Of a stretch of DNA of 64,000 bases, positions 1-64,000 are shown one piece after another. Both the position numbers and the translations under genes were made by a program. Where the stretch lies: contig OZ255836.1 of assembly GCA_965277715.1 (NCBI GenBank), forward strand, positions 2,752,001 to 2,816,000. The letters run 5' to 3'. The notes under the pieces are model-generated. The model saw nothing but the letters and a program-made list of their open reading frames with translations, was not told the DNA's origin and made no database searches. The number at the start of each line of letters is the position of its first letter. Positions within the stretch are counted from its first letter, which is position 1. This DNA is from Gammaproteobacteria bacterium (lineage in GTDB: Bacteria; Pseudomonadota; Gammaproteobacteria; JBCCGL01).

Positions 1-17
1 ACTCGTTAGGTAACTTG

Positions 18-371
18 ATGAGCGATCGATACGATTACGAACGTATGGCCTATCGCGTGGTGCCAGACAGAAATGACCCGGTCATCCTGCAGGTGGAGGC
101 TAAATTAGTACGTGTGATTAATATCAGCGCGGGCGGTGTTTCGTGTGCATCGGAACATATTCACCCTGGCAAACACTACCCGGCACGGGTTAACCTGCCT
201 GATGAGTCGGCAGATATTCCGTGTGAACTGGAAGCGCTGTGCAAAGACAAGCGCAATCTCCTGCACTGTCGTTTTCTTGGTATGGATGCCAGGCATGTCG
301 ACAGGCTCCACCACTATGTGCTGGAACGTCAGAAAAGTGCGATTAAATCAGTACGTGAAAAAATCACCTGA
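18..371 (+). CDS. PilZ-domain c-di-GMP receptor
   Basis: RxxxR (RMAYR) and NxSxxG (NISAGG) PilZ motifs; next to c-di-GMP enzymes. Confidence 0.8.
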   Translation: MSDRYDYERMAYRVVPDRNDPVILQVEAKLVRVINISAGGVSCASEHIHPGKHYPARVNLPDESADIPCELEALCKDKRNLLHCRFLGMDARHVDRLHHYVLERQKSAIKSVREKIT

Positions 372-375
372 CTAA

Positions 376-528
376 GGAACGTGCACGAAATAATTCCCCT
401 TTTTATAAGATTATTTAAATAATGTGCCATGCGTTAATAATCCTAAATTCCGCAGTTGAATCGTAGCGAGGGCGTCTAAGGTGAATCGATATATTGACTA
501 ATCCCGAAATTTATTTCGTGCACATTCC
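376..528. mobile_element. MITE-like element, 153 bp
   Basis: 18-bp terminal IR GGAACGTGCACGAAATAA / TTATTTCGTGCACATTCC (1 mismatch), TAA on both flanks (373-375, 529-531). Confidence 0.65.
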
Positions 529-545
529 TAAAGGGCTGTATTCCC

Positions 546-2369
546 CTACGCACTCATCGGTAATAACAGCGTATCAGCCACCGGCAGGTAAGTGCCTATT
601 AATGTGCACAAAGCCTTCTCACCGACGGGCGGGCTATACAGATAACCCTGTATTTCATCACACCCCAAATCCCGTAAAATAGCGGCCTGCGTCTCTGTTT
701 CAACACCCTCGGCAATCACTTTAAGGTGCAGGGATTTAGCGATTGAAATAACCGATGTGACAATCGCCAGGCTACTCGAACAGGTGGTTAAATCCGTGAT
801 AAAAGACTGGTCTATTTTGAGGTAATCGACAGGGAATTGTGTGAGATAACTCAATGAGGAATAGCCGGTGCCAAAATCGTCAATAGCCAACTTTATCCCC
901 AGACTCTTTAGTTTTTGCATGGAATTCAACACCTGCTCTACATTGTCAACCATCACACTTTCAGTAATTTCCAACTCAAGAAATTTTTCTGCTGCGACAT
1001 CAACTTCAGCAACAGCGCGGGCGATACGCTGATGAAATGTACTGGTTTGAATTTGATAAGGCGAGACATTGACCGCTAATAGAAAAGGCGGTTTCCCCCC
1101 GGCAGACAATCGCTGGGTTAGTCGGCAAACCTGCCCGATCACCCATTCACCTACCGGCACAATAAGGCCCGATGACTCCAGTAACGGGATAAAATCACTG
1201 GGTGATACAAACCCGCGAACAGGGTGTTGCCAGCGCAATAATACCTCTGCGGCTGTTACCAATTGTGTCTTGGCATTGACGCGGGGTTGAAAGTCGAGTG
1301 ATAACTCACCGTTTTCATATGCCTGGTGTAAATCATTGTTAAGTGATAATTTTGAGTTTGCATTGGAGTACGATGCATTATCGTAAAACACTATTTTTTT
1401 CTCGGTATTATTACGTGCCTTATGCATCGCGGATAAGGCACTTTCGATTAACTGTGGCGCACTGGAGCCGTGTTTGCCATAGACACTGATACCTGCACAG
1501 ATATTAAAATACGTTTTCCCCAAAGCACTATCCTGATCACTGTAAACAGGCTGAATAAGTCTTTGAGCAAATTCAAGTATTTCATCAGTAGAACCATTTT
1601 TTATCGTCGATATGCATAGGGCATCGGTGCGCACGCGGGCCATTATATCGCTCGATCGAAGTTTACGCTTTATTTGCCCGGCGATGCTGCGAATAATATT
1701 GTTGTACTGGTTCTTACCCAGACCCTCATTAAGCAACTCATGGTCGAGTATTCCAATTGCGATGAAGATGATCTTTTGATTTGAATACGTGCATCTTTCA
1801 ATACTTTTAACTGCCCCTTTTATTAATAATTTGTTGTTGGGTAAATCAGTTTCCATATCGTAGTACTGGCTTTTATCCAGCTTCTTTGTGGTGTCATCCA
1901 ATTGTGTTGATAAGTTGGAATTCAATAAATAGAGTTCGTTGTTGGCTTCGAGTAATTGCTCACTCAAAAACTGATTTTCCTGTTCCAGTGAATATAAACT
2001 GATGCACTCCTGGATGGCATTGGCAAGCGTAAAATTATCCCACGGCTTGGCAAAGAATTTATGTACTCCGCCGTCGTTAACGGCTGATATGACACCATTA
2101 ATATCGGCTTGTCCGGTGAGTAATATGCGTTTTGTCTCTGGTTTCATCTCGCGCACCAGAAATAAAAACTCAACGCCTGACATTTCCGGCATACGGTAAT
2201 CTGAAATAACCACCGCAATGGTTTGCCCGGCGATCAATTGGAGTGCACGGCTGGTGGAGGTTGTGGTGATAACAGTCAATGGCAGATACCGCAGGCAGCG
2301 CTTGAGTGCGTTGAGGACACTCTGCTCATCATCCACGCATAAAATCGTTTGTTCAGTGGCGTTTTGCAT
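546..2369 (-). CDS. Response regulator REC-degenerate GGDEF-EAL, c-di-GMP phosphodiesterase
   Basis: REC (LCVDDE...ISDYRMP), EVLLRW, DDFGTGYSS, EGVE; GGDEF replaced by RTDAL; start set at ATG 2369 overlapping upstream stop. Confidence 0.85.
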   Translation of the reverse strand: MQNATEQTILCVDDEQSVLNALKRCLRYLPLTVITTTSTSRALQLIAGQTIAVVISDYRMPEMSGVEFLFLVREMKPETKRILLTGQADINGVISAVNDGGVHKFFAKPWDNFTLANAIQECISLYSLEQENQFLSEQLLEANNELYLLNSNLSTQLDDTTKKLDKSQYYDMETDLPNNKLLIKGAVKSIERCTYSNQKIIFIAIGILDHELLNEGLGKNQYNNIIRSIAGQIKRKLRSSDIMARVRTDALCISTIKNGSTDEILEFAQRLIQPVYSDQDSALGKTYFNICAGISVYGKHGSSAPQLIESALSAMHKARNNTEKKIVFYDNASYSNANSKLSLNNDLHQAYENGELSLDFQPRVNAKTQLVTAAEVLLRWQHPVRGFVSPSDFIPLLESSGLIVPVGEWVIGQVCRLTQRLSAGGKPPFLLAVNVSPYQIQTSTFHQRIARAVAEVDVAAEKFLELEITESVMVDNVEQVLNSMQKLKSLGIKLAIDDFGTGYSSLSYLTQFPVDYLKIDQSFITDLTTCSSSLAIVTSVISIAKSLHLKVIAEGVETETQAAILRDLGCDEIQGYLYSPPVGEKALCTLIGTYLPVADTLLLPMSA

Positions 2370-3772
2370 TAGTGATCGCTTGGCGGGGTCTGGGTGTTTC
2401 CGGCCACATAAATTATCCGTGACCCGCTGTCGTCCTCCAGACAAAGCTGGATGCGTTGTATCAATGATTCATTGAGTTGCTGGCCTTTTCTAAGCAATAA
2501 CATACCGTTATCGGCGGTAATATCCCTGGTCACCACCAGGCCGGGCACCAGATCCTGATGGTTGACTTTCATTTCTTTCAAGGTGCGTGTTTGCCCTGAG
2601 AGAGCGTTGATCACTCTGCAAAAGACGTTGACTACCTGTGGGTCGTAGCGGTTGTTTACCTGGTTTTTGATATAGGCGACGGCTTCAGCCTGCGATAACT
2701 GATCGCCGAGGAAAATGCCGTTTTGCAGATCATCGAAGTCGCTGGCGACAGCGAGGATACGTGCGCCGAGTGGAATATCCTCACCGCTGAGCCCATCGGG
2801 GAAGCCTTTGCCATTGTAGTACTCATGGTGTGAACGAATAATGATGCCGGTTTTGTCCAGGGCGTTGATAGAGAGCAGTGCGGCCTGGCCGATGCGGGGG
2901 TGTGACTGGTAGTGTTCCTGTTGCTCTTTATCCAGGCGGTTGTAGGGGGTTGTGCTCAGTTCATCTGAAAAGCCGAGCTTGCCTATATCGTGTAGTAACG
3001 CTGCATTGGCAAGGTCAGATAAAGCATCGTCATCCAGATTGAGTGCTTTGCCGATAGCCTCTGATAAGGTGGCAACGTGTTGCCCGTGCAATGAAGAGCG
3101 GCCCTCGCGCAATTCAATCAACTGTGAAAATACCGAGATCGAATGTTTATAGCTCTCTTTGAGCTGGGCAAACGATTTATTTAACAGTTTGGTTGCTTTG
3201 GCAATTTCCAGTGTGCGCGCTTTGACCTTTGTTTCAAGGTTTTCATTGAGATCGACCAATTCGCTGTTTTGCTTTTGGGTCAGGGCGGTCAGCACCGCGT
3301 GTTCATCGCGGAGTTTTTTGTGTTCGAGTGCTGAGTTGATAGTGACGACCAGCTCATCATTGTTCCAGGGTTTTGATATATAACGGTAAATTTGTGCCTT
3401 GTTGATTGCCGCGACGGTTGATTCCATGTCGGAATAGCCGGTCAATAAAATACGCAGTGTGTTGGGCCAGCGATTGAATACGTTGCCTAGTAGCTCGGCA
3501 CCGTCCATGTTGGGCATGCGCATATCTGAGATGATTAAATCGATCCCGCGCCCGGCCATTATGTCGAGTGCCTCCTGGCCGCTATTGGCGATAAGTAATT
3601 GGTAGGGTTGTTTGCGCAGTGCGCGTTTTAGGGAAGTTAGGATGCTTTGCTCATCATCCACGCAGAGTACTACCGGTTGGGGTGCCTGCCCGGTGTTTTG
3701 CAACCTGGTGTTTTGCAACCCCGGGTCCTGTGGTGTGGGGTCTTGCGTATGTGGCGTTGTCGTTGAATCCAT
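2369..3772 (-). CDS. REC + HD-GYP phosphohydrolase response regulator (RpfG-like)
   Basis: REC domain, LLHDIGK, HHEYYNGKGFPDGL (GFP variant of GYP). Confidence 0.85.
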   Translation of the reverse strand: MDSTTTPHTQDPTPQDPGLQNTRLQNTGQAPQPVVLCVDDEQSILTSLKRALRKQPYQLLIANSGQEALDIMAGRGIDLIISDMRMPNMDGAELLGNVFNRWPNTLRILLTGYSDMESTVAAINKAQIYRYISKPWNNDELVVTINSALEHKKLRDEHAVLTALTQKQNSELVDLNENLETKVKARTLEIAKATKLLNKSFAQLKESYKHSISVFSQLIELREGRSSLHGQHVATLSEAIGKALNLDDDALSDLANAALLHDIGKLGFSDELSTTPYNRLDKEQQEHYQSHPRIGQAALLSINALDKTGIIIRSHHEYYNGKGFPDGLSGEDIPLGARILAVASDFDDLQNGIFLGDQLSQAEAVAYIKNQVNNRYDPQVVNVFCRVINALSGQTRTLKEMKVNHQDLVPGLVVTRDITADNGMLLLRKGQQLNESLIQRIQLCLEDDSGSRIIYVAGNTQTPPSDH

Positions 3773-4017
3773 TGGTGTTTCTCTATAATGGGGGCGCCTG
3801 AGGCGATACGTTTGGGCAGTTGCTTACTGTATCGGCGGTTGTGCAGAATAATTTAGAGGGGGTTTTGGGTAGTGTGTTGATCGGTTTGAGATTGGGGTGT
3901 GGTGGCGCCCCGCTGATTAATACAGGTGTACGCCAACCGTTTTGATGGAATGTAGATTCAAGTATTTTATTCGGTAGCCGACAACACTATTCCATGTGCC
4001 TACCTGGATAAGCTCCT

Positions 4018-4836
4018 ATGAATAAAATAGCCGCGTTGGTTATCGCGTTTACCTTGTCACTGCCTGCAATGGCGCAGGCAGAATCACTCACCTTTAGTGT
4101 AGTGCCACAACAATCAGCCAGTAAGTTGGCACGACTTTGGTCGCCGGTGCTGGCTTATCTCAGTGAAAAATCTGGCGTGAAGCTGCAATTTACGACAGCT
4201 AAAGACATACCGACGTTTGAAAAACGCCTGTCAGAGGGGCGTTATGATATCTCTTATATGAACCCCTATCACTATACGGTGTTTAATCGACAGCCAGGGT
4301 ATGTTGCCTTTGCACGCCAAAAAGATAAGAAAATTAAAGGCATTGTTGTCGTGCGAAAAGACAGCCCGTTAACTGAGCTGTCCCAGTTGGCAGATGAAAA
4401 CCTGGCGTTTCCGTCACCGGCGGCTTTTGCGGCCAGTGTGTTGCCTCGCGCCCAATTGCAACGGGAAAATATTCACTACCAACCAAAATATGTGTCTTCA
4501 CATGATTCGGTTTACCTCGGTGTGTCCAGAGGGGTGTTCCCTGCCGGTGGTGGCGTCATGCGCACCTTTAATAACACTGACCCCGCTGTGCGGGAGAGCC
4601 TTAAAGTATTGTGGACAACCAATACCTATACCCCCCATGCCATCGCTGCACACCCAAGGGTCTCTGCGCATACCGTCGCCAAAGTACAACAGGCGATGCT
4701 GGGTATGAATGATGACCCGGCGGGACAGGCACTGTTAAAAACCATTAACTTTAAAGGGATGCAAGCTGCCGTTAATGACGACTGGAACGATGTGCGCGAC
4801 CTCGGCATTGCGCTACTCGATCAACTGGTAAAATAA
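4018..4836 (+). CDS. PhnD-like phosphate/phosphonate-binding periplasmic protein
   Basis: Signal peptide, VVPQQS N-terminus, SHDSV motif; no transporter genes adjacent. Confidence 0.75.
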   Translation: MNKIAALVIAFTLSLPAMAQAESLTFSVVPQQSASKLARLWSPVLAYLSEKSGVKLQFTTAKDIPTFEKRLSEGRYDISYMNPYHYTVFNRQPGYVAFARQKDKKIKGIVVVRKDSPLTELSQLADENLAFPSPAAFAASVLPRAQLQRENIHYQPKYVSSHDSVYLGVSRGVFPAGGGVMRTFNNTDPAVRESLKVLWTTNTYTPHAIAAHPRVSAHTVAKVQQAMLGMNDDPAGQALLKTINFKGMQAAVNDDWNDVRDLGIALLDQLVK

Positions 4837-4875
4837 ACTGTCAGTACGCACAGGCGGTTGCATGTTGGATAGCAC

Positions 4876-6507
4876 ATGTCGCTCAGGCTAAAAACCATAT
4901 TGGGGGTCGCGGCCATTGAGGCTGTTCTGCTGGTATTCTTGGTGAGCACAGTGCTGCGCTATATGCAGAATACTAACGAGGAGGGTTTGATCCAGCGCGC
5001 CGAAACGGTGGCGTCGCTGTTTGCCACCACCTCAAAAGATGCCGTGCTGTCGTATGACCTGGCCTCGCTGGAAACGTTTTCCAGCGAGGTAATGAAAAAC
5101 CCCGGCATGGTATATGCCCGCGTTATAGGGCCAGATGATGCGCTATTTGCCGAGGCGGGGGATAAACAGCAACTCAGCAAACGCTTTAAAGCCGACAGTA
5201 CCTTGCAGGGAGTAACGGGCAGTGTGTTTAACAGTTACGCAGATATTGAGGAAAGCGGGATTGTTTATGGTCGTGTAGAGGTGGGTATCAGTACCCAAAG
5301 CATCGATGTGGCGATTGCCGAGGCGCAACAATTGAGTGCGATTATCGCCGTGATTGAGATGTGCCTGGTGGCGTTGTTCTCCTATTTTCTGGGTGCTTAT
5401 TTAACCGGGCAGTTGAAATCGCTACGCCATGCGGCGCGCTCAATTTCCAAAGGCGAGCTGAATGTGGAAGTACCGATAAAAGGTAAGGATGAGATTGCCG
5501 AAGTGGCCAGTGCATTTAATCGCATGGCGGTCAACCTCAAGGCGTTTCGCAGCAAGCGGGACGAGCACGAAAAAGCGTTACAGGAACTCAATCAATCGCT
5601 TGAAGACCGCGTTGCCAGGCGCACCGCCACACTGGAAGAAAAACACCGGGAATTATCGTGCGCTTATGAGAAAATCAAAAAGGCTCAGGCGCAATTGCTG
5701 CAATCAGAGAAAATGGCCTCGGTGGGGCAGTTGGCGGCTGGCGTGGCCCATGAAATCAATAACCCGGTGGGTTTTGTCAGTAGCAACCTTGAGTCGTTGC
5801 AGGGTTATATCACCCTGTATCAAACCCTGCTTGAGCAGTATGCCGCCTACCTCAACAGTAACGATGAAGGTGAACGTGCGCGCATCGCCGGGGAGATACG
5901 GCAACTCTCTGAGGAAGAGGATGTCGACTTTGTTCACGAAGATATTACCGCCTTACTCAGCGATTCAATCGAGGGGGCAACGCGTGTGCGCGATATTGTC
6001 CAGGGCCTGAAAGATTTTTCACACGTCGATAACAGTGAGCGTCAACTGACCGACATTAATAAGTGCATCGAATCCACCTTAAAAATGGCTAACAATGAAC
6101 TGAAATACCGCTGTGAAGTGAAAACAGATTTACAGTCATTGCCGGATATCCCCTGTAATCCAGGACAACTAAACCAGGTATTACTCAATCTGGTCGTTAA
6201 CGCCAGCCATGCAATTGAAGACAAGGGGGTGATTGATATCACCACCCAGCACTGCAGTGAGCATGTCGAAATCAGGATAAAGGACAATGGCAAAGGTATT
6301 TCTCAGGAAAATATCGATAAGTTGTTTGATCCCTTTTTTACCACCAAGCCGGTTGGCCAGGGCACCGGGCTGGGCCTGGCGATTGTGTACGGTATTATTC
6401 AGGATCACGCGGGCGATATTCTGGTCGAGAGTGAGGTGGGGGTTGGCACGCAGTTCCTTATTCGGTTGCCAGTTGTCGCGGCGGAGGCTATTGTGCAGGC
6501 GGCTTAA
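4876..6507 (+). CDS. Membrane HAMP sensor histidine kinase (NtrB-type)
   Basis: Two TM segments, HAMP, AHEINNP H-box, N box, DNGKG, FDPFFTTK, GTGLGL. Confidence 0.9.
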   Translation: MSLRLKTILGVAAIEAVLLVFLVSTVLRYMQNTNEEGLIQRAETVASLFATTSKDAVLSYDLASLETFSSEVMKNPGMVYARVIGPDDALFAEAGDKQQLSKRFKADSTLQGVTGSVFNSYADIEESGIVYGRVEVGISTQSIDVAIAEAQQLSAIIAVIEMCLVALFSYFLGAYLTGQLKSLRHAARSISKGELNVEVPIKGKDEIAEVASAFNRMAVNLKAFRSKRDEHEKALQELNQSLEDRVARRTATLEEKHRELSCAYEKIKKAQAQLLQSEKMASVGQLAAGVAHEINNPVGFVSSNLESLQGYITLYQTLLEQYAAYLNSNDEGERARIAGEIRQLSEEEDVDFVHEDITALLSDSIEGATRVRDIVQGLKDFSHVDNSERQLTDINKCIESTLKMANNELKYRCEVKTDLQSLPDIPCNPGQLNQVLLNLVVNASHAIEDKGVIDITTQHCSEHVEIRIKDNGKGISQENIDKLFDPFFTTKPVGQGTGLGLAIVYGIIQDHAGDILVESEVGVGTQFLIRLPVVAAEAIVQAA

Positions 6508-6527
6508 ACGTAACGCGGTCTATTGGA

Positions 6528-7958
6528 ATGCATCTATCTGAATACACTGAATTTGACGGTATCGGGCTTGCTGCCGCGATTAAGCGGGGTGACTTTTCCC
6601 GTGAAGAGGTAGTGGAGGCATCGATTGCGGCTATCGATGCGTTCAACCCTCACCTGAATGCTGTCGTGATAAAAAACTTTGCCCCGGCACGCAAGGTGTC
6701 GACAGCGGCCATCGATGGCCCTTTATCTGGCGTACCCTTTTTACTCAAAGACGTTAACGTGTTTTCACACGATATGCCGACGACGTTTTCCAGCCGTTTT
6801 TTTAGTACAGTGCCAGCGAAACCGGACAGCGAAATTGTGCAGTGCTGGCGACAGGCCGGGCTAGTGATCATGGGTAAAACCAATACCCCGGAGTTTGCCG
6901 AAGATTATGTGTGTGAGCCGACCTTTCGCGGGCCGACACTCAACCCCTGGAACCCTGCCCTGACCGTTGGTGGTAGCAGTGGTGGTGCTGGCGCTGCGGT
7001 AGCAGCGGCTATGGTGCCCATCGCGCACGGCACCGATTTGGGCGGGTCTATCCGTATTCCCGCCGCGTGCTGTGGGGTTTTTGGGTTTAAACCGACGAGT
7101 GGCCTTAGCCCGGTCGATGCGGGTGCCGCAGAAATTGCCAGCGGCTTTAATGCAGACCATGTGTTGACCCGCAGTGTGCGAGATAGCGCCGCCGTGCTCG
7201 ATATAACGGCCAAACCACTACTGGGTAGCCGTTATCGGGTGGTGCCACAGGTGGCCTCGTACCTCGATTGCCTGCAAACACCGCTGCCCGCGCTACGCAT
7301 TGGTGTCTGCGTGCAAACCCCTACTGGCGAAACCGTGCCTGAGCGTCAGCAGCAGGCGGTGCAAAAAGTCAGCAAGCTACTTGAGGCCAGTGGCCATGAA
7401 CTGTTTGAGTATCAGTACCCCAGTGATCTGGATCTTGGCAGTTGGTCAGAAACGCTGTGGATGCTGGATGTCGTCTACGAAATTGAGCGGCAGATTGCGG
7501 CAATGGGTCGCGAGCCGGCATACGATGAGCAAGAGGCACTCACGCGCTATCTACGCGCCCGCGTCAGCACCATGACCGCCATGCAACACCATGAGGCGCG
7601 CCTGCGCGCCCACGGCAACAGCGTTAAACTGATGCAATCGATGGCGAATATGGATCTGTTATTGACCCCCGCATTGGGCAGTGACCCCATCCCACTGGGT
7701 TCGCTTGACAGCCGCACAGAGGCCTTTGATTATGAAACCTGGGCAAACCGGGGCTACGCCTTTGCGCCGTTTGCGCAGGTGTGTAACTTCACCGGTCAGC
7801 CAGCGGCATCACTGCCGGTGCAATTGACCAAAAACACCTTACCCTGTGCCGTGCAACTGGCGGGGCACACCTGCCAGGATCACCATGTGCTACAAGTCTC
7901 AGCGCAACTGGAAGAGGCACTTGGGTGGTGTGATTACCGGCCACCGATGAATATATAG
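6528..7958 (+). CDS. Amidase signature family protein
   Basis: LLKD, GKTNTPE, GGSSGG, GTDLGGSIRIPA. Confidence 0.9.
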   Translation: MHLSEYTEFDGIGLAAAIKRGDFSREEVVEASIAAIDAFNPHLNAVVIKNFAPARKVSTAAIDGPLSGVPFLLKDVNVFSHDMPTTFSSRFFSTVPAKPDSEIVQCWRQAGLVIMGKTNTPEFAEDYVCEPTFRGPTLNPWNPALTVGGSSGGAGAAVAAAMVPIAHGTDLGGSIRIPAACCGVFGFKPTSGLSPVDAGAAEIASGFNADHVLTRSVRDSAAVLDITAKPLLGSRYRVVPQVASYLDCLQTPLPALRIGVCVQTPTGETVPERQQQAVQKVSKLLEASGHELFEYQYPSDLDLGSWSETLWMLDVVYEIERQIAAMGREPAYDEQEALTRYLRARVSTMTAMQHHEARLRAHGNSVKLMQSMANMDLLLTPALGSDPIPLGSLDSRTEAFDYETWANRGYAFAPFAQVCNFTGQPAASLPVQLTKNTLPCAVQLAGHTCQDHHVLQVSAQLEEALGWCDYRPPMNI

Positions 7959-8013
7959 ACCAACCCAATAATCAATTGAACCCACTATAACTACTGAATG
8001 CACTGAAACCCCA

Positions 8014-9129
8014 TTGACAGCTTTAACCCCACAATCACACTACCAGCAGTTGCTGGATAGTGGCGAGTTTGAATACGACCCGGCTCAAGCGATCATTGTC
8101 GGTCACCTCGACCGCCTTCACCACGATCTGGTCGACGGATTGAATGCCGATAATACCGGCATCGCACGGTTTTTCTCGCTACTGAGTGGCACGCGCAGAG
8201 GGCGGGTAGTGCCGCGTGGCCTGTATATCTGGGGAGGCGTTGGCCGGGGTAAAACCCACCTGCTGGATATGTTTGTCGACGGCCTGCCATTTGACGACAA
8301 ACTGCGCGTACACTTTCACCGTTTTATGCGCCTGGTGCACGATGAACTCAATACCCTAAAAGGCGTGAGCGACCCGCTGGAAATTGTCGCCGAACGGTTT
8401 GCCAGTCGCACCCGCATCCTCTGCCTGGATGAAATGCAAGTCAGCGACATTACTGACGCGATGCTGATGGCGGGTTTATTCAAAGGCCTGTTCGAGCGCG
8501 GTGTGGCGCTGGTGACCACCTCCAACATCGCCCCGGACAACCTGTACCGCGATGGTCTGCAACGCCAGCGTTTTGTGCCCGCTATTGAATTGATTAAAAC
8601 CTACACCGATGTGGTGAATATGGACGGCGAGCTGGACTACCGATTGCGCGCCCTGGAGCAGGCTGAGATTTACCACACACCGCTGGATGCCGATACCGAT
8701 CAATTGTTGGAGGAAAATTTTCACACCATTGCCGCTGTTGAGCGGCACCGTGGTTCGTCTTCTATCATCGTCAACCACCGTGAAATCCCCGTCGTTATGT
8801 GGGCGGATGGCATCGCCTGGTTTGAGTTTTCAACCTTGTGCAATACCCCGCGCTCGAAAGACGACTACATCGAAATCGCGCAATACTTTCACAGCGTTAT
8901 CGTGGGCAACATTCCACAAATGGGCAAAATGCACGACGATGCAGCGCGGCGTTTCGTCAATATGATCGATGAATTTTACGACCGCAATATCAAGTTGATC
9001 GTCTCGGCTGACGTACCACCGGAACAACTTTATACAGGGTCGCGTTTAGGTTTTGAATTTGAACGAACGGTCAGCCGGTTGCGTGAAATGCAGTCGCTGG
9101 CGTATTTGTCGCAGGTGCATTTGAAGTAG
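8014..9129 (+). CDS. zapE: Cell division ATPase ZapE (AFG1 family)
   Basis: GLYIWGGVGRGKT, HFHRFM, LCLDE, ARRF..IDEFYD, FERTVSRL. Confidence 0.9.
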   Translation: MTALTPQSHYQQLLDSGEFEYDPAQAIIVGHLDRLHHDLVDGLNADNTGIARFFSLLSGTRRGRVVPRGLYIWGGVGRGKTHLLDMFVDGLPFDDKLRVHFHRFMRLVHDELNTLKGVSDPLEIVAERFASRTRILCLDEMQVSDITDAMLMAGLFKGLFERGVALVTTSNIAPDNLYRDGLQRQRFVPAIELIKTYTDVVNMDGELDYRLRALEQAEIYHTPLDADTDQLLEENFHTIAAVERHRGSSSIIVNHREIPVVMWADGIAWFEFSTLCNTPRSKDDYIEIAQYFHSVIVGNIPQMGKMHDDAARRFVNMIDEFYDRNIKLIVSADVPPEQLYTGSRLGFEFERTVSRLREMQSLAYLSQVHLK

Positions 9130-9250
9130 GTTAAGGGTTTAACCCAGGTTTGACACTGACGTTTTGCGGGGTGCACTCCACCGCGCTCAGAGATACCCCA
9201 CAAATCGACTTTATTGACGTGGCAGGCTTTCGTGTATTTTAGTATCAAAT

Positions 9251-10078
9251 TTACATTACCCTGGCTGTTCCAGAAATACGAATCGAACTACCACGGACAG
9301 GCGGTATTTCTGCTCTTAACAGAGAGCGCATACCCATATCCTCACCTTGTATTACATCTATCACGCCCTTGTGTGGCCATTCAATATCACGTAGATAACC
9401 AGCAAAGGCAGCCGTTGCAGCACCTGTTGCCGGATCTTCGTAAACGCCACCTGACGCAAATGGGTTACGCGTATGAAAACGTTGCGGTGTTTCTGCATAG
9501 GCTAAAAGGATAGTCACCAATTCCGCTCGATTCATCAGGTCGCGACCCAACGCAAAGTCGTACGCCATAGTGGCTAAAGCTTCTCGTGTCCTCAGCCCAA
9601 ACACGAGATGGTTTGCACCCGCATTTACAAAAGCGGGCGGAATATCAGGATCCAGATCGTCTTTTGTATAGCCAAACAAATCGAGCGCCTCCGCGACCAA
9701 TTGAGGCGACGCCTCCGTGCTGTACGTAGATGGCGACTGTAGTGCGGCTGATACAATGCCGTCATGTCGGCGGCCTTCAACCGTAATATCAGCGTCATTC
9801 AGTACCAGATTGAAAATGCCATCGCCTTTATCGAGGGCTAAAGCCGCACCGAGAGCAATTGTCGCATGACCACAAAAAGACACCTCAGATTCAAGCGAAA
9901 AATAGCGAACGCGAAAAGCTCCGTTAACGGGAGCTGCAAACGCTGTCTCTGAAAAACCCACTTCAACCGCAATTTTCTGCATATCGGCATCACTGGGGTG
10001 GCTTTCAGAAATTAAAACACCAGCGGGATTTCCACCTTTATCGCCATCTGAAAAAGCAGCAATCTTTTGAGTATTCAT
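9251..10078 (-). CDS. PhzF family isomerase/epimerase
   Basis: AF...GGNPAGV, SETAF, EVSFCGHAT, EDPATG. Confidence 0.9.
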   Translation of the reverse strand: MNTQKIAAFSDGDKGGNPAGVLISESHPSDADMQKIAVEVGFSETAFAAPVNGAFRVRYFSLESEVSFCGHATIALGAALALDKGDGIFNLVLNDADITVEGRRHDGIVSAALQSPSTYSTEASPQLVAEALDLFGYTKDDLDPDIPPAFVNAGANHLVFGLRTREALATMAYDFALGRDLMNRAELVTILLAYAETPQRFHTRNPFASGGVYEDPATGAATAAFAGYLRDIEWPHKGVIDVIQGEDMGMRSLLRAEIPPVRGSSIRISGTARVM

Positions 10079-10299
10079 AGCACTTTACCTTTCCGGTTCA
10101 CGATTCATAAGAATGGCACTTGACAATATACTACACAGGCTCCTGATATGTAGTGACTTGTGTGCAAGTTAATACATGGGGTCTAAACCTACTTTGGAGG
10201 AATGAGAAAAGCCCGCATTGCCTGCACTGTAAGGAGGTTTACCTTCTATTTGACGGTTATTAATCACCTGGCAGGCCTCACTGAATCGGCGGCAACCCC

Positions 10300-10458
10300 T
10301 GTTCTTTTTGCGCAGCCAATTCGTAGTTATCAGAGATAGCGCAAAAACAAAAACGACAGCATATAGTCGCGAAAGTCATCGGCATTCATCGCGCCGCGTA
10401 GCTGATCGGCAATATCCCAGAGGGTTTTACCGAGGTGGTTGAGTTGTTCTTGGGTCAT
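10300..10458 (-). pseudogene. hsdM: Type I restriction-modification HsdM N-terminal fragment
   Basis: Manual translation MTQEQLNHLGKTLWDIADQLRGAMNADDFRDYMLSFLFLRYL, then frameshift/stop; not in the ORF track. Confidence 0.75.
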
Positions 10459-10850
10459 GGTGCGTCGTGTGTTGCCAGGTTGCTAATCGATTGAGCGATG
10501 TTTGATCTTATTTTCCAACGCCTTGAGCTCTGCTTCATCGGCTTGGTCGGCCTCCAGCGCCTCTTGCGCTTTGCGGCGTTGATCAAAGCCAATATAAAAC
10601 TCGCTGGTCTGTAGAGTTTGGTTCGGTAGGCCTTGCCGTCCGAGGCAGTTGTCAAGGATTCCTTGACAACTGCCTCGGGAGTCAACTCGCCACCAGCAAA
10701 GATGTTTTTCAAGTGCAGCGCAATGTTCTGCTTGGTGGCATTGAACAGTTCCGCCATTTCCAGTTGGGTCAGCCAGGCCGTATCACCCTGCGCCCGCAAC
10801 TGGATCTTGCCGCTACCGTCTTCCGTGGTGTAGAGGATGAGTTCGCTCAT
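10455..10850 (-). pseudogene. RhuM-family protein, internally deleted
   Basis: ILYTTEDG...WLTQLEMAELF..TKQNI..HLKNIF..GEL N-terminus then abrupt change; ATGA overlap with hsdM fragment. Confidence 0.7.
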
Positions 10851-10908
10851 ACACCCACCGCCTTCGTACGTTCTCTTTTCAACAACTTGATGTTAGCGTT
10901 AACAGGCA

Positions 10909-12981
10909 TTAATTCAACGCCTTAATCCATACCGCCGTGTCGTGAAAAACGGCCCCCCCATTGGGTTTGCCCGGCTCGGCAGAAATAAGGGCATTGACAC
11001 CCACGCCCTCCTCAAACGCCGCGTTTGGCCAGAGGCTTTCAATCACCACCACCCCGGCTTGCAAGCCGTCGAATACCCTGGCGTGCAATACGATAGTGGC
11101 TAATGCATTGCCAACCCGCACGCGCATACCATCCTGAATGGTTAAACGGGCGCAGTCCTGTGGGTGTATCAGTAGCGTGGGCCGCCCCTCGCGCTGTACC
11201 GATGTGGGTGTCTCGGTAAAGCTGGTGTTGAGGAAGTTGCGTGCAGGTGCCGCGACCAGGCGGAAGGGGTGTTGCCGGTCTGCCGCGTTCATTACCGGCA
11301 TATAGTCTGGCAATGTGGGCATAGCGGCTGTATCGGCACCGACCCGCGACCAATCCGGCTTGAAATGAAATTTTTTGTCAGGGGTTTCAAAGCCGTTTAA
11401 AAAGTTACTGTTTTTAAAGTCCAGGCCACAGTCGTGCCAGTGTTTATCGAAGAGGGTTTGCTCGTCTGGCAGGTTGGAATTGCGCAGTGTTTTATCGATA
11501 AGCGCCCGTTCATCCAGTTCAAATGACGGGTGAGAGAGGCCCAGCCGCTTGGCCAGTTGTTGTAACACCCAGTGATTACTGCGGCACTCACCGGGCGCCT
11601 CAATGACTTTGCGGGTGGTCTGTACGTGGGTGTGCCCGCTGGCCTGGTAGAGGTCGTCGTGTTCGAGAAACATAGTGGCGGGAAGCACGATATCAGCCAT
11701 CGCGGCGGTTTCGGTCATAAACTGTTCGTGGACGCAAATAAATAAATCTTCGCGTGACAAACCGTTCTGTACTTTTAAGGTCTCCGGCGCGACGACCAGT
11801 GGGTTGGTGTTTTGAATAAACAAGGCAGTGACCGGCGGGCCGCCCTGTAAATCCTGCGGGTTGTTGCACAGCACATCACCAATACGCGACTGGTCGAATA
11901 CCCGCGTGCTGGCATCCAGACAATCGGATGCGGTAATCAGGGTGTTATCGATGGTATACAGCGCGGTGTTGCCGTACAGGGCGCCACCGCCGGGGTATTG
12001 CCAGGCACCACTGACCGCAGGCAGACAGGTCACTGCATGAACGTTGGCCGCGCCGTTGCGCGAGCGGGAGAAACCATAGCCGATACGAATAAAGCTGCGC
12101 TGTGTATTGCCATAGAGATGTGCAAAACGGACGATCTCATCGACACTCAGGCCAGTGATGTCTGCGGCCCACTGCGGGGTGCGGGTGCTTAGGTGTTGTT
12201 CCAGTTCGGCGGGTACGTCAGTGTATTTTTCGAGGTATTTGCGGTCTGCCAGGCCATCGCGAAACAACACGTGCATCACCGCGCAGGCCAGAGCGCCATC
12301 GCTGCCTGGGCGCAACATTAAGTGCATATCGGCTTTTTCTGCTGTCGGCGTGCGGTAGGGGTCGATTACCACCAGCCTGGCATTGCGGTGGCGTTTTGCC
12401 TTCGCGATGTGGTGCATAACATTGACTTGGGTGCTGACCGGGTTACCTCCCCAGATTACAATCAAATCGCTGTCGGCGATTGTGCGCGGATCTGCGCCGC
12501 GTTTTTTGCCTGTGCCTGCAATCCAGCCCGCGTCTGCCAGGGTGACGCAAAAGGTCGAGTGTTGGCGTGAGGTTTTTAGCAAATGGCGAAAGCGGTCGAG
12601 ACCATCGCGCTGTACCAGGCCCATCGTACCCGCATAGTGGTAGGGCCACAGGGTTTCACCGCCGTGTCTGTCGATAGCGGTAGAAAATTGTTTTGCTACC
12701 TGATCGAGCGCTTCATTCCAGCCAATCGGCTCAAAGGCCCCGATACCTTTTCCTTTTGCGCCCACGCGTCGCAATGGCTGGGTGAGTCGGTCGGGGTGGT
12801 GAATGCGCTCAGCGTAACGCGACACCTTGGCGCAAATAACCCCGGCTGTGTAGCTGTTGGCTTTGGCGCCGTAGACGCGGCCAATCGTGTGCGCATCGAC
12901 CACTTCGACTTCCAGTGCACAGGTGCTGGGGCAGTCGTGTGGGCAGGTTGAGTGTACGCGCTGGTGAGGTGAGTTAGCCAT
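10909..12981 (-). CDS. Molybdopterin oxidoreductase family protein
   Basis: CPHDCPSTC Fe-S motif, ICAKV, ADIVLPAT..LE, C-terminal molybdopterin dinucleotide-binding domain. Confidence 0.9.
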   Translation of the reverse strand: MANSPHQRVHSTCPHDCPSTCALEVEVVDAHTIGRVYGAKANSYTAGVICAKVSRYAERIHHPDRLTQPLRRVGAKGKGIGAFEPIGWNEALDQVAKQFSTAIDRHGGETLWPYHYAGTMGLVQRDGLDRFRHLLKTSRQHSTFCVTLADAGWIAGTGKKRGADPRTIADSDLIVIWGGNPVSTQVNVMHHIAKAKRHRNARLVVIDPYRTPTAEKADMHLMLRPGSDGALACAVMHVLFRDGLADRKYLEKYTDVPAELEQHLSTRTPQWAADITGLSVDEIVRFAHLYGNTQRSFIRIGYGFSRSRNGAANVHAVTCLPAVSGAWQYPGGGALYGNTALYTIDNTLITASDCLDASTRVFDQSRIGDVLCNNPQDLQGGPPVTALFIQNTNPLVVAPETLKVQNGLSREDLFICVHEQFMTETAAMADIVLPATMFLEHDDLYQASGHTHVQTTRKVIEAPGECRSNHWVLQQLAKRLGLSHPSFELDERALIDKTLRNSNLPDEQTLFDKHWHDCGLDFKNSNFLNGFETPDKKFHFKPDWSRVGADTAAMPTLPDYMPVMNAADRQHPFRLVAAPARNFLNTSFTETPTSVQREGRPTLLIHPQDCARLTIQDGMRVRVGNALATIVLHARVFDGLQAGVVVIESLWPNAAFEEGVGVNALISAEPGKPNGGAVFHDTAVWIKALN

Positions 12982-13143
12982 GTTATGTTGTTAATAACCG
13001 TGGGTTTAATAATTCAATCGGGCATGGAGGCATATCGATTACATTTTTGGTGATGACAATACAATTGTGCACCAGCCTGCAAGCTGCTATCAACCCATCG
13101 ATAGTGGGTAGCGATTGCCCTTGTCGCTCAGCCAACCCTTAAA

Positions 13144-13183
13144 CCTAAATTCTGCAGTTGAATCGTAGCGAGGGCGTCTAAGG
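13144..13183 (+). repeat. 40-bp dispersed repeat, copy of 442-481
   Basis: CCTAAATTC(C/T)GCAGTTGAATCGTAGCGAGGGCGTCTAAGG, 39/40 identical. Confidence 0.8.
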
Positions 13184-13572
13184 CTGGCCGGTCAGGGTTG
13201 GTATGGAATCAGTTGCCGGAGGGAGCTTACTCTAGATCATGGGGGCATACATCCTTATATGCCCTCAGATCAGCCGATGGGTTCCTTTGAGCCTGTGCTG
13301 GAATACCCATCATTAACTAACACCAGCAGCACCCCGAAAGTGTCCTTAATTGTCCGTGTAATCCTTGCGTATCACCACCTATATAAACCCGTTCCCTGTC
13401 TGTATCAGCAGGAGACGAACCAACTACACAACGCTATGCCTCCCTGCCACCCTACACCAAAAATCCACCATTAGAACCGGGGTTATTAAACAACAGTGAA
13501 CTTTCCTGTGGCTTGCAATATTATGCGTATCGCCATAGCGAATCTGTGAAAAATTACCTTTTTTACCAATCG

Positions 13573-14037
13573 ATGTTACATATTGTTTTATATCAACCTG
13601 AAATCCCACCCAATACGGGCAATGTTATTCGCCTGTGTGCGAATACCGGTGCACAGTTACATCTAATTCGCCCCCTGGCCTTTGAAATGGACGATAAGCG
13701 CCTGCGTCGTGCAGGACTCGACTACCGGGAATGGGCAAACATACGCGAACACGACTCCATCGAGGCATTTTGCCGTGGTGTTGAGCATAATCGGCTATAC
13801 GCCTTTACCACCCACGCCACGCGTATCTATAGCGAGGTAAACTTCGCGCATAACGATGCATTCCTGTTTGGCCCTGAAACACGGGGATTGCCCAAAGACT
13901 ACCTGCAATCACTCCCCGACAAACAGCGCATACGACTACCAATGCGTGAAGGCTCGCGTAGTATGAATTTATCCAATAGCGTGGCGGTAGCCGTTTATGA
14001 AGCCTGGCGGCAATTGGATTTTTGTGGTGGAAAATAG
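13573..14037 (+). CDS. trmL: tRNA (cytidine/uridine-34 2'-O)-methyltransferase
   Basis: [37 protein letters not shown] (SPOUT fold). Confidence 0.95.
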
Positions 14038-14118
14038 CAGGAATATGCCATAGAACGGCTATGTAAATCAGCACAAATGCTGAGCTGCTTAAAGACCAAT
14101 GAACACTAGCTATGCTTA

Positions 14119-14256
14119 GGAACGTGCACGAAATAACTTCCGGGGTTTGCAAATGTATCGATTTACCTTATAGCTGAGTTGGCTGAGTGTGTCATTAACA
14201 CATAGCCTATTATTTAAATAACATTATAAGAGTGGACATTATTTTGTGTGTGTTCC
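14119..14256. mobile_element. Degenerate second copy of the GGAACGTGCACG MITE family
   Basis: Exact left end GGAACGTGCACGAAATAA after TTA; decayed right end TTATTTTGTGTGTGTTCC. Confidence 0.5.
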
Positions 14257-14340
14257 ATAACACCCTACGCTGCCCACATAGAAAAAGAGTAGACGTTAGC
14301 TCACCTTTTACTAACCTTTGTATTTATTCGTGGTGCTGTA

Positions 14341-14453
14341 GGGGGTTCGTTCGCGGGGCGCAGGTGTATTTATTTATGCTGTGCACAGCGAGCGAATTCC
14401 TTTTTACTAGCACACAGCAGAGAAAGACACTTACACTTCGCGAGCGAAACCCC
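14341..14453. other. Long imperfect intergenic hairpin
   Basis: GGGGTTCGTTCGCGGGGCGCAGGTGT pairs with ACACTTACACTTCGCGAGCGAAACCCC; inner TGCTGTG/CACAGCA stem. Confidence 0.5.
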
Positions 14454-14534
14454 AAACAGTAAAGTGCCTGCCCTTTTGAATAGTAGTGTTAAGTATGCTA
14501 TTTCAATATACAAACTGTGGCTGTCCGTGCAGTA

Positions 14535-14750
14535 CTACTCAAATTCAAATAATGCCTTTACTTCGACACTCAGCCCCCTCGCGATCTTTTCCAGGTTATC
14601 AAACTTAGGGCCAAATACACCTCGCTCAATATTACTAATCGATTCAACAGTCAAACCCGTGCTTTCGGCAAGCTGATCTTGCGTTAAACCCGCTTGTTTG
14701 CGAAGCACTTTAAGCTTAAGGCCAAACTGTGTTTTCAAGTTTGCTTGCAT
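14535..14750 (-). CDS. XRE-family HTH transcriptional regulator
   Basis: LRKQAGLTQDQLAE...ISNIERG...P. Confidence 0.85.
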   Translation of the reverse strand: MQANLKTQFGLKLKVLRKQAGLTQDQLAESTGLTVESISNIERGVFGPKFDNLEKIARGLSVEVKALFEFE

Positions 14751-14897
14751 TCACGCCTCCAATATCGAGGCAAACAGAATATTGAAGTTGTACTTCCATA
14801 AAAACGAATTTAAATTTCGTTTTATTGATATGAAATAAAAAACCACTTGCTACACCTGAATTTAAGTCAACACCAACAGAATTTATTGAGCATCACT

Positions 14898-15227
14898 ATG
14901 CAAAACCCCAGCCAAAAATCACACCTAACGACCAGAACAACAGCAGAGCCTGCACACGAAACACAAAACAGAATAATCATCGATCGCAAACAGGCCGGGC
15001 GGATTAACCCGCTAATTGACCGTAATGGCGCATCCGATACCTTATTCCGCTGTCGCTATATTCTGGCATTAATCACCGAATTAACAGGTGAGCAGCAAGC
15101 CTATGGCGAAGTACTCCAACTAGGCCATCGTTCAACAACGGGCCTGCACTACCTTTTGGAAATTTTAGATGCCGCACTGGAATATGAAGAATATGGGAGT
15201 ACAGGGCTGTCTGAGGTTCGTGAGTAG
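14898..15227 (+). CDS. Hypothetical protein, divergent from XRE regulator
   Basis: Open ORF of 109 aa; no motif recognised. Confidence 0.45.
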   Translation: MQNPSQKSHLTTRTTAEPAHETQNRIIIDRKQAGRINPLIDRNGASDTLFRCRYILALITELTGEQQAYGEVLQLGHRSTTGLHYLLEILDAALEYEEYGSTGLSEVRE

Positions 15228-15405
15228 TTTTTGTTTTTTCTCAGCAATTGGATCAAGAGTCAGGCACAAATATTAAAAATGTGATTTAAAGAACTCCCGG
15301 AAAAACCACCCGCTCTGGATTAAGTTTCAAGCAAGCCATATAGCAAATAATATCGAGAACGCAATAATTAAATGTGTAAGATGATATTTGACCCCCTTCG
15401 TTTTT

Positions 15406-15696
15406 CCAGCGGCGGCCAATAGGCCAAGCTCGTAGCCAGAGGAGCTGGCGGTCTTGGTCTTGGTCATGGTCGCGGCGATGGGCTTTGCCGCCACCGAGGT
15501 CAGGGTTTTCGTCAGTAACAGCTCCACACAGGAGAACATAAAACAAAAGAATGCCGCCACGCCAATGCCCGAGTGGATGGTCAGCAAGAAGATTCGCAGG
15601 AAGAAGCGTGGAAATGAATAGCCGTCGATATACGCGGTTTCATCCAGCTCTTTGGGCACGCCGGACATAAACCCATCGAATATCCATACCGCCAGC
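15406..15696 (-). pseudogene. Duplicated internal fragment of the glycerol ABC permease gene (source ~43182-43467)
   Basis: Near-identical DNA with a few substitutions and a 6-bp duplication; starts ~10 bp after TGACCCC (15389). Confidence 0.9.
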
Positions 15697-15889
15697 AGTA
15701 AAAGTGCTTGTCCTTTTGAATATTTTTTTGGTGCCTGCTTTCTTGATTTGCGGTGCAACTTTCCCAAAGTATACTACAATTTTAAGTAGTAGGTTATTGG
15801 TTGGCAAAAAATCTAAACGATACCAATTAAAACTCCTACTACACCAAGCCAACTGTGCTTAATTACCTAACTAATTTTAGGGTTACCTT

Positions 15890-17044
15890 ATGCTACCAAA
15901 AAACAATATCGATATTACCTCGACTCAATACTTTCGCCCCACGTCATTATCAATTGAGTCACTCTTCTACGGTCTACAAGCGTTAAAAAATCCTCCCCCT
16001 CTTTTCAAGCAATTGGGGCTTGATCTGCATTATTTTGAGTTTTCTTCACCTGAAAGTGACAACAAAGACAGGAGGCCACAGGGTGTTACCAAGAAGGGGG
16101 ACTACATCATCAATAGCTGGTATTTTACAAATGATGCTACTTCAACCAATAAAGATAAGTGTAAATTAACAATCGCAGATACCAATACTAATGCCTATGT
16201 TAATGTTGTACCCGTTGAGCGTAATTCAGCAGGAAAATATGAGGGTATCACGTCTCATGCTGGAGGTATCACTATAGTGGGAGACTATTTATACATGGTG
16301 GATAAGATTGGCTCGGATAAGGGAATGAGAGTATTTTCCCTCAATAACATTCTCGAGGTAAACAAAAACACTCAGGATATTGCAACTGATGCCAGTAGCT
16401 TTATACTCGACTATAGTTATATGCTGCCAGAAGTGGGAGTGTTTACTGTCGATACACCGAGTAATGTTAATTTGAGTTATTTGTCTGTGGCGATGATTGA
16501 TAATACATCTTATTTCTTAACGGGTAATTTTTATAAAAGCGACGAATCTAAATACAACGCAGGGGGGAAATCTATGATGTGGCTATTTCCAATAAACACG
16601 AACGGGCCATCTTTTCCCTTTATCGATACAACTGCCAAGACTTATCAAATTGAACCGATGTATCCATCTGGTGAACATAAAAATAAGACAGTTTCTCGTA
16701 TTCAAGGAGCGACGATCACTGATAATGTTTTAATGATCAGCCGCTCTTGGGCTGATAAAAGTTATCAGTTGATTGGAATTGAATATAGTAGGGATATTCG
16801 TAAATTAGATGACTATAAGACTGATAAAATATCAGAATATTTTGATGGAACAGATACTTCACCTGAAAATAATAATGCTAAAAACTGGCTAGTAGGTTGT
16901 GAGAATCTACATCATGATAGGGAGACGGGTAATCTTTATACAGTAACAGAATTTAAGCCAGATTATAGATCGTCACCTGGAAGAAGAAATTATTATGTAG
17001 ACTATGATTCTGTAAAAGCGTTAATTAATCAACCGCCTTCCTAG
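15890..17044 (+). CDS. Hypothetical AT-rich protein, possibly beta-propeller-like
   Basis: 384-aa ORF, beta-rich segments with PQG, HAGG, IQG, GCEN motifs; own terminator. Confidence 0.6.
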   Translation: MLPKNNIDITSTQYFRPTSLSIESLFYGLQALKNPPPLFKQLGLDLHYFEFSSPESDNKDRRPQGVTKKGDYIINSWYFTNDATSTNKDKCKLTIADTNTNAYVNVVPVERNSAGKYEGITSHAGGITIVGDYLYMVDKIGSDKGMRVFSLNNILEVNKNTQDIATDASSFILDYSYMLPEVGVFTVDTPSNVNLSYLSVAMIDNTSYFLTGNFYKSDESKYNAGGKSMMWLFPINTNGPSFPFIDTTAKTYQIEPMYPSGEHKNKTVSRIQGATITDNVLMISRSWADKSYQLIGIEYSRDIRKLDDYKTDKISEYFDGTDTSPENNNAKNWLVGCENLHHDRETGNLYTVTEFKPDYRSSPGRRNYYVDYDSVKALINQPPS

Positions 17045-17056
17045 GCAAATCGATAA

Positions 17057-17091
17057 AAATAAACGAGGCCATAATATGGCCTCGTTTATTT
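17057..17091. terminator. Intrinsic terminator hairpin
   Basis: AAATAAACGAGGCCAT-AAT-ATGGCCTCGTTTATTT perfect 16-bp stem. Confidence 0.8.
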
Positions 17092-17214
17092 GATCCACGG
17101 GTGAGTGAGAAAAGAAAAAAGAAGGCAAGCATATTTTAAACGCCAGGTTATTTTCATCAACACTTGATTCGTCAAAATACTCCTCTTCAGGTTTCCAACA
17201 ATTGTCGAGGTATT

Positions 17215-17362
17215 CCCATCGCCTTAATCCAAATGCTTCAGCAATTTTCCTGAGCCAGCGACCATCTATCTCTCGACACAGGTACATACATATCGAGCGT
17301 GTTAACGGCGTCTGCTGTTCGCCACGTTTGGCGTTTATTAAAACCTCTCTGATCAACTTCAT
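17215..17362 (-). pseudogene. C-terminal HTH remnant of a third, diverged Y1 transposase
   Basis: RSICMYLCREIDGRWLRKIAEAFGL resembles RKLAMYYCQRFGDMSLKAITQHFGL of 20177..21145. Confidence 0.55.
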
Positions 17363-17402
17363 TTTCTTCGCTGTGCGTGTAATTAGAACGGTATTGGTAC
17401 CT

Positions 17403-17635
17403 CTACGGTAATAACTTGTCCATTAAGCGCGCAAATAGTTATCAATAAACGCCTGCAAAGCCAGCTCAGCCCCCTTAGGTACATGCAAGCCTTTTTTACT
17501 GCGCCGCCACAGAATGTCATCCGCGCTGGATGCCCATTCGTGCTCGATCAGGTATTCCACTTCGCGTTGGTAGAGTGGCCCACCAAAATGCTGGCCCAGT
17601 TCCGCCATTGTGTTGGCATCGCCAATCAGTGTGTG
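17403..17635 (-). pseudogene. Duplicated 3' end of glpD (source 41282-41514)
   Basis: 233-bp near-identical copy ending 8 bp before GGGGTCA (17644). Confidence 0.9.
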
Positions 17636-17655
17636 AAGTGAAAGGGGTCATATAT

Positions 17656-19215
17656 CAATGGCACTAAGTTAAGCGGTTTTAGCGGGTAAAATAAACGAAA
17701 AAATAACTGTAATAAACCCAACAAAACAGGCTGAAATGTTATAATTTTGTATGAAAAATACAACCTTATTTCTACCCGGATTTAACATCCAAACACTCCG
17801 CAAAACACCCCGTTCAGCCATTCAAATCTTGCACGATAAGATAGCAAAAATACGTCACAAATCACTGAGTGAACTACCTGTTTTTCTTGGCGATATCATA
17901 CCCACGAATATTCTTAAACCGAATGATTGTGGTGTGAATAGTCGTCGACGTATTTTCAGTAAAGAAAATACTTTCTGGTTGTTTTTTTAACAAATAATAA
18001 ACGCCGATGGTGGCTGTAAAGAAGTCGTTAGACAACTGCAAAATGTCGCCCACAACCAAGGCATTCCCATACCTTCATCATCCACCTCCGCCTATTGCCA
18101 AGCACGTAAAAAACTACCCATGGACGATCTTAAAAACGTATTTTCAGGGACGTGTCGATTATCGACACCTCAACCCAAAGCGCTCCAAGGTCGACCGGTT
18201 ATCGTTGCCGATGGGACAGGCCTATCCATGCCCGATACGCCCGCGAATCAACAAACTTACCCACAACCAAAATCACAAACACAGGGATGCGGATTTCCTC
18301 AAGCACGGCTTTTAGCTTGTTTTAATCTTTATAGCGGTTTAATTCTGAGCTATGCACTAGGAAATAAAAAAAGTCATGAGCTAAGACTTTTAGAAGAACA
18401 ATGGGATACCTTCAATGAAGGTGACATTTTCTTAGGTGATAAAGGTTTTTGCAGCTTCTACGATATTGACTGCCTCTCTCGACGAACGGTTGACAGTGTC
18501 GTTACATTGGCGCGGAGAACGCCCAGCACTGCCTCCCAGGCCAAAAAGAAGATAGCCGATAATGACCTTCATATTGAATGGCAAAAACCTAAACACACAA
18601 AAGCGACCCGTTACACAAAAGAGCAGCATAGCGACCTTCCAAAGACCTTAACTTTACGACAAATACACGTCAGTATTGTACGAAAAGGATTTAGGACGAA
18701 CCATTTTTATATCATCACGACACTACTTGATGCTCAGCAATATCCCGCTATAGAAATTATCGACCTCTATGCACAGCGCTGGAATGTGGAACTGTATTTT
18801 CGCAATATTAAAACCACCATGGGTATGGATATATTACGCTGTAAAACACCTGATATGGTTCGTAAGGAAATCATCATGCACATGATTGTTTACAACACGA
18901 TCAGGCACATCATGTGTGTCGCTTCATACCGACATGACACACCGGTTGATCGGCTAAGTCTTAAAGGTGTTTTGCAAACACTCCGACAAAGCACTTCATC
19001 ACTTGGTAGTGGGCAGAGTCCAGCACAAAAAAGACGGCAATATCTTGATTATTTATATGCAGCGATTGCGGATGACCGTGTGCTTCATCGACCTTTTAGG
19101 TTTGAACCAAGAGTGGTAAAAAGGCGACCTAAACCACGGGCATTAATGACTCGACCAAGGAACGTTTTAAAAACTGAATATTGGCAAGCTAAAGCGGCTT
19201 AACTTAGTGCCATTG
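17656..19215 (+). mobile_element. IS4-family element A; transposase 17751..19202 broken by an in-frame TAA (17988-17990)
   Basis: IRs CAATGGCACTAAGTT / AACTTAGTGCCATTG; 11-bp TSD GGGTCATATAT (17645-17655, 19216-19226); DGT, GDKGF, YxxRWxVE. Confidence 0.9.
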
Positions 19216-19218
19216 GGG

Positions 19219-20170
19219 TCATATATGGACCCGCAGTTAAATTCAACAATTTTTTAATCGTTCATTCATTTTTTTAGCGTTCAGAGCAGACACAGTAAAT
19301 AAGGTTAGCAGTCATATATCCGGCTTCTCGATAGGACGGATTGTATTTGTTTATCCGTCCAGAGCCATAATGGGAACCGTGCTCAGACACCTCATCAAGC
19401 AATCGGTCTGTGAAGACCATGACCCCCTCCAGGTTCTGTCTGAGCCGGTTTAACCTGTTATACCCTTTACTGCTCTTTCGCTACCTCGTGGTAAGAAATC
19501 TTCAACGACGTTATTAAACTGTTTTATGCACGTAAGTTGTATTATTAGCCGCTACCGCCCAGCTAATTCTGGCGAGCTTATTGGCCAATGCCACCGCCGC
19601 CACACAATGGCCCCGACGTGCTTTGACACGACAGGCCCAACGACTTAGCCCATCATCGTGTTTAGGCATTCGACTTAATGCCGCTTGCGCCCCCTGTATC
19701 AACAAAGTGCGCACGTGTTCGTCCCCGCGTTTACTGATACCTTTGAGTTGCGTTTTGCCCCCCGAACTATATTGACGAGGAATGAGACCCAAAAAGGCGG
19801 AAAACTCACGCCCGTTTTTATAAAAACCCGGATCGCCCATTGCTGTAAACAAGGCAGTGGCGACCAGAGGCCCTACACCCGGCAGTGTTTTTAATTGCTA
19901 GCAGCGCTCATGCTGGTTACTCAACTGGGTTAACCGTTTTGTGTAGTGTGTTACGCGTTTATCAATCTCCACTCGTTCATCATACAAAGCACTGAACACT
20001 TCACGTGCTGTGCTTGAAAAATATTTTTGGCTAGATCAATACCCAATCGGGTGATATTCTCGTTCATGGACTCGCTCCTACCTTTATTAGGTGATAATAG
20101 ATTGGTTGTGTTACCGCTCAATCTTGGCACATTGTGATGCCGATTCAAAGGGAGCGGGTCCATCCCATCA
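19219..20170 (-). mobile_element. IS110-family (IS1111 group) element, internally deleted
   Basis: GIDLAK start, GLIPRQYSSGGK...AVALANKLAR; subterminal IR ATGGACCCGC; TCA core repeated at both ends. Confidence 0.85.
19307..19446 (-). ncRNA. Putative bridge/seekRNA, copy 1
   Basis: Reverse complement of the structured region at 29262-29401. Confidence 0.6.
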
Positions 20171-20176
20171 GGCAAG

Positions 20177-21145
20177 TTATTTACTATTTAACTGATTTTC
20201 AATTTGATGCATCACCTCTTTAAGTTCTCCCTTGTCCAGCTCTTTCTTGACGTGAGCTATTGCACTCGACACACCACCAGGGTGACTTAACCCAAAATGT
20301 TGAGTAATCGCCTTTAACGACATATCACCAAACCGCTGGCAGTAATACATGGCCAATTTGCGGGGAGTGTTCGCGCTACCTCCCTTACCTTGACTATCCG
20401 AAATACTGCCTTCACTCACTCGGCAACAATTTGCCACCGTTTTTACTATCACACTGCTGGCTACCTTTTCCCGCAATTGGGGCCGCACATCAACGCCACT
20501 CTGGCTTTCTTTGTACTCGGCCAACTGTGAGCGGAACACCTTGTCACCTAACACCGTCGATAGGTTATTTTTGCCGTAAAAGCGCTGTATATCCTCATCA
20601 ATCCCTTGGTCTACATAGTCTGTGTAACATTGACAGTCGTTTTTCACCGGTAAACAGGCATAAACACGATCACGACACAACCAAGCAGGGTTCAATGCTC
20701 TTCCTATGTAAGCCGGGTAACTAGACCAGGGATAGTTCTTTAGCGATTGAACCAGAGGTCGTTTAGTCTCAATGGGGTTTCTATGTATATAGCGAGACAG
20801 GGGTAATAGATACGCATCTTCATCGACATTGATGGCTTTAAATCGCCCTCTAAACTGAGGGCCATCCGTTTTTTTAAGGCGGTTATAACGCTGTGTATAG
20901 ACACCATCGATATGCTGCATAATGCGACTGAGGTTAGCATCAGGTGTTTCCAGCAGTAGGTGGTAGTGATTGCCCATTAGGCAATAAGCGTGAATCACGG
21001 CGTGAAAACGCTCTGCGGCTTCGGTCAATGTGGCGAGAAACGCTTGGTAGTAAGCTTCGCTATGAAAAACCGTCTTACGCTCCCGACCACGGTTTATTAT
21101 ATGGTAGAAGGCGTTTTCATATTCTATGCGGTGAGGTCTTGGCAT
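20177..21145 (-). CDS. Y1 HUH (RAYT/IS200-like) transposase with C-terminal DnaA_C-like HTH, family A copy 1
   Basis: MPRPHR..YH..NRG, NHYHLL (HUH), RYIHRNP, YPWSSY; element ends GGGGTCA (17644, displaced by nested ISs) and TGACCCC (21184). Confidence 0.85.
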   Translation of the reverse strand: MPRPHRIEYENAFYHIINRGRERKTVFHSEAYYQAFLATLTEAAERFHAVIHAYCLMGNHYHLLLETPDANLSRIMQHIDGVYTQRYNRLKKTDGPQFRGRFKAINVDEDAYLLPLSRYIHRNPIETKRPLVQSLKNYPWSSYPAYIGRALNPAWLCRDRVYACLPVKNDCQCYTDYVDQGIDEDIQRFYGKNNLSTVLGDKVFRSQLAEYKESQSGVDVRPQLREKVASSVIVKTVANCCRVSEGSISDSQGKGGSANTPRKLAMYYCQRFGDMSLKAITQHFGLSHPGGVSSAIAHVKKELDKGELKEVMHQIENQLNSK

Positions 21146-21297
21146 GGGGTGATATTGACATAATCTATGATAAATAACTAGCCTGACCCCTTTTCCCTAT
21201 ATGGTAGAAGGCGTTTTCATATTCTATGCGGTGAGGTCTTGGCATGGGGTGATATTGACATAATCTATGATAAATAACTAGCCTGACCCCTTTTCCC
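21098..21297. repeat. 100-bp tandem duplication of the Y1 element end
   Basis: 21098-21197 repeated at 21198-21297, each ending GCCTGACCCCTTTTCCC. Confidence 0.9.
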
Positions 21298-21329
21298 TTT
21301 TTCCCTTTCTTTCCTTATGTTTTTACAAT

Positions 21330-21354
21330 AGCCAGCCTTCTATGAAGGCTGGCT
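21330..21354. terminator. Terminator hairpin of the adhesin gene
   Basis: AGCCAGCCTTC-TAT-GAAGGCTGGCT. Confidence 0.7.
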
Positions 21355-21377
21355 TTATACGCTTTTCTAGGATGAAA

Positions 21378-24300
21378 TCAAAACCACGCTTTTAGAACGT
21401 GTTTTTTACTGACGCGCGTCTTAATACAAGGAAAACGCAGCCACAACGACAGTAGTAACAGCGTTAATAGACCAGTCAGTTCGATAATAGTCATGGCGCC
21501 ACCACCACCACCGCCGCCGCTGCTGCTGCTAGTGTCACTACCACTACCAACATTTCCGGGGTCAGCTATTTGACCATTGGTGGCATTATCCGCATCGTTG
21601 GGGCCACCATCAGTAATCGTTAGGCGTAAGCAGTTATTGCCTACCACTAGATTTGACTGCCAGCTGGCATCATCATAATCCGGGCAAGTACTCGTACCTA
21701 TACTCATCGTCGATGCCAATGCATCAGTGGCACCATTGCTATTGACTGTGGTGGTATCAAAATTTACCCAGCCCGAACGACCAGAATTAGTCAGTGCTAT
21801 GGGTAAATATTTTCGATAAACCGGGTTTATCGGTAGGGGCACACTGAGTGGAATAACCACATTGACCTGTTGACCGGCTACCGGCAGATTGAGCACTTCA
21901 AAGTCCACAATATCGCCGACACGCGATACGGTATCAGCAGGAAGAATTTCAGACCCAGAAGCATTCTGTGCCTGTGGTGTCACTGCCGCATTAAAACCCG
22001 TCGCGGCGCTTGAATTCGTGACAGCCGAGGCAAAGGCAATATTACCCAGACGTAAACTGACACCTGGCTCAGAGGTCACAAAACGAGACTCAGCCGTATC
22101 AATAGGCAGCAACTGGCTATTGTTATCCAGACGTTCAAGAAAGTTGGGCACCCGGTCACCGTCATCATCAGCCAGGCCCTCTGCCATATCGTCTTCTCCA
22201 TCGTTATCCCGATCCGAGCTGTTAGTCAAACCAGGGTCAGCCAATACCCTAAGCTGCAACTGCGTGCGTACTGTGGCAACACTATCCGAGACAGATAAGA
22301 TAACCACGGCAATACCTGCCTGGGCCGGAGCCGTAGCCATAACCGATGGAGTGTTGGTGTTCGGTACAACAATACCTGTGGAGGCACTCCAGTCATAGGT
22401 CAGGGTGTCGCCATTGGTATCTGTGGCATTGGCGTTGATAGTAATGGTACTCCCTGCCACAACAGATGAAACTGCTTTACTGCTGTTATTGATTGTGGAC
22501 GTTACTGTTAGTTCTGTTTGTGGTGCAATATTGTCGCTGATAACATTAATAGTCTGGGTACTATTAGCTCCGGAGGTAACCCGTTCAATAACCGGGTTTA
22601 TATTGTTATCGTTTTGTACAAATACCGCAGCGCTATTGTTCACCTGCAAAGTAATACTGCCAGTATTGGCACCAATGGCCAGGTTGATACGACTGCTCAA
22701 CTGATTTGGCGCAAAGCTGAAAGTGCCAGTACTGCTTACGGTATTGGTTGAGTTGCCGGTACTATTGGCTGTTATCCTATAGGGCACTGTCAAGGTGGAA
22801 GTACGATCAACCGGGTTACCGTTGAGGGTCAGAACCACGCTCGCCGTACCATTGGTGGACGTCGTGATATTTTCCGAATTAAAGGATACTCTCGGTATCA
22901 CATTAATAACCTGGGTTGCACCACCACCTAATGGCCAGTTGCCATTACTGTCTACGGCTATCCACCACAATGAGTGGGCGCCCGCTAACAGTAACAGGTT
23001 ATTGTTATTATCACGTCGCACAGCTTGACAAGCGGATGCAAAATTAGCGGGTAGAACTGTGCCAGTACACCGACCCGTACGAAAATAGGCTGAGGCAGGC
23101 ACAGTCAGTGTCGCTGAGGTTGACCCATTACTGTTGCTGGCAGTAGCAGCTGGCACGGCCGTGAAAACCGCCGTCGATATGACATTAACCGGTGTACTCA
23201 GGCTAATCACTGGGCGACTGTCACCAACCGACACCGTACTGTGATTGGAGATAGCAGGGTTTAAACCAATGCCCACTTCGACGACATCGGGTATACCATT
23301 ATTATTGGTATCGGTAGTTTGAGTCACATCAGCGCCATTGCCAATAAAGGTTTCCACATCATCGCTAATACCATCGGCATCACTGTCTGTAGCGCTACTA
23401 TCTGCGCTTTGTAGACTATCCGCGAGGCCGTCATTATCGACATCTACTGCCGACAATGTTCTGAACGTCGTGCTTGTGTAGTTGCTGCGATTGTTCTGCG
23501 TATCTGCCACAACAACGCTAATAGTATGAGAGTGGCCTGGCACCAAGTCACTAAAAGTGGCGCTGGTCGCTGATACTGACAATGTTTGGATACTATTGGT
23601 TATGGTATCGGTTACCGTCACCGTATAAGTCACTGGATTGGCATCGGTCGCAGCGTTCCAATTGATAGCCACCCCATTGGGTGTCGCTGTCACTGTGAGC
23701 GTAGTATCTGCGGGTAAGACGGGCGCATCTCTATCTGCTGGGGCGATATTAACGGTGATGCTAGGGGTGGTGGTCAAGTTGCCGCCATTGCCATCATTGC
23801 CACTGATAGTAATACTTGTGGCGGTTGTATTGTTTAGCGCCGTTGTATAACTCACATTGGACGTGGTATCCAAAAAGGTATTGAGATTGGCTGGGCTACC
23901 GGCAAGGATCAAGCCAGCTGTTCCCGAACCGCTGACAGTCACACCACCTGAGGTGCCATTACCCGATGCGGCGGCTAAGGTGCCTGAGGCAGCCGTCAAG
24001 GTAATGGTTAGGGCATCGCCATCAATATCGGCAAAGGTAGTGGCAGATAAATTGATAGTCGTCGCTACATTTTCAATCACCATTACCGTTGCAGGCGTAC
24101 CGGTGATGGTGGGTGCATCATTCGCTGGAGTGATATTAACGGTGATGCCAGGGTTGGTGGTCAAGTCACCACTATTGCCATCATTGCCAGTGATAGTAAT
24201 GCTTGTGGCGGCTGTATTGTTTAGCGCCGTTGTATAGGCCACATTGGTGGTGGTATCTAAAAAAGTATTGAGATTGGCTGGGCTACCGGCAAGGATCAAG

Positions 24301-26219
24301 CCAGCTGTTCCCGAACCGCTGACAGTCACGCCTGCGGCGGTGCCATTGCCCGATGCGGTGGCTAAGGTGCCCGAAGCAGCCGTCAAGGTGATGGTCAGGG
24401 TATCGCCATCGACATCGGCAAAGGTACTGGCAGATAAATCGATATCAGTGGCTATATCTTCAGTCACCGTGACCATTGCGGGCGTACCGGTGATGGTGGG
24501 TGCATCATTCGCTGGAGTGATATTAACGGTGATGCCAGGGTTGGTGGTCAAGTTGCCGCCATTGCCATCATTGCCACTGATAGTAATACTTGTGGCGGTT
24601 GTATTGTTTAGCGCCGTTGTATAACTCACATTGGTGGTGGTATCTAAAAAAGTATTGAGATTGGCTGGGCTACCGGCAAGTACCAGAGCAGCTGTTCCCG
24701 AATCGCTGACAGTCACACCACCTGAGGTGCCATTACCCGATGCGGCGGCTAAGGTGCCTGAGGCAGCCGTCAAGGTGATGGTTAGGGCATCGCCATCAAT
24801 ATCGGCAAAGGTGCTGGTAGATAAATCGATACTAGTCGCTACATCTTCAGCCACCGTTACCGTTGCAGGCGTACCGGTGATGGTGGGTGCATCATTCGCT
24901 GGGGTGATATTAACGGTGATGCCAGGGTTGGTGGTCAAGTCACCACTATTGCCATCATTGCCAGTGATAGTAATGCTTGTGGCAGTTGTATTGTTTAGCG
25001 CCGTGGTATAGGTCACATTGGTGGTGGTATCTAAAAAAGTATTGAGGTTGGCTGGGCTACCGGCAAGGATCAAGCTAGCTGTTCCCGAACCGCTAGCAGT
25101 TACGCCGCCTGAGGTGCCATTGCCCGATGCGGTGGCTAAGGTGCCCGAAGCAGCCGTCAAGGTGATGGTTAGGGTATCGCCATCGACATCGGCAAAGGTG
25201 CTGGCAGATAAATCGACATCAGTGGCTACATCTTCAGTCACCGTTACCATTGCGGGCGTACCGGTGATGGTGGGTGCATCATTCACTGCGGTGATATTAA
25301 CGGTGATACCAGGGGTGGTAGTCAAGTTGCCACCATTACCATCACCACCACTGATAGTAATGCTTGTGGCGGTTGTATTGTTTAGCGCCGTTGTATAACT
25401 CACATTGGTGGTGGTATCTAAAAAAGTATTGAGATTGGCTGGGCTACCGGCAAGTACCAGAGCAGCTGTTCCCGAACCGCTGACAGTCACGCCTGCGGCG
25501 GTGCCATTACCTGATGCGGTGGCCAGAGTGCCTGAGGCAGCAGTCAGGGTCGCAGTTATAGTATTGTTTTCAGCATCAGCAAAAGTGCTGGCAGATAAGT
25601 CGATACTGGTGGCTACATCTTCAGTCACCGTTACCGACGCAGGCACACTCGTTATGGTTGGCGGCGTATTAGATACAAGCGCCCTGATATCGGATATGGT
25701 AAAACCGCTTAATACAGCGTTAACACTATCATTCGATCCCTGGAATGAGAGCGAAACCGAGAATTGGGTGATATTATCAAATCTACCTGCTGTAGTATCC
25801 AGGCTGACTACGTTTGACAATGAACTCGAACCGACCATAAAGGTTTCTTGTGCACCATTACTGGCATTAATCACAACATTCATGGTACGTGTACTTCCAA
25901 AATCGAAGGCCCGAATCTGATCCAGGTCAAACGTCGCAAGATCAGTATTATCTGCGGTAAATGTCCAAGTGTGCTCACTTATGCTGATATTAGTCTCTCT
26001 TGCCAAGCCATTAACAAAACCCGAGTTAGTCGAGCTGAAAGCTGCCATATCTCCTACTGACGTAAGACCAATGGTAAACCCGTCGTTCGTATTGCCGTTC
26101 GTGTTATTGGAATAGTAGGCTGCATCAGTATTGTGAACAGTGGGTATGGTGGCAAACGCACTGGTGCTCAAACTTGCCAAGAGCACACTAAAGGTAAGGA
26201 AACAGGGTTTTTTATACAT
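21378..26219 (-). CDS. Large repetitive surface protein/adhesin with GlyGly-CTERM
   Basis: Signal peptide; five ~129-aa cadherin/Ig-like repeats (NDAPT); FN3-like domain; DxDxDG Ca-binding repeats; CLRLTITDGGPNDAD..G.I.DPG anchor-type domain; poly-G + TM + basic tail. Confidence 0.8.
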   Translation of the reverse strand: MYKKPCFLTFSVLLASLSTSAFATIPTVHNTDAAYYSNNTNGNTNDGFTIGLTSVGDMAAFSSTNSGFVNGLARETNISISEHTWTFTADNTDLATFDLDQIRAFDFGSTRTMNVVINASNGAQETFMVGSSSLSNVVSLDTTAGRFDNITQFSVSLSFQGSNDSVNAVLSGFTISDIRALVSNTPPTITSVPASVTVTEDVATSIDLSASTFADAENNTITATLTAASGTLATASGNGTAAGVTVSGSGTAALVLAGSPANLNTFLDTTTNVSYTTALNNTTATSITISGGDGNGGNLTTTPGITVNITAVNDAPTITGTPAMVTVTEDVATDVDLSASTFADVDGDTLTITLTAASGTLATASGNGTSGGVTASGSGTASLILAGSPANLNTFLDTTTNVTYTTALNNTTATSITITGNDGNSGDLTTNPGITVNITPANDAPTITGTPATVTVAEDVATSIDLSTSTFADIDGDALTITLTAASGTLAAASGNGTSGGVTVSDSGTAALVLAGSPANLNTFLDTTTNVSYTTALNNTTATSITISGNDGNGGNLTTNPGITVNITPANDAPTITGTPAMVTVTEDIATDIDLSASTFADVDGDTLTITLTAASGTLATASGNGTAAGVTVSGSGTAGLILAGSPANLNTFLDTTTNVAYTTALNNTAATSITITGNDGNSGDLTTNPGITVNITPANDAPTITGTPATVMVIENVATTINLSATTFADIDGDALTITLTAASGTLAAASGNGTSGGVTVSGSGTAGLILAGSPANLNTFLDTTSNVSYTTALNNTTATSITISGNDGNGGNLTTTPSITVNIAPADRDAPVLPADTTLTVTATPNGVAINWNAATDANPVTYTVTVTDTITNSIQTLSVSATSATFSDLVPGHSHTISVVVADTQNNRSNYTSTTFRTLSAVDVDNDGLADSLQSADSSATDSDADGISDDVETFIGNGADVTQTTDTNNNGIPDVVEVGIGLNPAISNHSTVSVGDSRPVISLSTPVNVISTAVFTAVPAATASNSNGSTSATLTVPASAYFRTGRCTGTVLPANFASACQAVRRDNNNNLLLLAGAHSLWWIAVDSNGNWPLGGGATQVINVIPRVSFNSENITTSTNGTASVVLTLNGNPVDRTSTLTVPYRITANSTGNSTNTVSSTGTFSFAPNQLSSRINLAIGANTGSITLQVNNSAAVFVQNDNNINPVIERVTSGANSTQTINVISDNIAPQTELTVTSTINNSSKAVSSVVAGSTITINANATDTNGDTLTYDWSASTGIVVPNTNTPSVMATAPAQAGIAVVILSVSDSVATVRTQLQLRVLADPGLTNSSDRDNDGEDDMAEGLADDDGDRVPNFLERLDNNSQLLPIDTAESRFVTSEPGVSLRLGNIAFASAVTNSSAATGFNAAVTPQAQNASGSEILPADTVSRVGDIVDFEVLNLPVAGQQVNVVIPLSVPLPINPVYRKYLPIALTNSGRSGWVNFDTTTVNSNGATDALASTMSIGTSTCPDYDDASWQSNLVVGNNCLRLTITDGGPNDADNATNGQIADPGNVGSGSDTSSSSGGGGGGGAMTIIELTGLLTLLLLSLWLRFPCIKTRVSKKHVLKAWF
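23736..25670 (-). repeat. Five intragenic 387-bp tandem repeats
   Basis: Period of 387 bp visible in DNA and in mirrored antisense ORFs; boundaries approximate. Confidence 0.85.
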
Positions 26220-26339
26220 AGAGTCTGGCTCGTAATAGTTTTTTAAAATCGTTAAGGTCGCAGCAAGCTAGACTAGTTTTTCGATAATGTAAACTTAAAT
26301 AATGCTTTTTATGAAAGATGAATGAAAGGGGTCAGGCAA

Positions 26340-27905
26340 GAATGGCACTTCCTTAAGCTCTAAGTACATGAAAAATATGGAAGTATTTTCATTGTAAATG
26401 ACCTATTTCTGTTTTTTGGGATGGCCATATTTTTTAACAACACTTCTGGCCACGTTCCTTGGCTGCATCAATAAAGGATATGGTTTGGGTCTTCGTTTAA
26501 CCACTCTTGGTTCAATACGCCCCGGTCGATTACCCACACAGTTTTCTGCAATCAACGCACATAGCGCCAACACCTTATCACTACCCAGAGGGCTACTGCC
26601 TTTCTGATAACGATACGCTACCCAAATTTGTAACGTATGCTTAAAACTTATCTGTCGAGGCAGTATGTCCACTAGTAAGGCAGATTGCGCCATTAATAAG
26701 CGAATAAGGTTGTAAGCTAATATGTGTACCCACATTTCCTTCTCAACCATTTCTGGCGTCTTACAACGGAAGGTGTGCATCTTCATTGTCGTTTTTATAT
26801 GGCGTAAATCAAGTTCGACATGCCAGCGTTCTTTGTAGAGCTGTTTAAGCGCCTCTTTAGACGCCGATTTAACTGATAACAACGTTGTCACCAACAGTTT
26901 TTTACCCACTTTCAGTTCACGTATAACCACTTCATCAGCAGCCGCTTCATAGGCTTCTTCGCTCATCCACTCTGGTCTCTTCTTGGGCTTTGTATAACAA
27001 ATCAGGTGATCCTTCGATCCAAGCCTTTTGCCTTCTCGAAAATCTGTGGATTTACGCCGCGCACCATGCGGCTCAAATACACCGTCTACTCCTTGCTCTA
27101 TAAGGTTTGCTAGAAAAAAATAACCCGCAAAATAGGCATCACCCACCACAATATCACCCGGTTTAAGCGCATTTTGTATTTTTCTCAATAACGTTTGCTC
27201 ATCCGCTCCCTTACCTTTAAAAGGACCCATTGCCGCATCGAGAACACCACCACTGGCTAAACAAATAATTCCTACCCAGCGACAAAGAGGAAAACCGATC
27301 CCCACTTGCTGGCCTGACTGTTGCGGATAAACTACCTGATTTTCAGGCGTATCGGGCATTGTCACAGTGGTGCCGTCAACCAATTTAACTGAACGCCCTT
27401 GCCAGTGCCAGTGACTGGCCGCTTCATTCGCCACACACTCGCCTGTACAACGGGCAAGCCCTGAGACGAGGGGGGTTGGCAGCCTTTGTCGCGCTTTACA
27501 ATAACTCCCTGTATACGTATTACTCACTGATAAACCTTCACTTAATCGCTGTACAGCGAGTGTGTTGACAGCTTGTTGGCAGGACTGATCTGCACTCATT
27601 GTTTGGTATAAAAACAGCGATAAGGTGTCTAGAGGAGGATAGCGACGCGCTCGAAAATCCGGTTGTAATTCTTCCAGTTTCGTAAGTAACTGAGAGGATG
27701 TCAGCAAGTGATAAAAACTCAATGCATCCGAGGATTGAGCTCGGCTTTTGATGCGACGTTGAAGAATGTTGACTTTTACATTACTCTGCATGATGGCTGG
27801 TTCCTGTGGGATAAAGGGTATTTGTGTTGGCAATAAATAACCTACCATAGAACCAGCTTTTTTTGTAATTACTTCAAATACTTACAGCTTAAGGAAGTGC
27901 CATTC
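26340..27905 (-). mobile_element. IS4-family element B copy 1 (1566 bp; transposase 26403..27848)
   Basis: 18-bp IR GAATGGCACTTCCTTAAG; DGT, GDAYF, YKERWHVELDLRHIK. Confidence 0.9.
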
Positions 27906-27916
27906 TAGCCTGACCC

Positions 27917-28124
27917 GAATGGCACTTCCTTAAGCTGTAAGTATTTGAAAGTATTGGTACTACATGCTTGGTTCAGATAACTTGGCATATGGTTCTTGAA
28001 AGCAATATTTGTAAAACTATCCCGGTTATCATTGGCGGCAACTTTCAAAATATCATTTTTTTTCTTAGAAATAATAAATAAACTCTTTACTATCAGTTGC
28101 TTACGTCTTAAGGAAGTGCCATTC
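27917..28124. mobile_element. 208-bp MITE sharing IS4-B terminal IRs
   Basis: GAATGGCACTTCCTTAAG...CTTAAGGAAGTGCCATTC with a non-coding interior. Confidence 0.85.
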
Positions 28125-28208
28125 GGGTCAATGCAGTTATTTCCTATACTTCTTGCTGGAAATCACTGTTTTTATCCGTATTAGTCGTTGTATGGTGAAT
28201 AATAAGCC

Positions 28209-29489
28209 TGATGGGATGGACCCGCTCCCTTTGAATCGGCATCACAATGTGCCAAGATTGAGCGGTAACACAACCAATCTATTATCACCTAATAAAAGGT
28301 AGGAGCGAGTCCATGAACGAGAATATCACCCGATTGGGTATTGATCTAGCCAAAACTATTTTTCAAGTGTGTGGTGCTAATAAACACGGTAAAGTGGTGT
28401 TTAATAAAAAAACTTAAACGCGATCAGCTACCGTCTTATATCGCCAATGTACCGGCCTGTGAGGTGGTGATGGAAGCGTGTGCGACGTCCAGTTATTGGT
28501 CGCAGGTTTTCACACGCTACGGCCATACAGTCAAACTCATTAACCCAGCCTATGTACGCCCTTACGTTAAAACAAAGAAGAACGATGCAGCGGATGCAGA
28601 GGCGCTGTGTGAAGCAGCCTCACGTCCGAGTATGCGATTTGTTCAGCCCAAAACACCCGACCAACAAGACAGCCAATTACTCCACCGGGTGCGCAGTCGG
28701 CTAGTGTCAAAACGGACGAGTTTAAGTAATCAGATAAGAGGGTTACTGGGTGAGTATGGGCTGATTATTCCGGTGGGTATTCACCACGTTCACCAGCACT
28801 TGCCTGCGCTTTTAGAGGATGCTGAAAACGGGTGTAGGGCCTCTGGTCGCCACTGCTTTGTTTGTAGCAATGGGTGATCCGGGTTTTTATAAAAATGGGC
28901 GTGAGTTTTCCGCCTTTTTGGGTCTCGTTCCTCGTCAATATAGTTCGGGGGGCAAAACACAACTCAAAGGTATCAGTAAACGCGGAGACGAACACGTGCG
29001 CACTTTGTTGATACAGGGGGCGCAAGCGGCATTAAGTCGAATGCCTAAACACGATGATGGGCTAAGTCGTTGGGCCTGTCGTGTCAAAGCACGTCGGGGC
29101 CATTGTATGGCGGCGGTGGCATTGGCCAATAAGCTCGCCAGAATTAGCTGGGCGGTAGCGGCTAATAATACAACTTACGTGCATAAAACGGCTTAATAAC
29201 GTCGTTGAAGATTTCTTACCACGAGGTAGCGAAAGAGCAGTAAAGGGTATAACAGGTTAAACCGGCTCAGACAGAACCTGGAGGGGTCATGGTCTTCACA
29301 GACCGATTGCTTGATGAGGTGTCTGAGCACGGTTCCCATTATGGCTCTGGACGGATAAACAAATACGATCCGTCCTATCGAGAAGCCGGATATATGACTG
29401 CTAACCTTATTTACTGTGTCTGCTCTGAACGCTAAAAAATGAATAAACGATTAAAAAATTGTTGAATTTAACTGCGGGTCCATATATGA
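28209..29489 (+). mobile_element. IS110-family (IS1111 group) element, transposase 28313..29196 frameshifted and deleted
   Basis: GIDLAK, VMEAC, KNDAADAEA DEDD motifs; subterminal IRs ATGGACCCGC (28216) / GCGGGTCCAT (29474); TGA core at both ends; ~290-bp 3' non-coding end. Confidence 0.9.
29262..29401 (+). ncRNA. Putative bridge/seekRNA with target- and donor-binding loops
   Basis: Stem CTCAGACA(GAA)CCT/AGGTGTCTGAG enclosing AGGGGTCA and TTGCTTGA; second loop with TCCCATTA and ATATATGA. Confidence 0.7.
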
Positions 29490-29608
29490 CCCCTTTTCTT
29501 TTCTTTCCCTTTTCCTTTCCAGATTAAAATACCCTCGATACTATTTTTTATTTCCAGAATTTTTTAGTGCCTTTATATAATGCCTGTCCTTAATCATTTC
29601 TTTTAGAC

Positions 29609-30805
29609 CTATTTTTTACTCTTGAACTCACCGTCAGACGAAGTTTTGACCTGCCCAGCGACTATTACCTCAATATCTCCATTGTCACCGGATGAACCAT
29701 CATTGCCTGACGATCCAGAGTTTCCTGGTGAGCCGTTAGACCCGACTCTTCCCGCTGACTTGCAAGGTCCACTAAGTGCTCCCTCAGCGCCTCCAGTTCC
29801 TTCATTACCGCCTGAACCACCCTTCCCATGAGAACCAGGCAAACCACCTTTTGTCACAATGGTTACCGAGCCTGATATTGATTGGGCTTCAACAAATGCT
29901 GGCCCACCATTACCGCCATTTCCTGCATTTCCACCTGCGCCTCCATCTCCTCCGTTTCCACCGTCGCCACCTTTTTTAGGGCCTTCTTGACAATCACCGA
30001 CATAGCCGATACTAATTCCTGCCAAAGACGGTTGTCCCTGACCACCATTTCCCCCATTACCACCTTTGCCTCCTCGGCCACCATTTCCGCCATTTTGGCC
30101 TCTGTTAGATATGATAATGTTTGCCGAGATATCGTTGGCAACTATCTTCACCTTTCCAGCCGATTGCCCCGATTGGCCCGAAGTACCATTATTTCCGTTT
30201 TCACCATTGCTCCCATCTTGGCCTGAGCCACCATTGCCATGCCTACCTTTCCTTCCATCTTCTACATTACCACCGTTTCCTGCTCGGCCCGGGGAATACG
30301 ACCTAATTTGTGCGCTGCCACCAATCAAGTTGTTCACTTTTAGTGAAACATCGAACCCGTTGGTAATCACTTCGCCTGTAAATTCATAATCAGAGGCGGG
30401 GTCGTTAACAATAAGTGGCGCATCAAGAGAAATGGCTGAAATGGTTTTAATCGGGGCCTTTACGATAATTAATTGTTTTTTTTGTATTGACTTGCTTCCG
30501 TCGCTAGCTATGACTTTTATTTCAAACTGACCAGGGACAGGAAAACTGAAATCGTATGTATTTAGGTCGCCTTCTGTTTGAAGTTCATTGTCCAGATACC
30601 AAGAGATTTTTATTTCGTCATTATCAGGATCAAAGGCGTTTGCATTTGCTACCACCCTCAGTGGTGCATCTCCTTTTGTCGCGCTTAACTCTATGCTTAA
30701 CTGTGGTGGCTCGTTGATGAGGCCTCGAATAATATCTGGCGCCAACCCAATCAATGCAGCAAGTACTCCGCCTCCGATTAATACACCGATGATGATTTTC
30801 TTCAT
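29609..30805 (-). CDS. Membrane-anchored PKD-domain protein with collagen-like Gly-X-Y repeats
   Basis: N-terminal TM, DPDND...W..D PKD pattern, long GxxGxxG runs. Confidence 0.75.
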   Translation of the reverse strand: MKKIIIGVLIGGGVLAALIGLAPDIIRGLINEPPQLSIELSATKGDAPLRVVANANAFDPDNDEIKISWYLDNELQTEGDLNTYDFSFPVPGQFEIKVIASDGSKSIQKKQLIIVKAPIKTISAISLDAPLIVNDPASDYEFTGEVITNGFDVSLKVNNLIGGSAQIRSYSPGRAGNGGNVEDGRKGRHGNGGSGQDGSNGENGNNGTSGQSGQSAGKVKIVANDISANIIISNRGQNGGNGGRGGKGGNGGNGGQGQPSLAGISIGYVGDCQEGPKKGGDGGNGGDGGAGGNAGNGGNGGPAFVEAQSISGSVTIVTKGGLPGSHGKGGSGGNEGTGGAEGALSGPCKSAGRVGSNGSPGNSGSSGNDGSSGDNGDIEVIVAGQVKTSSDGEFKSKK

Positions 30806-30814
30806 GATGTGCCC

Positions 30815-30985
30815 TTATTTCGACATGTCTTTTTGAGGATTTCTTCTTGTAACAATATTGCTTTGCCTATGACTTTTGCATCTCTCTTTAGGGCGGCCCC
30901 CAACTTTGCCTCTTTGTAAATCAACAGTAGAACAGCCGGAAGCCCCGGAGACTGCGACAGCAATAATTCCATACTTAATTTTCAT
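30815..30985 (-). CDS. Small putative lipoprotein (56 aa)
   Basis: Manual translation MKIKYGIIAVAVSGASGC..., GGAGG RBS; below the ORF track cut-off. Confidence 0.4.
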   Translation of the reverse strand: MKIKYGIIAVAVSGASGCSTVDLQRGKVGGRPKERCKSHRQSNIVTRRNPQKDMSK

Positions 30986-31001
30986 CTATATCCTCCGATC
31001 A

Positions 31002-32315
31002 TCAGTGTTTCAAAATTCCTGGCTGTCGAGGTTTTAAATGCCTCACTAAGCTATGCATAATAGTTCTAAGGGACTTTCTTGTCATTATTGCATTTTGCAG
31101 AGAGCGGATGGTGAATGAGCATATACGGGTAATTCTAGCGTAAAAAAACAATGGATTAACAAAGCCGCCTTTTTTCTGGGCAATTTGTTGTCTCTTATCA
31201 AGCATTTTAGTGTATTTTTTATCAGATGGATGAATACATTCCAGGTTTTTTGTTTTTGATATTTCTTCAAAAATACGCATGATATTATAGGCCATAGCAG
31301 TAAAACGCATTTGACTGTTCAGCGCATTCAGGTTTGAAGACCAGGCTTTTCTTTCGGTGAAATCACTTTTACTATTGTTGAATGATTTTTCTATCGTCCA
31401 ACGCTTGTAATAGAGCATAGCAATAGTGCCTGGGTTAATTGACTCTGGTAGCGTTGAAATAAATTGATGTAATTGACCTGTTTCTGGGTCGCGGTATTTA
31501 ACAATATGAAATTGAACCTTTTTATTTTTATATACACTATAGCCTTCAACCCCTGTATTAATTTCACTACCCTGGTCATAGGGTATAGAGTTGACAAAAG
31601 TTGCAACTGCATTTTCTTTGAGTACTGAAATCATAAAATTCTGATGCTGTTTTTGCTTTTCCCACCATGCATAATCAGTCACCGCCTTATCGTATATATA
31701 GAGATGCTTTTGCCAAGTCTCTTTTTCGCCACAACGTTGTTCAATATAAGAACGTAACGCGGGTATTTCCTGGTGCCGTTCAGTACCGTTAGTCACGACA
31801 CAAAGTGGTCTTAGAAGTCCATTTCTGAGGTTCAAGGCATGAATAAAGCCTGCTGCGAAGACGTTGCCCTGACGATTTTTCTCTGTGTGACAAGCATGCT
31901 GTATAAAATGACCATCAGCTGCTTCTACTCGATATTCTTCAAGTTCAGGAAATTGTTTTAAATAATCAATGTCCAAAGAAGATAATTTCTCACTTTGCAG
32001 TTGATAGCTTTGCTTTTCCATGGCTTGCATCATCTTCATCCGTCTTGTCGACTTCAATGCGTTAAAATAGCTTGAATGACAAATTGTCTCGTCGTATATT
32101 TCATCCGTAACCTGTAGATAGTGACGACCACTATGTACAAGACTTATACAGCGAAGTAACCCATGGCGAGAAAAAGCTACGTCATCAATGGCATCACATG
32201 ATCTTTTCCATAAAGGGAAGCGTTCAGCAGCAATTGCTTTTTCCATACTTATTTTACAGTGTTCGGTGATATATTCTTCAACGGTCATCATTTCGTTCAT
32301 ATTCAATTTGCCCAT
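31002..32315 (-). CDS. IS4-family DDE transposase (third family)
   Basis: AADG, IYDKA, YYKRWTIEKSFNNSK (Y-2-R-3-E-6-K); IRs not resolved. Confidence 0.75.
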   Translation of the reverse strand: MGKLNMNEMMTVEEYITEHCKISMEKAIAAERFPLWKRSCDAIDDVAFSRHGLLRCISLVHSGRHYLQVTDEIYDETICHSSYFNALKSTRRMKMMQAMEKQSYQLQSEKLSSLDIDYLKQFPELEEYRVEAADGHFIQHACHTEKNRQGNVFAAGFIHALNLRNGLLRPLCVVTNGTERHQEIPALRSYIEQRCGEKETWQKHLYIYDKAVTDYAWWEKQKQHQNFMISVLKENAVATFVNSIPYDQGSEINTGVEGYSVYKNKKVQFHIVKYRDPETGQLHQFISTLPESINPGTIAMLYYKRWTIEKSFNNSKSDFTERKAWSSNLNALNSQMRFTAMAYNIMRIFEEISKTKNLECIHPSDKKYTKMLDKRQQIAQKKGGFVNPLFFYARITRICSFTIRSLQNAIMTRKSLRTIMHSLVRHLKPRQPGILKH

Positions 32316-32763
32316 TTAATCAGATATTAAATGGGTATTTTAAAAAAAATTTTGCTGGTAAATGCAAGTGTTTTTTTGGATAATTTTATTTATTTTATGA
32401 ATTATAAAGTTTGCTATCGGTTTGTAAAAAAACAGTACAAATATTATAAAAAATACTATTTGTAGCTCATGGCGGCTCTTGTCAGGTGTTATTCATTGCG
32501 TTATTAGCTTCCTGGCAGGATTCTAGTGGTACACCCATGCCTCCGATAGTGGTTACAACCTTGATTGGGAACATTGACTCGTTCTATATTTTTCAACTAT
32601 ATCTATTCCTATGCATAGCAATTGGTGTCAGGTAAATTTTCCCTGATATTGGATGTTATCCGGTAAATCAGGCAGATTTTCCTTGATAAGTGACAATTTA
32701 CCGGGGTATCAGGCAAGCTGAAACTATAGAACTTACCCATACATATAGGAGGCTCAGAAAAGT

Positions 32764-32889
32764 ATGTCAACTCCAACAAAGGAAAAAAAACTGCTTACAG
32801 AAGTGCGTAGCCTCATAAGACGCCTTCATTATTCTATTTATACCGAGCGCGCTTACTGTGGCTGCGACCACGCAAAACCAGGCATTTAA
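32764..32889 (+). pseudogene. intI: Integron integrase N-terminal remnant
   Basis: MSTPTKEKKLLTEVRSLIRRLHYSIYTERAYC resembles the IntI N-terminal KLL..VR..IR..HYS..TE.AY pattern; AGGAGG RBS; truncated. Confidence 0.7.
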
Positions 32890-32961
32890 CGCCTTAGTTT
32901 TTTATATACCCGTGTATTAAATGCCCATTGGGTAAGTGAAAGAATGAAAGGGGTCAGGCCA

Positions 32962-34527
32962 GAATGGCACTTCCTTAAGCTGTAAGTATTTGAAGTAATT
33001 ACAAAAAAAGCTGGTTCTATGGTAGGTTATTTGTTGCCAACACAAATACCCTTTATCCCACAGGAACCAGCTATCATGCAGAGTAATGTAAAAGTCAACA
33101 TTCTTCAACGTCGCATCAAAAGCCGAGCTCAATCCTCGGATGCATTGAGTTTTTATCACTTGCTGACATCCTCTCAGTTACTTACGAAACTGGAAGAATT
33201 ACAACCGGATTTTCGAGCGCGTCGCTATCCTCCTCTAGACACCTTATCGCTGTTTTTATACCAAACAATGAGTGCAGATCAGTCCTGCCAACAAGCTGTC
33301 AACACACTCGCTGTACAGCGATTAAGTGAAGGTTTATCAGTGAGTAATACGTATACAGGGAGTTATTGTAAAGCGCGACAAAGGCTGCCAACCCCCCTCG
33401 TCTCAGGGCTTGCCCGTTGTACAGGCGAGTGTGTGGCGAATGAAGCGGCCAGTCACTGGCACTGGCAAGGGCGTTCAGTTAAATTGGTTGACGGCACCAC
33501 TGTGACAATGCCCGATACGCCTGAAAATCAGGTAGTTTATCCGCAACAGTCAGGCCAGCAAGTGGGGATCGGTTTTCCTCTTTGTCGCTGGGTAGGAATT
33601 ATTTGTTTAGCCAGTGGTGGTGTTCTCGATGCGGCAATGGGTCCTTTTAAAGGTAAGGGAGCGGATGAGCAAACGTTATTGAGAAAAATACAAAATGCGC
33701 TTAAACCGGGTGATATTGTGGTGGGTGATGCTTATTTTGCGGGTTATTTTTTTCTAGCAAACCTTATAGAGCAAGGAGTAGACGGTGTATTTGAGCCGCA
33801 TGGTGCGCGGCGTAAATCCACAGATTTTCGAGAAGGCAAAAGGCTTGGATCGAAGGATCACCTGATTTGTTATACAAAGCCCAAGAAGAGACCAGAGTGG
33901 ATGAGCGAAGAAGCCTATGAAGCGGCTGCTGATGAAGTGGTTATACGTGAACTGAAAGTGGGTAAAAAACTGTTGGTGACAACGTTGTTATCAGTTAAAT
34001 CGGCGTCTAAAGAGGCGCTTAAACAGCTCTACAAAGAACGCTGGCATGTCGAACTTGATTTACGCCATATAAAAACGACAATGAAGATGCACACTTTCCG
34101 TTGTAAGACGCCAGAAATGGTTGAGAAGGAAATGTGGGTACACATATTAGCTTACAACCTTATTCGCTTATTAATGGCGCAATCTGCCTTACTAGTGGAC
34201 ATACTGCCTCGACAGATAAGTTTTAAGCATACGTTACAAATTTGGGTAGCGTATCGTTATCAGAAAGGCGGTAGCCCTCTGGGTAGTGATAAGGTGTTGG
34301 CGCTATGTGCGTTGATTGCAGAAAACTGTGTGGGTAATCGACCGGGGCGTATTGAACCAAGAGTGGTTAAACGAAGACCCAAACCGTATCCTTTATTGAT
34401 GCAGCCAAGGGACGTGGCCAGAGGTGTTGTTAAAAAATATGGCCATCCCAAAAAACAGAAATAGATCATTTACAATGAAAGTACCTCCATATTTTTCATG
34501 TACTTAGAGCTTAAGGAAGTGCCATTC
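32962..34527 (+). mobile_element. IS4-family element B copy 2 (1566 bp; transposase 33019..34464)
   Basis: Near-identical to 26340..27905, inverted. Confidence 0.9.
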
Positions 34528-34633
34528 TGCATTGACCCCTTTTATGTTAATAACTATAAGCTATTGATTCTATTTCACTTTATTCCTTAGCCTGACGGCT
34601 ATGCCGCACACCCCTTATACTTTTGATTCCGAG

Positions 34634-34876
34634 CTATTTTTTCGTCTTCGTCGATAATGACCATAAAAAGTAGATTGATAAAAGGATGCCAACCAATTTA
34701 AAAGCGAATACGATAAAAAACCAAATTGGTCGATCATCAAACCATAATTTATTATTCGTCCTTAGATCATGTATCTCCCCAACTGACATACCTAACCAGA
34801 GATCATAGCCGAGCCAAGGAATTAGAAACAAGCAAATGCCTACATATAATATTTGAGATGATTTGATTTTCATCAT
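34634..34876 (-). CDS. Small 2-TM protein, probable Rhs immunity protein
   Basis: Directly downstream of the Rhs C-terminus; two hydrophobic helices. Confidence 0.55.
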   Translation of the reverse strand: MMKIKSSQILYVGICLFLIPWLGYDLWLGMSVGEIHDLRTNNKLWFDDRPIWFFIVFAFKLVGILLSIYFLWSLSTKTKK

Positions 34877-34887
34877 AATTGATATTA

Positions 34888-36673
34888 TCAGTTAGAAGTA
34901 GAGTTTCTCTCTCCCGCTAACGATATAAAAGAGTCAACGCCAGAACCTCCTGTCAAGGTTAAAATAGCATCAGATATACTGGGTCTATATGACCCGGCTT
35001 CTGCGATTTTTTTAGCTCTCGTTCTCCTGGCTGTTATACTATTTGCTCTCCATTTTTTTGCTCTGTTGACCCCTTTATAAACCGCCAACCCAGCACGGCC
35101 TGCATTAGCCAAACCAAATATTGTGCCTACAGTATTACCATAGCCATAGGCATCAGAGTTGGTATTGACACTACAAATACCTCTAGATTCTCTATAATGC
35201 TTAGTCAAATTGAAAGAGAGAGAATCACCAAACCCTGCGACACTATCCACAGTCCCTTGAGATGGACTCCAGCCACCAGTTGCACTATAAACCCCTCCCC
35301 AAACATCATCCATGCCAAACAAGCCATACGGGTCATAGAACCCAACCGGATTCCCCCCAACATAGGAATAGACATTTAATCCCCCATTCAACCCAATCGG
35401 GTCACTCTGGGTATACAGTCCCGTGGTCGGATCATAAGTTCTGAAGTAGTTATAGTGTAAATTGGTTTCACTATCAAAATACTGCCCAGCAAACCGCAAA
35501 TTCACAACAACATCTTTACCGTTGCCATCTGGATCACTTTTACTCAGCGTATCACCAAATGCTTCACCCTCCCAACGCCATACAATATTCCCACCTGAAT
35601 CCGTCGCAAAACGGGGCGTCATCAGGTGATCGGTGTGAAGATAGTAGATTGTATCGCTATCTGCAATAGCATCATATTCAATTTGTGCTATAGGCGCATA
35701 ATCCAGCCAGATATAATCCTTTATAGGTTCTCCTCGCTCATTCGTTTCACTTATCAGCATTCCCTGAAAATCATAATGGTAGACGGTGGTGCTAATAGTA
35801 TTATCCGTATTAACCAACACTTTACGCGTGCGCTGCCCCATCGCGTTATGGATGTAGGTCGCCTTTAGTGCGCCTTCGATAAATAACTGATCCCAACGAT
35901 TCGCGTCGTTATAGGTTCTCGTTTGACTAGGCTGTACAGGCACAACCGCGTTGTTACCCCGGAAACGTTTTTCGACAAAATTAAGCCGGTTACTGTCAGG
36001 CGAGTAGTCGTAACGGGTCATTTCCAAGGCATTTCTAACACGGCTCGTTCGGTTACCATTTAAGTCGTATCCATATGAGTCTGAAGTGCCACCTTTGATT
36101 GTGTCATCTATTAGCCTATCTAAGGCGTCATACTGATAACCACTGTCTTGAGGTGTTGTAGTGCGACTGAGGATATTGCCATTGGCATCGTAACTATAGT
36201 TGCGTGAGTCGATAGCACCTGTGTTCTGGCTTACCAAACGCCCCTGTAGATCGTAACTACGGCTCTCTTGTAAACCATTACCTATAGTACAACTCAATAA
36301 ACGATTATCACCCCGGTAGGTAATACCGTTAGCTACTGTGTGATCCGAACCATTTATCTCCGCACCTATCGACTCTACTCTGCGCACTCCATCCCTATTA
36401 ATTGTTATCGCTCGACCACTGGGGTAAGTCATGCCAATTAAGTTATCACCGTTATCGTAACGGTAGCGCGTAACATATTCCTGACTTAATTCTACCTTAG
36501 TCATACTGACAACATTGCCATGCGCATCGTAAGCGTAACTGTAGGTGCCACTTTCATCTTCAACACCGCAAAGCCTTCCCGTGCCATAAGGACAATTGTC
36601 ATAAGTGTATGTCACATTCTCAGAACTATCCGGGAACGTTTTCGACACCAATCGCTCAAACTCATCATAGATA
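34888..36673 (-). pseudogene. 5'-truncated Rhs/YD-repeat toxin with C-terminal tip
   Basis: YD repeats, YLHTDHLMTPR, RFAGQYFD.ET.LHYNYFR.YDP..G...Q.DPIGL.GG.N.Y.YV..NP....DPYGL; cut by an IS4 fragment. Confidence 0.85.
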
Positions 36674-36866
36674 TAATCGACCGGGGCGTATTGAACCAAG
36701 AGTGGTTAAACGAAGACCCAAACCGTATCCTTTATTGATGCGGCCAAGGGACGTGGCCAGAGGTGTTGTTAAAAAATATGGCCATCCCAAAAAACAGAAA
36801 TAGGTCATTTACAATGAAAGTACTTCCATATTTTTCATGTACTTAGAGCTTAAGGAAGTGCCATTC
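36674..36866 (+). mobile_element. IS4-B right-end fragment
   Basis: Matches the 3' end of copy 2 including the IR; followed by GGGTCAGGCAA. Confidence 0.85.
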
Positions 36867-36908
36867 GGGTCAGGCAAGTTATTTACTTTATGAAAGGGGT
36901 CAGGCAAG

Positions 36909-37877
36909 TTATTTACTATTTAACTGATTTTCAATTTGATGCATCACCTCTTTAAGTTCCCCCTTGTCCAGCTCTTTCTTGACGTGAGCTATTGCACTCG
37001 ACACACCACCAGGGTGACTTAACCCAAAATGTTGAGTAATCGCCTTTAACGACATATCACCAAACCGCTGGCAGTAGTACATGGCCAATTTGCGGGGAAT
37101 GTTCGCGCTACCTCCCTTACCTTGACTATCCGAAATACTGCCTTCACTCACTCGGCAACAATTTGCCACCGTTTTTACTATCACACTGCTGGCTACCTTT
37201 TCCCGCAATTGGGGCCGCACATCAACGCCACTCTGGCTTTCTTTGTACTCGACCAACTGTGAGCGGAACACCTTGTCACCTAACACCGTCGATAGGTTAT
37301 TTTTGCCGTAAAAGCGCTGTATATCCTCATCAACCCCTTGGTCTACATAGTCTGTGTAACGTTGACAGTCGTTTTTCACCGGTAAACAGGCATAAACACG
37401 ATCACGACACAACCAAGCAGGGCTCAATGCTTTTCCTATGTAAGCCGGGTAACTAGACCAGGGATAGTTCTTTAGCGATTGAACCAGAGGTCGTTTAGTC
37501 TCAATGGGGTTTCTATGTATATAGCGAGACAGGGGTAATAGATACGCATCTTCATCGACATTGATGGCTTTAAATCGCCCTCTAAACTGAGGACCATCCG
37601 TTTTTTTAAGGCGGTTATAACGCTGTGTATAGACACCATCGATATGCTGCATAATGCGACTGAGGTTGGCATCAGGTGTTTCCAGCAGTAGGTGATAGTG
37701 GTTGCCCATTAGGCAATAAGCGTGAATCACGGCGTGAAAACGCTCTGCGGCTTCGGTCAATGTGGCGAGAAACGCTTGGTAGTAAGCTTCGCTATGAAAA
37801 ACTGTCTTACGCTCCCGACCACGGTTCATTATATGGTAGAAGGCGTTTTCATATTCTATGCGGTGAGGTCTTGGCAT
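36909..37877 (-). CDS. Y1 HUH transposase family A copy 2 (element 36896..37922)
   Basis: Nearly identical to 20177..21145; bounded by GGGGTCAGGC / GCCTGACCCC. Confidence 0.85.
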   Translation of the reverse strand: MPRPHRIEYENAFYHIMNRGRERKTVFHSEAYYQAFLATLTEAAERFHAVIHAYCLMGNHYHLLLETPDANLSRIMQHIDGVYTQRYNRLKKTDGPQFRGRFKAINVDEDAYLLPLSRYIHRNPIETKRPLVQSLKNYPWSSYPAYIGKALSPAWLCRDRVYACLPVKNDCQRYTDYVDQGVDEDIQRFYGKNNLSTVLGDKVFRSQLVEYKESQSGVDVRPQLREKVASSVIVKTVANCCRVSEGSISDSQGKGGSANIPRKLAMYYCQRFGDMSLKAITQHFGLSHPGGVSSAIAHVKKELDKGELKEVMHQIENQLNSK

Positions 37878-38103
37878 GGGGTGATATTGACATAATCTAT
37901 GATAAATAACTAGCCTGACCCCTTTTGCTCTTTGATAAATAACTAGCCTGACCCCTTTTGCTCTTTTGTCTCCTTTTGTTTCGAATGCTCCACAATAAGG
38001 CCTGTGACATCATGGAGGAGTTGGATCACTTCTTGCCGTTGTGGGAGGTGCAACAGACGACAATAGGGAAAGCAGCTAAGGAAAATTAACAGCAAAAAAC
38101 AAC

Positions 38104-38153
38104 ATCCATACAACAAAGCCCCGGTTACTTAGCCGGGGCTTTGTTGTATGGAT
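38104..38153. terminator. Long perfect hairpin after the toxin-immunity pair
   Basis: ATCCATACAACAAAGCCCCGG...CCGGGGCTTTGTTGTATGGAT, 21-bp stem. Confidence 0.75.
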
Positions 38154-38162
38154 TGGGTTAGT

Positions 38163-38672
38163 TCAAGGATTACTTAATGAAACTGTATACACATCATATT
38201 TATTATTTATAAGTACATCTAGTAACTGACGCTCTTTTTTACCATTCACTAACCGAAACATCTCAAGCTTCAATGTTGCACGCCAAAAAGATTGGCTTTC
38301 CCTCATATTAACGTCTAAACCGATAATGCCCCAGGCTATAGCTGAGCCTATATGGTAACTATGCTGTTCTGGATGAAGATCCCAATTCGACAAAGTTACG
38401 TACAGGTTCTTTATTGGACACCAATCTTCTAATGCTGCACTTGTAATATCCTTTACCTCAGCAGTCCATGAGCAGTCATCAAACTGGTCGGGTAATTCAA
38501 CTAGCCGTAGTTTACCTGGAAATGCCCTTGGATCATTCCTTTCCAATAGAAGAGAGAAATTGTTTAGAACAAAATTTAGCCCTCTATCATTTACCAGACT
38601 AACACTGGAACCCCCGCCATAGGCCACAGGCTGGAATAACAAAAACAACAGAATGATAAGGCGAATTTTCAT
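38163..38672 (-). CDS. Exported protein, probable periplasmic immunity protein
   Basis: Signal peptide; start overlaps the stop of the upstream toxin tip. Confidence 0.55.
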   Translation of the reverse strand: MKIRLIILLFLLFQPVAYGGGSSVSLVNDRGLNFVLNNFSLLLERNDPRAFPGKLRLVELPDQFDDCSWTAEVKDITSAALEDWCPIKNLYVTLSNWDLHPEQHSYHIGSAIAWGIIGLDVNMRESQSFWRATLKLEMFRLVNGKKERQLLDVLINNKYDVYTVSLSNP

Positions 38673-39683
38673 TAGAATTGAGCCGATATATGGAGATGAT
38701 TCCTGTGCAAGTTAACAATAGTTGCACTGTTAGCTCGATTGATAACATTGCCTGGACCCAATGTTTTTAGGTTAAAAGCAGGGCCATAATTTTCCCGTAT
38801 ATTAGCATGCGCCTGAAAGGCATTCTGGAGCGTCGTCACGTTAGATAAGTTCGACGCATTATCTACGCGCAATGAGTTAACTCGATTGATGTCTACAGCG
38901 TTTGCAAAACAATGAGCGCTATTGCTGCATGGCCCTCGAACGGTGCTATTTATATTGATTTTTAGCCCTGTGCTTCTAACGTTATCTTCAACCATAACTG
39001 CCAGCTCATCCCTTACAGCCAAATCAGTTGAAGCTCCATTCGGATCATCGTTAATGAAGGTTATGTCTGCGACACCATCACCATCAATATCTGAAGCTAT
39101 TCGACGATACCCGCCACCCGAGCTATTGCTGCCAGTTACAGGAGCACCTCCTTTTTCTGATGCTCCAGCTTGACTAAATAAATAACTAAAGGCCGCAGTA
39201 ACCGCCCCATTTGCAAACTTCCCCCCACCAAGCTTAGATGCTGTCCCCCCAATCACCGCAGCAGTAACCTTCCGATGAATTTTATAATTAGCGGACTTCC
39301 CCCAAATATCAAAATTCAACGGCTTTGCCCCTGCAGCAAAGGCCGACGAAACAAATCCGTAACCAAACTTTCCGCCTTGCGCAACCGCCAAAGTACCACC
39401 AACCACACCATTAGCAGCCACATTCAAGGCATGCTGACCTGTACCAGCATTAATGTCAAAGGTTGAACCAACCCAACTACTGGCTCGTTGGCCAAGATAA
39501 TACGTTATCCCCGCTACAGCGGCACCTCTAGCGGCTTCCGAGGGCGAAGCCCCATACGCTCTGGCTATGTCGTATTGCGCCGCCGCATAACACAGCGCCG
39601 CATAGGGGCCACAAAATGCTGAGCCAATTGTCGCCGCGAGATTGGCAATTTTTGGACCTACAGCCCGAATAACGGCTCTTGTA
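38672..39683 (-). pseudogene. Orphan polymorphic-toxin C-terminus with LAS/M15-like metallopeptidase tip
   Basis: GGKF..G..AAF pre-toxin repeats; SAHCFANAVD (H-x6-D) and HLHIS (HxH); 5' end replaced by IS110 DNA. Confidence 0.6.
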
Positions 39684-40196
39684 CTCGTCAATATAGTTCG
39701 GGGGGCAAAACGCAACTCAAAGGTATCAGTAAACGCGGGGACGAACACGTGCGCACTTTGTTGATACAGGGGGCGCAAGCGGCATTAAGTCGAATGCCTA
39801 AACACGATGATGGGCTAAGTCGTTGGGCCTGTCGTGTCAAAGCACGTCGGGGCCATTGTGTGGCGGCGGTGGCATTGGCCAATAAGCTCGCCAGAATTAG
39901 CTGGGCGGTAGCGGCTAATAATACAACTTACGTGCATAAAACAGCTTAATAACGTCGTTGAAGATTTCTTACCACGAGGTAGCGAAAGAGCAGTAAAGGG
40001 TATAACAGGTTAAACCGGCTCAGACAGAACCTGGAGGGGTCATGGTCTTCACAGACCGATTGCTTGATGAGGTGTCTGAGCACGGTTCCCATTATGGCTC
40101 TGGGCGGATAAACAAATACAATCCGTCCTATTGAGAAGCCGGATATATGACTGCTAACCTTATTTACTGTGGCTGCTCTGAACGCTAAAAAATGAA
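39684..40196 (+). mobile_element. IS1111 3' fragment retaining the ncRNA (about 40014-40153)
   Basis: Near-identical to 28930-29443. Confidence 0.85.
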
Positions 40197-40446
40197 GGTA
40201 TTTTGCAAACACTCCGACAAAGCACTTCATCACTTGGTAGTGGGCAGAGTCCAGCACAAAAAAGACGGCAATATCTTGATTATTTATATGCAGCGATTGC
40301 GGATGATCGTGTGCTTCATCGACCTTTTAGATTTGAACCAAGAGTGGCAAAAAGGCGACCTAAACCACGGGCATTAATGACTCGACCACGGAACGTTTTA
40401 AAAACTGAATATTGGCAAGCTAAAGCGGCTTAACTTATTGCCATTG
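40195..40446 (+). mobile_element. IS4-A right-end fragment
   Basis: Matches 18964-19215; followed by TAATTAACCCCTTTT. Confidence 0.85.
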
Positions 40447-40464
40447 TAATTAACCCCTTTTCCT

Positions 40465-40848
40465 TTACCAGAGTACCTTAATGCCATAATCCTGAAAAAC
40501 AGAGTCCAGGGTAATCACCGTCAGTTTTTCCAGTTGAGATTGCGCCATCAGCATTCTGTCAAAAGGGTCGCGGTGTGGCCCCGGCAAACTACCTGCCCGT
40601 TGTGCATGTCTGACGTTGACTGTTAATTCGGAAAAGCGTGCTTTAGCGATATAACCGATGACGTCATTCGCTAGAATTTCTGCTTCCGGCAGTTTTCCCA
40701 GGCGATATTTGGTGGATATTTCCCAGGCAGTTGCCGCAGAAACATAAATGGCGTTGTCGGCATCACTAATGACTTTCCTGGCTTTTTTCGATAGTTTTGG
40801 GCTGTCGGCCAGATACCAGATAAAGGTGTGAGTATCCAGTAAGTACAC
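40465..40848 (-). CDS. vapC: VapC PIN-domain toxin
   Basis: LLDTH, WEI..K, HRDPFDR, TLD. Confidence 0.9.
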   Translation of the reverse strand: MYLLDTHTFIWYLADSPKLSKKARKVISDADNAIYVSAATAWEISTKYRLGKLPEAEILANDVIGYIAKARFSELTVNVRHAQRAGSLPGPHRDPFDRMLMAQSQLEKLTVITLDSVFQDYGIKVLW

Positions 40849-40854
40849 AGGCGG

Positions 40855-41079
40855 CTATTCCCAGCGCGCCAATTCACTTTCCGCCAAAGGATCAAAAAAT
40901 GCATCCGTCAATGCTATTTTGTTTTTCAGCAAACCAGGCGTTCTGGGTTCTTGAGAGACGATAGGCACTAGTCTGGCTACGGGCTTTCCCGCTTTGGCTA
41001 TAACACATTCTTCTCCATTAGCGACTTGCTCAAGCAAGCGGGAGAGATGGGTTTTTGCTTGATGGATATTTACTTGCAT
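40855..41079 (-). CDS. Phd/YefM-family antitoxin
   Basis: NIHQAKTHLSRLL..V..GE...I...GKPVARL. Confidence 0.9.
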   Translation of the reverse strand: MQVNIHQAKTHLSRLLEQVANGEECVIAKAGKPVARLVPIVSQEPRTPGLLKNKIALTDAFFDPLAESELARWE

Positions 41080-41301
41080 AACGTAAAAAGTTCCAGCTCA
41101 ATTGATAAATTAGTTCAATGTATGACTAAGTCTACTAAAGAAGTTCAAAGAGTCAAATTTCAACTCCCTAAATTAACCGGCCATTGATTGTGTTATCCCG
41201 CGACATCAGCAACCGCAGAGTAGCGCCTCGAAACCGTGGCCTCGCGTATTCGCCCTGCCATCCAGGTGGTTGCTTGACGCCCTACGGTAATAACCTAGCC
41301 A

Positions 41302-42804
41302 TTAAGCGCGTAAATAGTTATCAATAAACGCCTGCAAAGCCAGCTCAGCCCCCTTAGGTACATGCAAGCCTTTTTTACTGCGCCGCCACAGAATGTCATC
41401 CGCGCTGGATGCCCATTCGTGCTCGATCAGGTATTCCACTTCGCGTTGGTAGAGTGGCCCACCAAAATGCTGGCCCAGTTCCGCCATTGTGTTGGCATCG
41501 CCAATCAGTGTGTGTATTTGTGTGCCGTAGTTCCGCGCATAGTCGTGTAGCAGGGGCGGCGCGAGCCAGGGGTAGCGCTGGGCTGTGGTTCCGATAAAGC
41601 GGTCGAGGTCGGCGTTGGGGATGTCGCCCCCCGGTAGCGCTTGCGTCGCAGACCACTGGGGTGCATTGCGTTGCAGGGATGGCTGGATCATGTCGATCAC
41701 TTCTTCGGCAAGCTTGCGGAAGGTGGTGATTTTGCCGCCGAAGATAGAGAGGATCGGCGCGCCCTGGTCGGTATCGAGGTGCAGTTTGTAGTCGCGGGTG
41801 ACTTTTGAGGCGCTGCTGCTGGTGTCGTCGTACAGGGGGCGCACGCCGGTGTAATGCCAGATAACGTCATCCGCCGTGACCGGGGTGGCGAAGTAGTCGC
41901 TGACAGCGGCGCAGATGTAATCGATCTCTGTCTGTTCGATCTGTGCCGCGTCAGGGCTGCCGACGATTTCTATGTCGGTGGTGCCGAGCAGGGTGTAGTC
42001 GCTTTCATACGGAATGGCAAACAGTATGCGGTTGTCGCTGTTCTGGAAGATGTAGGTGTAGGGGTGCGCAAACAATTTGGGCACCACGATGTGGCTGCCC
42101 TTGACCAGGCGGACTTCATGCGCCGACCGGTTGTGGGCGTTGAGGTCGAGGGTGTGTTCCACCCACGGCCCGGAGGCGTTGATGATGGCGCGTGCGGTTT
42201 TTGTTAGCGTTGCACCGCTGCGCCTGTCGTGCATTTCCACGTCCCAGTGTGTGGCGTGGCGCACCAGGTTGGTGCACTGGGTGTGGGTGCGTATGTCGGC
42301 GCCGCGCTGCCTTGCGTCCATTGCGTTGAGCACTACAAGGCGGGCATCCTGCACCCAGCAGTCTGAGTATTCAAAGCCGTTGGTGTACTGGGGTTTCAGT
42401 GCGCTCCCCGCGATGTGTTTTTTCAGGTTGACGCGGTGCGAGGCGGGTAGTTGTTTTCTGCCACCGATATGATCGTATAGGAAAAGCCCCAGGCGGATAA
42501 GCCAGCGCGGGCGCAGTGCCGGGTGGTGCGGCAGGATAAACCGCAGGGGCCAGATGATGTGAGGCGCCGCGTTTAACAGCACTTCGCGCTCTTTAAGTGC
42601 ATGGCGCACCAGTTTAAAGTCGTAGTGTTCCAGGTAGCGCAGGCCGCCGTGGATTAGTTTGGTGCTTGCCGATGAGGTGTGCTGCGCCAGGTCGTCTTTT
42701 TCACACAACAGCACAGATAAGCCCCGGCCCGCCGCATCACGCGCCACGCCAGCGCCGTTGATGCCACCACCGATAACGATCAGGTCGACATCGGTTACAC
42801 CCAT
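41302..42804 (-). CDS. glpD: Aerobic glycerol-3-phosphate dehydrogenase
   Basis: GGGING.G.ARDAAGRGL, TSSASTKLIHGGLRYLE, GGKITT. Confidence 0.95.
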   Translation of the reverse strand: MGVTDVDLIVIGGGINGAGVARDAAGRGLSVLLCEKDDLAQHTSSASTKLIHGGLRYLEHYDFKLVRHALKEREVLLNAAPHIIWPLRFILPHHPALRPRWLIRLGLFLYDHIGGRKQLPASHRVNLKKHIAGSALKPQYTNGFEYSDCWVQDARLVVLNAMDARQRGADIRTHTQCTNLVRHATHWDVEMHDRRSGATLTKTARAIINASGPWVEHTLDLNAHNRSAHEVRLVKGSHIVVPKLFAHPYTYIFQNSDNRILFAIPYESDYTLLGTTDIEIVGSPDAAQIEQTEIDYICAAVSDYFATPVTADDVIWHYTGVRPLYDDTSSSASKVTRDYKLHLDTDQGAPILSIFGGKITTFRKLAEEVIDMIQPSLQRNAPQWSATQALPGGDIPNADLDRFIGTTAQRYPWLAPPLLHDYARNYGTQIHTLIGDANTMAELGQHFGGPLYQREVEYLIEHEWASSADDILWRRSKKGLHVPKGAELALQAFIDNYLRA

Positions 42805-43076
42805 CGAAATACCGCGACAGCGTAGATAATGGAAATAATGACAGCCCCCCACAAGGGTGTGCCCACCAGCCCCAGCCAGGCCAGGTGGATGAAGGCGCTA
42901 CCGAGCAATGAGATAAACAGGCGATCCCCCCGGGTGGTATCGAGCATGAGTATGCCGGTTCTGGGGCCGCCGCCCGGATCGAGGCGCTCCCATATACTCA
43001 TGCCGATCAACGCGGCGAGAATAAACAGAAAGAAGGCGGCTGTTGGCCAGGTCCAGGCCATCCAGGTAAGTGACAT
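42795..43076 (-). CDS. glpU: Small membrane protein of the glycerol ABC system (DUF2160-type)
   Basis: WMAWTWPTA..F...TTRGDRLFISLLGSA; operon position. Confidence 0.8.
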   Translation of the reverse strand: MSLTWMAWTWPTAAFFLFILAALIGMSIWERLDPGGGPRTGILMLDTTRGDRLFISLLGSAFIHLAWLGLVGTPLWGAVIISIIYAVAVFRWV

Positions 43077-43097
43077 GTGTATTTCCCGAACGGTTAT

Positions 43098-43898
43098 TCA
43101 GACGCGCCCAAGGGCGAAGCCCCGGGCGATGTGGTTGCGCACGAACCAGATAACGATCGCGCCGGGGATGATGGTCAATGCACCGGCGGCGGCCAATAGG
43201 CCAAGCTCGTACCCAGAGGAGCTGGCGGTCTTGGTCATGGTCGCGGCGATGGGCTTTGCCGCCACCGAGGTCAGGGTTTTTGCCAGTAACAGCTCCACCC
43301 AGGAGAACATAAAACAGAAGAATGCCGCCACGCCAATGCCCGAGCGGATGGTCGGCAGGAATATCCGCAGGAAGAAGCGTGGAAATGAATAGCCGTCGAT
43401 ATACGCGGTTTCATCCAGCTCTTTGGGCACGCCGGACATAAACCCTTCGAGTATCCACACCGCCAGCGGGATGTTGAACAGGCAGTGCGCCAGCGCAACC
43501 GCCCACGGCGTATCGAACAGGCCAACCGCCGAATATAGCTGAAAAAAGGGCAGGGCAAACACGGCGGGTGGCGCCATGCGGTTGGTCAGCAACCAGAAGA
43601 ATAAATGCTTATCACCCAAAAAGCGGTAGCGCGAGAAGGCGTAGGCGGCGGGCAGGGCCACCGCTACCGCCAGTACGGTGTTGATGAGGACATAGGTAAT
43701 CGAGTTGATGTAGCCGTTGTACCAGCTTGGGTCTGAGAAGATGGTGTAGTAGTTTTCCAGTGTGAATTGCTGGGGCCACAGGGTGAATGTGCCGAGTATT
43801 TCATTGGTGGTTTTGAACGACATGTTCAGCAGCCAGTAGATTGGCAGCAGCAGAAACACGATGTAGGTGCTGGGTAATAGCCATTTATAGCGGTGCAT
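43098..43898 (-). CDS. glpQ: Glycerol ABC transporter permease
   Basis: EAA-type loop ELDETAYIDG; operon position (rhizobial glpSTPQUV naming). Confidence 0.8.
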   Translation of the reverse strand: MHRYKWLLPSTYIVFLLLPIYWLLNMSFKTTNEILGTFTLWPQQFTLENYYTIFSDPSWYNGYINSITYVLINTVLAVAVALPAAYAFSRYRFLGDKHLFFWLLTNRMAPPAVFALPFFQLYSAVGLFDTPWAVALAHCLFNIPLAVWILEGFMSGVPKELDETAYIDGYSFPRFFLRIFLPTIRSGIGVAAFFCFMFSWVELLLAKTLTSVAAKPIAATMTKTASSSGYELGLLAAAGALTIIPGAIVIWFVRNHIARGFALGRV

Positions 43899-43901
43899 TG
43901 C

Positions 43902-44765
43902 CTATTCCTCGCCGCGCATGGTCACGGTGTAAAAAACCCACGATACCAGCAGGATAATCAGGAAGTAAATTAACGACATCGCCGCCGCCGGGCCAAGATC
44001 AAACTGGCCCAGCGCCACTTTTACCAGGTCGATGGACAGGAAGGTGGTGCTGTTGCCAGGGCCGCCGCCGGTGAGGACGAAGGGTTCTGTGTAGATCATA
44101 AAGCTGTCCATAAAGCGCAGCAGTATGGCGATGGTCAGTACGCGCTTCATCTTGGGTAGCTGGATATAGCGAAATACCGCCCAGGCGCTGGCGCCATCGA
44201 TGCGCGCCGCCTGGAAATACGCCTCGGGAATCGACGAGAGTCCCGCGTAGGCGAGCAGCACGACCAGCGAGGTCCAGTGCCAGACATCCATCAACACCAC
44301 GGTAAACCAGGCCGCGAACGGCTGGCGTGTGTAGTTGTAGTCGATACCGAGTGCGTTGATCGATTTGCCGAGCAGCCCGATATCCGGCAGCGCGAAGATA
44401 TTCCACATGGCACCGACGACATTCCACGGGATCAGCAGGGGCAGCGACATCAACACCAGGCAGATCGAAACGCCAATGCCGCGCCTGGGCATGGCCAGCG
44501 CGATGGCGATACCCAGGGGGATTTCAATCACCAGGATGATACCGGTAAACAGAAACTGACGCCCCAGCGAGGCGTGGAAGCGCTCCGAGTGCAGCACGTC
44601 GGCAAACCAGCGCACACCCTCGAAGAAGAACACGTTATTGCCAAAGGTCTCCTGCACGGAGTAGTTAACCACCGTCATCAGCGGGATGATGGCGTTGAAG
44701 GCGACCAGAATGACCACCGGAATCACCAGAAACCAGGCTTTTTGATGGGTGGTTTTACTGCTCAT
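43902..44765 (-). CDS. glpP: Glycerol ABC transporter permease
   Basis: QAARIDGAS loop, MDVWHWT. Confidence 0.8.
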   Translation of the reverse strand: MSSKTTHQKAWFLVIPVVILVAFNAIIPLMTVVNYSVQETFGNNVFFFEGVRWFADVLHSERFHASLGRQFLFTGIILVIEIPLGIAIALAMPRRGIGVSICLVLMSLPLLIPWNVVGAMWNIFALPDIGLLGKSINALGIDYNYTRQPFAAWFTVVLMDVWHWTSLVVLLAYAGLSSIPEAYFQAARIDGASAWAVFRYIQLPKMKRVLTIAILLRFMDSFMIYTEPFVLTGGGPGNSTTFLSIDLVKVALGQFDLGPAAAMSLIYFLIILLVSWVFYTVTMRGEE

Positions 44766-45844
44766 TGGCTCGCCTCTGCGCCGTATAGCCAGCCATCGGC
44801 GTACACCAGTGTTTTGTCCGGGTCAAAGCGTATACAGGCGCTGCCGGGGGGGATGGCGGTGTCTTCCGGCAGTAGCATACGGATGGTGTGGCCCCGGTGT
44901 TCGGTGGTGACAATTTTGTGCCGACCAATGTCATCGACGCGGCTGATCGAGACGGGTATGCCGCTGTCGGCAAAGTGGACAAACTCCGGGCGCACGCCGA
45001 TTTGCAGGTTGCCTTTATCGACGATGTGTGGGCTGTCGTTGTTGGCGTTTAGCGGGTTGCCGGCAAACCGCAGTTGTGCGTGTTGATGGGTCGCCGGTAG
45101 CAGGTTCATGCCAGGGGAGCCGATAAAATGCCCGACGAAGGTGTGCCGGGGTCTTTCAAAGAGTGCCACCGGCGTGCCGGATTGCACCACTCTGCCGTCG
45201 TGCATCACGATCACCTGGTCGGCGAAGGTCAGCGCCTCGGTCTGGTCGTGGGTGACATAGATCATGGTGGCGCGGGATTTTTGGTGGAGCTCCTTGAGTT
45301 TTGAGCGCAGTTGCCATTTTAGGTGTGGGTCGATCACGGTCAGTGGCTCGTCGAACAAAATGGCGTTGACGTCTGAGCGCACCAGGCCACGGCCCAGGCT
45401 GATCTTCTGCTTGCCGTCGGCGCTCAACCCGGCGGCGCGCCGGGTGAGTGAGTCGCTCAGATCCAGCAGCGCGGCAATTTCCCGCACGCGCTGGTCGACC
45501 GCCGCGCTGCCCACGTGGCGATTGCGCAGCGGAAAGGCCAAGTTGTCGTATACCGTCATGGTGTCGTAGACGACCGGAAACTGGAATACCTGGGCGATAT
45601 TGCGCGCTTCGGTGGCGGCGTGGGTGACGTCTTCGCCATCGAATAAGATGCGCCCCTCGCTCGGCTGTAACAGCCCTGAGATAAGGTTCAGCAGGGTCGA
45701 TTTACCGCAGCCGGAGGAGCCGAGCAGGGCGTAGGCGCCGCCGTCCTGCCAGGTGAGGTCGATGTGTTTCAGCGCCCAGTCCCGCTCCGCTTCAGGGGTC
45801 GGCAGGTAGCTGTGGCGCAGATTGGACAGGGTGATTTTTGCCAT
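44762..45844 (-). CDS. glpT: Glycerol ABC transporter ATP-binding subunit
   Basis: GSSGCGKS, LFDEPL, YVTHDQ. Confidence 0.8.
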   Translation of the reverse strand: MAKITLSNLRHSYLPTPEAERDWALKHIDLTWQDGGAYALLGSSGCGKSTLLNLISGLLQPSEGRILFDGEDVTHAATEARNIAQVFQFPVVYDTMTVYDNLAFPLRNRHVGSAAVDQRVREIAALLDLSDSLTRRAAGLSADGKQKISLGRGLVRSDVNAILFDEPLTVIDPHLKWQLRSKLKELHQKSRATMIYVTHDQTEALTFADQVIVMHDGRVVQSGTPVALFERPRHTFVGHFIGSPGMNLLPATHQHAQLRFAGNPLNANNDSPHIVDKGNLQIGVRPEFVHFADSGIPVSISRVDDIGRHKIVTTEHRGHTIRMLLPEDTAIPPGSACIRFDPDKTLVYADGWLYGAEASQ

Positions 45845-45895
45845 CAGTTAACGGGTCTGTGCGTGGGTATGGACATAGACATGGGTTTGGCCAGA

Positions 45896-46963
45896 CTAGG
45901 GGACGAGCCGCTGTTCGTCGGCATCGAACAGCAGGCAGTGATCCGGGTTGAGGTGCAACTGCACCGGGCTGCCCGGCTGCAGTGAATGAACCCCCTGAGA
46001 TTGTGAAATCCAGGGGGTGCCGTCAATCGTTGCGTGCACGGTGCTGTCAGAGCCGGTCAGCTCGGTTAACAACACTTCACCGGTAACCGCCACCGACCGC
46101 GCACTGGTGGGGGCAAGGGTCACGTGGTGCGGGCGAATGCCGAGGGTGTACTCGCCATCGGGCAGCGCAGCGGCGGCACCTGTTGTCGGCCATGCCGAGG
46201 TGCTGTTCAGGTGGATGTGCCCCGCACGTTTGCTGATCGTGACGATATTCATCGGCGGGTCTGAGTAAACCCGGGCGGTGCGCGTGGTATCTGGTCGTCG
46301 GTAGACTTCATCGCTGGGGCCAAACTGGGTAACCCGGCCCTCGTGCAGGGTGGCGGTATGCCCACCGAGGAGCAGCGCCTCGGTGGGCTCGGTGGTCGCG
46401 TAGACCAGCGTGGCGCCGGTATTGCGGAACAGTTTTGGCAGCTCCTCGCGCAGCTCCTCGCGCAGTTTGTAATCGAGGTTGGCCAGCGGTTCGTCCAGCA
46501 GTACCAGCCGCGCCTGCTTGACCAGGGCGCGGGCCAGCGCGGTGCGTTGTTGCTGGCCGCCGGACAGTTCACCGGGCATACGCTGGAGCATGGGGGTCAG
46601 TTGCAACAGATCCGCAACCCGCTCGACCGCGTCGCGAATCTCGCCCTGGCTCAGTCTGCGCAGGTGCAGCGGCGAGGCGATATTTTCGTACACAGTAAAA
46701 TTGGGGTAATTGATAAACTGCTGGTAGACCATGGCGATATCGCGCTTTTGCACGGCGACGCCAGTGACATTCTGGCCGTTGAACCACACCTCCCCGCTAC
46801 TGGGTTTTTCCAGCCCGGCCATCAGGCGCATCAGCGAGGTTTTGCCCGCCAACGTGGTGCCCAATAGCACGGTGATACCACCCTCTGGCAGTGTCAGGTC
46901 GGTGGGGTGGATATGCGTTTGCCCGGCGACGTTAAGTGAAATGTTTTTGAGTGTTAATGACAT
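45896..46963 (-). CDS. glpS: Glycerol ABC transporter ATP-binding subunit
   Basis: GTTLAGKT, LSGGQQQR, LLDEPLANLD. Confidence 0.8.
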   Translation of the reverse strand: MSLTLKNISLNVAGQTHIHPTDLTLPEGGITVLLGTTLAGKTSLMRLMAGLEKPSSGEVWFNGQNVTGVAVQKRDIAMVYQQFINYPNFTVYENIASPLHLRRLSQGEIRDAVERVADLLQLTPMLQRMPGELSGGQQQRTALARALVKQARLVLLDEPLANLDYKLREELREELPKLFRNTGATLVYATTEPTEALLLGGHTATLHEGRVTQFGPSDEVYRRPDTTRTARVYSDPPMNIVTISKRAGHIHLNSTSAWPTTGAAAALPDGEYTLGIRPHHVTLAPTSARSVAVTGEVLLTELTGSDSTVHATIDGTPWISQSQGVHSLQPGSPVQLHLNPDHCLLFDADEQRLVP

Positions 46964-46969
46964 GCTGAT

Positions 46970-47827
46970 TCAGGTGTTGCCACCGGTGTTCGGGTTAACA
47001 TTCTGGCTAATATGCCGGTCGACGCCATGGGTCATCAATACCTCAACGCGGTGGCGCTGGCAGTGCGCAAGAAACGCATCGGGGGGGCGTTTGTCGGTAA
47101 CGATATAGTCAATCGCCGAGACGTTGGCGATGCGCATTGGGGCGCTGCGCTTAAATTTTTCTGAGTCTGCGACCAGTATTGTTTTGCGGGCGTTGGCAAT
47201 AATCGCCCTGGCGACCCGCACCTCCTGGCTGTCGAAATCGAGCAGTGTGCCGTCTTCCTCAATCGCCGATACCCCAATGATCGCGTAGTCGAGCTTGAAT
47301 CTGGCGATAAATTCGGCGGTGGAATCCCCCACAATCCCGCCATCGTCATTGCGCACTGTGCCGCCTGCCAGCATAAATTTGAACGTGAGGTTGTGCCGCA
47401 GCACCTGGATAACATTGATGTTGTTGGTAACGATCAACAGGCCGTGGTGTTTGCTCAATTGCCGCGCCGCCGACTCGGTGGTGGTACCAATGTTGATGAA
47501 CAGCGACGAATCATCGGGTATCAAGGTCACCGCCGTGGCGCCGATGGCGGTTTTTTCTGCGGCCATAAAACTGCGCCGCGCCGCGTAACTGATATTGGCG
47601 ACACCATCTTGCACAACGGCACCGCCGTGGGTGCGTTGCAGCAGGCGCCTGTCACACAGGTAATTGAGGTCGCGCCGGATAGTTTGCGGGGTGACCCCCA
47701 GCTTGCCTGATAGCGGCTCCACCTGCACTTCGCCCTGTGCGTATGCCGCGTCAACAATCATTTGCTGGCGGATGCTGAGCTGGGTAATTTGCCGGGTAAT
47801 GTGCTGGTCTACCTGCTTGTCGGTCAT
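46970..47827 (-). CDS. glpR: DeoR-family glycerol-3-phosphate regulon repressor
   Basis: VTPQTIRRDL, R.HGGA, LFINIGTTTE. Confidence 0.9.
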   Translation of the reverse strand: MTDKQVDQHITRQITQLSIRQQMIVDAAYAQGEVQVEPLSGKLGVTPQTIRRDLNYLCDRRLLQRTHGGAVVQDGVANISYAARRSFMAAEKTAIGATAVTLIPDDSSLFINIGTTTESAARQLSKHHGLLIVTNNINVIQVLRHNLTFKFMLAGGTVRNDDGGIVGDSTAEFIARFKLDYAIIGVSAIEEDGTLLDFDSQEVRVARAIIANARKTILVADSEKFKRSAPMRIANVSAIDYIVTDKRPPDAFLAHCQRHRVEVLMTHGVDRHISQNVNPNTGGNT

Positions 47828-47951
47828 GGTGTTGATAAAAGCCTAAACGTATCCGTTGAGTTGGCTACGAACATCTAATGGATTGAATATAAAACATGTT
47901 TACACGGTTTAACCGATTGTCAGGTGAAAGAAAACAGTTGAATCAAGTGGA

Positions 47952-47990
47952 CGCCCTGGGACAGGGTTGCGGCGGGATTGTCCCAGGGCG
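47952..47990. terminator. Intergenic hairpin after the binding-protein gene
   Basis: CGCCCTGGGACA...TGTCCCAGGGCG, 12-bp stem. Confidence 0.55.
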
Positions 47991-47996
47991 GTTGGC

Positions 47997-49748
47997 TTAG
48001 TTAGCTTCCCACTGTTTGATCAGCTCCTCGTAGGCGATTGTTTCGCCTTGTGGCTTTTCATTGGCCAGCTTGGCTTTTGGTGAGCCGGGCTTATTCAGCC
48101 ACACAGACGGATCCTGTGGTTCATTCAGGCGAGGGCCACAACCGCCGTAGACGTTGGCTTTCTCGTCTGCCGCCTGCATCCGCGCCATGGTGATATCCAT
48201 CTCGCCCGCGAGCCGGTCCATCGCCTGCTGAGGCGTGAACGCACCGGAGTTGACGTCACCAATTTGCTGCCACCAAATCTGCGCGAGCTTGGGGTAGTCC
48301 GGCACGTTGACACCCGTTGGCGTCCAGCGCACCCGGTCGGGTGAACGGTAAAACTCGACCAGGCCCCCCAGCTTGGGCGCACGCTCGGTAAAGGAGGCGT
48401 GGCGAATATCGCTGTCGCGGATCGGTGTCAGGCCCACGTGTGTCTTCTTCAGAGAAACTGTCTTGGAGACGACAAACTGCGCGTACAACCAGGCGGCCTT
48501 GCGGCGATCAACCGGGGTCGATTTAAACAATGTCCAGGAGCCAGCGTCCTGATAGCCGAGCTTCTGGCCTTTCTGCCAATAGGGGCCGTGGGGTGACGGC
48601 GCCATGCGCCACAGCGGGTTGCCCTCATCATCGACGGTGTTATTGCCCTCACTTTTGGGTTTCACCATATCGGCGGTAAACGCCGTGTACCAGAAAATCT
48701 GCTGGGCCACATTGCCCTGAGACAGCGCGGGCAGTGATTGGTAAAAGTCATAATCGGCAGCCCCAGGCGGGGCGTATTGGCGCAGCCACTCGTCCCACTT
48801 ACGGATCGCGTACACCGCTGCCGGGCTGTTGGCACCACCGCCACGGCTGACCGAGGCACCCACCGGGTTACACGAACCGGCCTCCATACGGATGCCCCAC
48901 TCATCAACCGGACGGCCATTGGGTAACCCCTTGCTGCCCATACCGGCCATCGACAGCCAGGCATCGGTCATGCGCCAGCCGAGGTCGGGTGCGCGTTTAC
49001 CGTAGTCCATATGACCGTAGATGCGCACCCCATCGATCTCTTTGACATCGTTACTGAAAAACTCGGCAATGTCCTCGTAGGCAGACCAGTTGACCGGCAC
49101 CCCAAGCTCATAACCGTACTTATCCTTGAAACGCTGCTTCAGGTCGGCGCGGTTAAACCAATCGTGGCGAAACCAATACAAATTGGCAAACTGTTGATCC
49201 GGGAGCTGGTACAACTTACCGTCTGGCCCGGTGGTGAATGATTTGCCCATAAAGTCATCCACATCCAGCCCTGGGTTGGTGACATCGGCGCCTTCGCCCG
49301 CCATCCAGTCACTCAGGTTGACCGCCAGTTGCAGGCGCGAGTGGGTGCCGATCAGGTCAGAGTCGTTGACATACGCATCGTACAGATTGCGCCCGGTTTG
49401 CATTTGGGTTTGCACCGCCTGCACCACCTCACCCTCGCCCAGAATCTGGTGATTCACCTCAATCCCGGTAATCTCTTCAAACGCCTTGGTCAACACCTCA
49501 GACTCATAGCTGTGTGTCGGTATACCCTCGGATAACACGTTGATTTCCATGCCGCTAAACGGTTTTGCGGCATCGATAAACCACGCCATCTCCGCCGCCT
49601 GCTCCGCCTTTGAAAGCGTGGAGGGCTGGAATTCATTATTGATCCACTTATCCGCCTCGGTTGTGCCTGCCTCGGTTGTGCCTACCAGAGCACCTGTCGC
49701 CGACAAGGTGCAGGCCACCGCAAAGGCCGCTGCTGTTAATGGTTTCAT
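47997..49748 (-). CDS. glpV: Glycerol ABC transporter substrate-binding protein
   Basis: Signal peptide; LYQLPDQQFANLYWFR, VPVNWSAYEDIA; operon context. Confidence 0.8.
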   Translation of the reverse strand: MKPLTAAAFAVACTLSATGALVGTTEAGTTEADKWINNEFQPSTLSKAEQAAEMAWFIDAAKPFSGMEINVLSEGIPTHSYESEVLTKAFEEITGIEVNHQILGEGEVVQAVQTQMQTGRNLYDAYVNDSDLIGTHSRLQLAVNLSDWMAGEGADVTNPGLDVDDFMGKSFTTGPDGKLYQLPDQQFANLYWFRHDWFNRADLKQRFKDKYGYELGVPVNWSAYEDIAEFFSNDVKEIDGVRIYGHMDYGKRAPDLGWRMTDAWLSMAGMGSKGLPNGRPVDEWGIRMEAGSCNPVGASVSRGGGANSPAAVYAIRKWDEWLRQYAPPGAADYDFYQSLPALSQGNVAQQIFWYTAFTADMVKPKSEGNNTVDDEGNPLWRMAPSPHGPYWQKGQKLGYQDAGSWTLFKSTPVDRRKAAWLYAQFVVSKTVSLKKTHVGLTPIRDSDIRHASFTERAPKLGGLVEFYRSPDRVRWTPTGVNVPDYPKLAQIWWQQIGDVNSGAFTPQQAMDRLAGEMDITMARMQAADEKANVYGGCGPRLNEPQDPSVWLNKPGSPKAKLANEKPQGETIAYEELIKQWEAN

Positions 49749-49908
49749 ATCGCTATAATCCCCTTCGGTTTTTAACATTTAATGGGTTTGCATGTATGGT
49801 TTTGGCTTGTATTCAGAGAAATCTGAACAGACGAGGCTAGCAATAAAAATTTTCACATGCAATCGTTTTATTTTCGTTTGAACATAAGTTATTAATATAT
49901 CGAATATT

Positions 49909-52137
49909 ATGAAAAAAACTGACCCGCCAGCCACTCAACTACACGATATCGCCGCGCTGGCCGCCAACTACGTCAACACCACCGGGCGGCACATCTTCCT
50001 CACCGGCAAAGCGGGCACGGGTAAAACCACATTCCTCAAATACATCAGCGAGCACACCTACAAAAACACCGCCGTGGCCGCCCCCACCGGCATCGCCGCC
50101 ATCAACGCGGGCGGGGTTACCCTGCACTCACTGCTGCAACTGCCCTTTGGTGCATTCATCCCGGACAACATAGCGCCAGGCGCGGCGGATTCACGCATCA
50201 ACACCCCGCAAACGCTGTTTAAAGACCTGCGCTTCAACGCCACCAAACGCGCCCTGATTCAGGCACTGGAACTGCTCATCATCGACGAAGTGAGCATGTT
50301 GCGTGCAGACCTGCTGGACTGCATCGACCACGTATTGCGCTTTTTGCGCCGCCGGGTGGAACCCTTTGGGGGCTTACAAATACTGTTTATCGGTGATCTA
50401 TTACAACTGCCGCCAGTTATCAATGACGCAGAAATGGCCCTGCTGCTGCCCTACTACGACAGCCCCTACTTCTTCGAGGCACACTCTCTGCGTGAAAACC
50501 CACCGATTTTGATCGAGCTGCAAAAAATCTTCCGGCAGCGCGATCAACACTTTATCGACTTGCTCAACCGCCTGCGGCACAACCAGCAGACCCATCAGGA
50601 TATACAAAAGCTAAACAGCTACCATCAGCCCAGTTTTGACCGGGCGGCAGACAGCGGGTACATCCACATCACCACCCATAACCAACGGGCAGACCGCATC
50701 AACCACAGCCGCCTGCAAAGCCTGCCTGCCCCTGCCTACCACTACCCGGCACAGATCCAGGGCAACTTTCCGGAAAACCTGTTTCCGGTCAGCGAAACGC
50801 TCGAACTGAAAGCGGGCGCCCAGGTGATGTTTATCAAAAATGACCCCAGCGGTGAAGGGCAGTTTTTTAACGGCAAAATTGGCATCGTCGAACACCTTGA
50901 TAATGAGGGCATCCGCGTGGCCTGCGGGGAGGATGACGTTATCCAGGTGGATACCCACCTATGGGAAAACAAACAATACGTACTCAACAAAACCAACAAC
51001 GATGTCGAGGAAAAAAACCTGGGCAGCTTTGAACAGTACCCGCTAAAACTGGCCTGGGCCATCACCGTACACAAAAGCCAGGGCCTGACATTTGAAAAAG
51101 CCATTTTGGATCTTTCCGGCACATTTGCGGCGGGGCAATTGTATGTTGCCCTATCCCGCCTGACCTCGCTGGCGGGTCTGGTATTGTCATCCCCGCTACC
51201 GGAAAACCCACCGCGCATCGACCCCTCACTGCAAACCTTTGCCGATGGCTTTCAGGATACAGCCGTATTGCAACAAAACCTGGACCATGAACGGCGTGAT
51301 GCCCTGCGCCAGCTTGCCCGCCGCGCCTTCCAGTTTGATGGCCTGTTAACCGCATTAAACGCGCACCAGCAAAGCTTTAACAAAGACGAAAACCGCTCGC
51401 TTAAACAACAGCATTTACCCTGGACACAAGCATTGATCGATGACGTGTTACCGTTGAAAACGATAGGCGAAAAATTTATCCGACAAGTAGACAAAATACT
51501 CGAACAGGAACACTACCTGGCGTTACTCGCCGAACGGCTGGCGCGTGCACAGGATTACTTCGACAAGGCCTTCGTTGATTTCTTAGCGCGCTTGCGCACG
51601 CACATACAAACCGTGAAACGTGAGAGCAAAGTAAAAACCTACCTAAAAGAACTCGATGCCCTGCGAGGTTTATTTTTTGATCAGAATAAATTTATACTAA
51701 AAATCGCCGTCTTAGCCCGCTGTACTGTGGAAAATAAAATACCGGAAAAAAAGGATTTTCAGGATTCAGCGCTATACCAATCGGCTGAAAAAAAACGCAC
51801 TAAAAAAACAGATAAAAAAGACAAAACACCGACAAAGACCATTTCTTACGACCTGTTTCGCGAGGGAAAAAGCGTTGCAGAAATTGCCCAAATACGCGGG
51901 CTGGTCGCCAGCACCATCGAGGGGCACCTGGCAGCTTATGTCGCAACCGGCGAGCTGGATGTATTGACACTGCTGAGCGAGGATAAGCTGGCGAAAATAG
52001 CCGCAGAATATCAAGGTAAAGAGAAAAGCTTCGGGCAGATTAAAGCGATATTAGGGGATGAAATCAGCTATGGTGAAATCCGATTAGCCGTGGTGCACTT
52101 GCAGCGGGAGAACCCAGGCGAGGCTTTGGTGGATTAG
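49909..52137 (+). CDS. Pif1/RecD-like SF1 helicase with C-terminal HTH
   Basis: GKAGTGKT, IIDEVSM, GDLLQLPPV, AWAITVHKSQG, YVALSR. Confidence 0.85.
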   Translation: MKKTDPPATQLHDIAALAANYVNTTGRHIFLTGKAGTGKTTFLKYISEHTYKNTAVAAPTGIAAINAGGVTLHSLLQLPFGAFIPDNIAPGAADSRINTPQTLFKDLRFNATKRALIQALELLIIDEVSMLRADLLDCIDHVLRFLRRRVEPFGGLQILFIGDLLQLPPVINDAEMALLLPYYDSPYFFEAHSLRENPPILIELQKIFRQRDQHFIDLLNRLRHNQQTHQDIQKLNSYHQPSFDRAADSGYIHITTHNQRADRINHSRLQSLPAPAYHYPAQIQGNFPENLFPVSETLELKAGAQVMFIKNDPSGEGQFFNGKIGIVEHLDNEGIRVACGEDDVIQVDTHLWENKQYVLNKTNNDVEEKNLGSFEQYPLKLAWAITVHKSQGLTFEKAILDLSGTFAAGQLYVALSRLTSLAGLVLSSPLPENPPRIDPSLQTFADGFQDTAVLQQNLDHERRDALRQLARRAFQFDGLLTALNAHQQSFNKDENRSLKQQHLPWTQALIDDVLPLKTIGEKFIRQVDKILEQEHYLALLAERLARAQDYFDKAFVDFLARLRTHIQTVKRESKVKTYLKELDALRGLFFDQNKFILKIAVLARCTVENKIPEKKDFQDSALYQSAEKKRTKKTDKKDKTPTKTISYDLFREGKSVAEIAQIRGLVASTIEGHLAAYVATGELDVLTLLSEDKLAKIAAEYQGKEKSFGQIKAILGDEISYGEIRLAVVHLQRENPGEALVD

Positions 52138-52151
52138 TGTGAGTATCCATC

Positions 52152-52480
52152 TCTACGCAACTATGTAACCCTCTAAATGCCTTTAGAAAATTAACGATGG
52201 CCTCTGGATCCATTTTCGATTGAGGGAATTTATGCTTAAGAATTAAAAAAAAATTAATTAAAATTGGTTGCCCCTGAAATTTTCTGCTACTCTAACTATA
52301 GTTAGAAAACAATAATACTAAATATCAAAGGCCTCTGTATTGTTTTTAGTATCAAAATGAGAAAAGTATAGCGATATGAATCAGCCACTTACAAAAATAT
52401 CTCAATACTTGGGAAGAATTAAGAGGCCACCTCATAATAATGTTACAGAGGTCTTTGGCCTTTGTAACATACTGTTAGCT
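52152..52480 (+). repeat. Promoter/attI-like block, copy 1
   Basis: ~325 bp non-coding; ends TAAC-ATACT-GTTAGCT; repeated at 60400 and 62509. Confidence 0.7.
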
Positions 52481-52501
52481 TCTCCGGAGAAATAGAGAAT
52501 T

Positions 52502-53257
52502 ATGTGGGGGTTTTCTGGATCAGTTGAATACGTATGCGATGGCTGTGGAGCTAGTGGTGAGGTTCCCATAGTAGATTTCTCTGTAGAGTGTGTGGGTGGC
52601 GGTGATCGCCAAATGGGGCCAGAAAACTTATATGATGTAATTTATGAGTTCGAGTGTGCCGACTGTGGTGTAGATATCTCGCTTAACTTTCAAGTATCTG
52701 AGTATCCAACAGAAGTACTAAATTTCATACTAAACAACTCAACTGGGGCACAAACTGAGGGTGAACCGGGATTTGAGTATGTTAGAGAAATTTACAGTGC
52801 GAGAGATTTATTTTATCTACATGAATCAATTTCAGAACTGATCACGGCTTTGAAAGAAGATGATCAGCTTCTTAGTGCAATAACATCTCGTCAGTTCGAG
52901 GAAATTGTTGCTGAAGTCTTTAAGTCTAAAGGTTATGAAGTAGAATTAACTAAAAAGACAAGAGATGGCGGCAAGGATATTATTGCTATCCACACTGACT
53001 CATTAGACATAAGAAATAAGTACTTTATTGAGTGCAAATATTACGCGGAAAGTAACAAAATTAGTGTTGATGTAGTGCGCGCACTATATGGGGTTAAGAA
53101 TACGATGGATGGCCCTAATAAAGCAATCGTAGTGACGACTTCGACTTTCACTAGTGATGCGAGAAAGTTTGTAGAAAATGAGGCATCTAGCAGTTGGGAT
53201 TTATCTCTGGTAGATAGAGAGCAGCTACTTCAGTGGTTAAATGAGTACAAAAGCTAA
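52502..53257 (+). CDS. Mrr-cat-like restriction endonuclease with N-terminal Zn-ribbon (cassette 1)
   Basis: CxxC..CxxC; FEEIVAE, DGGKD, IECK, VTTSTFT. Confidence 0.8.
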   Translation: MWGFSGSVEYVCDGCGASGEVPIVDFSVECVGGGDRQMGPENLYDVIYEFECADCGVDISLNFQVSEYPTEVLNFILNNSTGAQTEGEPGFEYVREIYSARDLFYLHESISELITALKEDDQLLSAITSRQFEEIVAEVFKSKGYEVELTKKTRDGGKDIIAIHTDSLDIRNKYFIECKYYAESNKISVDVVRALYGVKNTMDGPNKAIVVTTSTFTSDARKFVENEASSSWDLSLVDREQLLQWLNEYKS

Positions 53258-53323
53258 CAAAGCGCTGCTGTCGGACAAATTCTCCGCTGCACTCCAAATT
53301 TGCCGTAGAGCGCGGCGTTATGC
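53252..53323 (+). other. Integron attC site
   Basis: AGCTAAC...GTTATGC, 72 bp, imperfect palindrome; AGCTAAC is complementary to the cassette start GTTAGCT. Confidence 0.85.
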
Positions 53324-53374
53324 AAGACGACTGACCTTCATCAGATGTAACAATGTAGCTACGCTGGAAACTAA

Positions 53375-55993
53375 ATGGCCCTTCTGAACGACATACTGAA
53401 TTGGACTGAATCTCTTACAACATGGCAAAGGGATGCATGTCGTCGCCTGTTCCAGAAAGAAGCTGAACTAGACGAAGCCGATTACTCTGAACTCTACAGT
53501 ATCCTCAAGACTGAGAACGGGATACAGATTGATGATGCCCCTGTTTCAGTCCCACTGACCGGTGATCATCTTCCTGCCGAGGTAGTCTCCGGTGACACTC
53601 TTACTCTTGTCGCTTTACGGGACTTGAAAAACGTTAATCAGATCCCGAGTGATCGCGCCCTAAATTTCTCAGAAGCAGGGATGACGGTTATCTATGGGGG
53701 GAATGGATCTGGCAAGTCAGGCTATGCACGCGTTATGAAGAGAGCCTGCCGGGCTAGAGATCAATCGGAGCCGATCCATCCCAATGCACACGATCCCACT
53801 GCAGCCGCGAAAGAACCGACGGCGAAGTTTGAAATACTAATTTCTGGCACCTCAGAAGAGGTTGCATGGTCACGCAACTCAACTCCGCCGGAACGCCTCT
53901 CCTCAATTTCCGTCTTCGATTCAAAGTGCGCTCGCTCATATGTCACAGCGGAGCAGGATGTCGCCTATCTCCCCTACGGTCTTGATATTGTTGAAAACCT
54001 CGCAAATCAAGTTCTCCCGAAACTTTCGGAGATGCTTGAATCAGAGGTCGGGGGAATAGATGTCAGCAAACTTCCTTTCGAGCACCTCCTTGGCGAAACT
54101 GAAGTAGGCAAAGTAGCTGAAGATCTTTCCGTCAAATCAGACACTGACGCAATTACTTTGCTCGGAACTTTCAGTGCAGAGGACGCACAGCGGCTAGCGG
54201 AGCTCGAAGCAGCTCTCAAGGAAGGTAATCCTCTGGCTAAAGCTGAAGAGGCTCGACTTTCAGGCATGCGTTTGAAGGCTTACTCAGAGAAACTAACTAA
54301 ACCTCTAAACTGGGTCAGTCCAGAAGCAGCTGAAAAACTTCAGAAACTCGACGAAGAAAAGACTATCGCAGAGGAAGCCGAGAAGAAAGCAGCAGATGCC
54401 TTACGCGCTGGGGAGGAGTTGCTACCTGGAACTGGAGACCAAGAATGGAAGCTGCTCTTTGAAGCAGCCAGACGCTACTCAACCGAAGCTGCGTATCCGG
54501 GAGAGGAGTTTCCATCTCCTGCCGAGGGAAAGGACTGCCCATTATGCCAAGAAGAGTTGCCTGAAAGTGGGTCTAAACGCCTCAAAAGATTTAACGAGTA
54601 TATCCAGAATGATGTCGCGACAACTGCCGACGCGGCACGTAAAAAGGTCGAAACAGCAAGGAGCAAGATTGAAACGGCAGAGCTTCAAATCACTCCAGAT
54701 AAAGCTCTAGGCGATGAACTCAAATCGTTAGATGACTCAGTTCTTCAATCAATCAGTGATTTCCAAACTTCCATCGATTTACGGCGGGATTCGATGCTTG
54801 AGTGCCTCGGAACATCTAAATGGGTTGAGATCCCTGTTTTGATTGACTCCCCAAGGAGCCTAGTTAGGCAGCTTGCCGCGCAGCAACTGCAGGTATTTCG
54901 CACACTGGTCAAAGCGGCGGACGAAGATAAGCGGATAAAGCTCGAGAAAGAACACCGCGAACTTTTGGCGAGGCAAAATCTATCCAAGTGCTTAAAGGCC
55001 GTCCTTGAATTGCTTGATCGCATGAAGACAAAGGCGGCACTTGAAAAGTGCAGGCCCTGTCTCAAAACTCGTCCGATTTCTGACAAGTCGAAGGAGTTTT
55101 CCACTGTCGCTGTAACTGATGAGCTCAGGAAAGCCCTCGACAAAGAGTTCAATGTGCTAGGCATCGGTCACATCAAGACGAAGCTGAAGGAAAAAAGCGT
55201 CCGAGGCAAGATGCTTCACCAACTATTGCTCGACCTGCCAATTGCAAACAAGATCGAAGAAATTTTGAGCGAAGGTGAGCAGCGTGCTATTGCACTGGGT
55301 TCATTTTTTGCCGAATTAGCCCTCGCTAATCACTCGTGCGGAATTGTCTTCGATGATCCTGTATCGTCTTTAGATCATTGGCGTCGCCTTAATGTGGCAC
55401 GCAGGTTGGTGGAGGAAGCGAAGAGTCGGCAAGTCATCGTGTTCACTCATGACACTTCGTTTCTTGGCCAATTATGCGACGAAATCGAAGCTGAGGGCAT
55501 TCCGAGTTCAAAATCGTTTTTGGAATGGCGTGGCGGCTTACCAGGTAGCGTAAACGATGGTCTTCCTTGGGATCACCAAAGCTACAAAGCACGAATCAAC
55601 TCTCTCGAACAAGCGCAGAACAAGTTAGCTAAGGCTTGGCCAGCGTATCCGGGTGAGGCCGAGATTAGCGCAATAAGACATGAGTACGACCGTTTACGAG
55701 CTACGCTCGAACGGGTCATTCAGGATGTTGTTTTTAATGGTGTTGTAAAGCGGTATCGAGACTGGATACGAGTTGACTCTCTTGAAGATGTTGTAGGCTT
55801 TGATCGGCCTGAGTATGAAGCGATCGAGAAGCTACACAAGCGAAGCTGTGATGTAGTAACTGCACACGATCCTGCGTCAGCGAAGGCCGCAGCTGTTCCA
55901 ACGGCGACAGATCTCGGAAATGATATATCTGCTTTGAAGACTATTGTTAAAACTATTAAAAACCGTAGAAAGGCCGCAAAGGCAGCGTCTTAG
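53375..55993 (+). CDS. Rad50/SMC-like ABC ATPase with Zn-hook (RloC/AAA_13-like; cassette 2)
   Basis: GGNGSGKS, coiled coil with CPLC, LSEGE, FDDPVSSLD, FTHD. Confidence 0.75.
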   Translation: MALLNDILNWTESLTTWQRDACRRLFQKEAELDEADYSELYSILKTENGIQIDDAPVSVPLTGDHLPAEVVSGDTLTLVALRDLKNVNQIPSDRALNFSEAGMTVIYGGNGSGKSGYARVMKRACRARDQSEPIHPNAHDPTAAAKEPTAKFEILISGTSEEVAWSRNSTPPERLSSISVFDSKCARSYVTAEQDVAYLPYGLDIVENLANQVLPKLSEMLESEVGGIDVSKLPFEHLLGETEVGKVAEDLSVKSDTDAITLLGTFSAEDAQRLAELEAALKEGNPLAKAEEARLSGMRLKAYSEKLTKPLNWVSPEAAEKLQKLDEEKTIAEEAEKKAADALRAGEELLPGTGDQEWKLLFEAARRYSTEAAYPGEEFPSPAEGKDCPLCQEELPESGSKRLKRFNEYIQNDVATTADAARKKVETARSKIETAELQITPDKALGDELKSLDDSVLQSISDFQTSIDLRRDSMLECLGTSKWVEIPVLIDSPRSLVRQLAAQQLQVFRTLVKAADEDKRIKLEKEHRELLARQNLSKCLKAVLELLDRMKTKAALEKCRPCLKTRPISDKSKEFSTVAVTDELRKALDKEFNVLGIGHIKTKLKEKSVRGKMLHQLLLDLPIANKIEEILSEGEQRAIALGSFFAELALANHSCGIVFDDPVSSLDHWRRLNVARRLVEEAKSRQVIVFTHDTSFLGQLCDEIEAEGIPSSKSFLEWRGGLPGSVNDGLPWDHQSYKARINSLEQAQNKLAKAWPAYPGEAEISAIRHEYDRLRATLERVIQDVVFNGVVKRYRDWIRVDSLEDVVGFDRPEYEAIEKLHKRSCDVVTAHDPASAKAAAVPTATDLGNDISALKTIVKTIKNRRKAAKAAS

Positions 55994-56002
55994 CAAAGCA
56001 AT

Positions 56003-56074
56003 GCATAACAAGGCGCTGCTGTCGGACAAATTTTCCGCTGCGCTCCAAATTTGCCGCAGAGCGCGGCGTTAGAT
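56003..56074 (+). other. Integron attC site
   Basis: GCATAAC...GTTAGAT, near-identical to the first attC; GCATAAC is complementary to GTTATGC. Confidence 0.85.
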
Positions 56075-56231
56075 GCCAAATGGAGTTCTGATTTGAGACC
56101 TGTATATTTTCTTTTTTTACTATCTATTTCTGGTGTTTTGTGGGCACAACAAATGAAAAGGGGTCAATCCTATTTAAAATGAAAAGGGGTCAATCCTATT
56201 TAATATTTTCAAAATAGTATAAATTTAAACG

Positions 56232-57083
56232 ATGCCTAAACCTACTCGAATACAATACGAAAATGCCTACTACCACGTTATGAATCGTGGCAAAGCCAGA
56301 CAGACCATCTTTCATGGCGAAATTTACTACCAGGCATTTCTACAAACGCTCGATGAAGCACATAAACGCTTTGATGCCTACATCCACGCTTACTGTTTGA
56401 TGGGTAATCATTATCATCTATTGATCGAAACCCCTCGTGCTAATCTGGATCGCATCATGCGGCATATCAATGGTATCTACACACAACGCTACAACCGGCT
56501 TAGACGCACGGATGGGCCTCTTTTTCGCGGTCGTTATAAAGCGATTATTGTGGATGCAGACGACTACTTATTACCCTTAAGCCGTTACATTCATCGTAAC
56601 CCAATAGAAGTAAAGGGTGTAACAGCAGATAAGCTCGATAGCTATTCCTGGTCGAGTTACCACGCTTACATCAACCAAGCCAAAGCACCGGAATGGTTGT
56701 ATCGAGAGGCAACCTATAGTGCACTCGGCGCTAAACAACGTTACGTTGCTTATAAGACATATGTTGGTCAAGGTATTGATGAGGGCATTAGCCGTTTTTA
56801 TAACAAAGGCAATGTGACGACGATACTGGGTGACAAATCCTTCAAGACGTATATTGCCGAAAACCGGGAGTCGATGCACATATCGGGGGACTTGTCCCGT
56901 ATTGTGACGGACAAGCCAAACGGTGCAGCTATAGTCGATGCAGTGGCAGCGGTGTTTGGCGTTAACGCGAGTGATGTACTTACGCGACAGCGGGGGAGAC
57001 AACGGGCGAATCTGCCTCGTAAAGTAGCGATATATTGTTGTCAGCAATTGGGAGATATGCCGTTAAAAACGCTGGTTGAGTAG
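56232..57083 (+). pseudogene. Y1 HUH transposase family B copy 1, 3'-truncated by a small deletion (element 56186..57192)
   Basis: NHYHLL, RYIHRNP; GGGGTCA/TGACCCC ends; 26-bp tandem duplication 56151-56202. Confidence 0.85.
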
Positions 57084-57390
57084 CCTTTCTCCTGCAATTG
57101 ATTATGTAAAGAGTGGGCTGTCAACGGCGGCGTGAAGGGCGTGTTTGAGCAGGTTTGCAACCGTTTGAAAAATATTAAATACGATTGACCCCTTTTTTTT
57201 CGCTCACTCAAATGGGCGAGTTTTTAATCCCAGTGGAAGTTGATCAAAGTTTCAAAAGTTAACAGGACAGCAGTGAATTACAAAATAAAAAATTCAGAAA
57301 ATAAAATATCTGGCCAATCTTTGGCGGTGTATTTTTATAATACTTTTTAAGAACTTTTTGTGTTTAACTTTTTACCTTGGAGGATAAAAA

Positions 57391-58851
57391 TTGATTAATA
57401 TAGATAATGATACAAAAGAGCCTCATTTTGGGCGTCTTCTGCTGCCAAGCAATATTGCAGACAAAGAGTTAGATCTCTCTGTATATGTTCATCGACAAGA
57501 GTGCCATGAAAAGATAGTTCAGCAAATAATCAGCTCTTACAAACAAAGAACCACAGGTGCGATTGCAATATGTGGCTCTCCAGGATCCGGAAAGTCAACG
57601 ATAGTAAGGTTTTTATATGATTATCTATCTAGCCAAAAAGAATTCACCCCGACCATTACCAGCATAGACTTTGAAGACGATGTTGGCTTCCCTCAAGGTT
57701 TGCACCCCAAACCCTTGCTTGCTGATCACTTTGCAAGTTTCTTTTCTAGGTTAGAAAGAGAGTTAGTTGCGGCAGGATCAACTCTTAACCCATTGAGAGA
57801 AAAAATTAGACCTCTGCAAAAAAGATATAAAAAATTTTTCGAGAATATAAAAGAAGAATATCCTAATAACAATCAACTAGAAATAGCTTTTGATGCTGTT
57901 CGAGATGCAATTTTCCCTAGAATAGCCACTATCGACAAAGAGTTGGTAATTTTCTGTGATAATTTAGATTTTCTTACAGCCTCTGATCAAATATTTTTTA
58001 TTGGTATGCTAGGAATGATGACAGAGACAAATAATAAAATAAAGTGCGTTTTTACTTCCAGGCCACTAACAACAGCTAGAATTAGAAAGACGTTCCACGA
58101 TTATTTAAATAAAAAGCTACTAAGCGACAATTGTTTGGAAGATATAAGCGTAGGTGATTTTTTGGGAAAAAGATTTTCCGTGTCTGACTATATATTGAAG
58201 GATGTATTTAGCATAGAGAATTTGGAAATTATCAGAAAACTATCTGCCGGAAATAACCAAGATATATTGAACAATGTAGGATCACTTTTTAATTACTATA
58301 AAAAAAACCCGGATTTATTTCCTCTAAATAATCAAGATATGATGAGGTATCTTATTTTGGTGGAAAATGCTGTATCTAACCCAATACAGCATATAAATCA
58401 AGATGATGAAGTTCCATTAAAGTGGGTGATCATGTCCTTTCTGGTAGGAAAAATACCTATTGATTTATCTTTTTATGAACGCTTGAAACTTTTTATCGAT
58501 TCAATGACTGGAAAAATCGCAAGGAGAGTAGATAGGCAGAGGGTTGAATCAATTATATTTGAAATGATAAAAGGAGATTACTTTATTCGCCGGATTGACT
58601 TTATTAATCAAGAAATAGATGGGAGAAATCTAGCCAACCACCCGGAGCGTGTTGATGGCTCGATATGTTGCCTTACCGAGCGTGGTTTACTTATGTTTCA
58701 GAGCACAAAATTAATAACAGAAGTTTACCCTAACTTCTCATCCTATAGAAACTCGGTTAGAAAGTTTATTGGGAAATACGATACCAGCTCACATAAATTT
58801 TTCAGTGAAAATAACATGCTTGGCGAAAGCTGGATGGTTTATAAAAAATGA
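57391..58851 (+). CDS. P-loop ATPase, uncharacterised
   Basis: GSPGSGKS Walker A, VIFCDNLD Walker B, FTSR; AT-rich; TTG start with GGAGG RBS. Confidence 0.7.
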   Translation: MINIDNDTKEPHFGRLLLPSNIADKELDLSVYVHRQECHEKIVQQIISSYKQRTTGAIAICGSPGSGKSTIVRFLYDYLSSQKEFTPTITSIDFEDDVGFPQGLHPKPLLADHFASFFSRLERELVAAGSTLNPLREKIRPLQKRYKKFFENIKEEYPNNNQLEIAFDAVRDAIFPRIATIDKELVIFCDNLDFLTASDQIFFIGMLGMMTETNNKIKCVFTSRPLTTARIRKTFHDYLNKKLLSDNCLEDISVGDFLGKRFSVSDYILKDVFSIENLEIIRKLSAGNNQDILNNVGSLFNYYKKNPDLFPLNNQDMMRYLILVENAVSNPIQHINQDDEVPLKWVIMSFLVGKIPIDLSFYERLKLFIDSMTGKIARRVDRQRVESIIFEMIKGDYFIRRIDFINQEIDGRNLANHPERVDGSICCLTERGLLMFQSTKLITEVYPNFSSYRNSVRKFIGKYDTSSHKFFSENNMLGESWMVYKK

Positions 58852-59324
58852 ATTGGCATAATATCAATTATATTTCGGGGTCAAAATTTTTTATTTTTGC
58901 CAGCGTCGCTCATACTTTATTTGTTTTCGCTCTTAATATTGGAATATCCGAAGACATTTTAAACATAAGCACAAAACTAGCCGTAGTTGTAAATATGATC
59001 GTATTTATATATGTTCAATCTTCTTATGTAATATGCCCGGGGCCCCTAAAAGGAATTAAAAGTCTAAAACAGTTTTACGATGCTCATGTTTTTGAATTAG
59101 AAACAGAGTTAATGAAGATTGAATATATAAACCATCATTCAATTAAAGATGTTACAGAAGCCAGTGAAAAAGAAGATATATTGTTTTTTCATTTTAAAAA
59201 AGCTGATGACTCTCTTTCTCGTGTTAGATATTTTCTTACAACTATTTTAATTACAGCTCTAATATTCTATATTGCGATATCATTTATAGGCTTTTTTACC
59301 GTCATTAATGGAATATATTCGTGA
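58848..59324 (+). CDS. Small multi-TM membrane protein
   Basis: About three hydrophobic helices; ATGA overlap with the ATPase. Confidence 0.6.
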   Translation: MNWHNINYISGSKFFIFASVAHTLFVFALNIGISEDILNISTKLAVVVNMIVFIYVQSSYVICPGPLKGIKSLKQFYDAHVFELETELMKIEYINHHSIKDVTEASEKEDILFFHFKKADDSLSRVRYFLTTILITALIFYIAISFIGFFTVINGIYS

Positions 59325-59407
59325 CTGTCACCTAATTTTGTAATTATTTCATGAGTCAAAAGGGGTCAATCTTATTTAATATTTTCAAAATAGTATAAAT
59401 TTAAACG

Positions 59408-60388
59408 ATGCCTAGACCTACTCGAATACAATACGAAAATGCCTACTACCACGTTATGAATCGTGGCAAAGCCAGACAAACCATCTTTCATGGCGAAATT
59501 TACTACCAGGCATTTCTACAAACGCTCGATGAAGCACATAAACGCTTTGATGCCTGCATCCACGCTTACTGTTTGATGAGTAATCATTATCATCTATTGA
59601 TCGAAACCCCTCGTGCTAATCTGGATCGCATCATGCGGCATATCAATGGTATCTACACACAACGCTACAACCGGCTTAGACGCACGGATGGGCCTCTTTT
59701 TCGCGGTCGTTATAAAGCGATTATTGTGGATGCAGACGACTACTTATTACCCTTAAGCCGTTACATTCATCGTAACCCAATAGAAGTAAAAGGTGTAACA
59801 GTGGATAAGCTCGATAGCTATTCCTGGTCGAATTACCACGCTTACATCAACCAAGCCAAAGCACCAGAATGGTTGCATCGAGAGGCAACCTATAGTGCAC
59901 TCGGCGCTAAACAACGTTACGTTGCTTATAAGACATATGTTGGTCGAGGTATTGATGAGGACATTAGCCGTTTTTATAACAAAGGCAATGTGGCGACGAT
60001 ACTGGGTGACAAATCCTTCAAGACGTATATTGCCGAAAACCGGGAGTCGATGCACATATCGGGGGACTTATCCCGTATTGTGACGGACAAGCCAAACGGT
60101 GCAGCTATAGTCGATGCAGTGGCAGCGGTGTTTGGCGTTAACGCGAGTGATGTACTTACGCGACAGCGGGGTAAACAACGGGCGAATCTGCCTCGTAAAG
60201 TAGCGATATATTGTTGTCAGCAATTGGGGGATATGCTGTTAAAAACGCTGGTTGATATGTTTGAATATAGTCGTGTTAGTAGCCTTTCTCCTGCAATTGA
60301 TTATGTAAGGAGTGGGCTATCAGACGGCAGCTTGAAGGGCGTGTTTGAGCAGGTTTGCAACCGTTTGAAAAATATTAAATACGATTGA
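59408..60388 (+). CDS. Y1 HUH transposase family B copy 2, intact (element 59362..60392)
   Basis: HUH and Tyr motifs; the stop TGA lies inside terminal TGACCCC. Confidence 0.85.
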   Translation: MPRPTRIQYENAYYHVMNRGKARQTIFHGEIYYQAFLQTLDEAHKRFDACIHAYCLMSNHYHLLIETPRANLDRIMRHINGIYTQRYNRLRRTDGPLFRGRYKAIIVDADDYLLPLSRYIHRNPIEVKGVTVDKLDSYSWSNYHAYINQAKAPEWLHREATYSALGAKQRYVAYKTYVGRGIDEDISRFYNKGNVATILGDKSFKTYIAENRESMHISGDLSRIVTDKPNGAAIVDAVAAVFGVNASDVLTRQRGKQRANLPRKVAIYCCQQLGDMLLKTLVDMFEYSRVSSLSPAIDYVRSGLSDGSLKGVFEQVCNRLKNIKYD

Positions 60389-60399
60389 CCCCTTTTTTT

Positions 60400-60726
60400 T
60401 CTACGCAACTATGTAACCCTCTAAATGCCTTTAGAAAGTTAACGATGGCTTCTGGATCCATTTTCGGTTGAGGGAATCTATGCTTAAGAATTAAAAAAAT
60501 TAATTAAAATTGGCTGCCCCTAAAATTTTCTGCTACTCTAACTGTAGCTAGAAAACAATAATACTAAATATCAAAGGCCTCTGTATTGTTTTTAGTATCA
60601 AAATGAGAAAAATATAGCGATATGAATCAGCCACTTACAAAAATTTCTCAATACTTGGGAAGAATTAAGAGGCCACCTCATAATAATGTTACAGAGGTCT
60701 TTGGCCTTTGTAACATACTGTTAGAT
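60400..60726 (+). repeat. Promoter/attI-like block, copy 2
   Basis: Near-identical to 52152-52478; ends TAACATACTGTTAGAT. Confidence 0.7.
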
Positions 60727-60744
60727 TCATCATAGAAGTTTTGA

Positions 60745-61659
60745 GTGAAAAATAACAATCTCTATATAATCGGTAATGGATTCGATATCTATCATGGGAT
60801 TCCCTCACGTTATTCGGATTTCAAGGAGTATTTGAAATCAAGTAATCAAACCCTGCATGATCACGTCATCGAGTATCTTCCTGTAGAAGAAAACTGGTGT
60901 GATCTTGAGGTCGCTTTTGCGCACCTAGATGTTGATAATGTAATTGATGAAGCAATGCAGTATCTTCAAACATATTCTGCTGAGAATTGGAGTGATTCGT
61001 TTCATCATGACTATCAATTTGAGCTTGATAAGATAGTTTCGGATCTTTCTAGCGGCCTAAAGTCATATTTTTGTGAATGGATAACTCACCTTGAATTACC
61101 GTCACCCAATAGCCTTCCATGTGAGCCACTTCGAATAAATAGGAAAGGATGTTTTTTAACCTTTAATTACACAAGAACACTTCAATGTGTCTACGGTGTG
61201 GGCAATGATAATGTCATACATATACATGGTGAGTCCGAACAAGGTGAGTCTGAAATAGTATTAGGGCACTCCTGGAATCCAGAAGAAATCTCTGATCTAA
61301 ATGATGTTCCAAATCCAGAGGATATGGACACAAGGGTTATGGAAGGGAATGAAATAGTAAATGACTATCTTGGAAAAACCTTTAAGCCATCAAAGAAAAT
61401 AATCGAAGATAATGCGTTTTTCTTTTCTAATCTCTCCAGCGTTAATAAAGTATATGTTCTAGGTCACTCCATGTCAGAGGTTGACCTCCCTTACTTTGAA
61501 GAGATAAGAGGGAATGTTAACGAAAACGCTGAATGGATCGTGACTTACTACGGAGAAGAAGAGCTTGATCGTCACAAAGAAACGATCCGAAGCCTAGGAA
61601 TAGAGAATGTCAGATTTTGTGACTTTTCAGATATTACAAAAGGGGGCAATCCTATTTAA
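60745..61659 (+). CDS. AbiH-family abortive-infection protein
   Basis: LYIIGNGFD..H, LTFNYT, HIHG, GHSMSEVD.PYF; last codons come from the Y1 element end. Confidence 0.8.
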   Translation: MKNNNLYIIGNGFDIYHGIPSRYSDFKEYLKSSNQTLHDHVIEYLPVEENWCDLEVAFAHLDVDNVIDEAMQYLQTYSAENWSDSFHHDYQFELDKIVSDLSSGLKSYFCEWITHLELPSPNSLPCEPLRINRKGCFLTFNYTRTLQCVYGVGNDNVIHIHGESEQGESEIVLGHSWNPEEISDLNDVPNPEDMDTRVMEGNEIVNDYLGKTFKPSKKIIEDNAFFFSNLSSVNKVYVLGHSMSEVDLPYFEEIRGNVNENAEWIVTYYGEEELDRHKETIRSLGIENVRFCDFSDITKGGNPI

Positions 61660-61687
61660 TATTTTCAAAATAGTATAAATTTAAACG

Positions 61688-62332
61688 ATGCCTAGACCTA
61701 CTCGAATACAATACGAAAATGCCTACTACCACGTTATGAATCGTGGCAAAGCCAGACAGACCATCTTTCATGGCGAAATTTACTACCAGGCATTTCTACA
61801 AACGCTCGATGAAGCACATAAACGCTTTGATGCCTGCATCCACGCTTACTGTTTGATGGGTAATCATTATCATCTATTGATCGAAACCCCTCGTGCTAAT
61901 CTGGATCGCATCATGCGGCATATCAATGGTATCTACACACAACGCTACAACCGGCTTAGACGCACAGATGGGCCTCTTTTTCGCGGTCGTTATAAAGCGA
62001 TTATTGTGGATACAGACGACTACTTATTACCCTTAAGCCGTTACATTCATCGTAACCCAATAGTGGCAGCGGTGTTTGGCGTTAACGCGAGTGATGTACT
62101 TACGCGACAGCGGGGGAGGCAACGGGCGAATCTGCCTCGTAAAGTAGCGATATATTGTTGTCAGCAATTGGGAGATATGCCGTTAAAAACGCTGGTTGAT
62201 ATGTTTGTATATAGTCGTGTTAGTAGCCTTTCTCCTGCAATTGATTATGTAAAGAGTGGGCTGTCAGACGGCAGCTTGAAGGGCGTGTTTGAGCAGGTTT
62301 GCAACCGTTTGAAAAATATTAAATACGATTGA
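61688..62332 (+). pseudogene. Y1 HUH transposase family B copy 3, in-frame deletion of 112 aa (element 61642..62336)
   Basis: RNPI joined directly to VAAVFG; left end variant GGGGGCA. Confidence 0.85.
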
Positions 62333-62419
62333 CCCCTTTTTGTTCTTTTTGTTTTCATCGTCTTCTTTCAGCAAACGCAAGGTCTTTATGTCCTCGATAT
62401 TCTGATCATGGTTTGCCAA

Positions 62420-62508
62420 CGCCTGCCGAAATCGTGCCACGGATAACCCCGTGTAACGCTACAGCATAGTCACCAGCAATAGCGTAGTCGATACCATCGC
62501 TTTCAAGG
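62420..62508 (-). pseudogene. Fragment resembling a nucleotidyltransferase N-terminus
   Basis: Manual translation LESDGIDYAIAGDYAVALHGVIRGT. Confidence 0.4.
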
Positions 62509-62750
62509 TTAAGAATTAAAAAAATTAATTAAAATTGGCTGCCCCTGAAATTTTCTGCTACTCTAACTGTAGCTAAAAAACAATAATACTAAATATCAAA
62601 GGCTTCTGTATTGTTTTTAGTATCAAAATGAGAAAAATATAGCGATATGAATCAGCCACTTACAAAAATTTCTCAATACTGGGAAGAATTAAGAGGTCAC
62701 CTCATAATAATGTTACAGAGGTCTTTGGCCTTTGTAACATACTGTTATAT
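62509..62750 (+). repeat. Promoter/attI-like block, copy 3 (5'-truncated)
   Basis: Ends TAACATACTGTTATAT. Confidence 0.7.
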
Positions 62751-62800
62751 GGCATCTGAAACGACTGTACAATCTCCCAAAAATAACGATTGAGGCGAAT

Positions 62801-64000
62801 ATGGAATTCTGGTTATTAATAGGAGGCGCAGTAATTTTTTACTACGTCATCAAAGCAATGAAAACGCCTTCAAAGCAGCAAGTTCAGAAGAATAATAGAG
62901 CAATTTCCGAAAACGAAATCCGTGTAACCATGATTACGAGCAATCGGGTTGTAGCAAACAGTAATCATGATGATGATTTGGCTACCTTCGATATTTTATA
63001 TGGCTATGAGGAGGAAAAAAGCAAAAATAAAACGCCAGGGAAATGGATAAAATCCGGTGAAGCCATCACCATAAAGGGACAAAAATTTACTGGCGGTAAT
63101 TTTTATTTTGGTGGCAAGCTCAGTTCATTAGACGGATATGGAACTGAAGCGTCACTGGTTGACGATTCATTAAAGATTGAAAACAAACCGTCTAGTTTTG
63201 AAGATGATAGTTTAGGCTATTGGCCTAAATTTATCTCACTCTCACCTAAAGGGCGTGGTGCTTTCCTTAGCTGGCTATCTGGTAACAGAAGTGACTCAGA
63301 AACACCTTTGGGTTATGTGTTTATTTATTTCTATGGTATCGAAAGACGTATTACCGTTGATTCGATACATCAGACAGTAGATGACGCGGAATTTAAATCT
63401 TTGTTTGACGAAATACTACGATTAAAAGACATTTACGGCAGCAGTCGTTCTTTTTCAAATTATTCCACACGACTACTAGAATTTATGTGCTTGCTACGCC
63501 CTCAAGTAGTATCACATCCGGAGTTGGAAAAATTTCCTCAACGGGATTCTCTGTTATTTAAACATCGACTTGCCACTACAATCAGCGAGGAAAAGCCAGT
63601 TCCTGCTGAACTGGCATTGGCATGGATTCGATTTTATCCAGATTATAATCTGAAGAAACCAGCACGGCGTTGTAGCTATGAATTCAGCCAGATGTTTACA
63701 CGCCTCTATAGCAAAAAATATGGGGAAGGCATTGCTGTCAAGCCTAATAAAACACGGTTAAAGATAGAGTATCATCCTGCCAGCTCTTCTTTGCGCGGTA
63801 TATCGTTTCCTCAAAAGGATCTTCCTGATCCTAGTAATTTGAAAGGCCCTACAAATAAATTGATTGCCATCGCCGATGAATGTACAGCTGAGTTAGATGC
63901 TTATAGTCGATATCTTGCTAAATCCGATACGTCCCGCACGGATATTGAAGCCGTATTGCTATTACCAGATGAACTCAGTGACTTAGGATCTACGTTAGGG
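62801..64000 (+). CDS. TerB N-terminal-domain protein, runs off the window
   Basis: N-terminal TM; EASLVD, LGYWP...LSP..R..FL.WL, GYVFIYFYGIERR; absent from the ORF track because it has no stop in the window. Confidence 0.75.
   Translation, partial: MEFWLLIGGAVIFYYVIKAMKTPSKQQVQKNNRAISENEIRVTMITSNRVVANSNHDDDLATFDILYGYEEEKSKNKTPGKWIKSGEAITIKGQKFTGGNFYFGGKLSSLDGYGTEASLVDDSLKIENKPSSFEDDSLGYWPKFISLSPKGRGAFLSWLSGNRSDSETPLGYVFIYFYGIERRITVDSIHQTVDDAEFKSLFDEILRLKDIYGSSRSFSNYSTRLLEFMCLLRPQVVSHPELEKFPQRDSLLFKHRLATTISEEKPVPAELALAWIRFYPDYNLKKPARRCSYEFSQMFTRLYSKKYGEGIAVKPNKTRLKIEYHPASSSLRGISFPQKDLPDPSNLKGPTNKLIAIADECTAELDAYSRYLAKSDTSRTDIEAVLLLPDELSDLGSTLG

Follow-up and report, generated by a model that had tools for sequence, protein, structure and literature searches.

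The window, a stretch of 64,000 nucleotides of gammaproteobacterial DNA (assembly GCA_965277715.1, contig OZ255836.1), is read here, with a probability of about 0.8, as carrying a variable island in which TIRtrons, IS4-family and IS1111-group elements are nested among defence genes, and in which the repeated motif GGGGTCA marks transposon ends and landing sites, not a site for joining cassettes. The island appears to combine the decayed remains of an integron cassette array with defence genes, an adhesin and fragments of Rhs, on top of which three kinds of transposon have accumulated; two of these kinds would land precisely on the tip of the TIRtrons, making the region a pile-up of nested transposons. 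The features are summarized in Table 1.

Table 1. Transposon-related and cassette-related features of the window.
Feature	Position	Strand	Remarks
Solo right-type tip, further repeat type	15340..15405	.	TGACCCCC at 15389-15396 + pyrimidine tract; ugpE fragment starts at 15406
Third TIRYT family, C-terminal remnant	17021..17362	-	DnaA_C-like helix-turn-helix; Pfam Bac_DnaA_C E 3.7e-5, under curated cut-off
TIRtron A1, left tip	17636..17655	+	Purine tract AAGTGAAAG + GGGGTCA; glpD fragment ends at 17635
IS4b	17656..19215	+	IS4 family, broken reading frame
IS1111-group (IS110 family) copy 1	19222..20170	-	Internally deleted; after GGGGTCA of A1 left repeat
TIRtron A1, body	20171..21301	-	TIRYT gene 20177-21145(-), 322 aa
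A-type left tip	26325..26339	+	AAAG + GGGTCAGGCAA; adjoins IS4a-1
IS4a-1	26340..27905	-	IS4 family, 1566 bp, 481-aa transposase
Right-type tip fragment	27906..27916	.	Exactly 11 bp, TAGCCTGACCC, between two facing IS4a ends
Miniature derivative	27917..28124	.	208 bp, IS4a-type ends
Gene-less element (~95 bp), GGGGTCA-type tips	28125..28211	.	Left tip, body, start of right tip; remaining right tip at 29487-29497, past inserted IS1111-type copy 2
IS1111-group copy 2	28212..29489	+	1278 bp, frame broken; Pfam and NCBIfam hits
Predicted bridge RNA loops	29260..29400	+	
IS4a-2 with tips	32947..34542	+	IS4a-2 at 32962-34527; left-type tip GGGTCAGGCCA, right-type tip TGCATTGACCC
Solo AAAGGGGTCA tip	35067..35076	-	Inside truncated Rhs reading frame
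IS4a right-end remnant	36674..36866	+	193 bp; adjoins GGGTCAGGCAA of A2 left repeat
TIRtron A2	36867..37967	-	Gene 36909-37877(-), 322 aa
Composite remnant	39684..40461	.	IS1111-type 3' remnant 39684-40192, IS4b right-end remnant 40193-40446, then degenerate tip TAATTAACCCCTTTT
Integron-type cassette cargo	52152..56071	+	Separate from transposons
340-bp block	52152-52491		Terminal GTTA core; Mrr-like gene comes next
attC-like site	53255-53320		Followed by PDC-S06 gene
Second attC-like site	56006-56071		After PDC-S06 gene
TIRtron B1	56151..57200	+	Truncated gene 56232-57083, 283 aa
TIRtron B2, intact	59358..60400	+	TIRYT gene 59408-60388, 326 aa; 33-nt terminal inverted repeats AAAAGGGGTCAATC...
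TIRtron B3	61638..62341	+	Gene 61688-62332, 214 aa, internal deletion (joint 56605->56942 in contigs); left tip variant GGGGGCA; overlaps final codons of AbiH

The 7-mer GGGGTCA occurs 30 times on the two strands of the window, against 5.98 ± 2.25 times in shuffled sequence, and none of 100 shuffles reached 30 copies. The repetition reported in the first-pass annotation is thus real, and an exact GGGGTCA or TGACCCC is found at every coordinate given there, with the exception of the variant at 61642. The 10-mer AAAGGGGTCA was counted 17 times (0.15 expected), always inside 17641-62339. Sorting of the 30 sites gave 19 tips of inverted repeats, eight sites in ordinary genes, which is about chance level, and three sites (19420, 29283 and 40036) within copies of the IS110-family element; the last three were absent from the first-pass list. 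About one third of the motif copies stem from other insertion sequences landing on the tip (IS4 duplications, IS1111 guides). Tandem duplication of tips recurs: a 100-bp unit at the right end of A1 (tips at 21184 and 21284), units of 30 bp and 33 bp at the left and right ends of A2, and a 26-bp unit at the left end of B1.

Five genes of the window encode proteins with both Y1_Tnp and Bac_DnaA_C domains (Pfam, all five). They fall into two families, A with two members and B with three, and together with the remnant of a third family they bear out the earlier count. An alignment of 15 sequences shows no variation in the HUH motif (NHYHLL) or in the tyrosine motif (RYIHRNP), and a comparison with the PDB finds DnaA domain IV as a match for the C-terminal domain (E 5e-14). 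Judged by sequence, the elements are TIRtrons, a published and little-studied family, and GGGGTCA is their conserved tip. TIRtrons encode TIRYT transposases and carry GGGGWSAS in their repeats (Di Nocera, De Gregorio and Rocco 2013, PMC3733652), and subclass 2.1 (2.1.2) of Quentin et al. 2018 has DnaA_C (PMC6006769); the subclass with GGGG-containing repeats to which the first-pass annotation alluded does exist, as this TIRYT/TIRtron group (PMC3733652, PMC6006769). Common features are a RAYT-like Y1 HUH protein of about 320 aa with a C-terminal Bac_DnaA_C helix-turn-helix and terminal inverted repeats with GGGGWSAS, not REP hairpins, flanking the gene; the tip of family B, GGGGTCAA, matches seven of the eight positions. 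The TIRYT family comprises more than 7000 protein clusters. Class 2 genes are said to occur in few copies that resemble one another little (Quentin et al. 2018, PMC6006769); in the window, by contrast, copies that are nearly identical sit together with deletion derivatives and with miniatures lacking a gene, the picture given by an active insertion sequence.

The tip is conserved among relatives from many phyla. GGGTCA upstream and TGACCC downstream were found in 43 of the 65 relatives with both flanks, 32 of these 43 having the full 7-mer. GGGTCA was present within 150 nt upstream in 63 of 73 relatives, the median distance to the ATG being 51 nt, compared with 16 of 628 far windows used as control. 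The median element length is 1034 bp, with outliers of about 3.1 kb in two of 41 relatives (L026, L028). The TIRtrons would resemble insertion sequences of about 1.03 kb, with terminal inverted repeats that start with a purine tract and then GGGGTCA; the encoded transposase, a member of the RAYT/IS200 superfamily, would be a single-tyrosine HUH enzyme carrying a DnaA-domain-IV helix-turn-helix at its C-terminus; besides families A and B, remnants of others appear to be present. REPtrons (RAYT, TnpA-REP) share the enzyme superfamily, the inverted copies of a short repeat flanking the gene, and the solo or clustered occurrence of the repeat; unlike REP/REPIN, the repeats of the window have no GTAG-tagged hairpin and no self-folding (-1 to -1.7 kcal/mol), and the NCBIfam RAYT model gives the Y1 proteins 58-62 bits, short of its cut-off of 80. 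IS200/IS605 elements (IS608, ISDra2) share Y1 HUH chemistry and the lack of target duplication, but their hairpins are subterminal, they lack terminal inverted repeats, and their transposase measures about 130-150 aa; with the NCBIfam model for IS200 the score is 25 bits, below the cut-off of 55.

Comparison of tips and flanks in the window found no direct repeats flanking the Y1 elements, in agreement with the absence of target site duplications noted earlier. By analogy with IS200/IS605 and RAYT enzymes, TIRtrons probably move as single strands without target duplication; we know of no demonstrated case of TIRYT transposition. Protein-cluster members on the same 4.29-Mb contig number 11 for B, 7 for A and 3 for deleted B, and metagenome contigs have differing flanks before 56182 and after 57197-57199; both point to several TIRtron copies in this genome. 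Deleted B copies sharing a 336-bp gap were found in three runs, which indicates that defective copies spread. That a shared inverted motif bounds the Y1 elements, as first proposed, is correct; the pairs 17644/19215, 26328-29487 and 32950/34533, however, do not bound Y1 genes but enclose IS4-family and IS110-family elements sitting inside tips.

As read from their junctions, the IS4-family elements insert in the tip in one fixed register and duplicate 11 bp, GGGTCAnnnnn. On either side of IS4b stands the same 11-mer in direct orientation and without mismatch, GGGTCATATAT, at 17645-17655 (in the A1 left tip) and 19216-19226, and in-silico removal of IS4b and IS1111 copy 1 restores an intact left end sequence of the A2 type. 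All nine IS4 junctions in the window share a common register relative to the tip. On a contig from elsewhere, GGGTCAATCC of a B tip is fused to an IS4a end (place 56187), and in L095 a GGGGTCA miniature element contains a perfect repeat of 11 bp. Ends of this IS4 subgroup were also counted in metagenomes: of 123 distinct ends, 16 have GGGTCA starting at -11 and 3 at any other offset, and 9 have TGACCC starting at -6 and 0 at any other; about 70% of the ends are without the motif. The DDE transposases of IS4a and IS4b, and the 208-bp miniature, would have a target preference resembling GGGTCWGACCC, so that they would always strike the tip in the same register and double the motif at each hit. 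The tips on the two sides of IS4a-1, IS4a-2 and the miniature have opposite polarity, and there are no direct repeats; these three may reflect separate hits and later recombination. The 11-mers at 26329 and 36867 were considered as two sides of one insertion and rejected, both being the same element end.

IS231A, of the IS4 family, has the target GGG(N)5CCC and a hot spot in the terminal repeat of Tn4430. It shares with the window elements the family, the 11-bp duplication, the preference for the terminal repeat of another transposon, and a target that opens with GGG and closes with CCC (position counts, metagenomic IS4 ends), whereas the window elements belong to a different subgroup with ends [G/C/T]AATGGCACT...TTAAGC and prefer the TIRtron tip. 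The insertion specificity of IS231A and the 'spectacular' specificity of certain IS4-subgroup elements are described in the literature (PMC2266710).

The IS1111-group element would integrate after GGGGTCA, probably guided by its predicted bridge RNA. In copy 2 the left end is short, the right end extends over 290 nt, and inverted repeats of 9 bp lie in subterminal position (TGGACCCGC/GCGGGTCCA), a layout that fits the published description of a short left end and a long right end containing the bridge RNA (PMC11208160). The right-end RNA fold has a z-score of -4.4. The predicted target loop consists of GGGGUCA (29283) as 5' arm, a hairpin and UUGCUUGA (29307) as 3' arm, the partner arm being putatively complementary to TCAGGCAA; the predicted donor loop consists of UCCCAUUA (29334), a hairpin and AUAUAUGA (29390). 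The four guide-like arms all flank two hairpins, and both pairs occurred together in 0 of 20000 shuffles, in a test designed post hoc, after the matches had been seen. Unlike in IS621, the arms are in opposite order relative to the element. Homing to repeats is described for IS4321/IS5075 (Tn21-family terminal repeats), the IS1111-attC group, and IS621 and ISPpu9 (REP) (PMC11208160, PMC12288879). These elements and the one in the window are alike in being DEDD elements whose repeats are subterminal and whose right end is long, in occupying one fixed position in a foreign repeat, and in having guide-like loops that match the target and the element's own ends; unlike in the known cases, the target here is the TIRtron tip. 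Within the literature searched, no paper was found linking TIRYT repeats with IS110 or IS4.

The first-pass annotation had taken the array for an integron-like platform: the Y1 enzymes would recombine DNA at GGGGTCA and assemble unrelated genes between elements. Its Y1/HUH elements with a shared inverted motif and the subclass it mentioned stand; gene capture is quite improbable, even though HUH enzymes are established to cut and rejoin single strands. Conflict- and surface-type cargo does sit between outward-facing tips, as had been claimed, but any run of insertions gives this arrangement, and the inward-facing tip pairs of the window hold no cargo, enclosing only transposase genes or nested insertion sequences. 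The cargo has boundaries of its own: two 66-bp attC-like palindromes bracket one gene, and in three copies of the 340-bp block the likeness stops directly after CTGTTA, with a different defence gene behind each copy. A platform joining cargo by the motif is therefore unsupported. Moreover, a contig of another sponge metagenome departs from the window at the GTTA core, not at a tip, the motif bounds single elements in the 43 relatives, the median length leaving no room for cargo, and the third of the motif copies explained by IS4 and IS1111 also argues against capture. Cargo is often cut at or near the motif, as first observed: five or more genes (ugpE', glpD', Rhs, the AbiH tail and an intI-like remnant) stop no further than about 10 nt from a tip. 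This speaks for capture, but is expected from insertions followed by recombination among many repeat copies. Such homologous recombination would have inverted and deleted DNA, which would account for the genes cut beside tips and for mismatched flanks. Gene ends near tips would also fit element-driven deletion or capture. Capture by paired elements keeps a small probability, though nothing in the window calls for it. Integrons, ISCR and IS91 also form arrays of unrelated accessory genes, the latter two with HUH chemistry; integrons use a phage-integrase-type tyrosine recombinase with attC/attI, and ISCR/IS91 have unlike ends and capture by read-through, and neither is tied to GGGGTCA here.

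A less far-fetched, still unlikely variant is that a flanking TIRtron pair occasionally moves a cassette, or that recombination between copies shuffles element and cargo, without a dedicated capture function. At 56-62 kb, single defence modules are interleaved with three near-identical B copies that all point in the same direction, and the spread of defective B copies would fit; a duplicated cargo module with tips was not seen within the window, however, and, the two outliers aside, long composite forms are not apparent among the relatives. A further view takes GGGTCAnnnnn as part of the inverted repeats of the IS4 elements themselves, not as a target duplication, and its sharing with Y1 elements as common ancestry of ends. 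The motif does flank IS4a-1 and IS4a-2 in inverted orientation, but the 11-mer at IS4b is a direct repeat, its five variable bases differ between ends of 99%-identical copies, the same end type adjoins both motif orientations in the metagenomes (16 and 9 of 123), and most ends are without the motif; this view is very hard to maintain. Equally slight is the chance that mis-joined repeats produced an array that is not real as drawn. The region is dense in repeats of 1-1.6 kb, where short-read contigs break, yet contigs of run X7 are identical to its unique stretches with zero differences, one contig shows the odd order of ugpE' to glpD' (joint 43467->41282), and the nested junctions, once resolved, give back intact ends, which is not what a random mis-join would do.

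With both strands counted, the window holds 30 copies of GGGGTCA, where shuffles give 5.98 ± 2.25; the pattern described in the first-pass annotation is borne out. The motif positions listed there are all exact; the one at 61642 is the variant GGGGGCA. Preceded by AAA, GGGGTCA is present 17 times (0.15 expected), always within 17641-62339. The same annotation proposed the motif as the recombination site of an integron-like gene-capture platform. Here its copies are accounted for as transposon ends, IS4 duplications or IS1111 guides. Transposon nesting explains the region, and a new gene-capture system is not needed. HUH, DDE and RNA-guided DEDD transposition, three chemistries with no relation to one another, would all recognise a single short conserved tip.

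Features of the region, in window coordinates
Feature	Position	Strand	Evidence or remark
Family A TIRYT genes, 322 aa each	20177-21145, 36909-37877	-	Pfam
Family B TIRYT gene (B2), intact, 326 aa	59408-60388		Pfam
Family B TIRYT gene (B1), 283 aa	56232-57083		Pfam
Family B TIRYT gene (B3), 214 aa, internal deletion	61688-62332		Pfam
Third-family remnant, 113-aa frame	17021-17362	-	Weak DnaA_C-like match, 24 bits, under Pfam cut-off
Tandem tip reiterations	21082-21301, 36867-36925, 37896-37967, 56151-56202		
IS4b	17656-19215		
IS4-type junctions	17645, 19216, 26329, 27906, 28125, 32951, 34528, 36867, 40447		
More distant, third IS4-like transposase gene, 437 aa	31002-32315	-	NF033592, 67 bits (cut-off 115)
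IS1111 copy 1, internally deleted	19222-20170		
IS1111 copy 2	28212-29489		
Gene-less tip element, ~95 bp	28125-28211 + 29487-29497		
intI-like N-terminus, degenerate, in three frames, ending at a tip	32749-32985		Pfam E 0.065 only, too short for significance
340-bp block, three copies	52152-52491, 60400-60737, 62518-62762		Third copy without first ~90 bp
attC-like 66-bp imperfect palindromes	53255-53320, 56006-56071		
Mrr-like PDC-S02 gene	52502-53257		PADLOC/Pfam
PDC-S06 candidate defence gene, full-length	53375-55993		PADLOC E 2.8e-189
STAND-type ATPase and small partner	57391-59324		PADLOC/Pfam
AbiH	60745-61659		PADLOC/Pfam
SngA/TerB_N gene	62801 onwards		PADLOC/Pfam
Adhesin, Rhs fragment, PIN gene, ugp/glpD operon	further left		PADLOC/Pfam
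ugpE' fragment	15406-15696		95% identical to 43183-43467
glpD' fragment	17403-17635		98% identical to 41282-41514

Of a third family a remnant is left, with a weak DnaA_C-like match; the five Y1 genes, in two families, were confirmed by Pfam (Y1_Tnp and Bac_DnaA_C). The products of these five, the TIRYT proteins, are encoded in TIRtrons A1 and A2 (family A) and B1 to B3 (family B). Y1_Tnp scores 51-58 bits (cut-off 23), and the Y1 domain is aligned end to end without large gaps. Bac_DnaA_C is found in all five genes with E 3e-07 to 2e-05, at 25-31 bits and under the gathering cut-off of 31.5 bits. An alignment of 15 sequences, which extends to Desulfobacterota, Chlamydiales and Entotheonella, shows no change in NHYHLL (HUH motif) or RYIHRNP (tyrosine motif). 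In a profile search the C-terminal third matches DnaA domain IV (PDB 2hcb, E 5e-14), to which it is truly homologous. A search of PDB with a single TIRYT sequence gave no significant match, and the profile search found the DnaA domain alone and no solved RAYT. The terminal inverted repeats of family B are 33 nt long (AAAAGGGGTCAATCCTATTTAATATTTTCAAAA); the terminal repeat of family A is AAAGGGGTCAGGC[A/T]AGTTATTTA. No hairpin fold of their own was found for the TIRtron repeats in the window. The repeat interiors at 36903-36920 (A-type) and 28136-28146 (miniature element) contain GTTATTTAC / GTTATTTCC. These loosely resemble a DnaA box, and may be the site for the DnaA-like C-terminal domain of TIRYT.

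The HUH/Y1 subclass with GGGG-containing inverted repeats that the first-pass annotation mentioned does exist, namely TIRYT, subclass 2.1 (PMC3733652, PMC6006769). In Di Nocera et al. 2013 (PMC3733652), 'TIRtrons' are RAYT-like genes with terminal inverted repeats, their proteins are termed 'TIRYT', and GGGGWSAS is common to them. The window elements share with these the HUH and Y---NP protein, terminal inverted repeats instead of REP hairpins, and GGGGWSAS, which family A GGGGTCAG fits at 8/8 positions and family B GGGGTCAA at 7/8. Quentin et al. 2018 (PMC6006769) place most TIRYT in subclass 2.1, without REP hairpins and with the repeat consensus GGGG[AT][CG]A[CG], and Bac_DnaA_C in group 2.1.2. 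The window proteins match subclass 2.1.2 by a Bac_DnaA_C-like helix-turn-helix and an insertion-free core, an assignment by domain criteria. They differ from RAYT/REPtron in scoring 58-62 bits against an NCBIfam cut-off of 80 and in having repeats without a GTAG-type REP hairpin. From IS200/IS605 the elements differ by their terminal inverted repeats and their protein of 322-326 aa; the NCBIfam IS200 model gives 25 bits (cut-off 55). The TIRtron motif and element type are already published, and the main finding in this region is ordinary.

A TIRYT protein search brought up over 7000 clusters, ~324 aa in length, in which both domains are present. From species genomes 80 loci of relatives were taken, 65 of them with both flanks. 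GGGTCA upstream is combined with TGACCC downstream in 43 of the 65 (the full 7-mer in 32 of these); the motif is on one side only in 19 and on neither side in 3. GGGTCA lies at most 150 nt upstream in 63 of 73 relatives, with a median distance of 51 nt to the ATG, against 16 of 628 control windows far upstream. The median tip-to-tip length is 1034 bp, so that there is space for the TIRYT gene and nothing more. GGGGTCA is therefore a conserved family-wide tip across phyla, not a peculiarity of this locus.

No close strain was found among the species-genome contigs; the closest relative there is 63% identical. Within the window the three B copies are 96-99% identical and the two A copies 99%. 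One 4.29-Mb contig carries 11, 7 and 3 members of the B, A and deleted-B protein clusters, respectively. Contigs from public sponge metagenome runs carry several different flanks directly before 56182 and after 57197-57199, and the 336-bp internal deletion of B3 is found identically in three runs. All runs consist of contigs. Depth over repeats is far above that of unique DNA, but does not measure copy number. The bins at 52510-55834 are uncovered in runs X1 and X4, which is not evidence of absence; run X10 holds diverged repeats alone, at low depth. Joints from 37925-37959 (sides of 24-30 letters), probably flanks of other copies, were left out. The TIRtrons here show features of a multi-copy insertion sequence with defective derivatives. 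According to Quentin et al. 2018 (PMC6006769), class 2 genes have low copy number and little similarity between copies, a typical and not a defining property, unlike the near-identical multiple copies of the window. TIRYT families are usually described as low-copy and possibly domesticated, whereas near-identical copies, deletion derivatives and gene-less miniatures occur together here. Because of these features, which are like those of an active IS, the organism is a candidate for asking whether TIRYTs transpose at all.

One end is tandemly duplicated in four of the five TIRtron copies, with units of 26, 30, 33 and 100 bp which always include the tip and 6-9 nt of its exterior. Similar short tip reiterations are found in at least 9 of 41 relatives, other phyla included (for example at loci L008, L018, L023, L025, L040, L056, L062 and L071). 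Possibly they arise as by-products when an HUH enzyme nicks and rejoins the tip. A reading of the tandem duplications as IS4 duplications does not fit.

As an element boundary the motif holds for the Y1 genes; the pairs at 17644/19215, 26328-29487 and 32950/34533 enclose IS4-family and IS110-family elements instead. IS4a and IS4b score 216 and 168 bits with NF033592 (cut-off 115). As in the IS4 family, the transposase is of the DDE_Tnp_1 type, the ends are terminal inverted repeats, and the duplicated stretch measures about one turn of the helix. IS4b has a perfect 11-bp direct repeat (GGGTCATATAT) on both sides; the flanks of IS4a-1 and IS4a-2, which are inverted repeats of 1595 nt and 99% identical, are without direct repeats. 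All nine IS4-type end junctions in the window are in one register, the end abutting GGGTCAnnnnn or nnnnnTGACCC. At 27873-27949 exactly 11 bp of tip lie between two facing IS4a ends. On a same-population contig from elsewhere an IS4a end abuts GGGTCAATCC of a B-type tip, again in this one register (place 56187). Equal 11-mers at 26329/36867 and 28125/34528 were considered as halves of single IS4a insertions split by inversion; this was rejected because both junctions of each pair bear the same IS4a end. For the 437-aa IS4-like gene ends were sought, and none was convincing.

Metagenome contigs were scanned for the IS4 end pattern AATGGCACTNNNTTAAGC, which gave at least 125 loci and 123 distinct ends with 40 nt of flank. 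Of the 123 ends listed, 16 have GGGTCA starting at -11, compared with 3 for the other offsets taken together; TGACCC starts at -6 in 9 and at other offsets in 0. Relaxing the motif to GGG[AT][CG]A raises these numbers to 23 and 13. Position counts over the 123 ends listed read roughly GGGTCWGACCC. About 70% of the ends listed are without a motif flank, so that tip landing is a preference and not a rule. As it recurs in unrelated metagenomes, TIRtron tips may commonly seed insertion-sequence nests. Near the tips of the 80 relatives' loci there is a single real IS4-type end (L021), too few to inform. At L095 a gene-less miniature of ~95 bp, tipped by GGGGTCA and with AAAAAATGGGGTCAGGTTCACATTTC-type inverted repeats, was hit by an IS4-end remnant. 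This remnant is 24 bp long, with two IS4-type ends between perfect 11-bp repeats, and is possibly an excision footprint. IS231A has the target GGG(N)5CCC and a hot spot in the Tn4430 repeat, and the landing of IS4a and IS4b on tips resembles it. A review of the IS4 family (PMC2266710) ascribes marked insertion specificity to IS231A and to some elements of the IS4 subgroup.

The IS110-family element is identified by Pfam PF01548 and PF02371, and one piece of it scores 140.3 bits with NF033542 (cut-off 140). In IS1111 copy 2 the left end measures ~100 nt and the right end ~290 nt, and the subterminal repeats are 9 bp long. According to Durrant et al. 2024 (PMC11208160), the IS1111 group has a short left end, a long right end that holds the bridge RNA, and subterminal inverted repeats of 7-17 bp. 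The window element agrees in DEDD transposase, end lengths and subterminal repeats; its bridge RNA is predicted. Copy 2, flanked by ...AATAAGCC-TGA and CCCCTTTT, is inserted after GGGGTCA of the gene-less tip element, and copy 1 has the same insertion point in the A1 left repeat. Removal of IS4b, one duplication copy and IS1111 copy 1 restores the sequence of the intact A2 end, AAAGGGGTCA and then GGCAAGTTATTTACTATTTAAC. The IS4b duplication contains five IS1111-end bases, hence the order TIRtron, then IS1111, then IS4b.

The right end of IS1111 has an RNA fold z of -4.4, with two predicted internal loops, each enclosing a hairpin. The first has as its 5' arm GGGGUCA (29283), the complement of TGACCCC, and as its 3' arm UUGCUUGA (29307), which can pair with TCAGGCAA if one G-U is allowed. 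Of the second loop, UCCCAUUA (29334) can pair with TGATGGGA of the left end, and AUAUAUGA (29390) is identical to the right end. A shuffle test, designed after the matches were seen, gave the target pair in 6 of 20000 shuffles, the donor pair in 97 and the two together in 0. The guide arms are in opposite order to those of IS621. Rfam matched no family in the IS1111 region apart from a chance miRNA match (E 0.34), and gave nothing at gathering score over the entire window. Internal GGGGTCA copies at 19420, 29283 and 40036 lie inside the IS110-family element because its predicted guide loop carries GGGGUCA. The IS1111 copy would be a natural pair of predicted bridge RNA and target, readable straight from the sequence.

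The genes between the elements have boundaries of another kind. The attC-like palindromes, with RYYYAAC...GTTRRRY-like ends, bracket the PDC-S06 gene as a single-gene unit of 2751 bp, and the same palindrome is found in at least four other contexts in run X10. The copies of the 340-bp block are alike through CTGTTA and diverge from there (GTTAGCT, GTTAGAT, GTTATAT), at a core resembling GTTRRRY; behind each copy comes a defence-type gene of its own, namely Mrr-like PDC-S02, AbiH and SngA/TerB_N. From run X1, a contig of 1362 letters follows 51374-52477 over its first 1101 letters and departs from it over the remaining 261; its point of difference is the GTTA core, not a tip. Neither the palindromes nor the GTTA-ending block is related to GGGGTCA. 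The favoured reading of the right part of the region is a decayed integron-type cassette array with defence genes. Recent reports describe integron cassette arrays as reservoirs of defence systems.

Of the proposed platform, the Y1/HUH elements with a common inverted motif stand, and capture by the motif is not supported: cargo never lies within an inward-facing tip pair, its boundaries are of integron type, and the motif is explained in three ways. Composite mobilisation of the intervening DNA by paired TIRtron copies is unlikely. In a specific form, to which we give still smaller odds, the Y1 enzyme would act jointly on one copy's right tip and the following copy's left tip, and defence cassettes would leave and re-insert as tip-bounded single-strand circles. 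On this view the repeated tandem duplications of tips would be left behind as scars, and a second, HUH-based shuffling layer would lie over the decaying integron. Nesting of transposons in and beside such an array is the reading preferred here.

Several genes are cut at tips, for which insertions into genes followed by recombination among many copies would account; the individual histories are ones that we infer. The Rhs frame is interrupted by an IS4a remnant (36674) and a solo tip (35067), and the AbiH reading frame runs into TIRtron B3. The ugpE' and glpD' fragments end 9-10 nt from a tip, and those nucleotides are the repeat's own purine/pyrimidine tract. Between them are an unknown 384-aa gene and the TIRYT remnant, and their order is reversed relative to the intact operon at 41-44 kb. 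A contig from run X7 confirms this odd order (joint 43467->41282).

Follow-up and report, generated by a model that had tools for sequence, protein, structure and literature searches.

Integrons as usually described have a single attI site next to a single integrase gene, with good expression limited to the first cassettes of the array. The site attI1 has L and R inverted repeats, as given in the legend to Figure 2 of PMC8946536. Clusters of attC sites that lack an integron integrase are termed CALINs (Cury et al. 2016, PMC4889954); that paper reports a neighbouring IS in 38% of CALINs, and proposes IS-mediated rearrangement as a source of them. A literature search found no description of an orphan or multi-copy attI.

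We have analysed a stretch of 64,000 nt of DNA (the window) in which a non-coding block is present three times, and in which three different defence-type units follow in the same orientation, beginning 21–56 nt behind the three crossovers. The block is probably the attI region of a marine-type chromosomal integron without its integrase gene, now present in at least three copies. The features of the locus are itemized in Table 1.

Table 1. Features of the locus, in window coordinates
Feature	Position	Strand	Particulars
PIF1-type helicase with C-terminal HTH_40	49909–52137	+	Pfam PIF1 2e-25, HTH_40 1.2e-22
Block copy 1 (probable orphan attI region)	52152–52474	+	Crossover between G52474 and T52475
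Cassette 1: Mrr-like nuclease gene (52502–53257) and attC (53252–53323)	52475–53317	+	Mrr_cat, Pfam 2.9e-27
Cassette 2: 872-aa AAA_13 ATPase (53375–55993) and attC (56003–56074)	53318–56068	+	PADLOC PDC-S06
Third unit, behind the second attC	56069–59357	+	Y1 element 1, STAND-type NTPase (57391–58851), 158-aa ORF (58848–59324)
Y1 element 1	56182–57199		In third unit; 23-bp deletion
Y1 element 2, intact	59358–60399	+	326-aa Y1_Tnp protein, DnaA_C-type HTH
Block copy 2 (probable orphan attI)	60400–60720	+	Crossover between G60720 and T60721
AbiH unit	60721–61637	+	Gene 60745–61659; Pfam AbiH 1.6e-70; PADLOC AbiH
Y1 element 3	61638–62343	+	336-bp internal deletion
Gene fragment, unrelated	62344–62508	-	Broken by stop codons; between Y1 element 3 and copy 3
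Block copy 3 (probable orphan attI)	62509–62744	+	Crossover between G62744 and T62745
Unit behind copy 3: TerB_N protein (62801 onwards)	62745–64000	+	Pfam TerB_N 1.2e-46; runs off window

The repeat block and its common boundary

Measured to the crossover G, copies 1 and 2 are ~323 nt each in length, while copy 3 is only 236 nt because the left ~85 nt are missing. The three copies are 95–98% identical up to TAACATACTG/TTA (the slash marks the crossover, here and below) and unrelated past that point. Matching positions number 314 of 326 aligned columns between copies 1 and 2, 230/241 between copies 1 and 3 and 234/239 between copies 2 and 3, with 4–10 positions differing between one copy and another; in the 59–60 columns past GTTA there are only 19–28 matches. 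All three copies thus have a common terminal base, ACTG/TTA, followed by divergence. The sequence TAACANACTGTTA occurs three times in the 64-kb window, every time at a block end (expected 0.02; three occurrences were reached in 0 of 100 shuffles). The three starts recorded in an earlier note on this DNA are borne out, as is its reading that the copies are near-identical to TAAC-ATACT-GTT and then part.

Copy 1 continues leftward into the 3′ flank of the helicase gene. Its left edge at 52152 is merely the point at which Y1 insertion interrupts copy 2, not an independent end of the block. The left end of copy 3 is G/TTAAG. The blocks contain no complete ORF of 50 aa or more, and the sole one touching a block is an unannotated 58-aa reverse ORF (62264–62440) that terminates 69 nt ahead of copy 3.

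The predicted RNA fold of the block has z = −3.1; being so nearly identical, the copies show no real covariation. In copy 3 a pair of C-to-T changes each leave the predicted long helix intact through G–U pairing, which is weak evidence.

Homology of the block end to an attI site

The attI-like core and hairpin of copy 1 lie at ~52412–52477. The hairpin comprises 13 bp (z = −3.5), and the sequence around the crossover reads as inverted boxes, TGTAAC-ATACT-GTTAGC. Resemblance to a known attI is confined to the last ~63 nt of the block. These are homologous to the site of L101, a complete integron from a metagenome, with 41/63 positions identical and a local alignment score of 19, compared with 10.2 ± 1.5 in shuffles and reached by none of 1000 of them. 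The alignment terminates at the crossover in both sequences. The integron integrase of L101 matches TIGR02249 at 432 bits against a cut-off of 265, and its attI, located 197 nt from the start of intI, reads TAACAGACTG/TTAGCT behind a short hairpin. L101 and the block have a common core, TAACAnACTG/TTAG, and the attC type of L101 is that of the cassettes here. The core motif was found in L101 alone among the 198 loci compared. The spacer between intI and attI in L101 is unrelated to the upstream ~260 nt of the block, relatives of which were found nowhere in the word and blastn searches. A more distant integron, L156, has a partial IntI (43% identical) and the sequence ...TAATCACTG/TTAGATG ~198 nt from the intI start, with a weaker likeness to the block. 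Among the matches listed, from at least 118 metagenome loci, there are thus one close comparator and one distant one.

The block itself has no match among plasmids by blastn, and a 21-nt word from its end gave no match in genome contigs, metagenome contigs or viral contigs. A blastn comparison of 52000–64000 with all the fetched loci returned attC matches only.

The earlier note proposed an attI-type site, and named as contrary findings that the block might prove to be the end of an intron or IS, or that its homologues never adjoin cassettes or intI. The alignment with L101 runs to the same crossover beside an intact integron-integrase gene, and no intron or IS signature was found. Rfam gave no match in the window at the gathering score, and none at E ≤ 1 in 52100–52520. 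The block was accordingly rejected as a group II intron or as an IS end targeting attC, there being no Rfam match and no element-encoded protein.

At such a site IntI would recognise double-stranded DNA comprising the left box TGTAAC, a 5-nt spacer and the right box GTTA, and would recombine it, at the G/TT step, with the attC of a circular cassette in its folded form. Recombination at G/TT of the block would make each copy the first position of a cassette array. A promoter within the block would probably drive the cassettes, which have none of their own; the best candidate site, TTGGGA-18-CATAAT, lies at 52409–52438, and its TAATAAT recurs in the reference attI. The promoter that figured in the title of the earlier note stands as a candidate, its consensus matches (4) being no more frequent than those of shuffled sequence (1.6 ± 1.3). 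Of the 22 sequencing runs listed, none is recorded as RNA.

Absence of an integrase gene

No tyrosine recombinase or recombinase domain was found among the 47 ORFs scanned in the 64-kb window, and a tblastn search of the window with the IntI of L101 gave a best E of 0.23, in agreement with the earlier statement that no integrase is adjacent. The left part of the block was searched for a remnant of intI, and contains a 20-codon reverse ORF without significant likeness to IntI. The left neighbour of copy 1, in the place of the intI of a complete integron, is the helicase gene. Its best relatives, in Bacteroidota MAGs, are just 57% identical and are therefore useless as synteny anchors. With two attC sites (88.6 and 103 bits with the attC-family model) and neither an integrase gene nor a remnant of one in 64 kb, the locus is thus an integrase-less integron remnant, or CALIN, in which attI has probably been kept and multiplied. 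An integrase would either be supplied in trans from a gene elsewhere in the genome, as the earlier note proposed, or have been present only in the past.

Relatives of the L101-type IntI were sought more widely. Three genomes yielded three IntI genes of ~50% identity, all in one genome, and 401 genomes of one class yielded a single match at 47%. Viral contigs contain four distant recombinases (27–31% identity), and no match to the attC word. Upstream of the IntI-like genes of these viral contigs and genomes there is no core of this kind, save for a single match that looks like chance. The best integron integrases of plasmids are 54% identical to the L101 type, and the one plasmid region examined is disrupted.

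The cassettes behind copy 1

Two cassettes follow copy 1, the first of them carrying the Mrr-like nuclease gene, as the earlier note had it. The nuclease matches the PADLOC PDC-S02 and type IV restriction-like models. The ATPase of the second matches the candidate defence family PDC-S06 over its full length at 629 bits. The attC of cassette 1 is the one scoring 88.6 bits and that of cassette 2 the one scoring 103 bits; both fold as attC hairpins, and the next-best score in the window outside these two is 12.4 bits, not at the blocks. The next attC opens at 53252 with AGCTAAC, to which the heptamer GTTAGCT at 52474–52480 is reverse-complementary, as had been noted from the sequence. The same rule is followed by cassette 2, with GTTATGC and GCATAAC at 56003.

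Both are true cassettes that recur in other marine runs with the predicted boundaries. The Mrr cassette is found ~90% identical in one other study, where a contig of X1 matches 52474–53281 from exactly the G of G/TT and carries a second attC. The PDC-S06 cassette is found ~97% identical in three other studies, matching 53309–56071 in X2, 53317–56020 in X22 and, in pieces, X1; the matches start and end in the attCs or within ~50 nt of them, and the flanks are unlike. The cassettes of copy 1 thus circulate among marine bacteria.

The units behind copies 2 and 3

Copies 2 and 3 are followed by AbiH and TerB_N genes, assignments of the earlier note with which both Pfam and PADLOC agree. Y1 element 3 truncates the AbiH gene at its 3′ end and provides its stop codon. 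In another locus (L099) an attC of the family seen here is followed, after ~24 nt, by the start of an AbiH of 28% identity. The TerB_N protein matches SngA of the Shango system (PADLOC 7.4e-45), and a contig of X1 matches 62779–63489 with 101 differing letters. The gene fragment between Y1 element 3 and copy 3 has no Pfam match.

The attC-family model finds no attC in the window for the AbiH, STAND or SngA units, the STAND gene being that of the third unit behind the second attC, and the status of these three as cassettes is therefore unproven. Complementarity between the junction heptamer and an attC is seen for copy 1 only, since the units behind copies 2 and 3 are cut by a Y1 element and by the end of the window, respectively. 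Of the attC starts expected for these two, ATATAAC is absent from the window after 52000, and ATCTAAC has a single occurrence, within the STAND gene, that is probably due to chance.

Y1 elements and the origin of the extra copies

The Y1 protein has a Y1_Tnp domain (Pfam 1e-15), and scores 58 bits with the NCBIfam model for REP-associated tyrosine transposases, below the cut-off of 80. IS200/IS605 and RAYT ends have subterminal hairpins and are not known to carry long terminal inverted repeats. The element resembles these in its Y1 HUH transposase domain, and differs from them in having ~27-bp terminal inverted repeats. Copy 2 begins at the base directly after the right end of Y1 element 2 (GATTGACCCC followed by a T-run), just as the earlier note described, while copy 3 lies ~165 bp from the end of Y1 element 3. 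Words of the Y1 element reach a depth of 5119 in the independent sample X21, compared with 108 for the helicase, and there is therefore ample substrate for recombination.

The earlier note went further and took the Y1 elements to duplicate attI, so coupling two recombination systems. That claim does not follow from adjacency (0 bp and ~165 bp), which is explained equally well by insertion and subsequent recombination between repeated elements, a route put forward for CALINs in PMC4889954. Most likely the extra copies arose by ordinary rearrangement, a process that requires no action of the Y1 enzyme on attI: the very abundant, RAYT-like element would insert beside attI, and copies of the element would then recombine to give extra copies of the site. 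It is highly improbable that the Y1 transposase itself mobilised attI with the element, by read-through or one-ended transposition, in a mechanistic coupling of the two systems. Such coupling would account for the position of copy 2, whose first base directly follows the right end of a Y1 element, for that of copy 3 ~165 bp after another, and for the arrangement of Y1 element 2, block copy 2, AbiH and Y1 element 3 as a unit with Y1 copies in direct orientation at both ends. No Y1 element adjoins copy 1, however, and between copy 3 and its element lies a fragment of an unrelated gene; copy 3 also has a different starting point in the block. In addition the flanks of Y1 element 2 are not contiguous sequence, as is expected for recombination between copies of the element and not for transposition.

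Alternative readings of the locus

It is conceivable, if unlikely, that the three copies are an artefact of assembly, there being one helicase–attI locus whose first cassette varies among the cells of a mixed population, with the alternatives strung together through Y1 elements and blocks. Both are repeats of the kind that break short-read graphs. The word depths in X21 are unequal, being 108 for the helicase, 17.9 for the Mrr cassette, ~10–12 for AbiH, 27.9 for SngA and 0–2.5 for the PDC-S06 cassette, although depths taken on contigs are unreliable and nothing can be concluded from a gap in cover. A contig of X21 follows the block end to 62749 and then continues into other sequence, a fourth context. 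For the junction of Y1 element 2 with copy 2 the depth is 0.96 in X21, the one independent sample, and the assembly is the sole support. Against an artefact, the block copies differ from one another in sequence, and the left junctions of copies 2 and 3 are not the flank of the helicase. Moreover, another X21 contig bridges 62313–62634, joining the end of Y1 element 3, the gene fragment and block copy 3 at a depth of 26.6, near that of SngA. At least two distinct genomic places therefore carry a block.

Two further readings accept the copies and dispute the nature of the site. Repeated cassettes occur in large chromosomal arrays, and the block could be a repeated cassette without an ORF and with an unusual 3′ attC, so that its copies are members of a scrambled array and not attI sites. 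Its end, TAAC-N5-GTTA, also has the look of an attC right half, and copy 3 starts at a G/TT. We consider this very unlikely. Tried as an attC, the block end offers only the 13-bp hairpin, which is its sole strong fold, and the terminal GTTA; there is no left-hand AAC box upstream to pair with the GTT, and the attC model matches nothing at the blocks. What precedes copy 1 is a helicase gene and not an attC, and the homologue in L101 adjoins intI in the attI position. A slightly poorer prospect is capture at a secondary site of the attG type, whereby an ordinary promoter region bearing GTT was hit by cassettes and later duplicated, having never been an integron platform. Integrases are reported to insert cassettes at many genomic GWT sites, those near promoters being expressed (10.1101/2022.09.11.507474), and no remnant of intI was found beside any copy. 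A chance site would not be expected to have 63 nt of end-anchored homology to a genuine attI that includes the hairpin and the TAACAnACTGTTAG core, and three or four independent insertions at one base fit a preferred, recognised site better. The reading of the block as an integrase-less attI region is therefore retained.

Discussion

If the block is an attI region, then a docking site can outlive its integrase and multiply, and the cell would gain several expressed entry points for cassettes. This bears on the origin of CALINs, and on their functional link to an integrase elsewhere, as raised in PMC4889954. It also provides a concrete site, an attI of ~65 nt with a close relative beside an intact integrase. 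A more speculative and rather doubtful extension is that this sponge-associated bacterium has a distributed integron, in which orphan attI–promoter modules, scattered over the chromosome on units bracketed by the very abundant Y1 element, offer many first positions where defence cassettes are loaded and exchanged by a single integrase encoded elsewhere. The depths of 108 versus 10–28 and the fourth context in X21 would then be traces of turnover. If true, several defence genes would be expressed together, with turnover in the population.

Among described systems the attI of L101 is the nearest. Like the block it heads a cassette array, has its crossover at G/TT and carries the TAACAnACTGTTAG core behind a short hairpin, and the attC of the first cassette begins with the complement of the junction heptamer. 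It differs in that here no intI lies beside any copy, and there are three copies instead of one. The attG sites of 10.1101/2022.09.11.507474 are similar in that insertion occurs away from an integron platform, with expression if a promoter is near. As described in that report they diverge widely from attI in sequence and structure, whereas the block end shows homology to a genuine attI. The locus resembles the CALINs of PMC4889954 in having two attC sites and no intI in 64 kb, and in the repeated insertion-type elements within and beside the array. CALINs as defined in that paper are recognised by attC alone, whereas here attI has probably been kept and multiplied, and no attC is present in the window for the units behind two of the three copies. 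Finally, the Mrr-like nuclease, PDC-S06, AbiH and SngA genes recall the defence cassettes described for complete sedentary integron arrays (10.1101/2024.07.02.601686), unlike which the genes here are found at first positions that lack an integrase.

The repeated block and its boundary

The three copies of the non-coding block are pairwise 95-98% identical (314/326, 230/241 and 234/239 aligned columns), and past their common end the matches drop to 19-28 in the next 59-60 columns. All three terminate as TAACATACTG/TTA (here and below the slash marks the crossover), a motif confined to these three ends in the 64 kb, with 0.02 expected. Three different genes follow on the same strand, starting 21-56 nt past the common end. 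The description of the block in the earlier note, as three near-identical copies with a shared terminus, is correct overall, except that copy 3 is shorter on its left side. The left edge common to copies 1 and 2 is not an independent feature of the block; copy 1 runs on into the sequence flanking the helicase, and the similarity is lost where copy 2 meets a Y1 element.

Principal features of the cassette region, with window coordinates
Feature	Position	Description	Basis
Block copy 1	52152-52474	followed by Mrr_cat nuclease gene	repeat finding and alignment
Block copy 2	60400-60720	followed by abiH	repeat finding and alignment
Block copy 3	62509-62744	lacks left ~85 nt; followed by TerB_N gene matching SngA of the Shango system	repeat finding and alignment
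attC of unit 1 (Mrr)	53255-53320	66-nt imperfect palindrome	bulged hairpin fold
attC of unit 2 (PDC-S06)	56006-56071	66-nt imperfect palindrome	bulged hairpin fold
Y1 element 1	56182-57199	23-bp deletion	
Y1 element 2	59358-60399	intact, 326-aa protein	
Y1 element 3	61638-62343	336-bp deletion	

Folded as RNA, 52237-52500 gives z = -3.1. Copy 3 has only two C to T substitutions at the counterparts of 52329-52336 and 52421-52428, one in each stretch; both preserve a predicted long-range helix via G-U pairs, a variation too small to test the structure. Judged from its sequence the block may supply a promoter, the candidate being TTGGGA-18-CATAAT at 52409-52438, although such matches are no commoner than in shuffled sequence.

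Cassettes behind copy 1

An attC covariance model built from 45 family members scores 88.6 and 103 bits at the two attC sites, and nothing in the rest of the window exceeds 12.4 bits. Read as its reverse complement, the 5′ junction heptamer of each unit gives the first box of that unit's own attC (GTTAGCT and AGCTAAC for unit 1, GTTATGC and GCATAAC for unit 2), which is the prediction for a circular cassette.

Both units are found elsewhere in public reads. In run X1, a marine metagenome, one contig aligns with 52474-53281 of the Mrr cassette at ~90% identity, beginning exactly at 52474, the G of G/TT, and carries a further attC downstream. Runs from three further studies contain the cassette encoding the 872-aa PDC-S06 protein at ~97% identity; a contig of X2 matches 53309-56071 and one of X22 53317-56020, while X1 covers the cassette piecemeal. 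These matches are bounded in the attC sites or within ~50 nt of them, with unrelated sequence on either side. The end of the block is an integron crossover, of which the public reads are independent proof.

The attC family is very uniform, with a mean column identity of 84% over the 45 members including flanks. At least 119 contigs from numerous marine metagenomes contain a 20-nt word of this attC, and the family is therefore common in marine samples. One metagenome contig has an AbiH homologue (L099:1932-2786, 28% identical) that begins ~24 nt past an attC of this family; AbiH genes are therefore among the travelling cassettes of these integrons.

In X21, a second sample with the same organism label, the helicase shares a contig of depth 108 with the left portion of block copy 1. 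Contig depths, which are rough and where absent cover is no proof, are 17.9 for the Mrr cassette, ~10-12 for AbiH, 27.9 for SngA and 0-2.5 for PDC-S06. One contig tracks a block end to 62749 and then departs into other sequence. These data fit a population with varying cassettes after the attI sites, and may reflect cassette polymorphism.

Y1 elements and the origin of the additional copies

The Y1 element is roughly 1 kb in length. Its Y1_Tnp protein, which also has a DnaA_C-type helix-turn-helix domain, scores below the cut-off of the NCBIfam REP-associated tyrosine transposase model. The element is bounded by terminal inverted repeats of ~27 bp, unusual for Y1 transposases, that begin AAAAGGGGTCAATC. 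The left end of element 1 is doubled in tandem at 56145-56206, with a 25-nt unit ATGAAAAGGGGTCAATCCTATTTAA. The abiH frame (60745-61659) enters the left end of element 3, which supplies its stop codon, and the natural 3′ end of the gene is therefore lost. A second Y1_Tnp and DnaA_C family, with 322-aa proteins and copies 99% identical, is located at 20177-21145 and 36909-37877. Its ends are of the type TAGCCTGACCCCTTTT, tandemly repeated (repeats at 21164-21302 and 37896-37967), and several DDE and IS110-type transposase genes surround it.

Block copy 2 starts on the base that follows the right end of element 2, and copy 3 ~165 bp past element 3, with a disrupted piece of an unrelated gene in between. 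It is unlikely that the copies are purely an artefact of assembly, against which stands an X21 contig of depth 26.6 that bridges element 3, the fragment and block 3; this shows block 3 to lie behind Y1 element 3 and not behind the helicase. The earlier note had proposed that Y1 elements duplicate the attachment site. Nothing shows action of the Y1 enzyme on attI, and recombination between element copies fits the flanks; the sequences flanking element 2 are not contiguous DNA, which is the expected leftover of such an event. The element is very abundant (word depth up to 5119 in X21, against 108 for the helicase), so that extra block copies could readily arise by rearrangement between repeats. 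IS-driven rearrangement is one proposed origin of CALINs (PMC4889954).

Comparison with integrase-bearing integrons

On sequence grounds the end of the block is an attI site. Of 118 listed metagenome loci one, the complete integron on contig L101, encodes an entire integron integrase (TIGR02249, 432 bits where the cut-off is 265), and transcription of that gene points away from the cassettes. The attI of L101, 197 nt distant from the start of intI, has the sequence TGAGGTCGAAGACCTCATTAACAGACTG/TTAGCT, and AGCTAAC closes the first cassette. Over its final 63 nt the block aligns to this attI with 41/63 identities, both ending at the crossover; the local score of 19 compares with 10.2 ± 1.5 in shuffles and was reached by 0/1000. 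Both have an inverted repeat immediately ahead of the left box, the core TAACAnACTGTTAG and the TAATAAT of the promoter candidate. The earlier note would have been contradicted had homologues of the block never adjoined cassettes or intI; that in L101 adjoins intI. The rest of the block, the ~260 nt ahead of its attI part, has no resemblance to the L101 spacer between intI and attI or to any other sequence searched.

A more distant integron, L156, has a partial IntI (43% identical), with TAATCACTG/TTAGATG ~198 nt from the intI start and a first cassette whose attC starts CATCTAAC. By eye from the translation start, this cassette (L156:2870-3200, reverse strand) apparently encodes a small-multidrug-resistance-type membrane protein.

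A PIF1-type helicase gene takes the place of intI, its stop codon 14 nt before copy 1. No tyrosine recombinase domain was found in 47 ORFs scanned across the window, and a tblastn search of the window with the L101 integrase gave a best E of 0.23. The G+C content is 0.56-0.60 in the transporter genes (42000-50000) and 0.35-0.49 in the cassette region (52000-64000), the helicase (~0.52) being intermediate. Elsewhere, at 23737-25584, five copies of a 387-bp unit stand in tandem, with 84-95% identity, within a 1613-aa cadherin-like ORF (reverse strand).

attI is recognised by sequence as double-stranded DNA and co-evolves with its integrase (PMC8946536). An integrase encoded elsewhere, or present until recently, would have filled each copy with a different cassette through recombination of attI with attC. 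Two attI sites also recombine with each other (PMC8946536), so that direct repeats of attI would in addition be prone to deletion. In full-text searches of the literature, no multi-copy integrase-less attI with each copy heading its own unit was found. CALINs are known already, as are arrays scrambled by IS elements and cassettes with defence genes (PMC4889954; 10.1101/2024.07.02.601686). The locus fits the usual definition of a CALIN, one in which attI is kept and is present three times.
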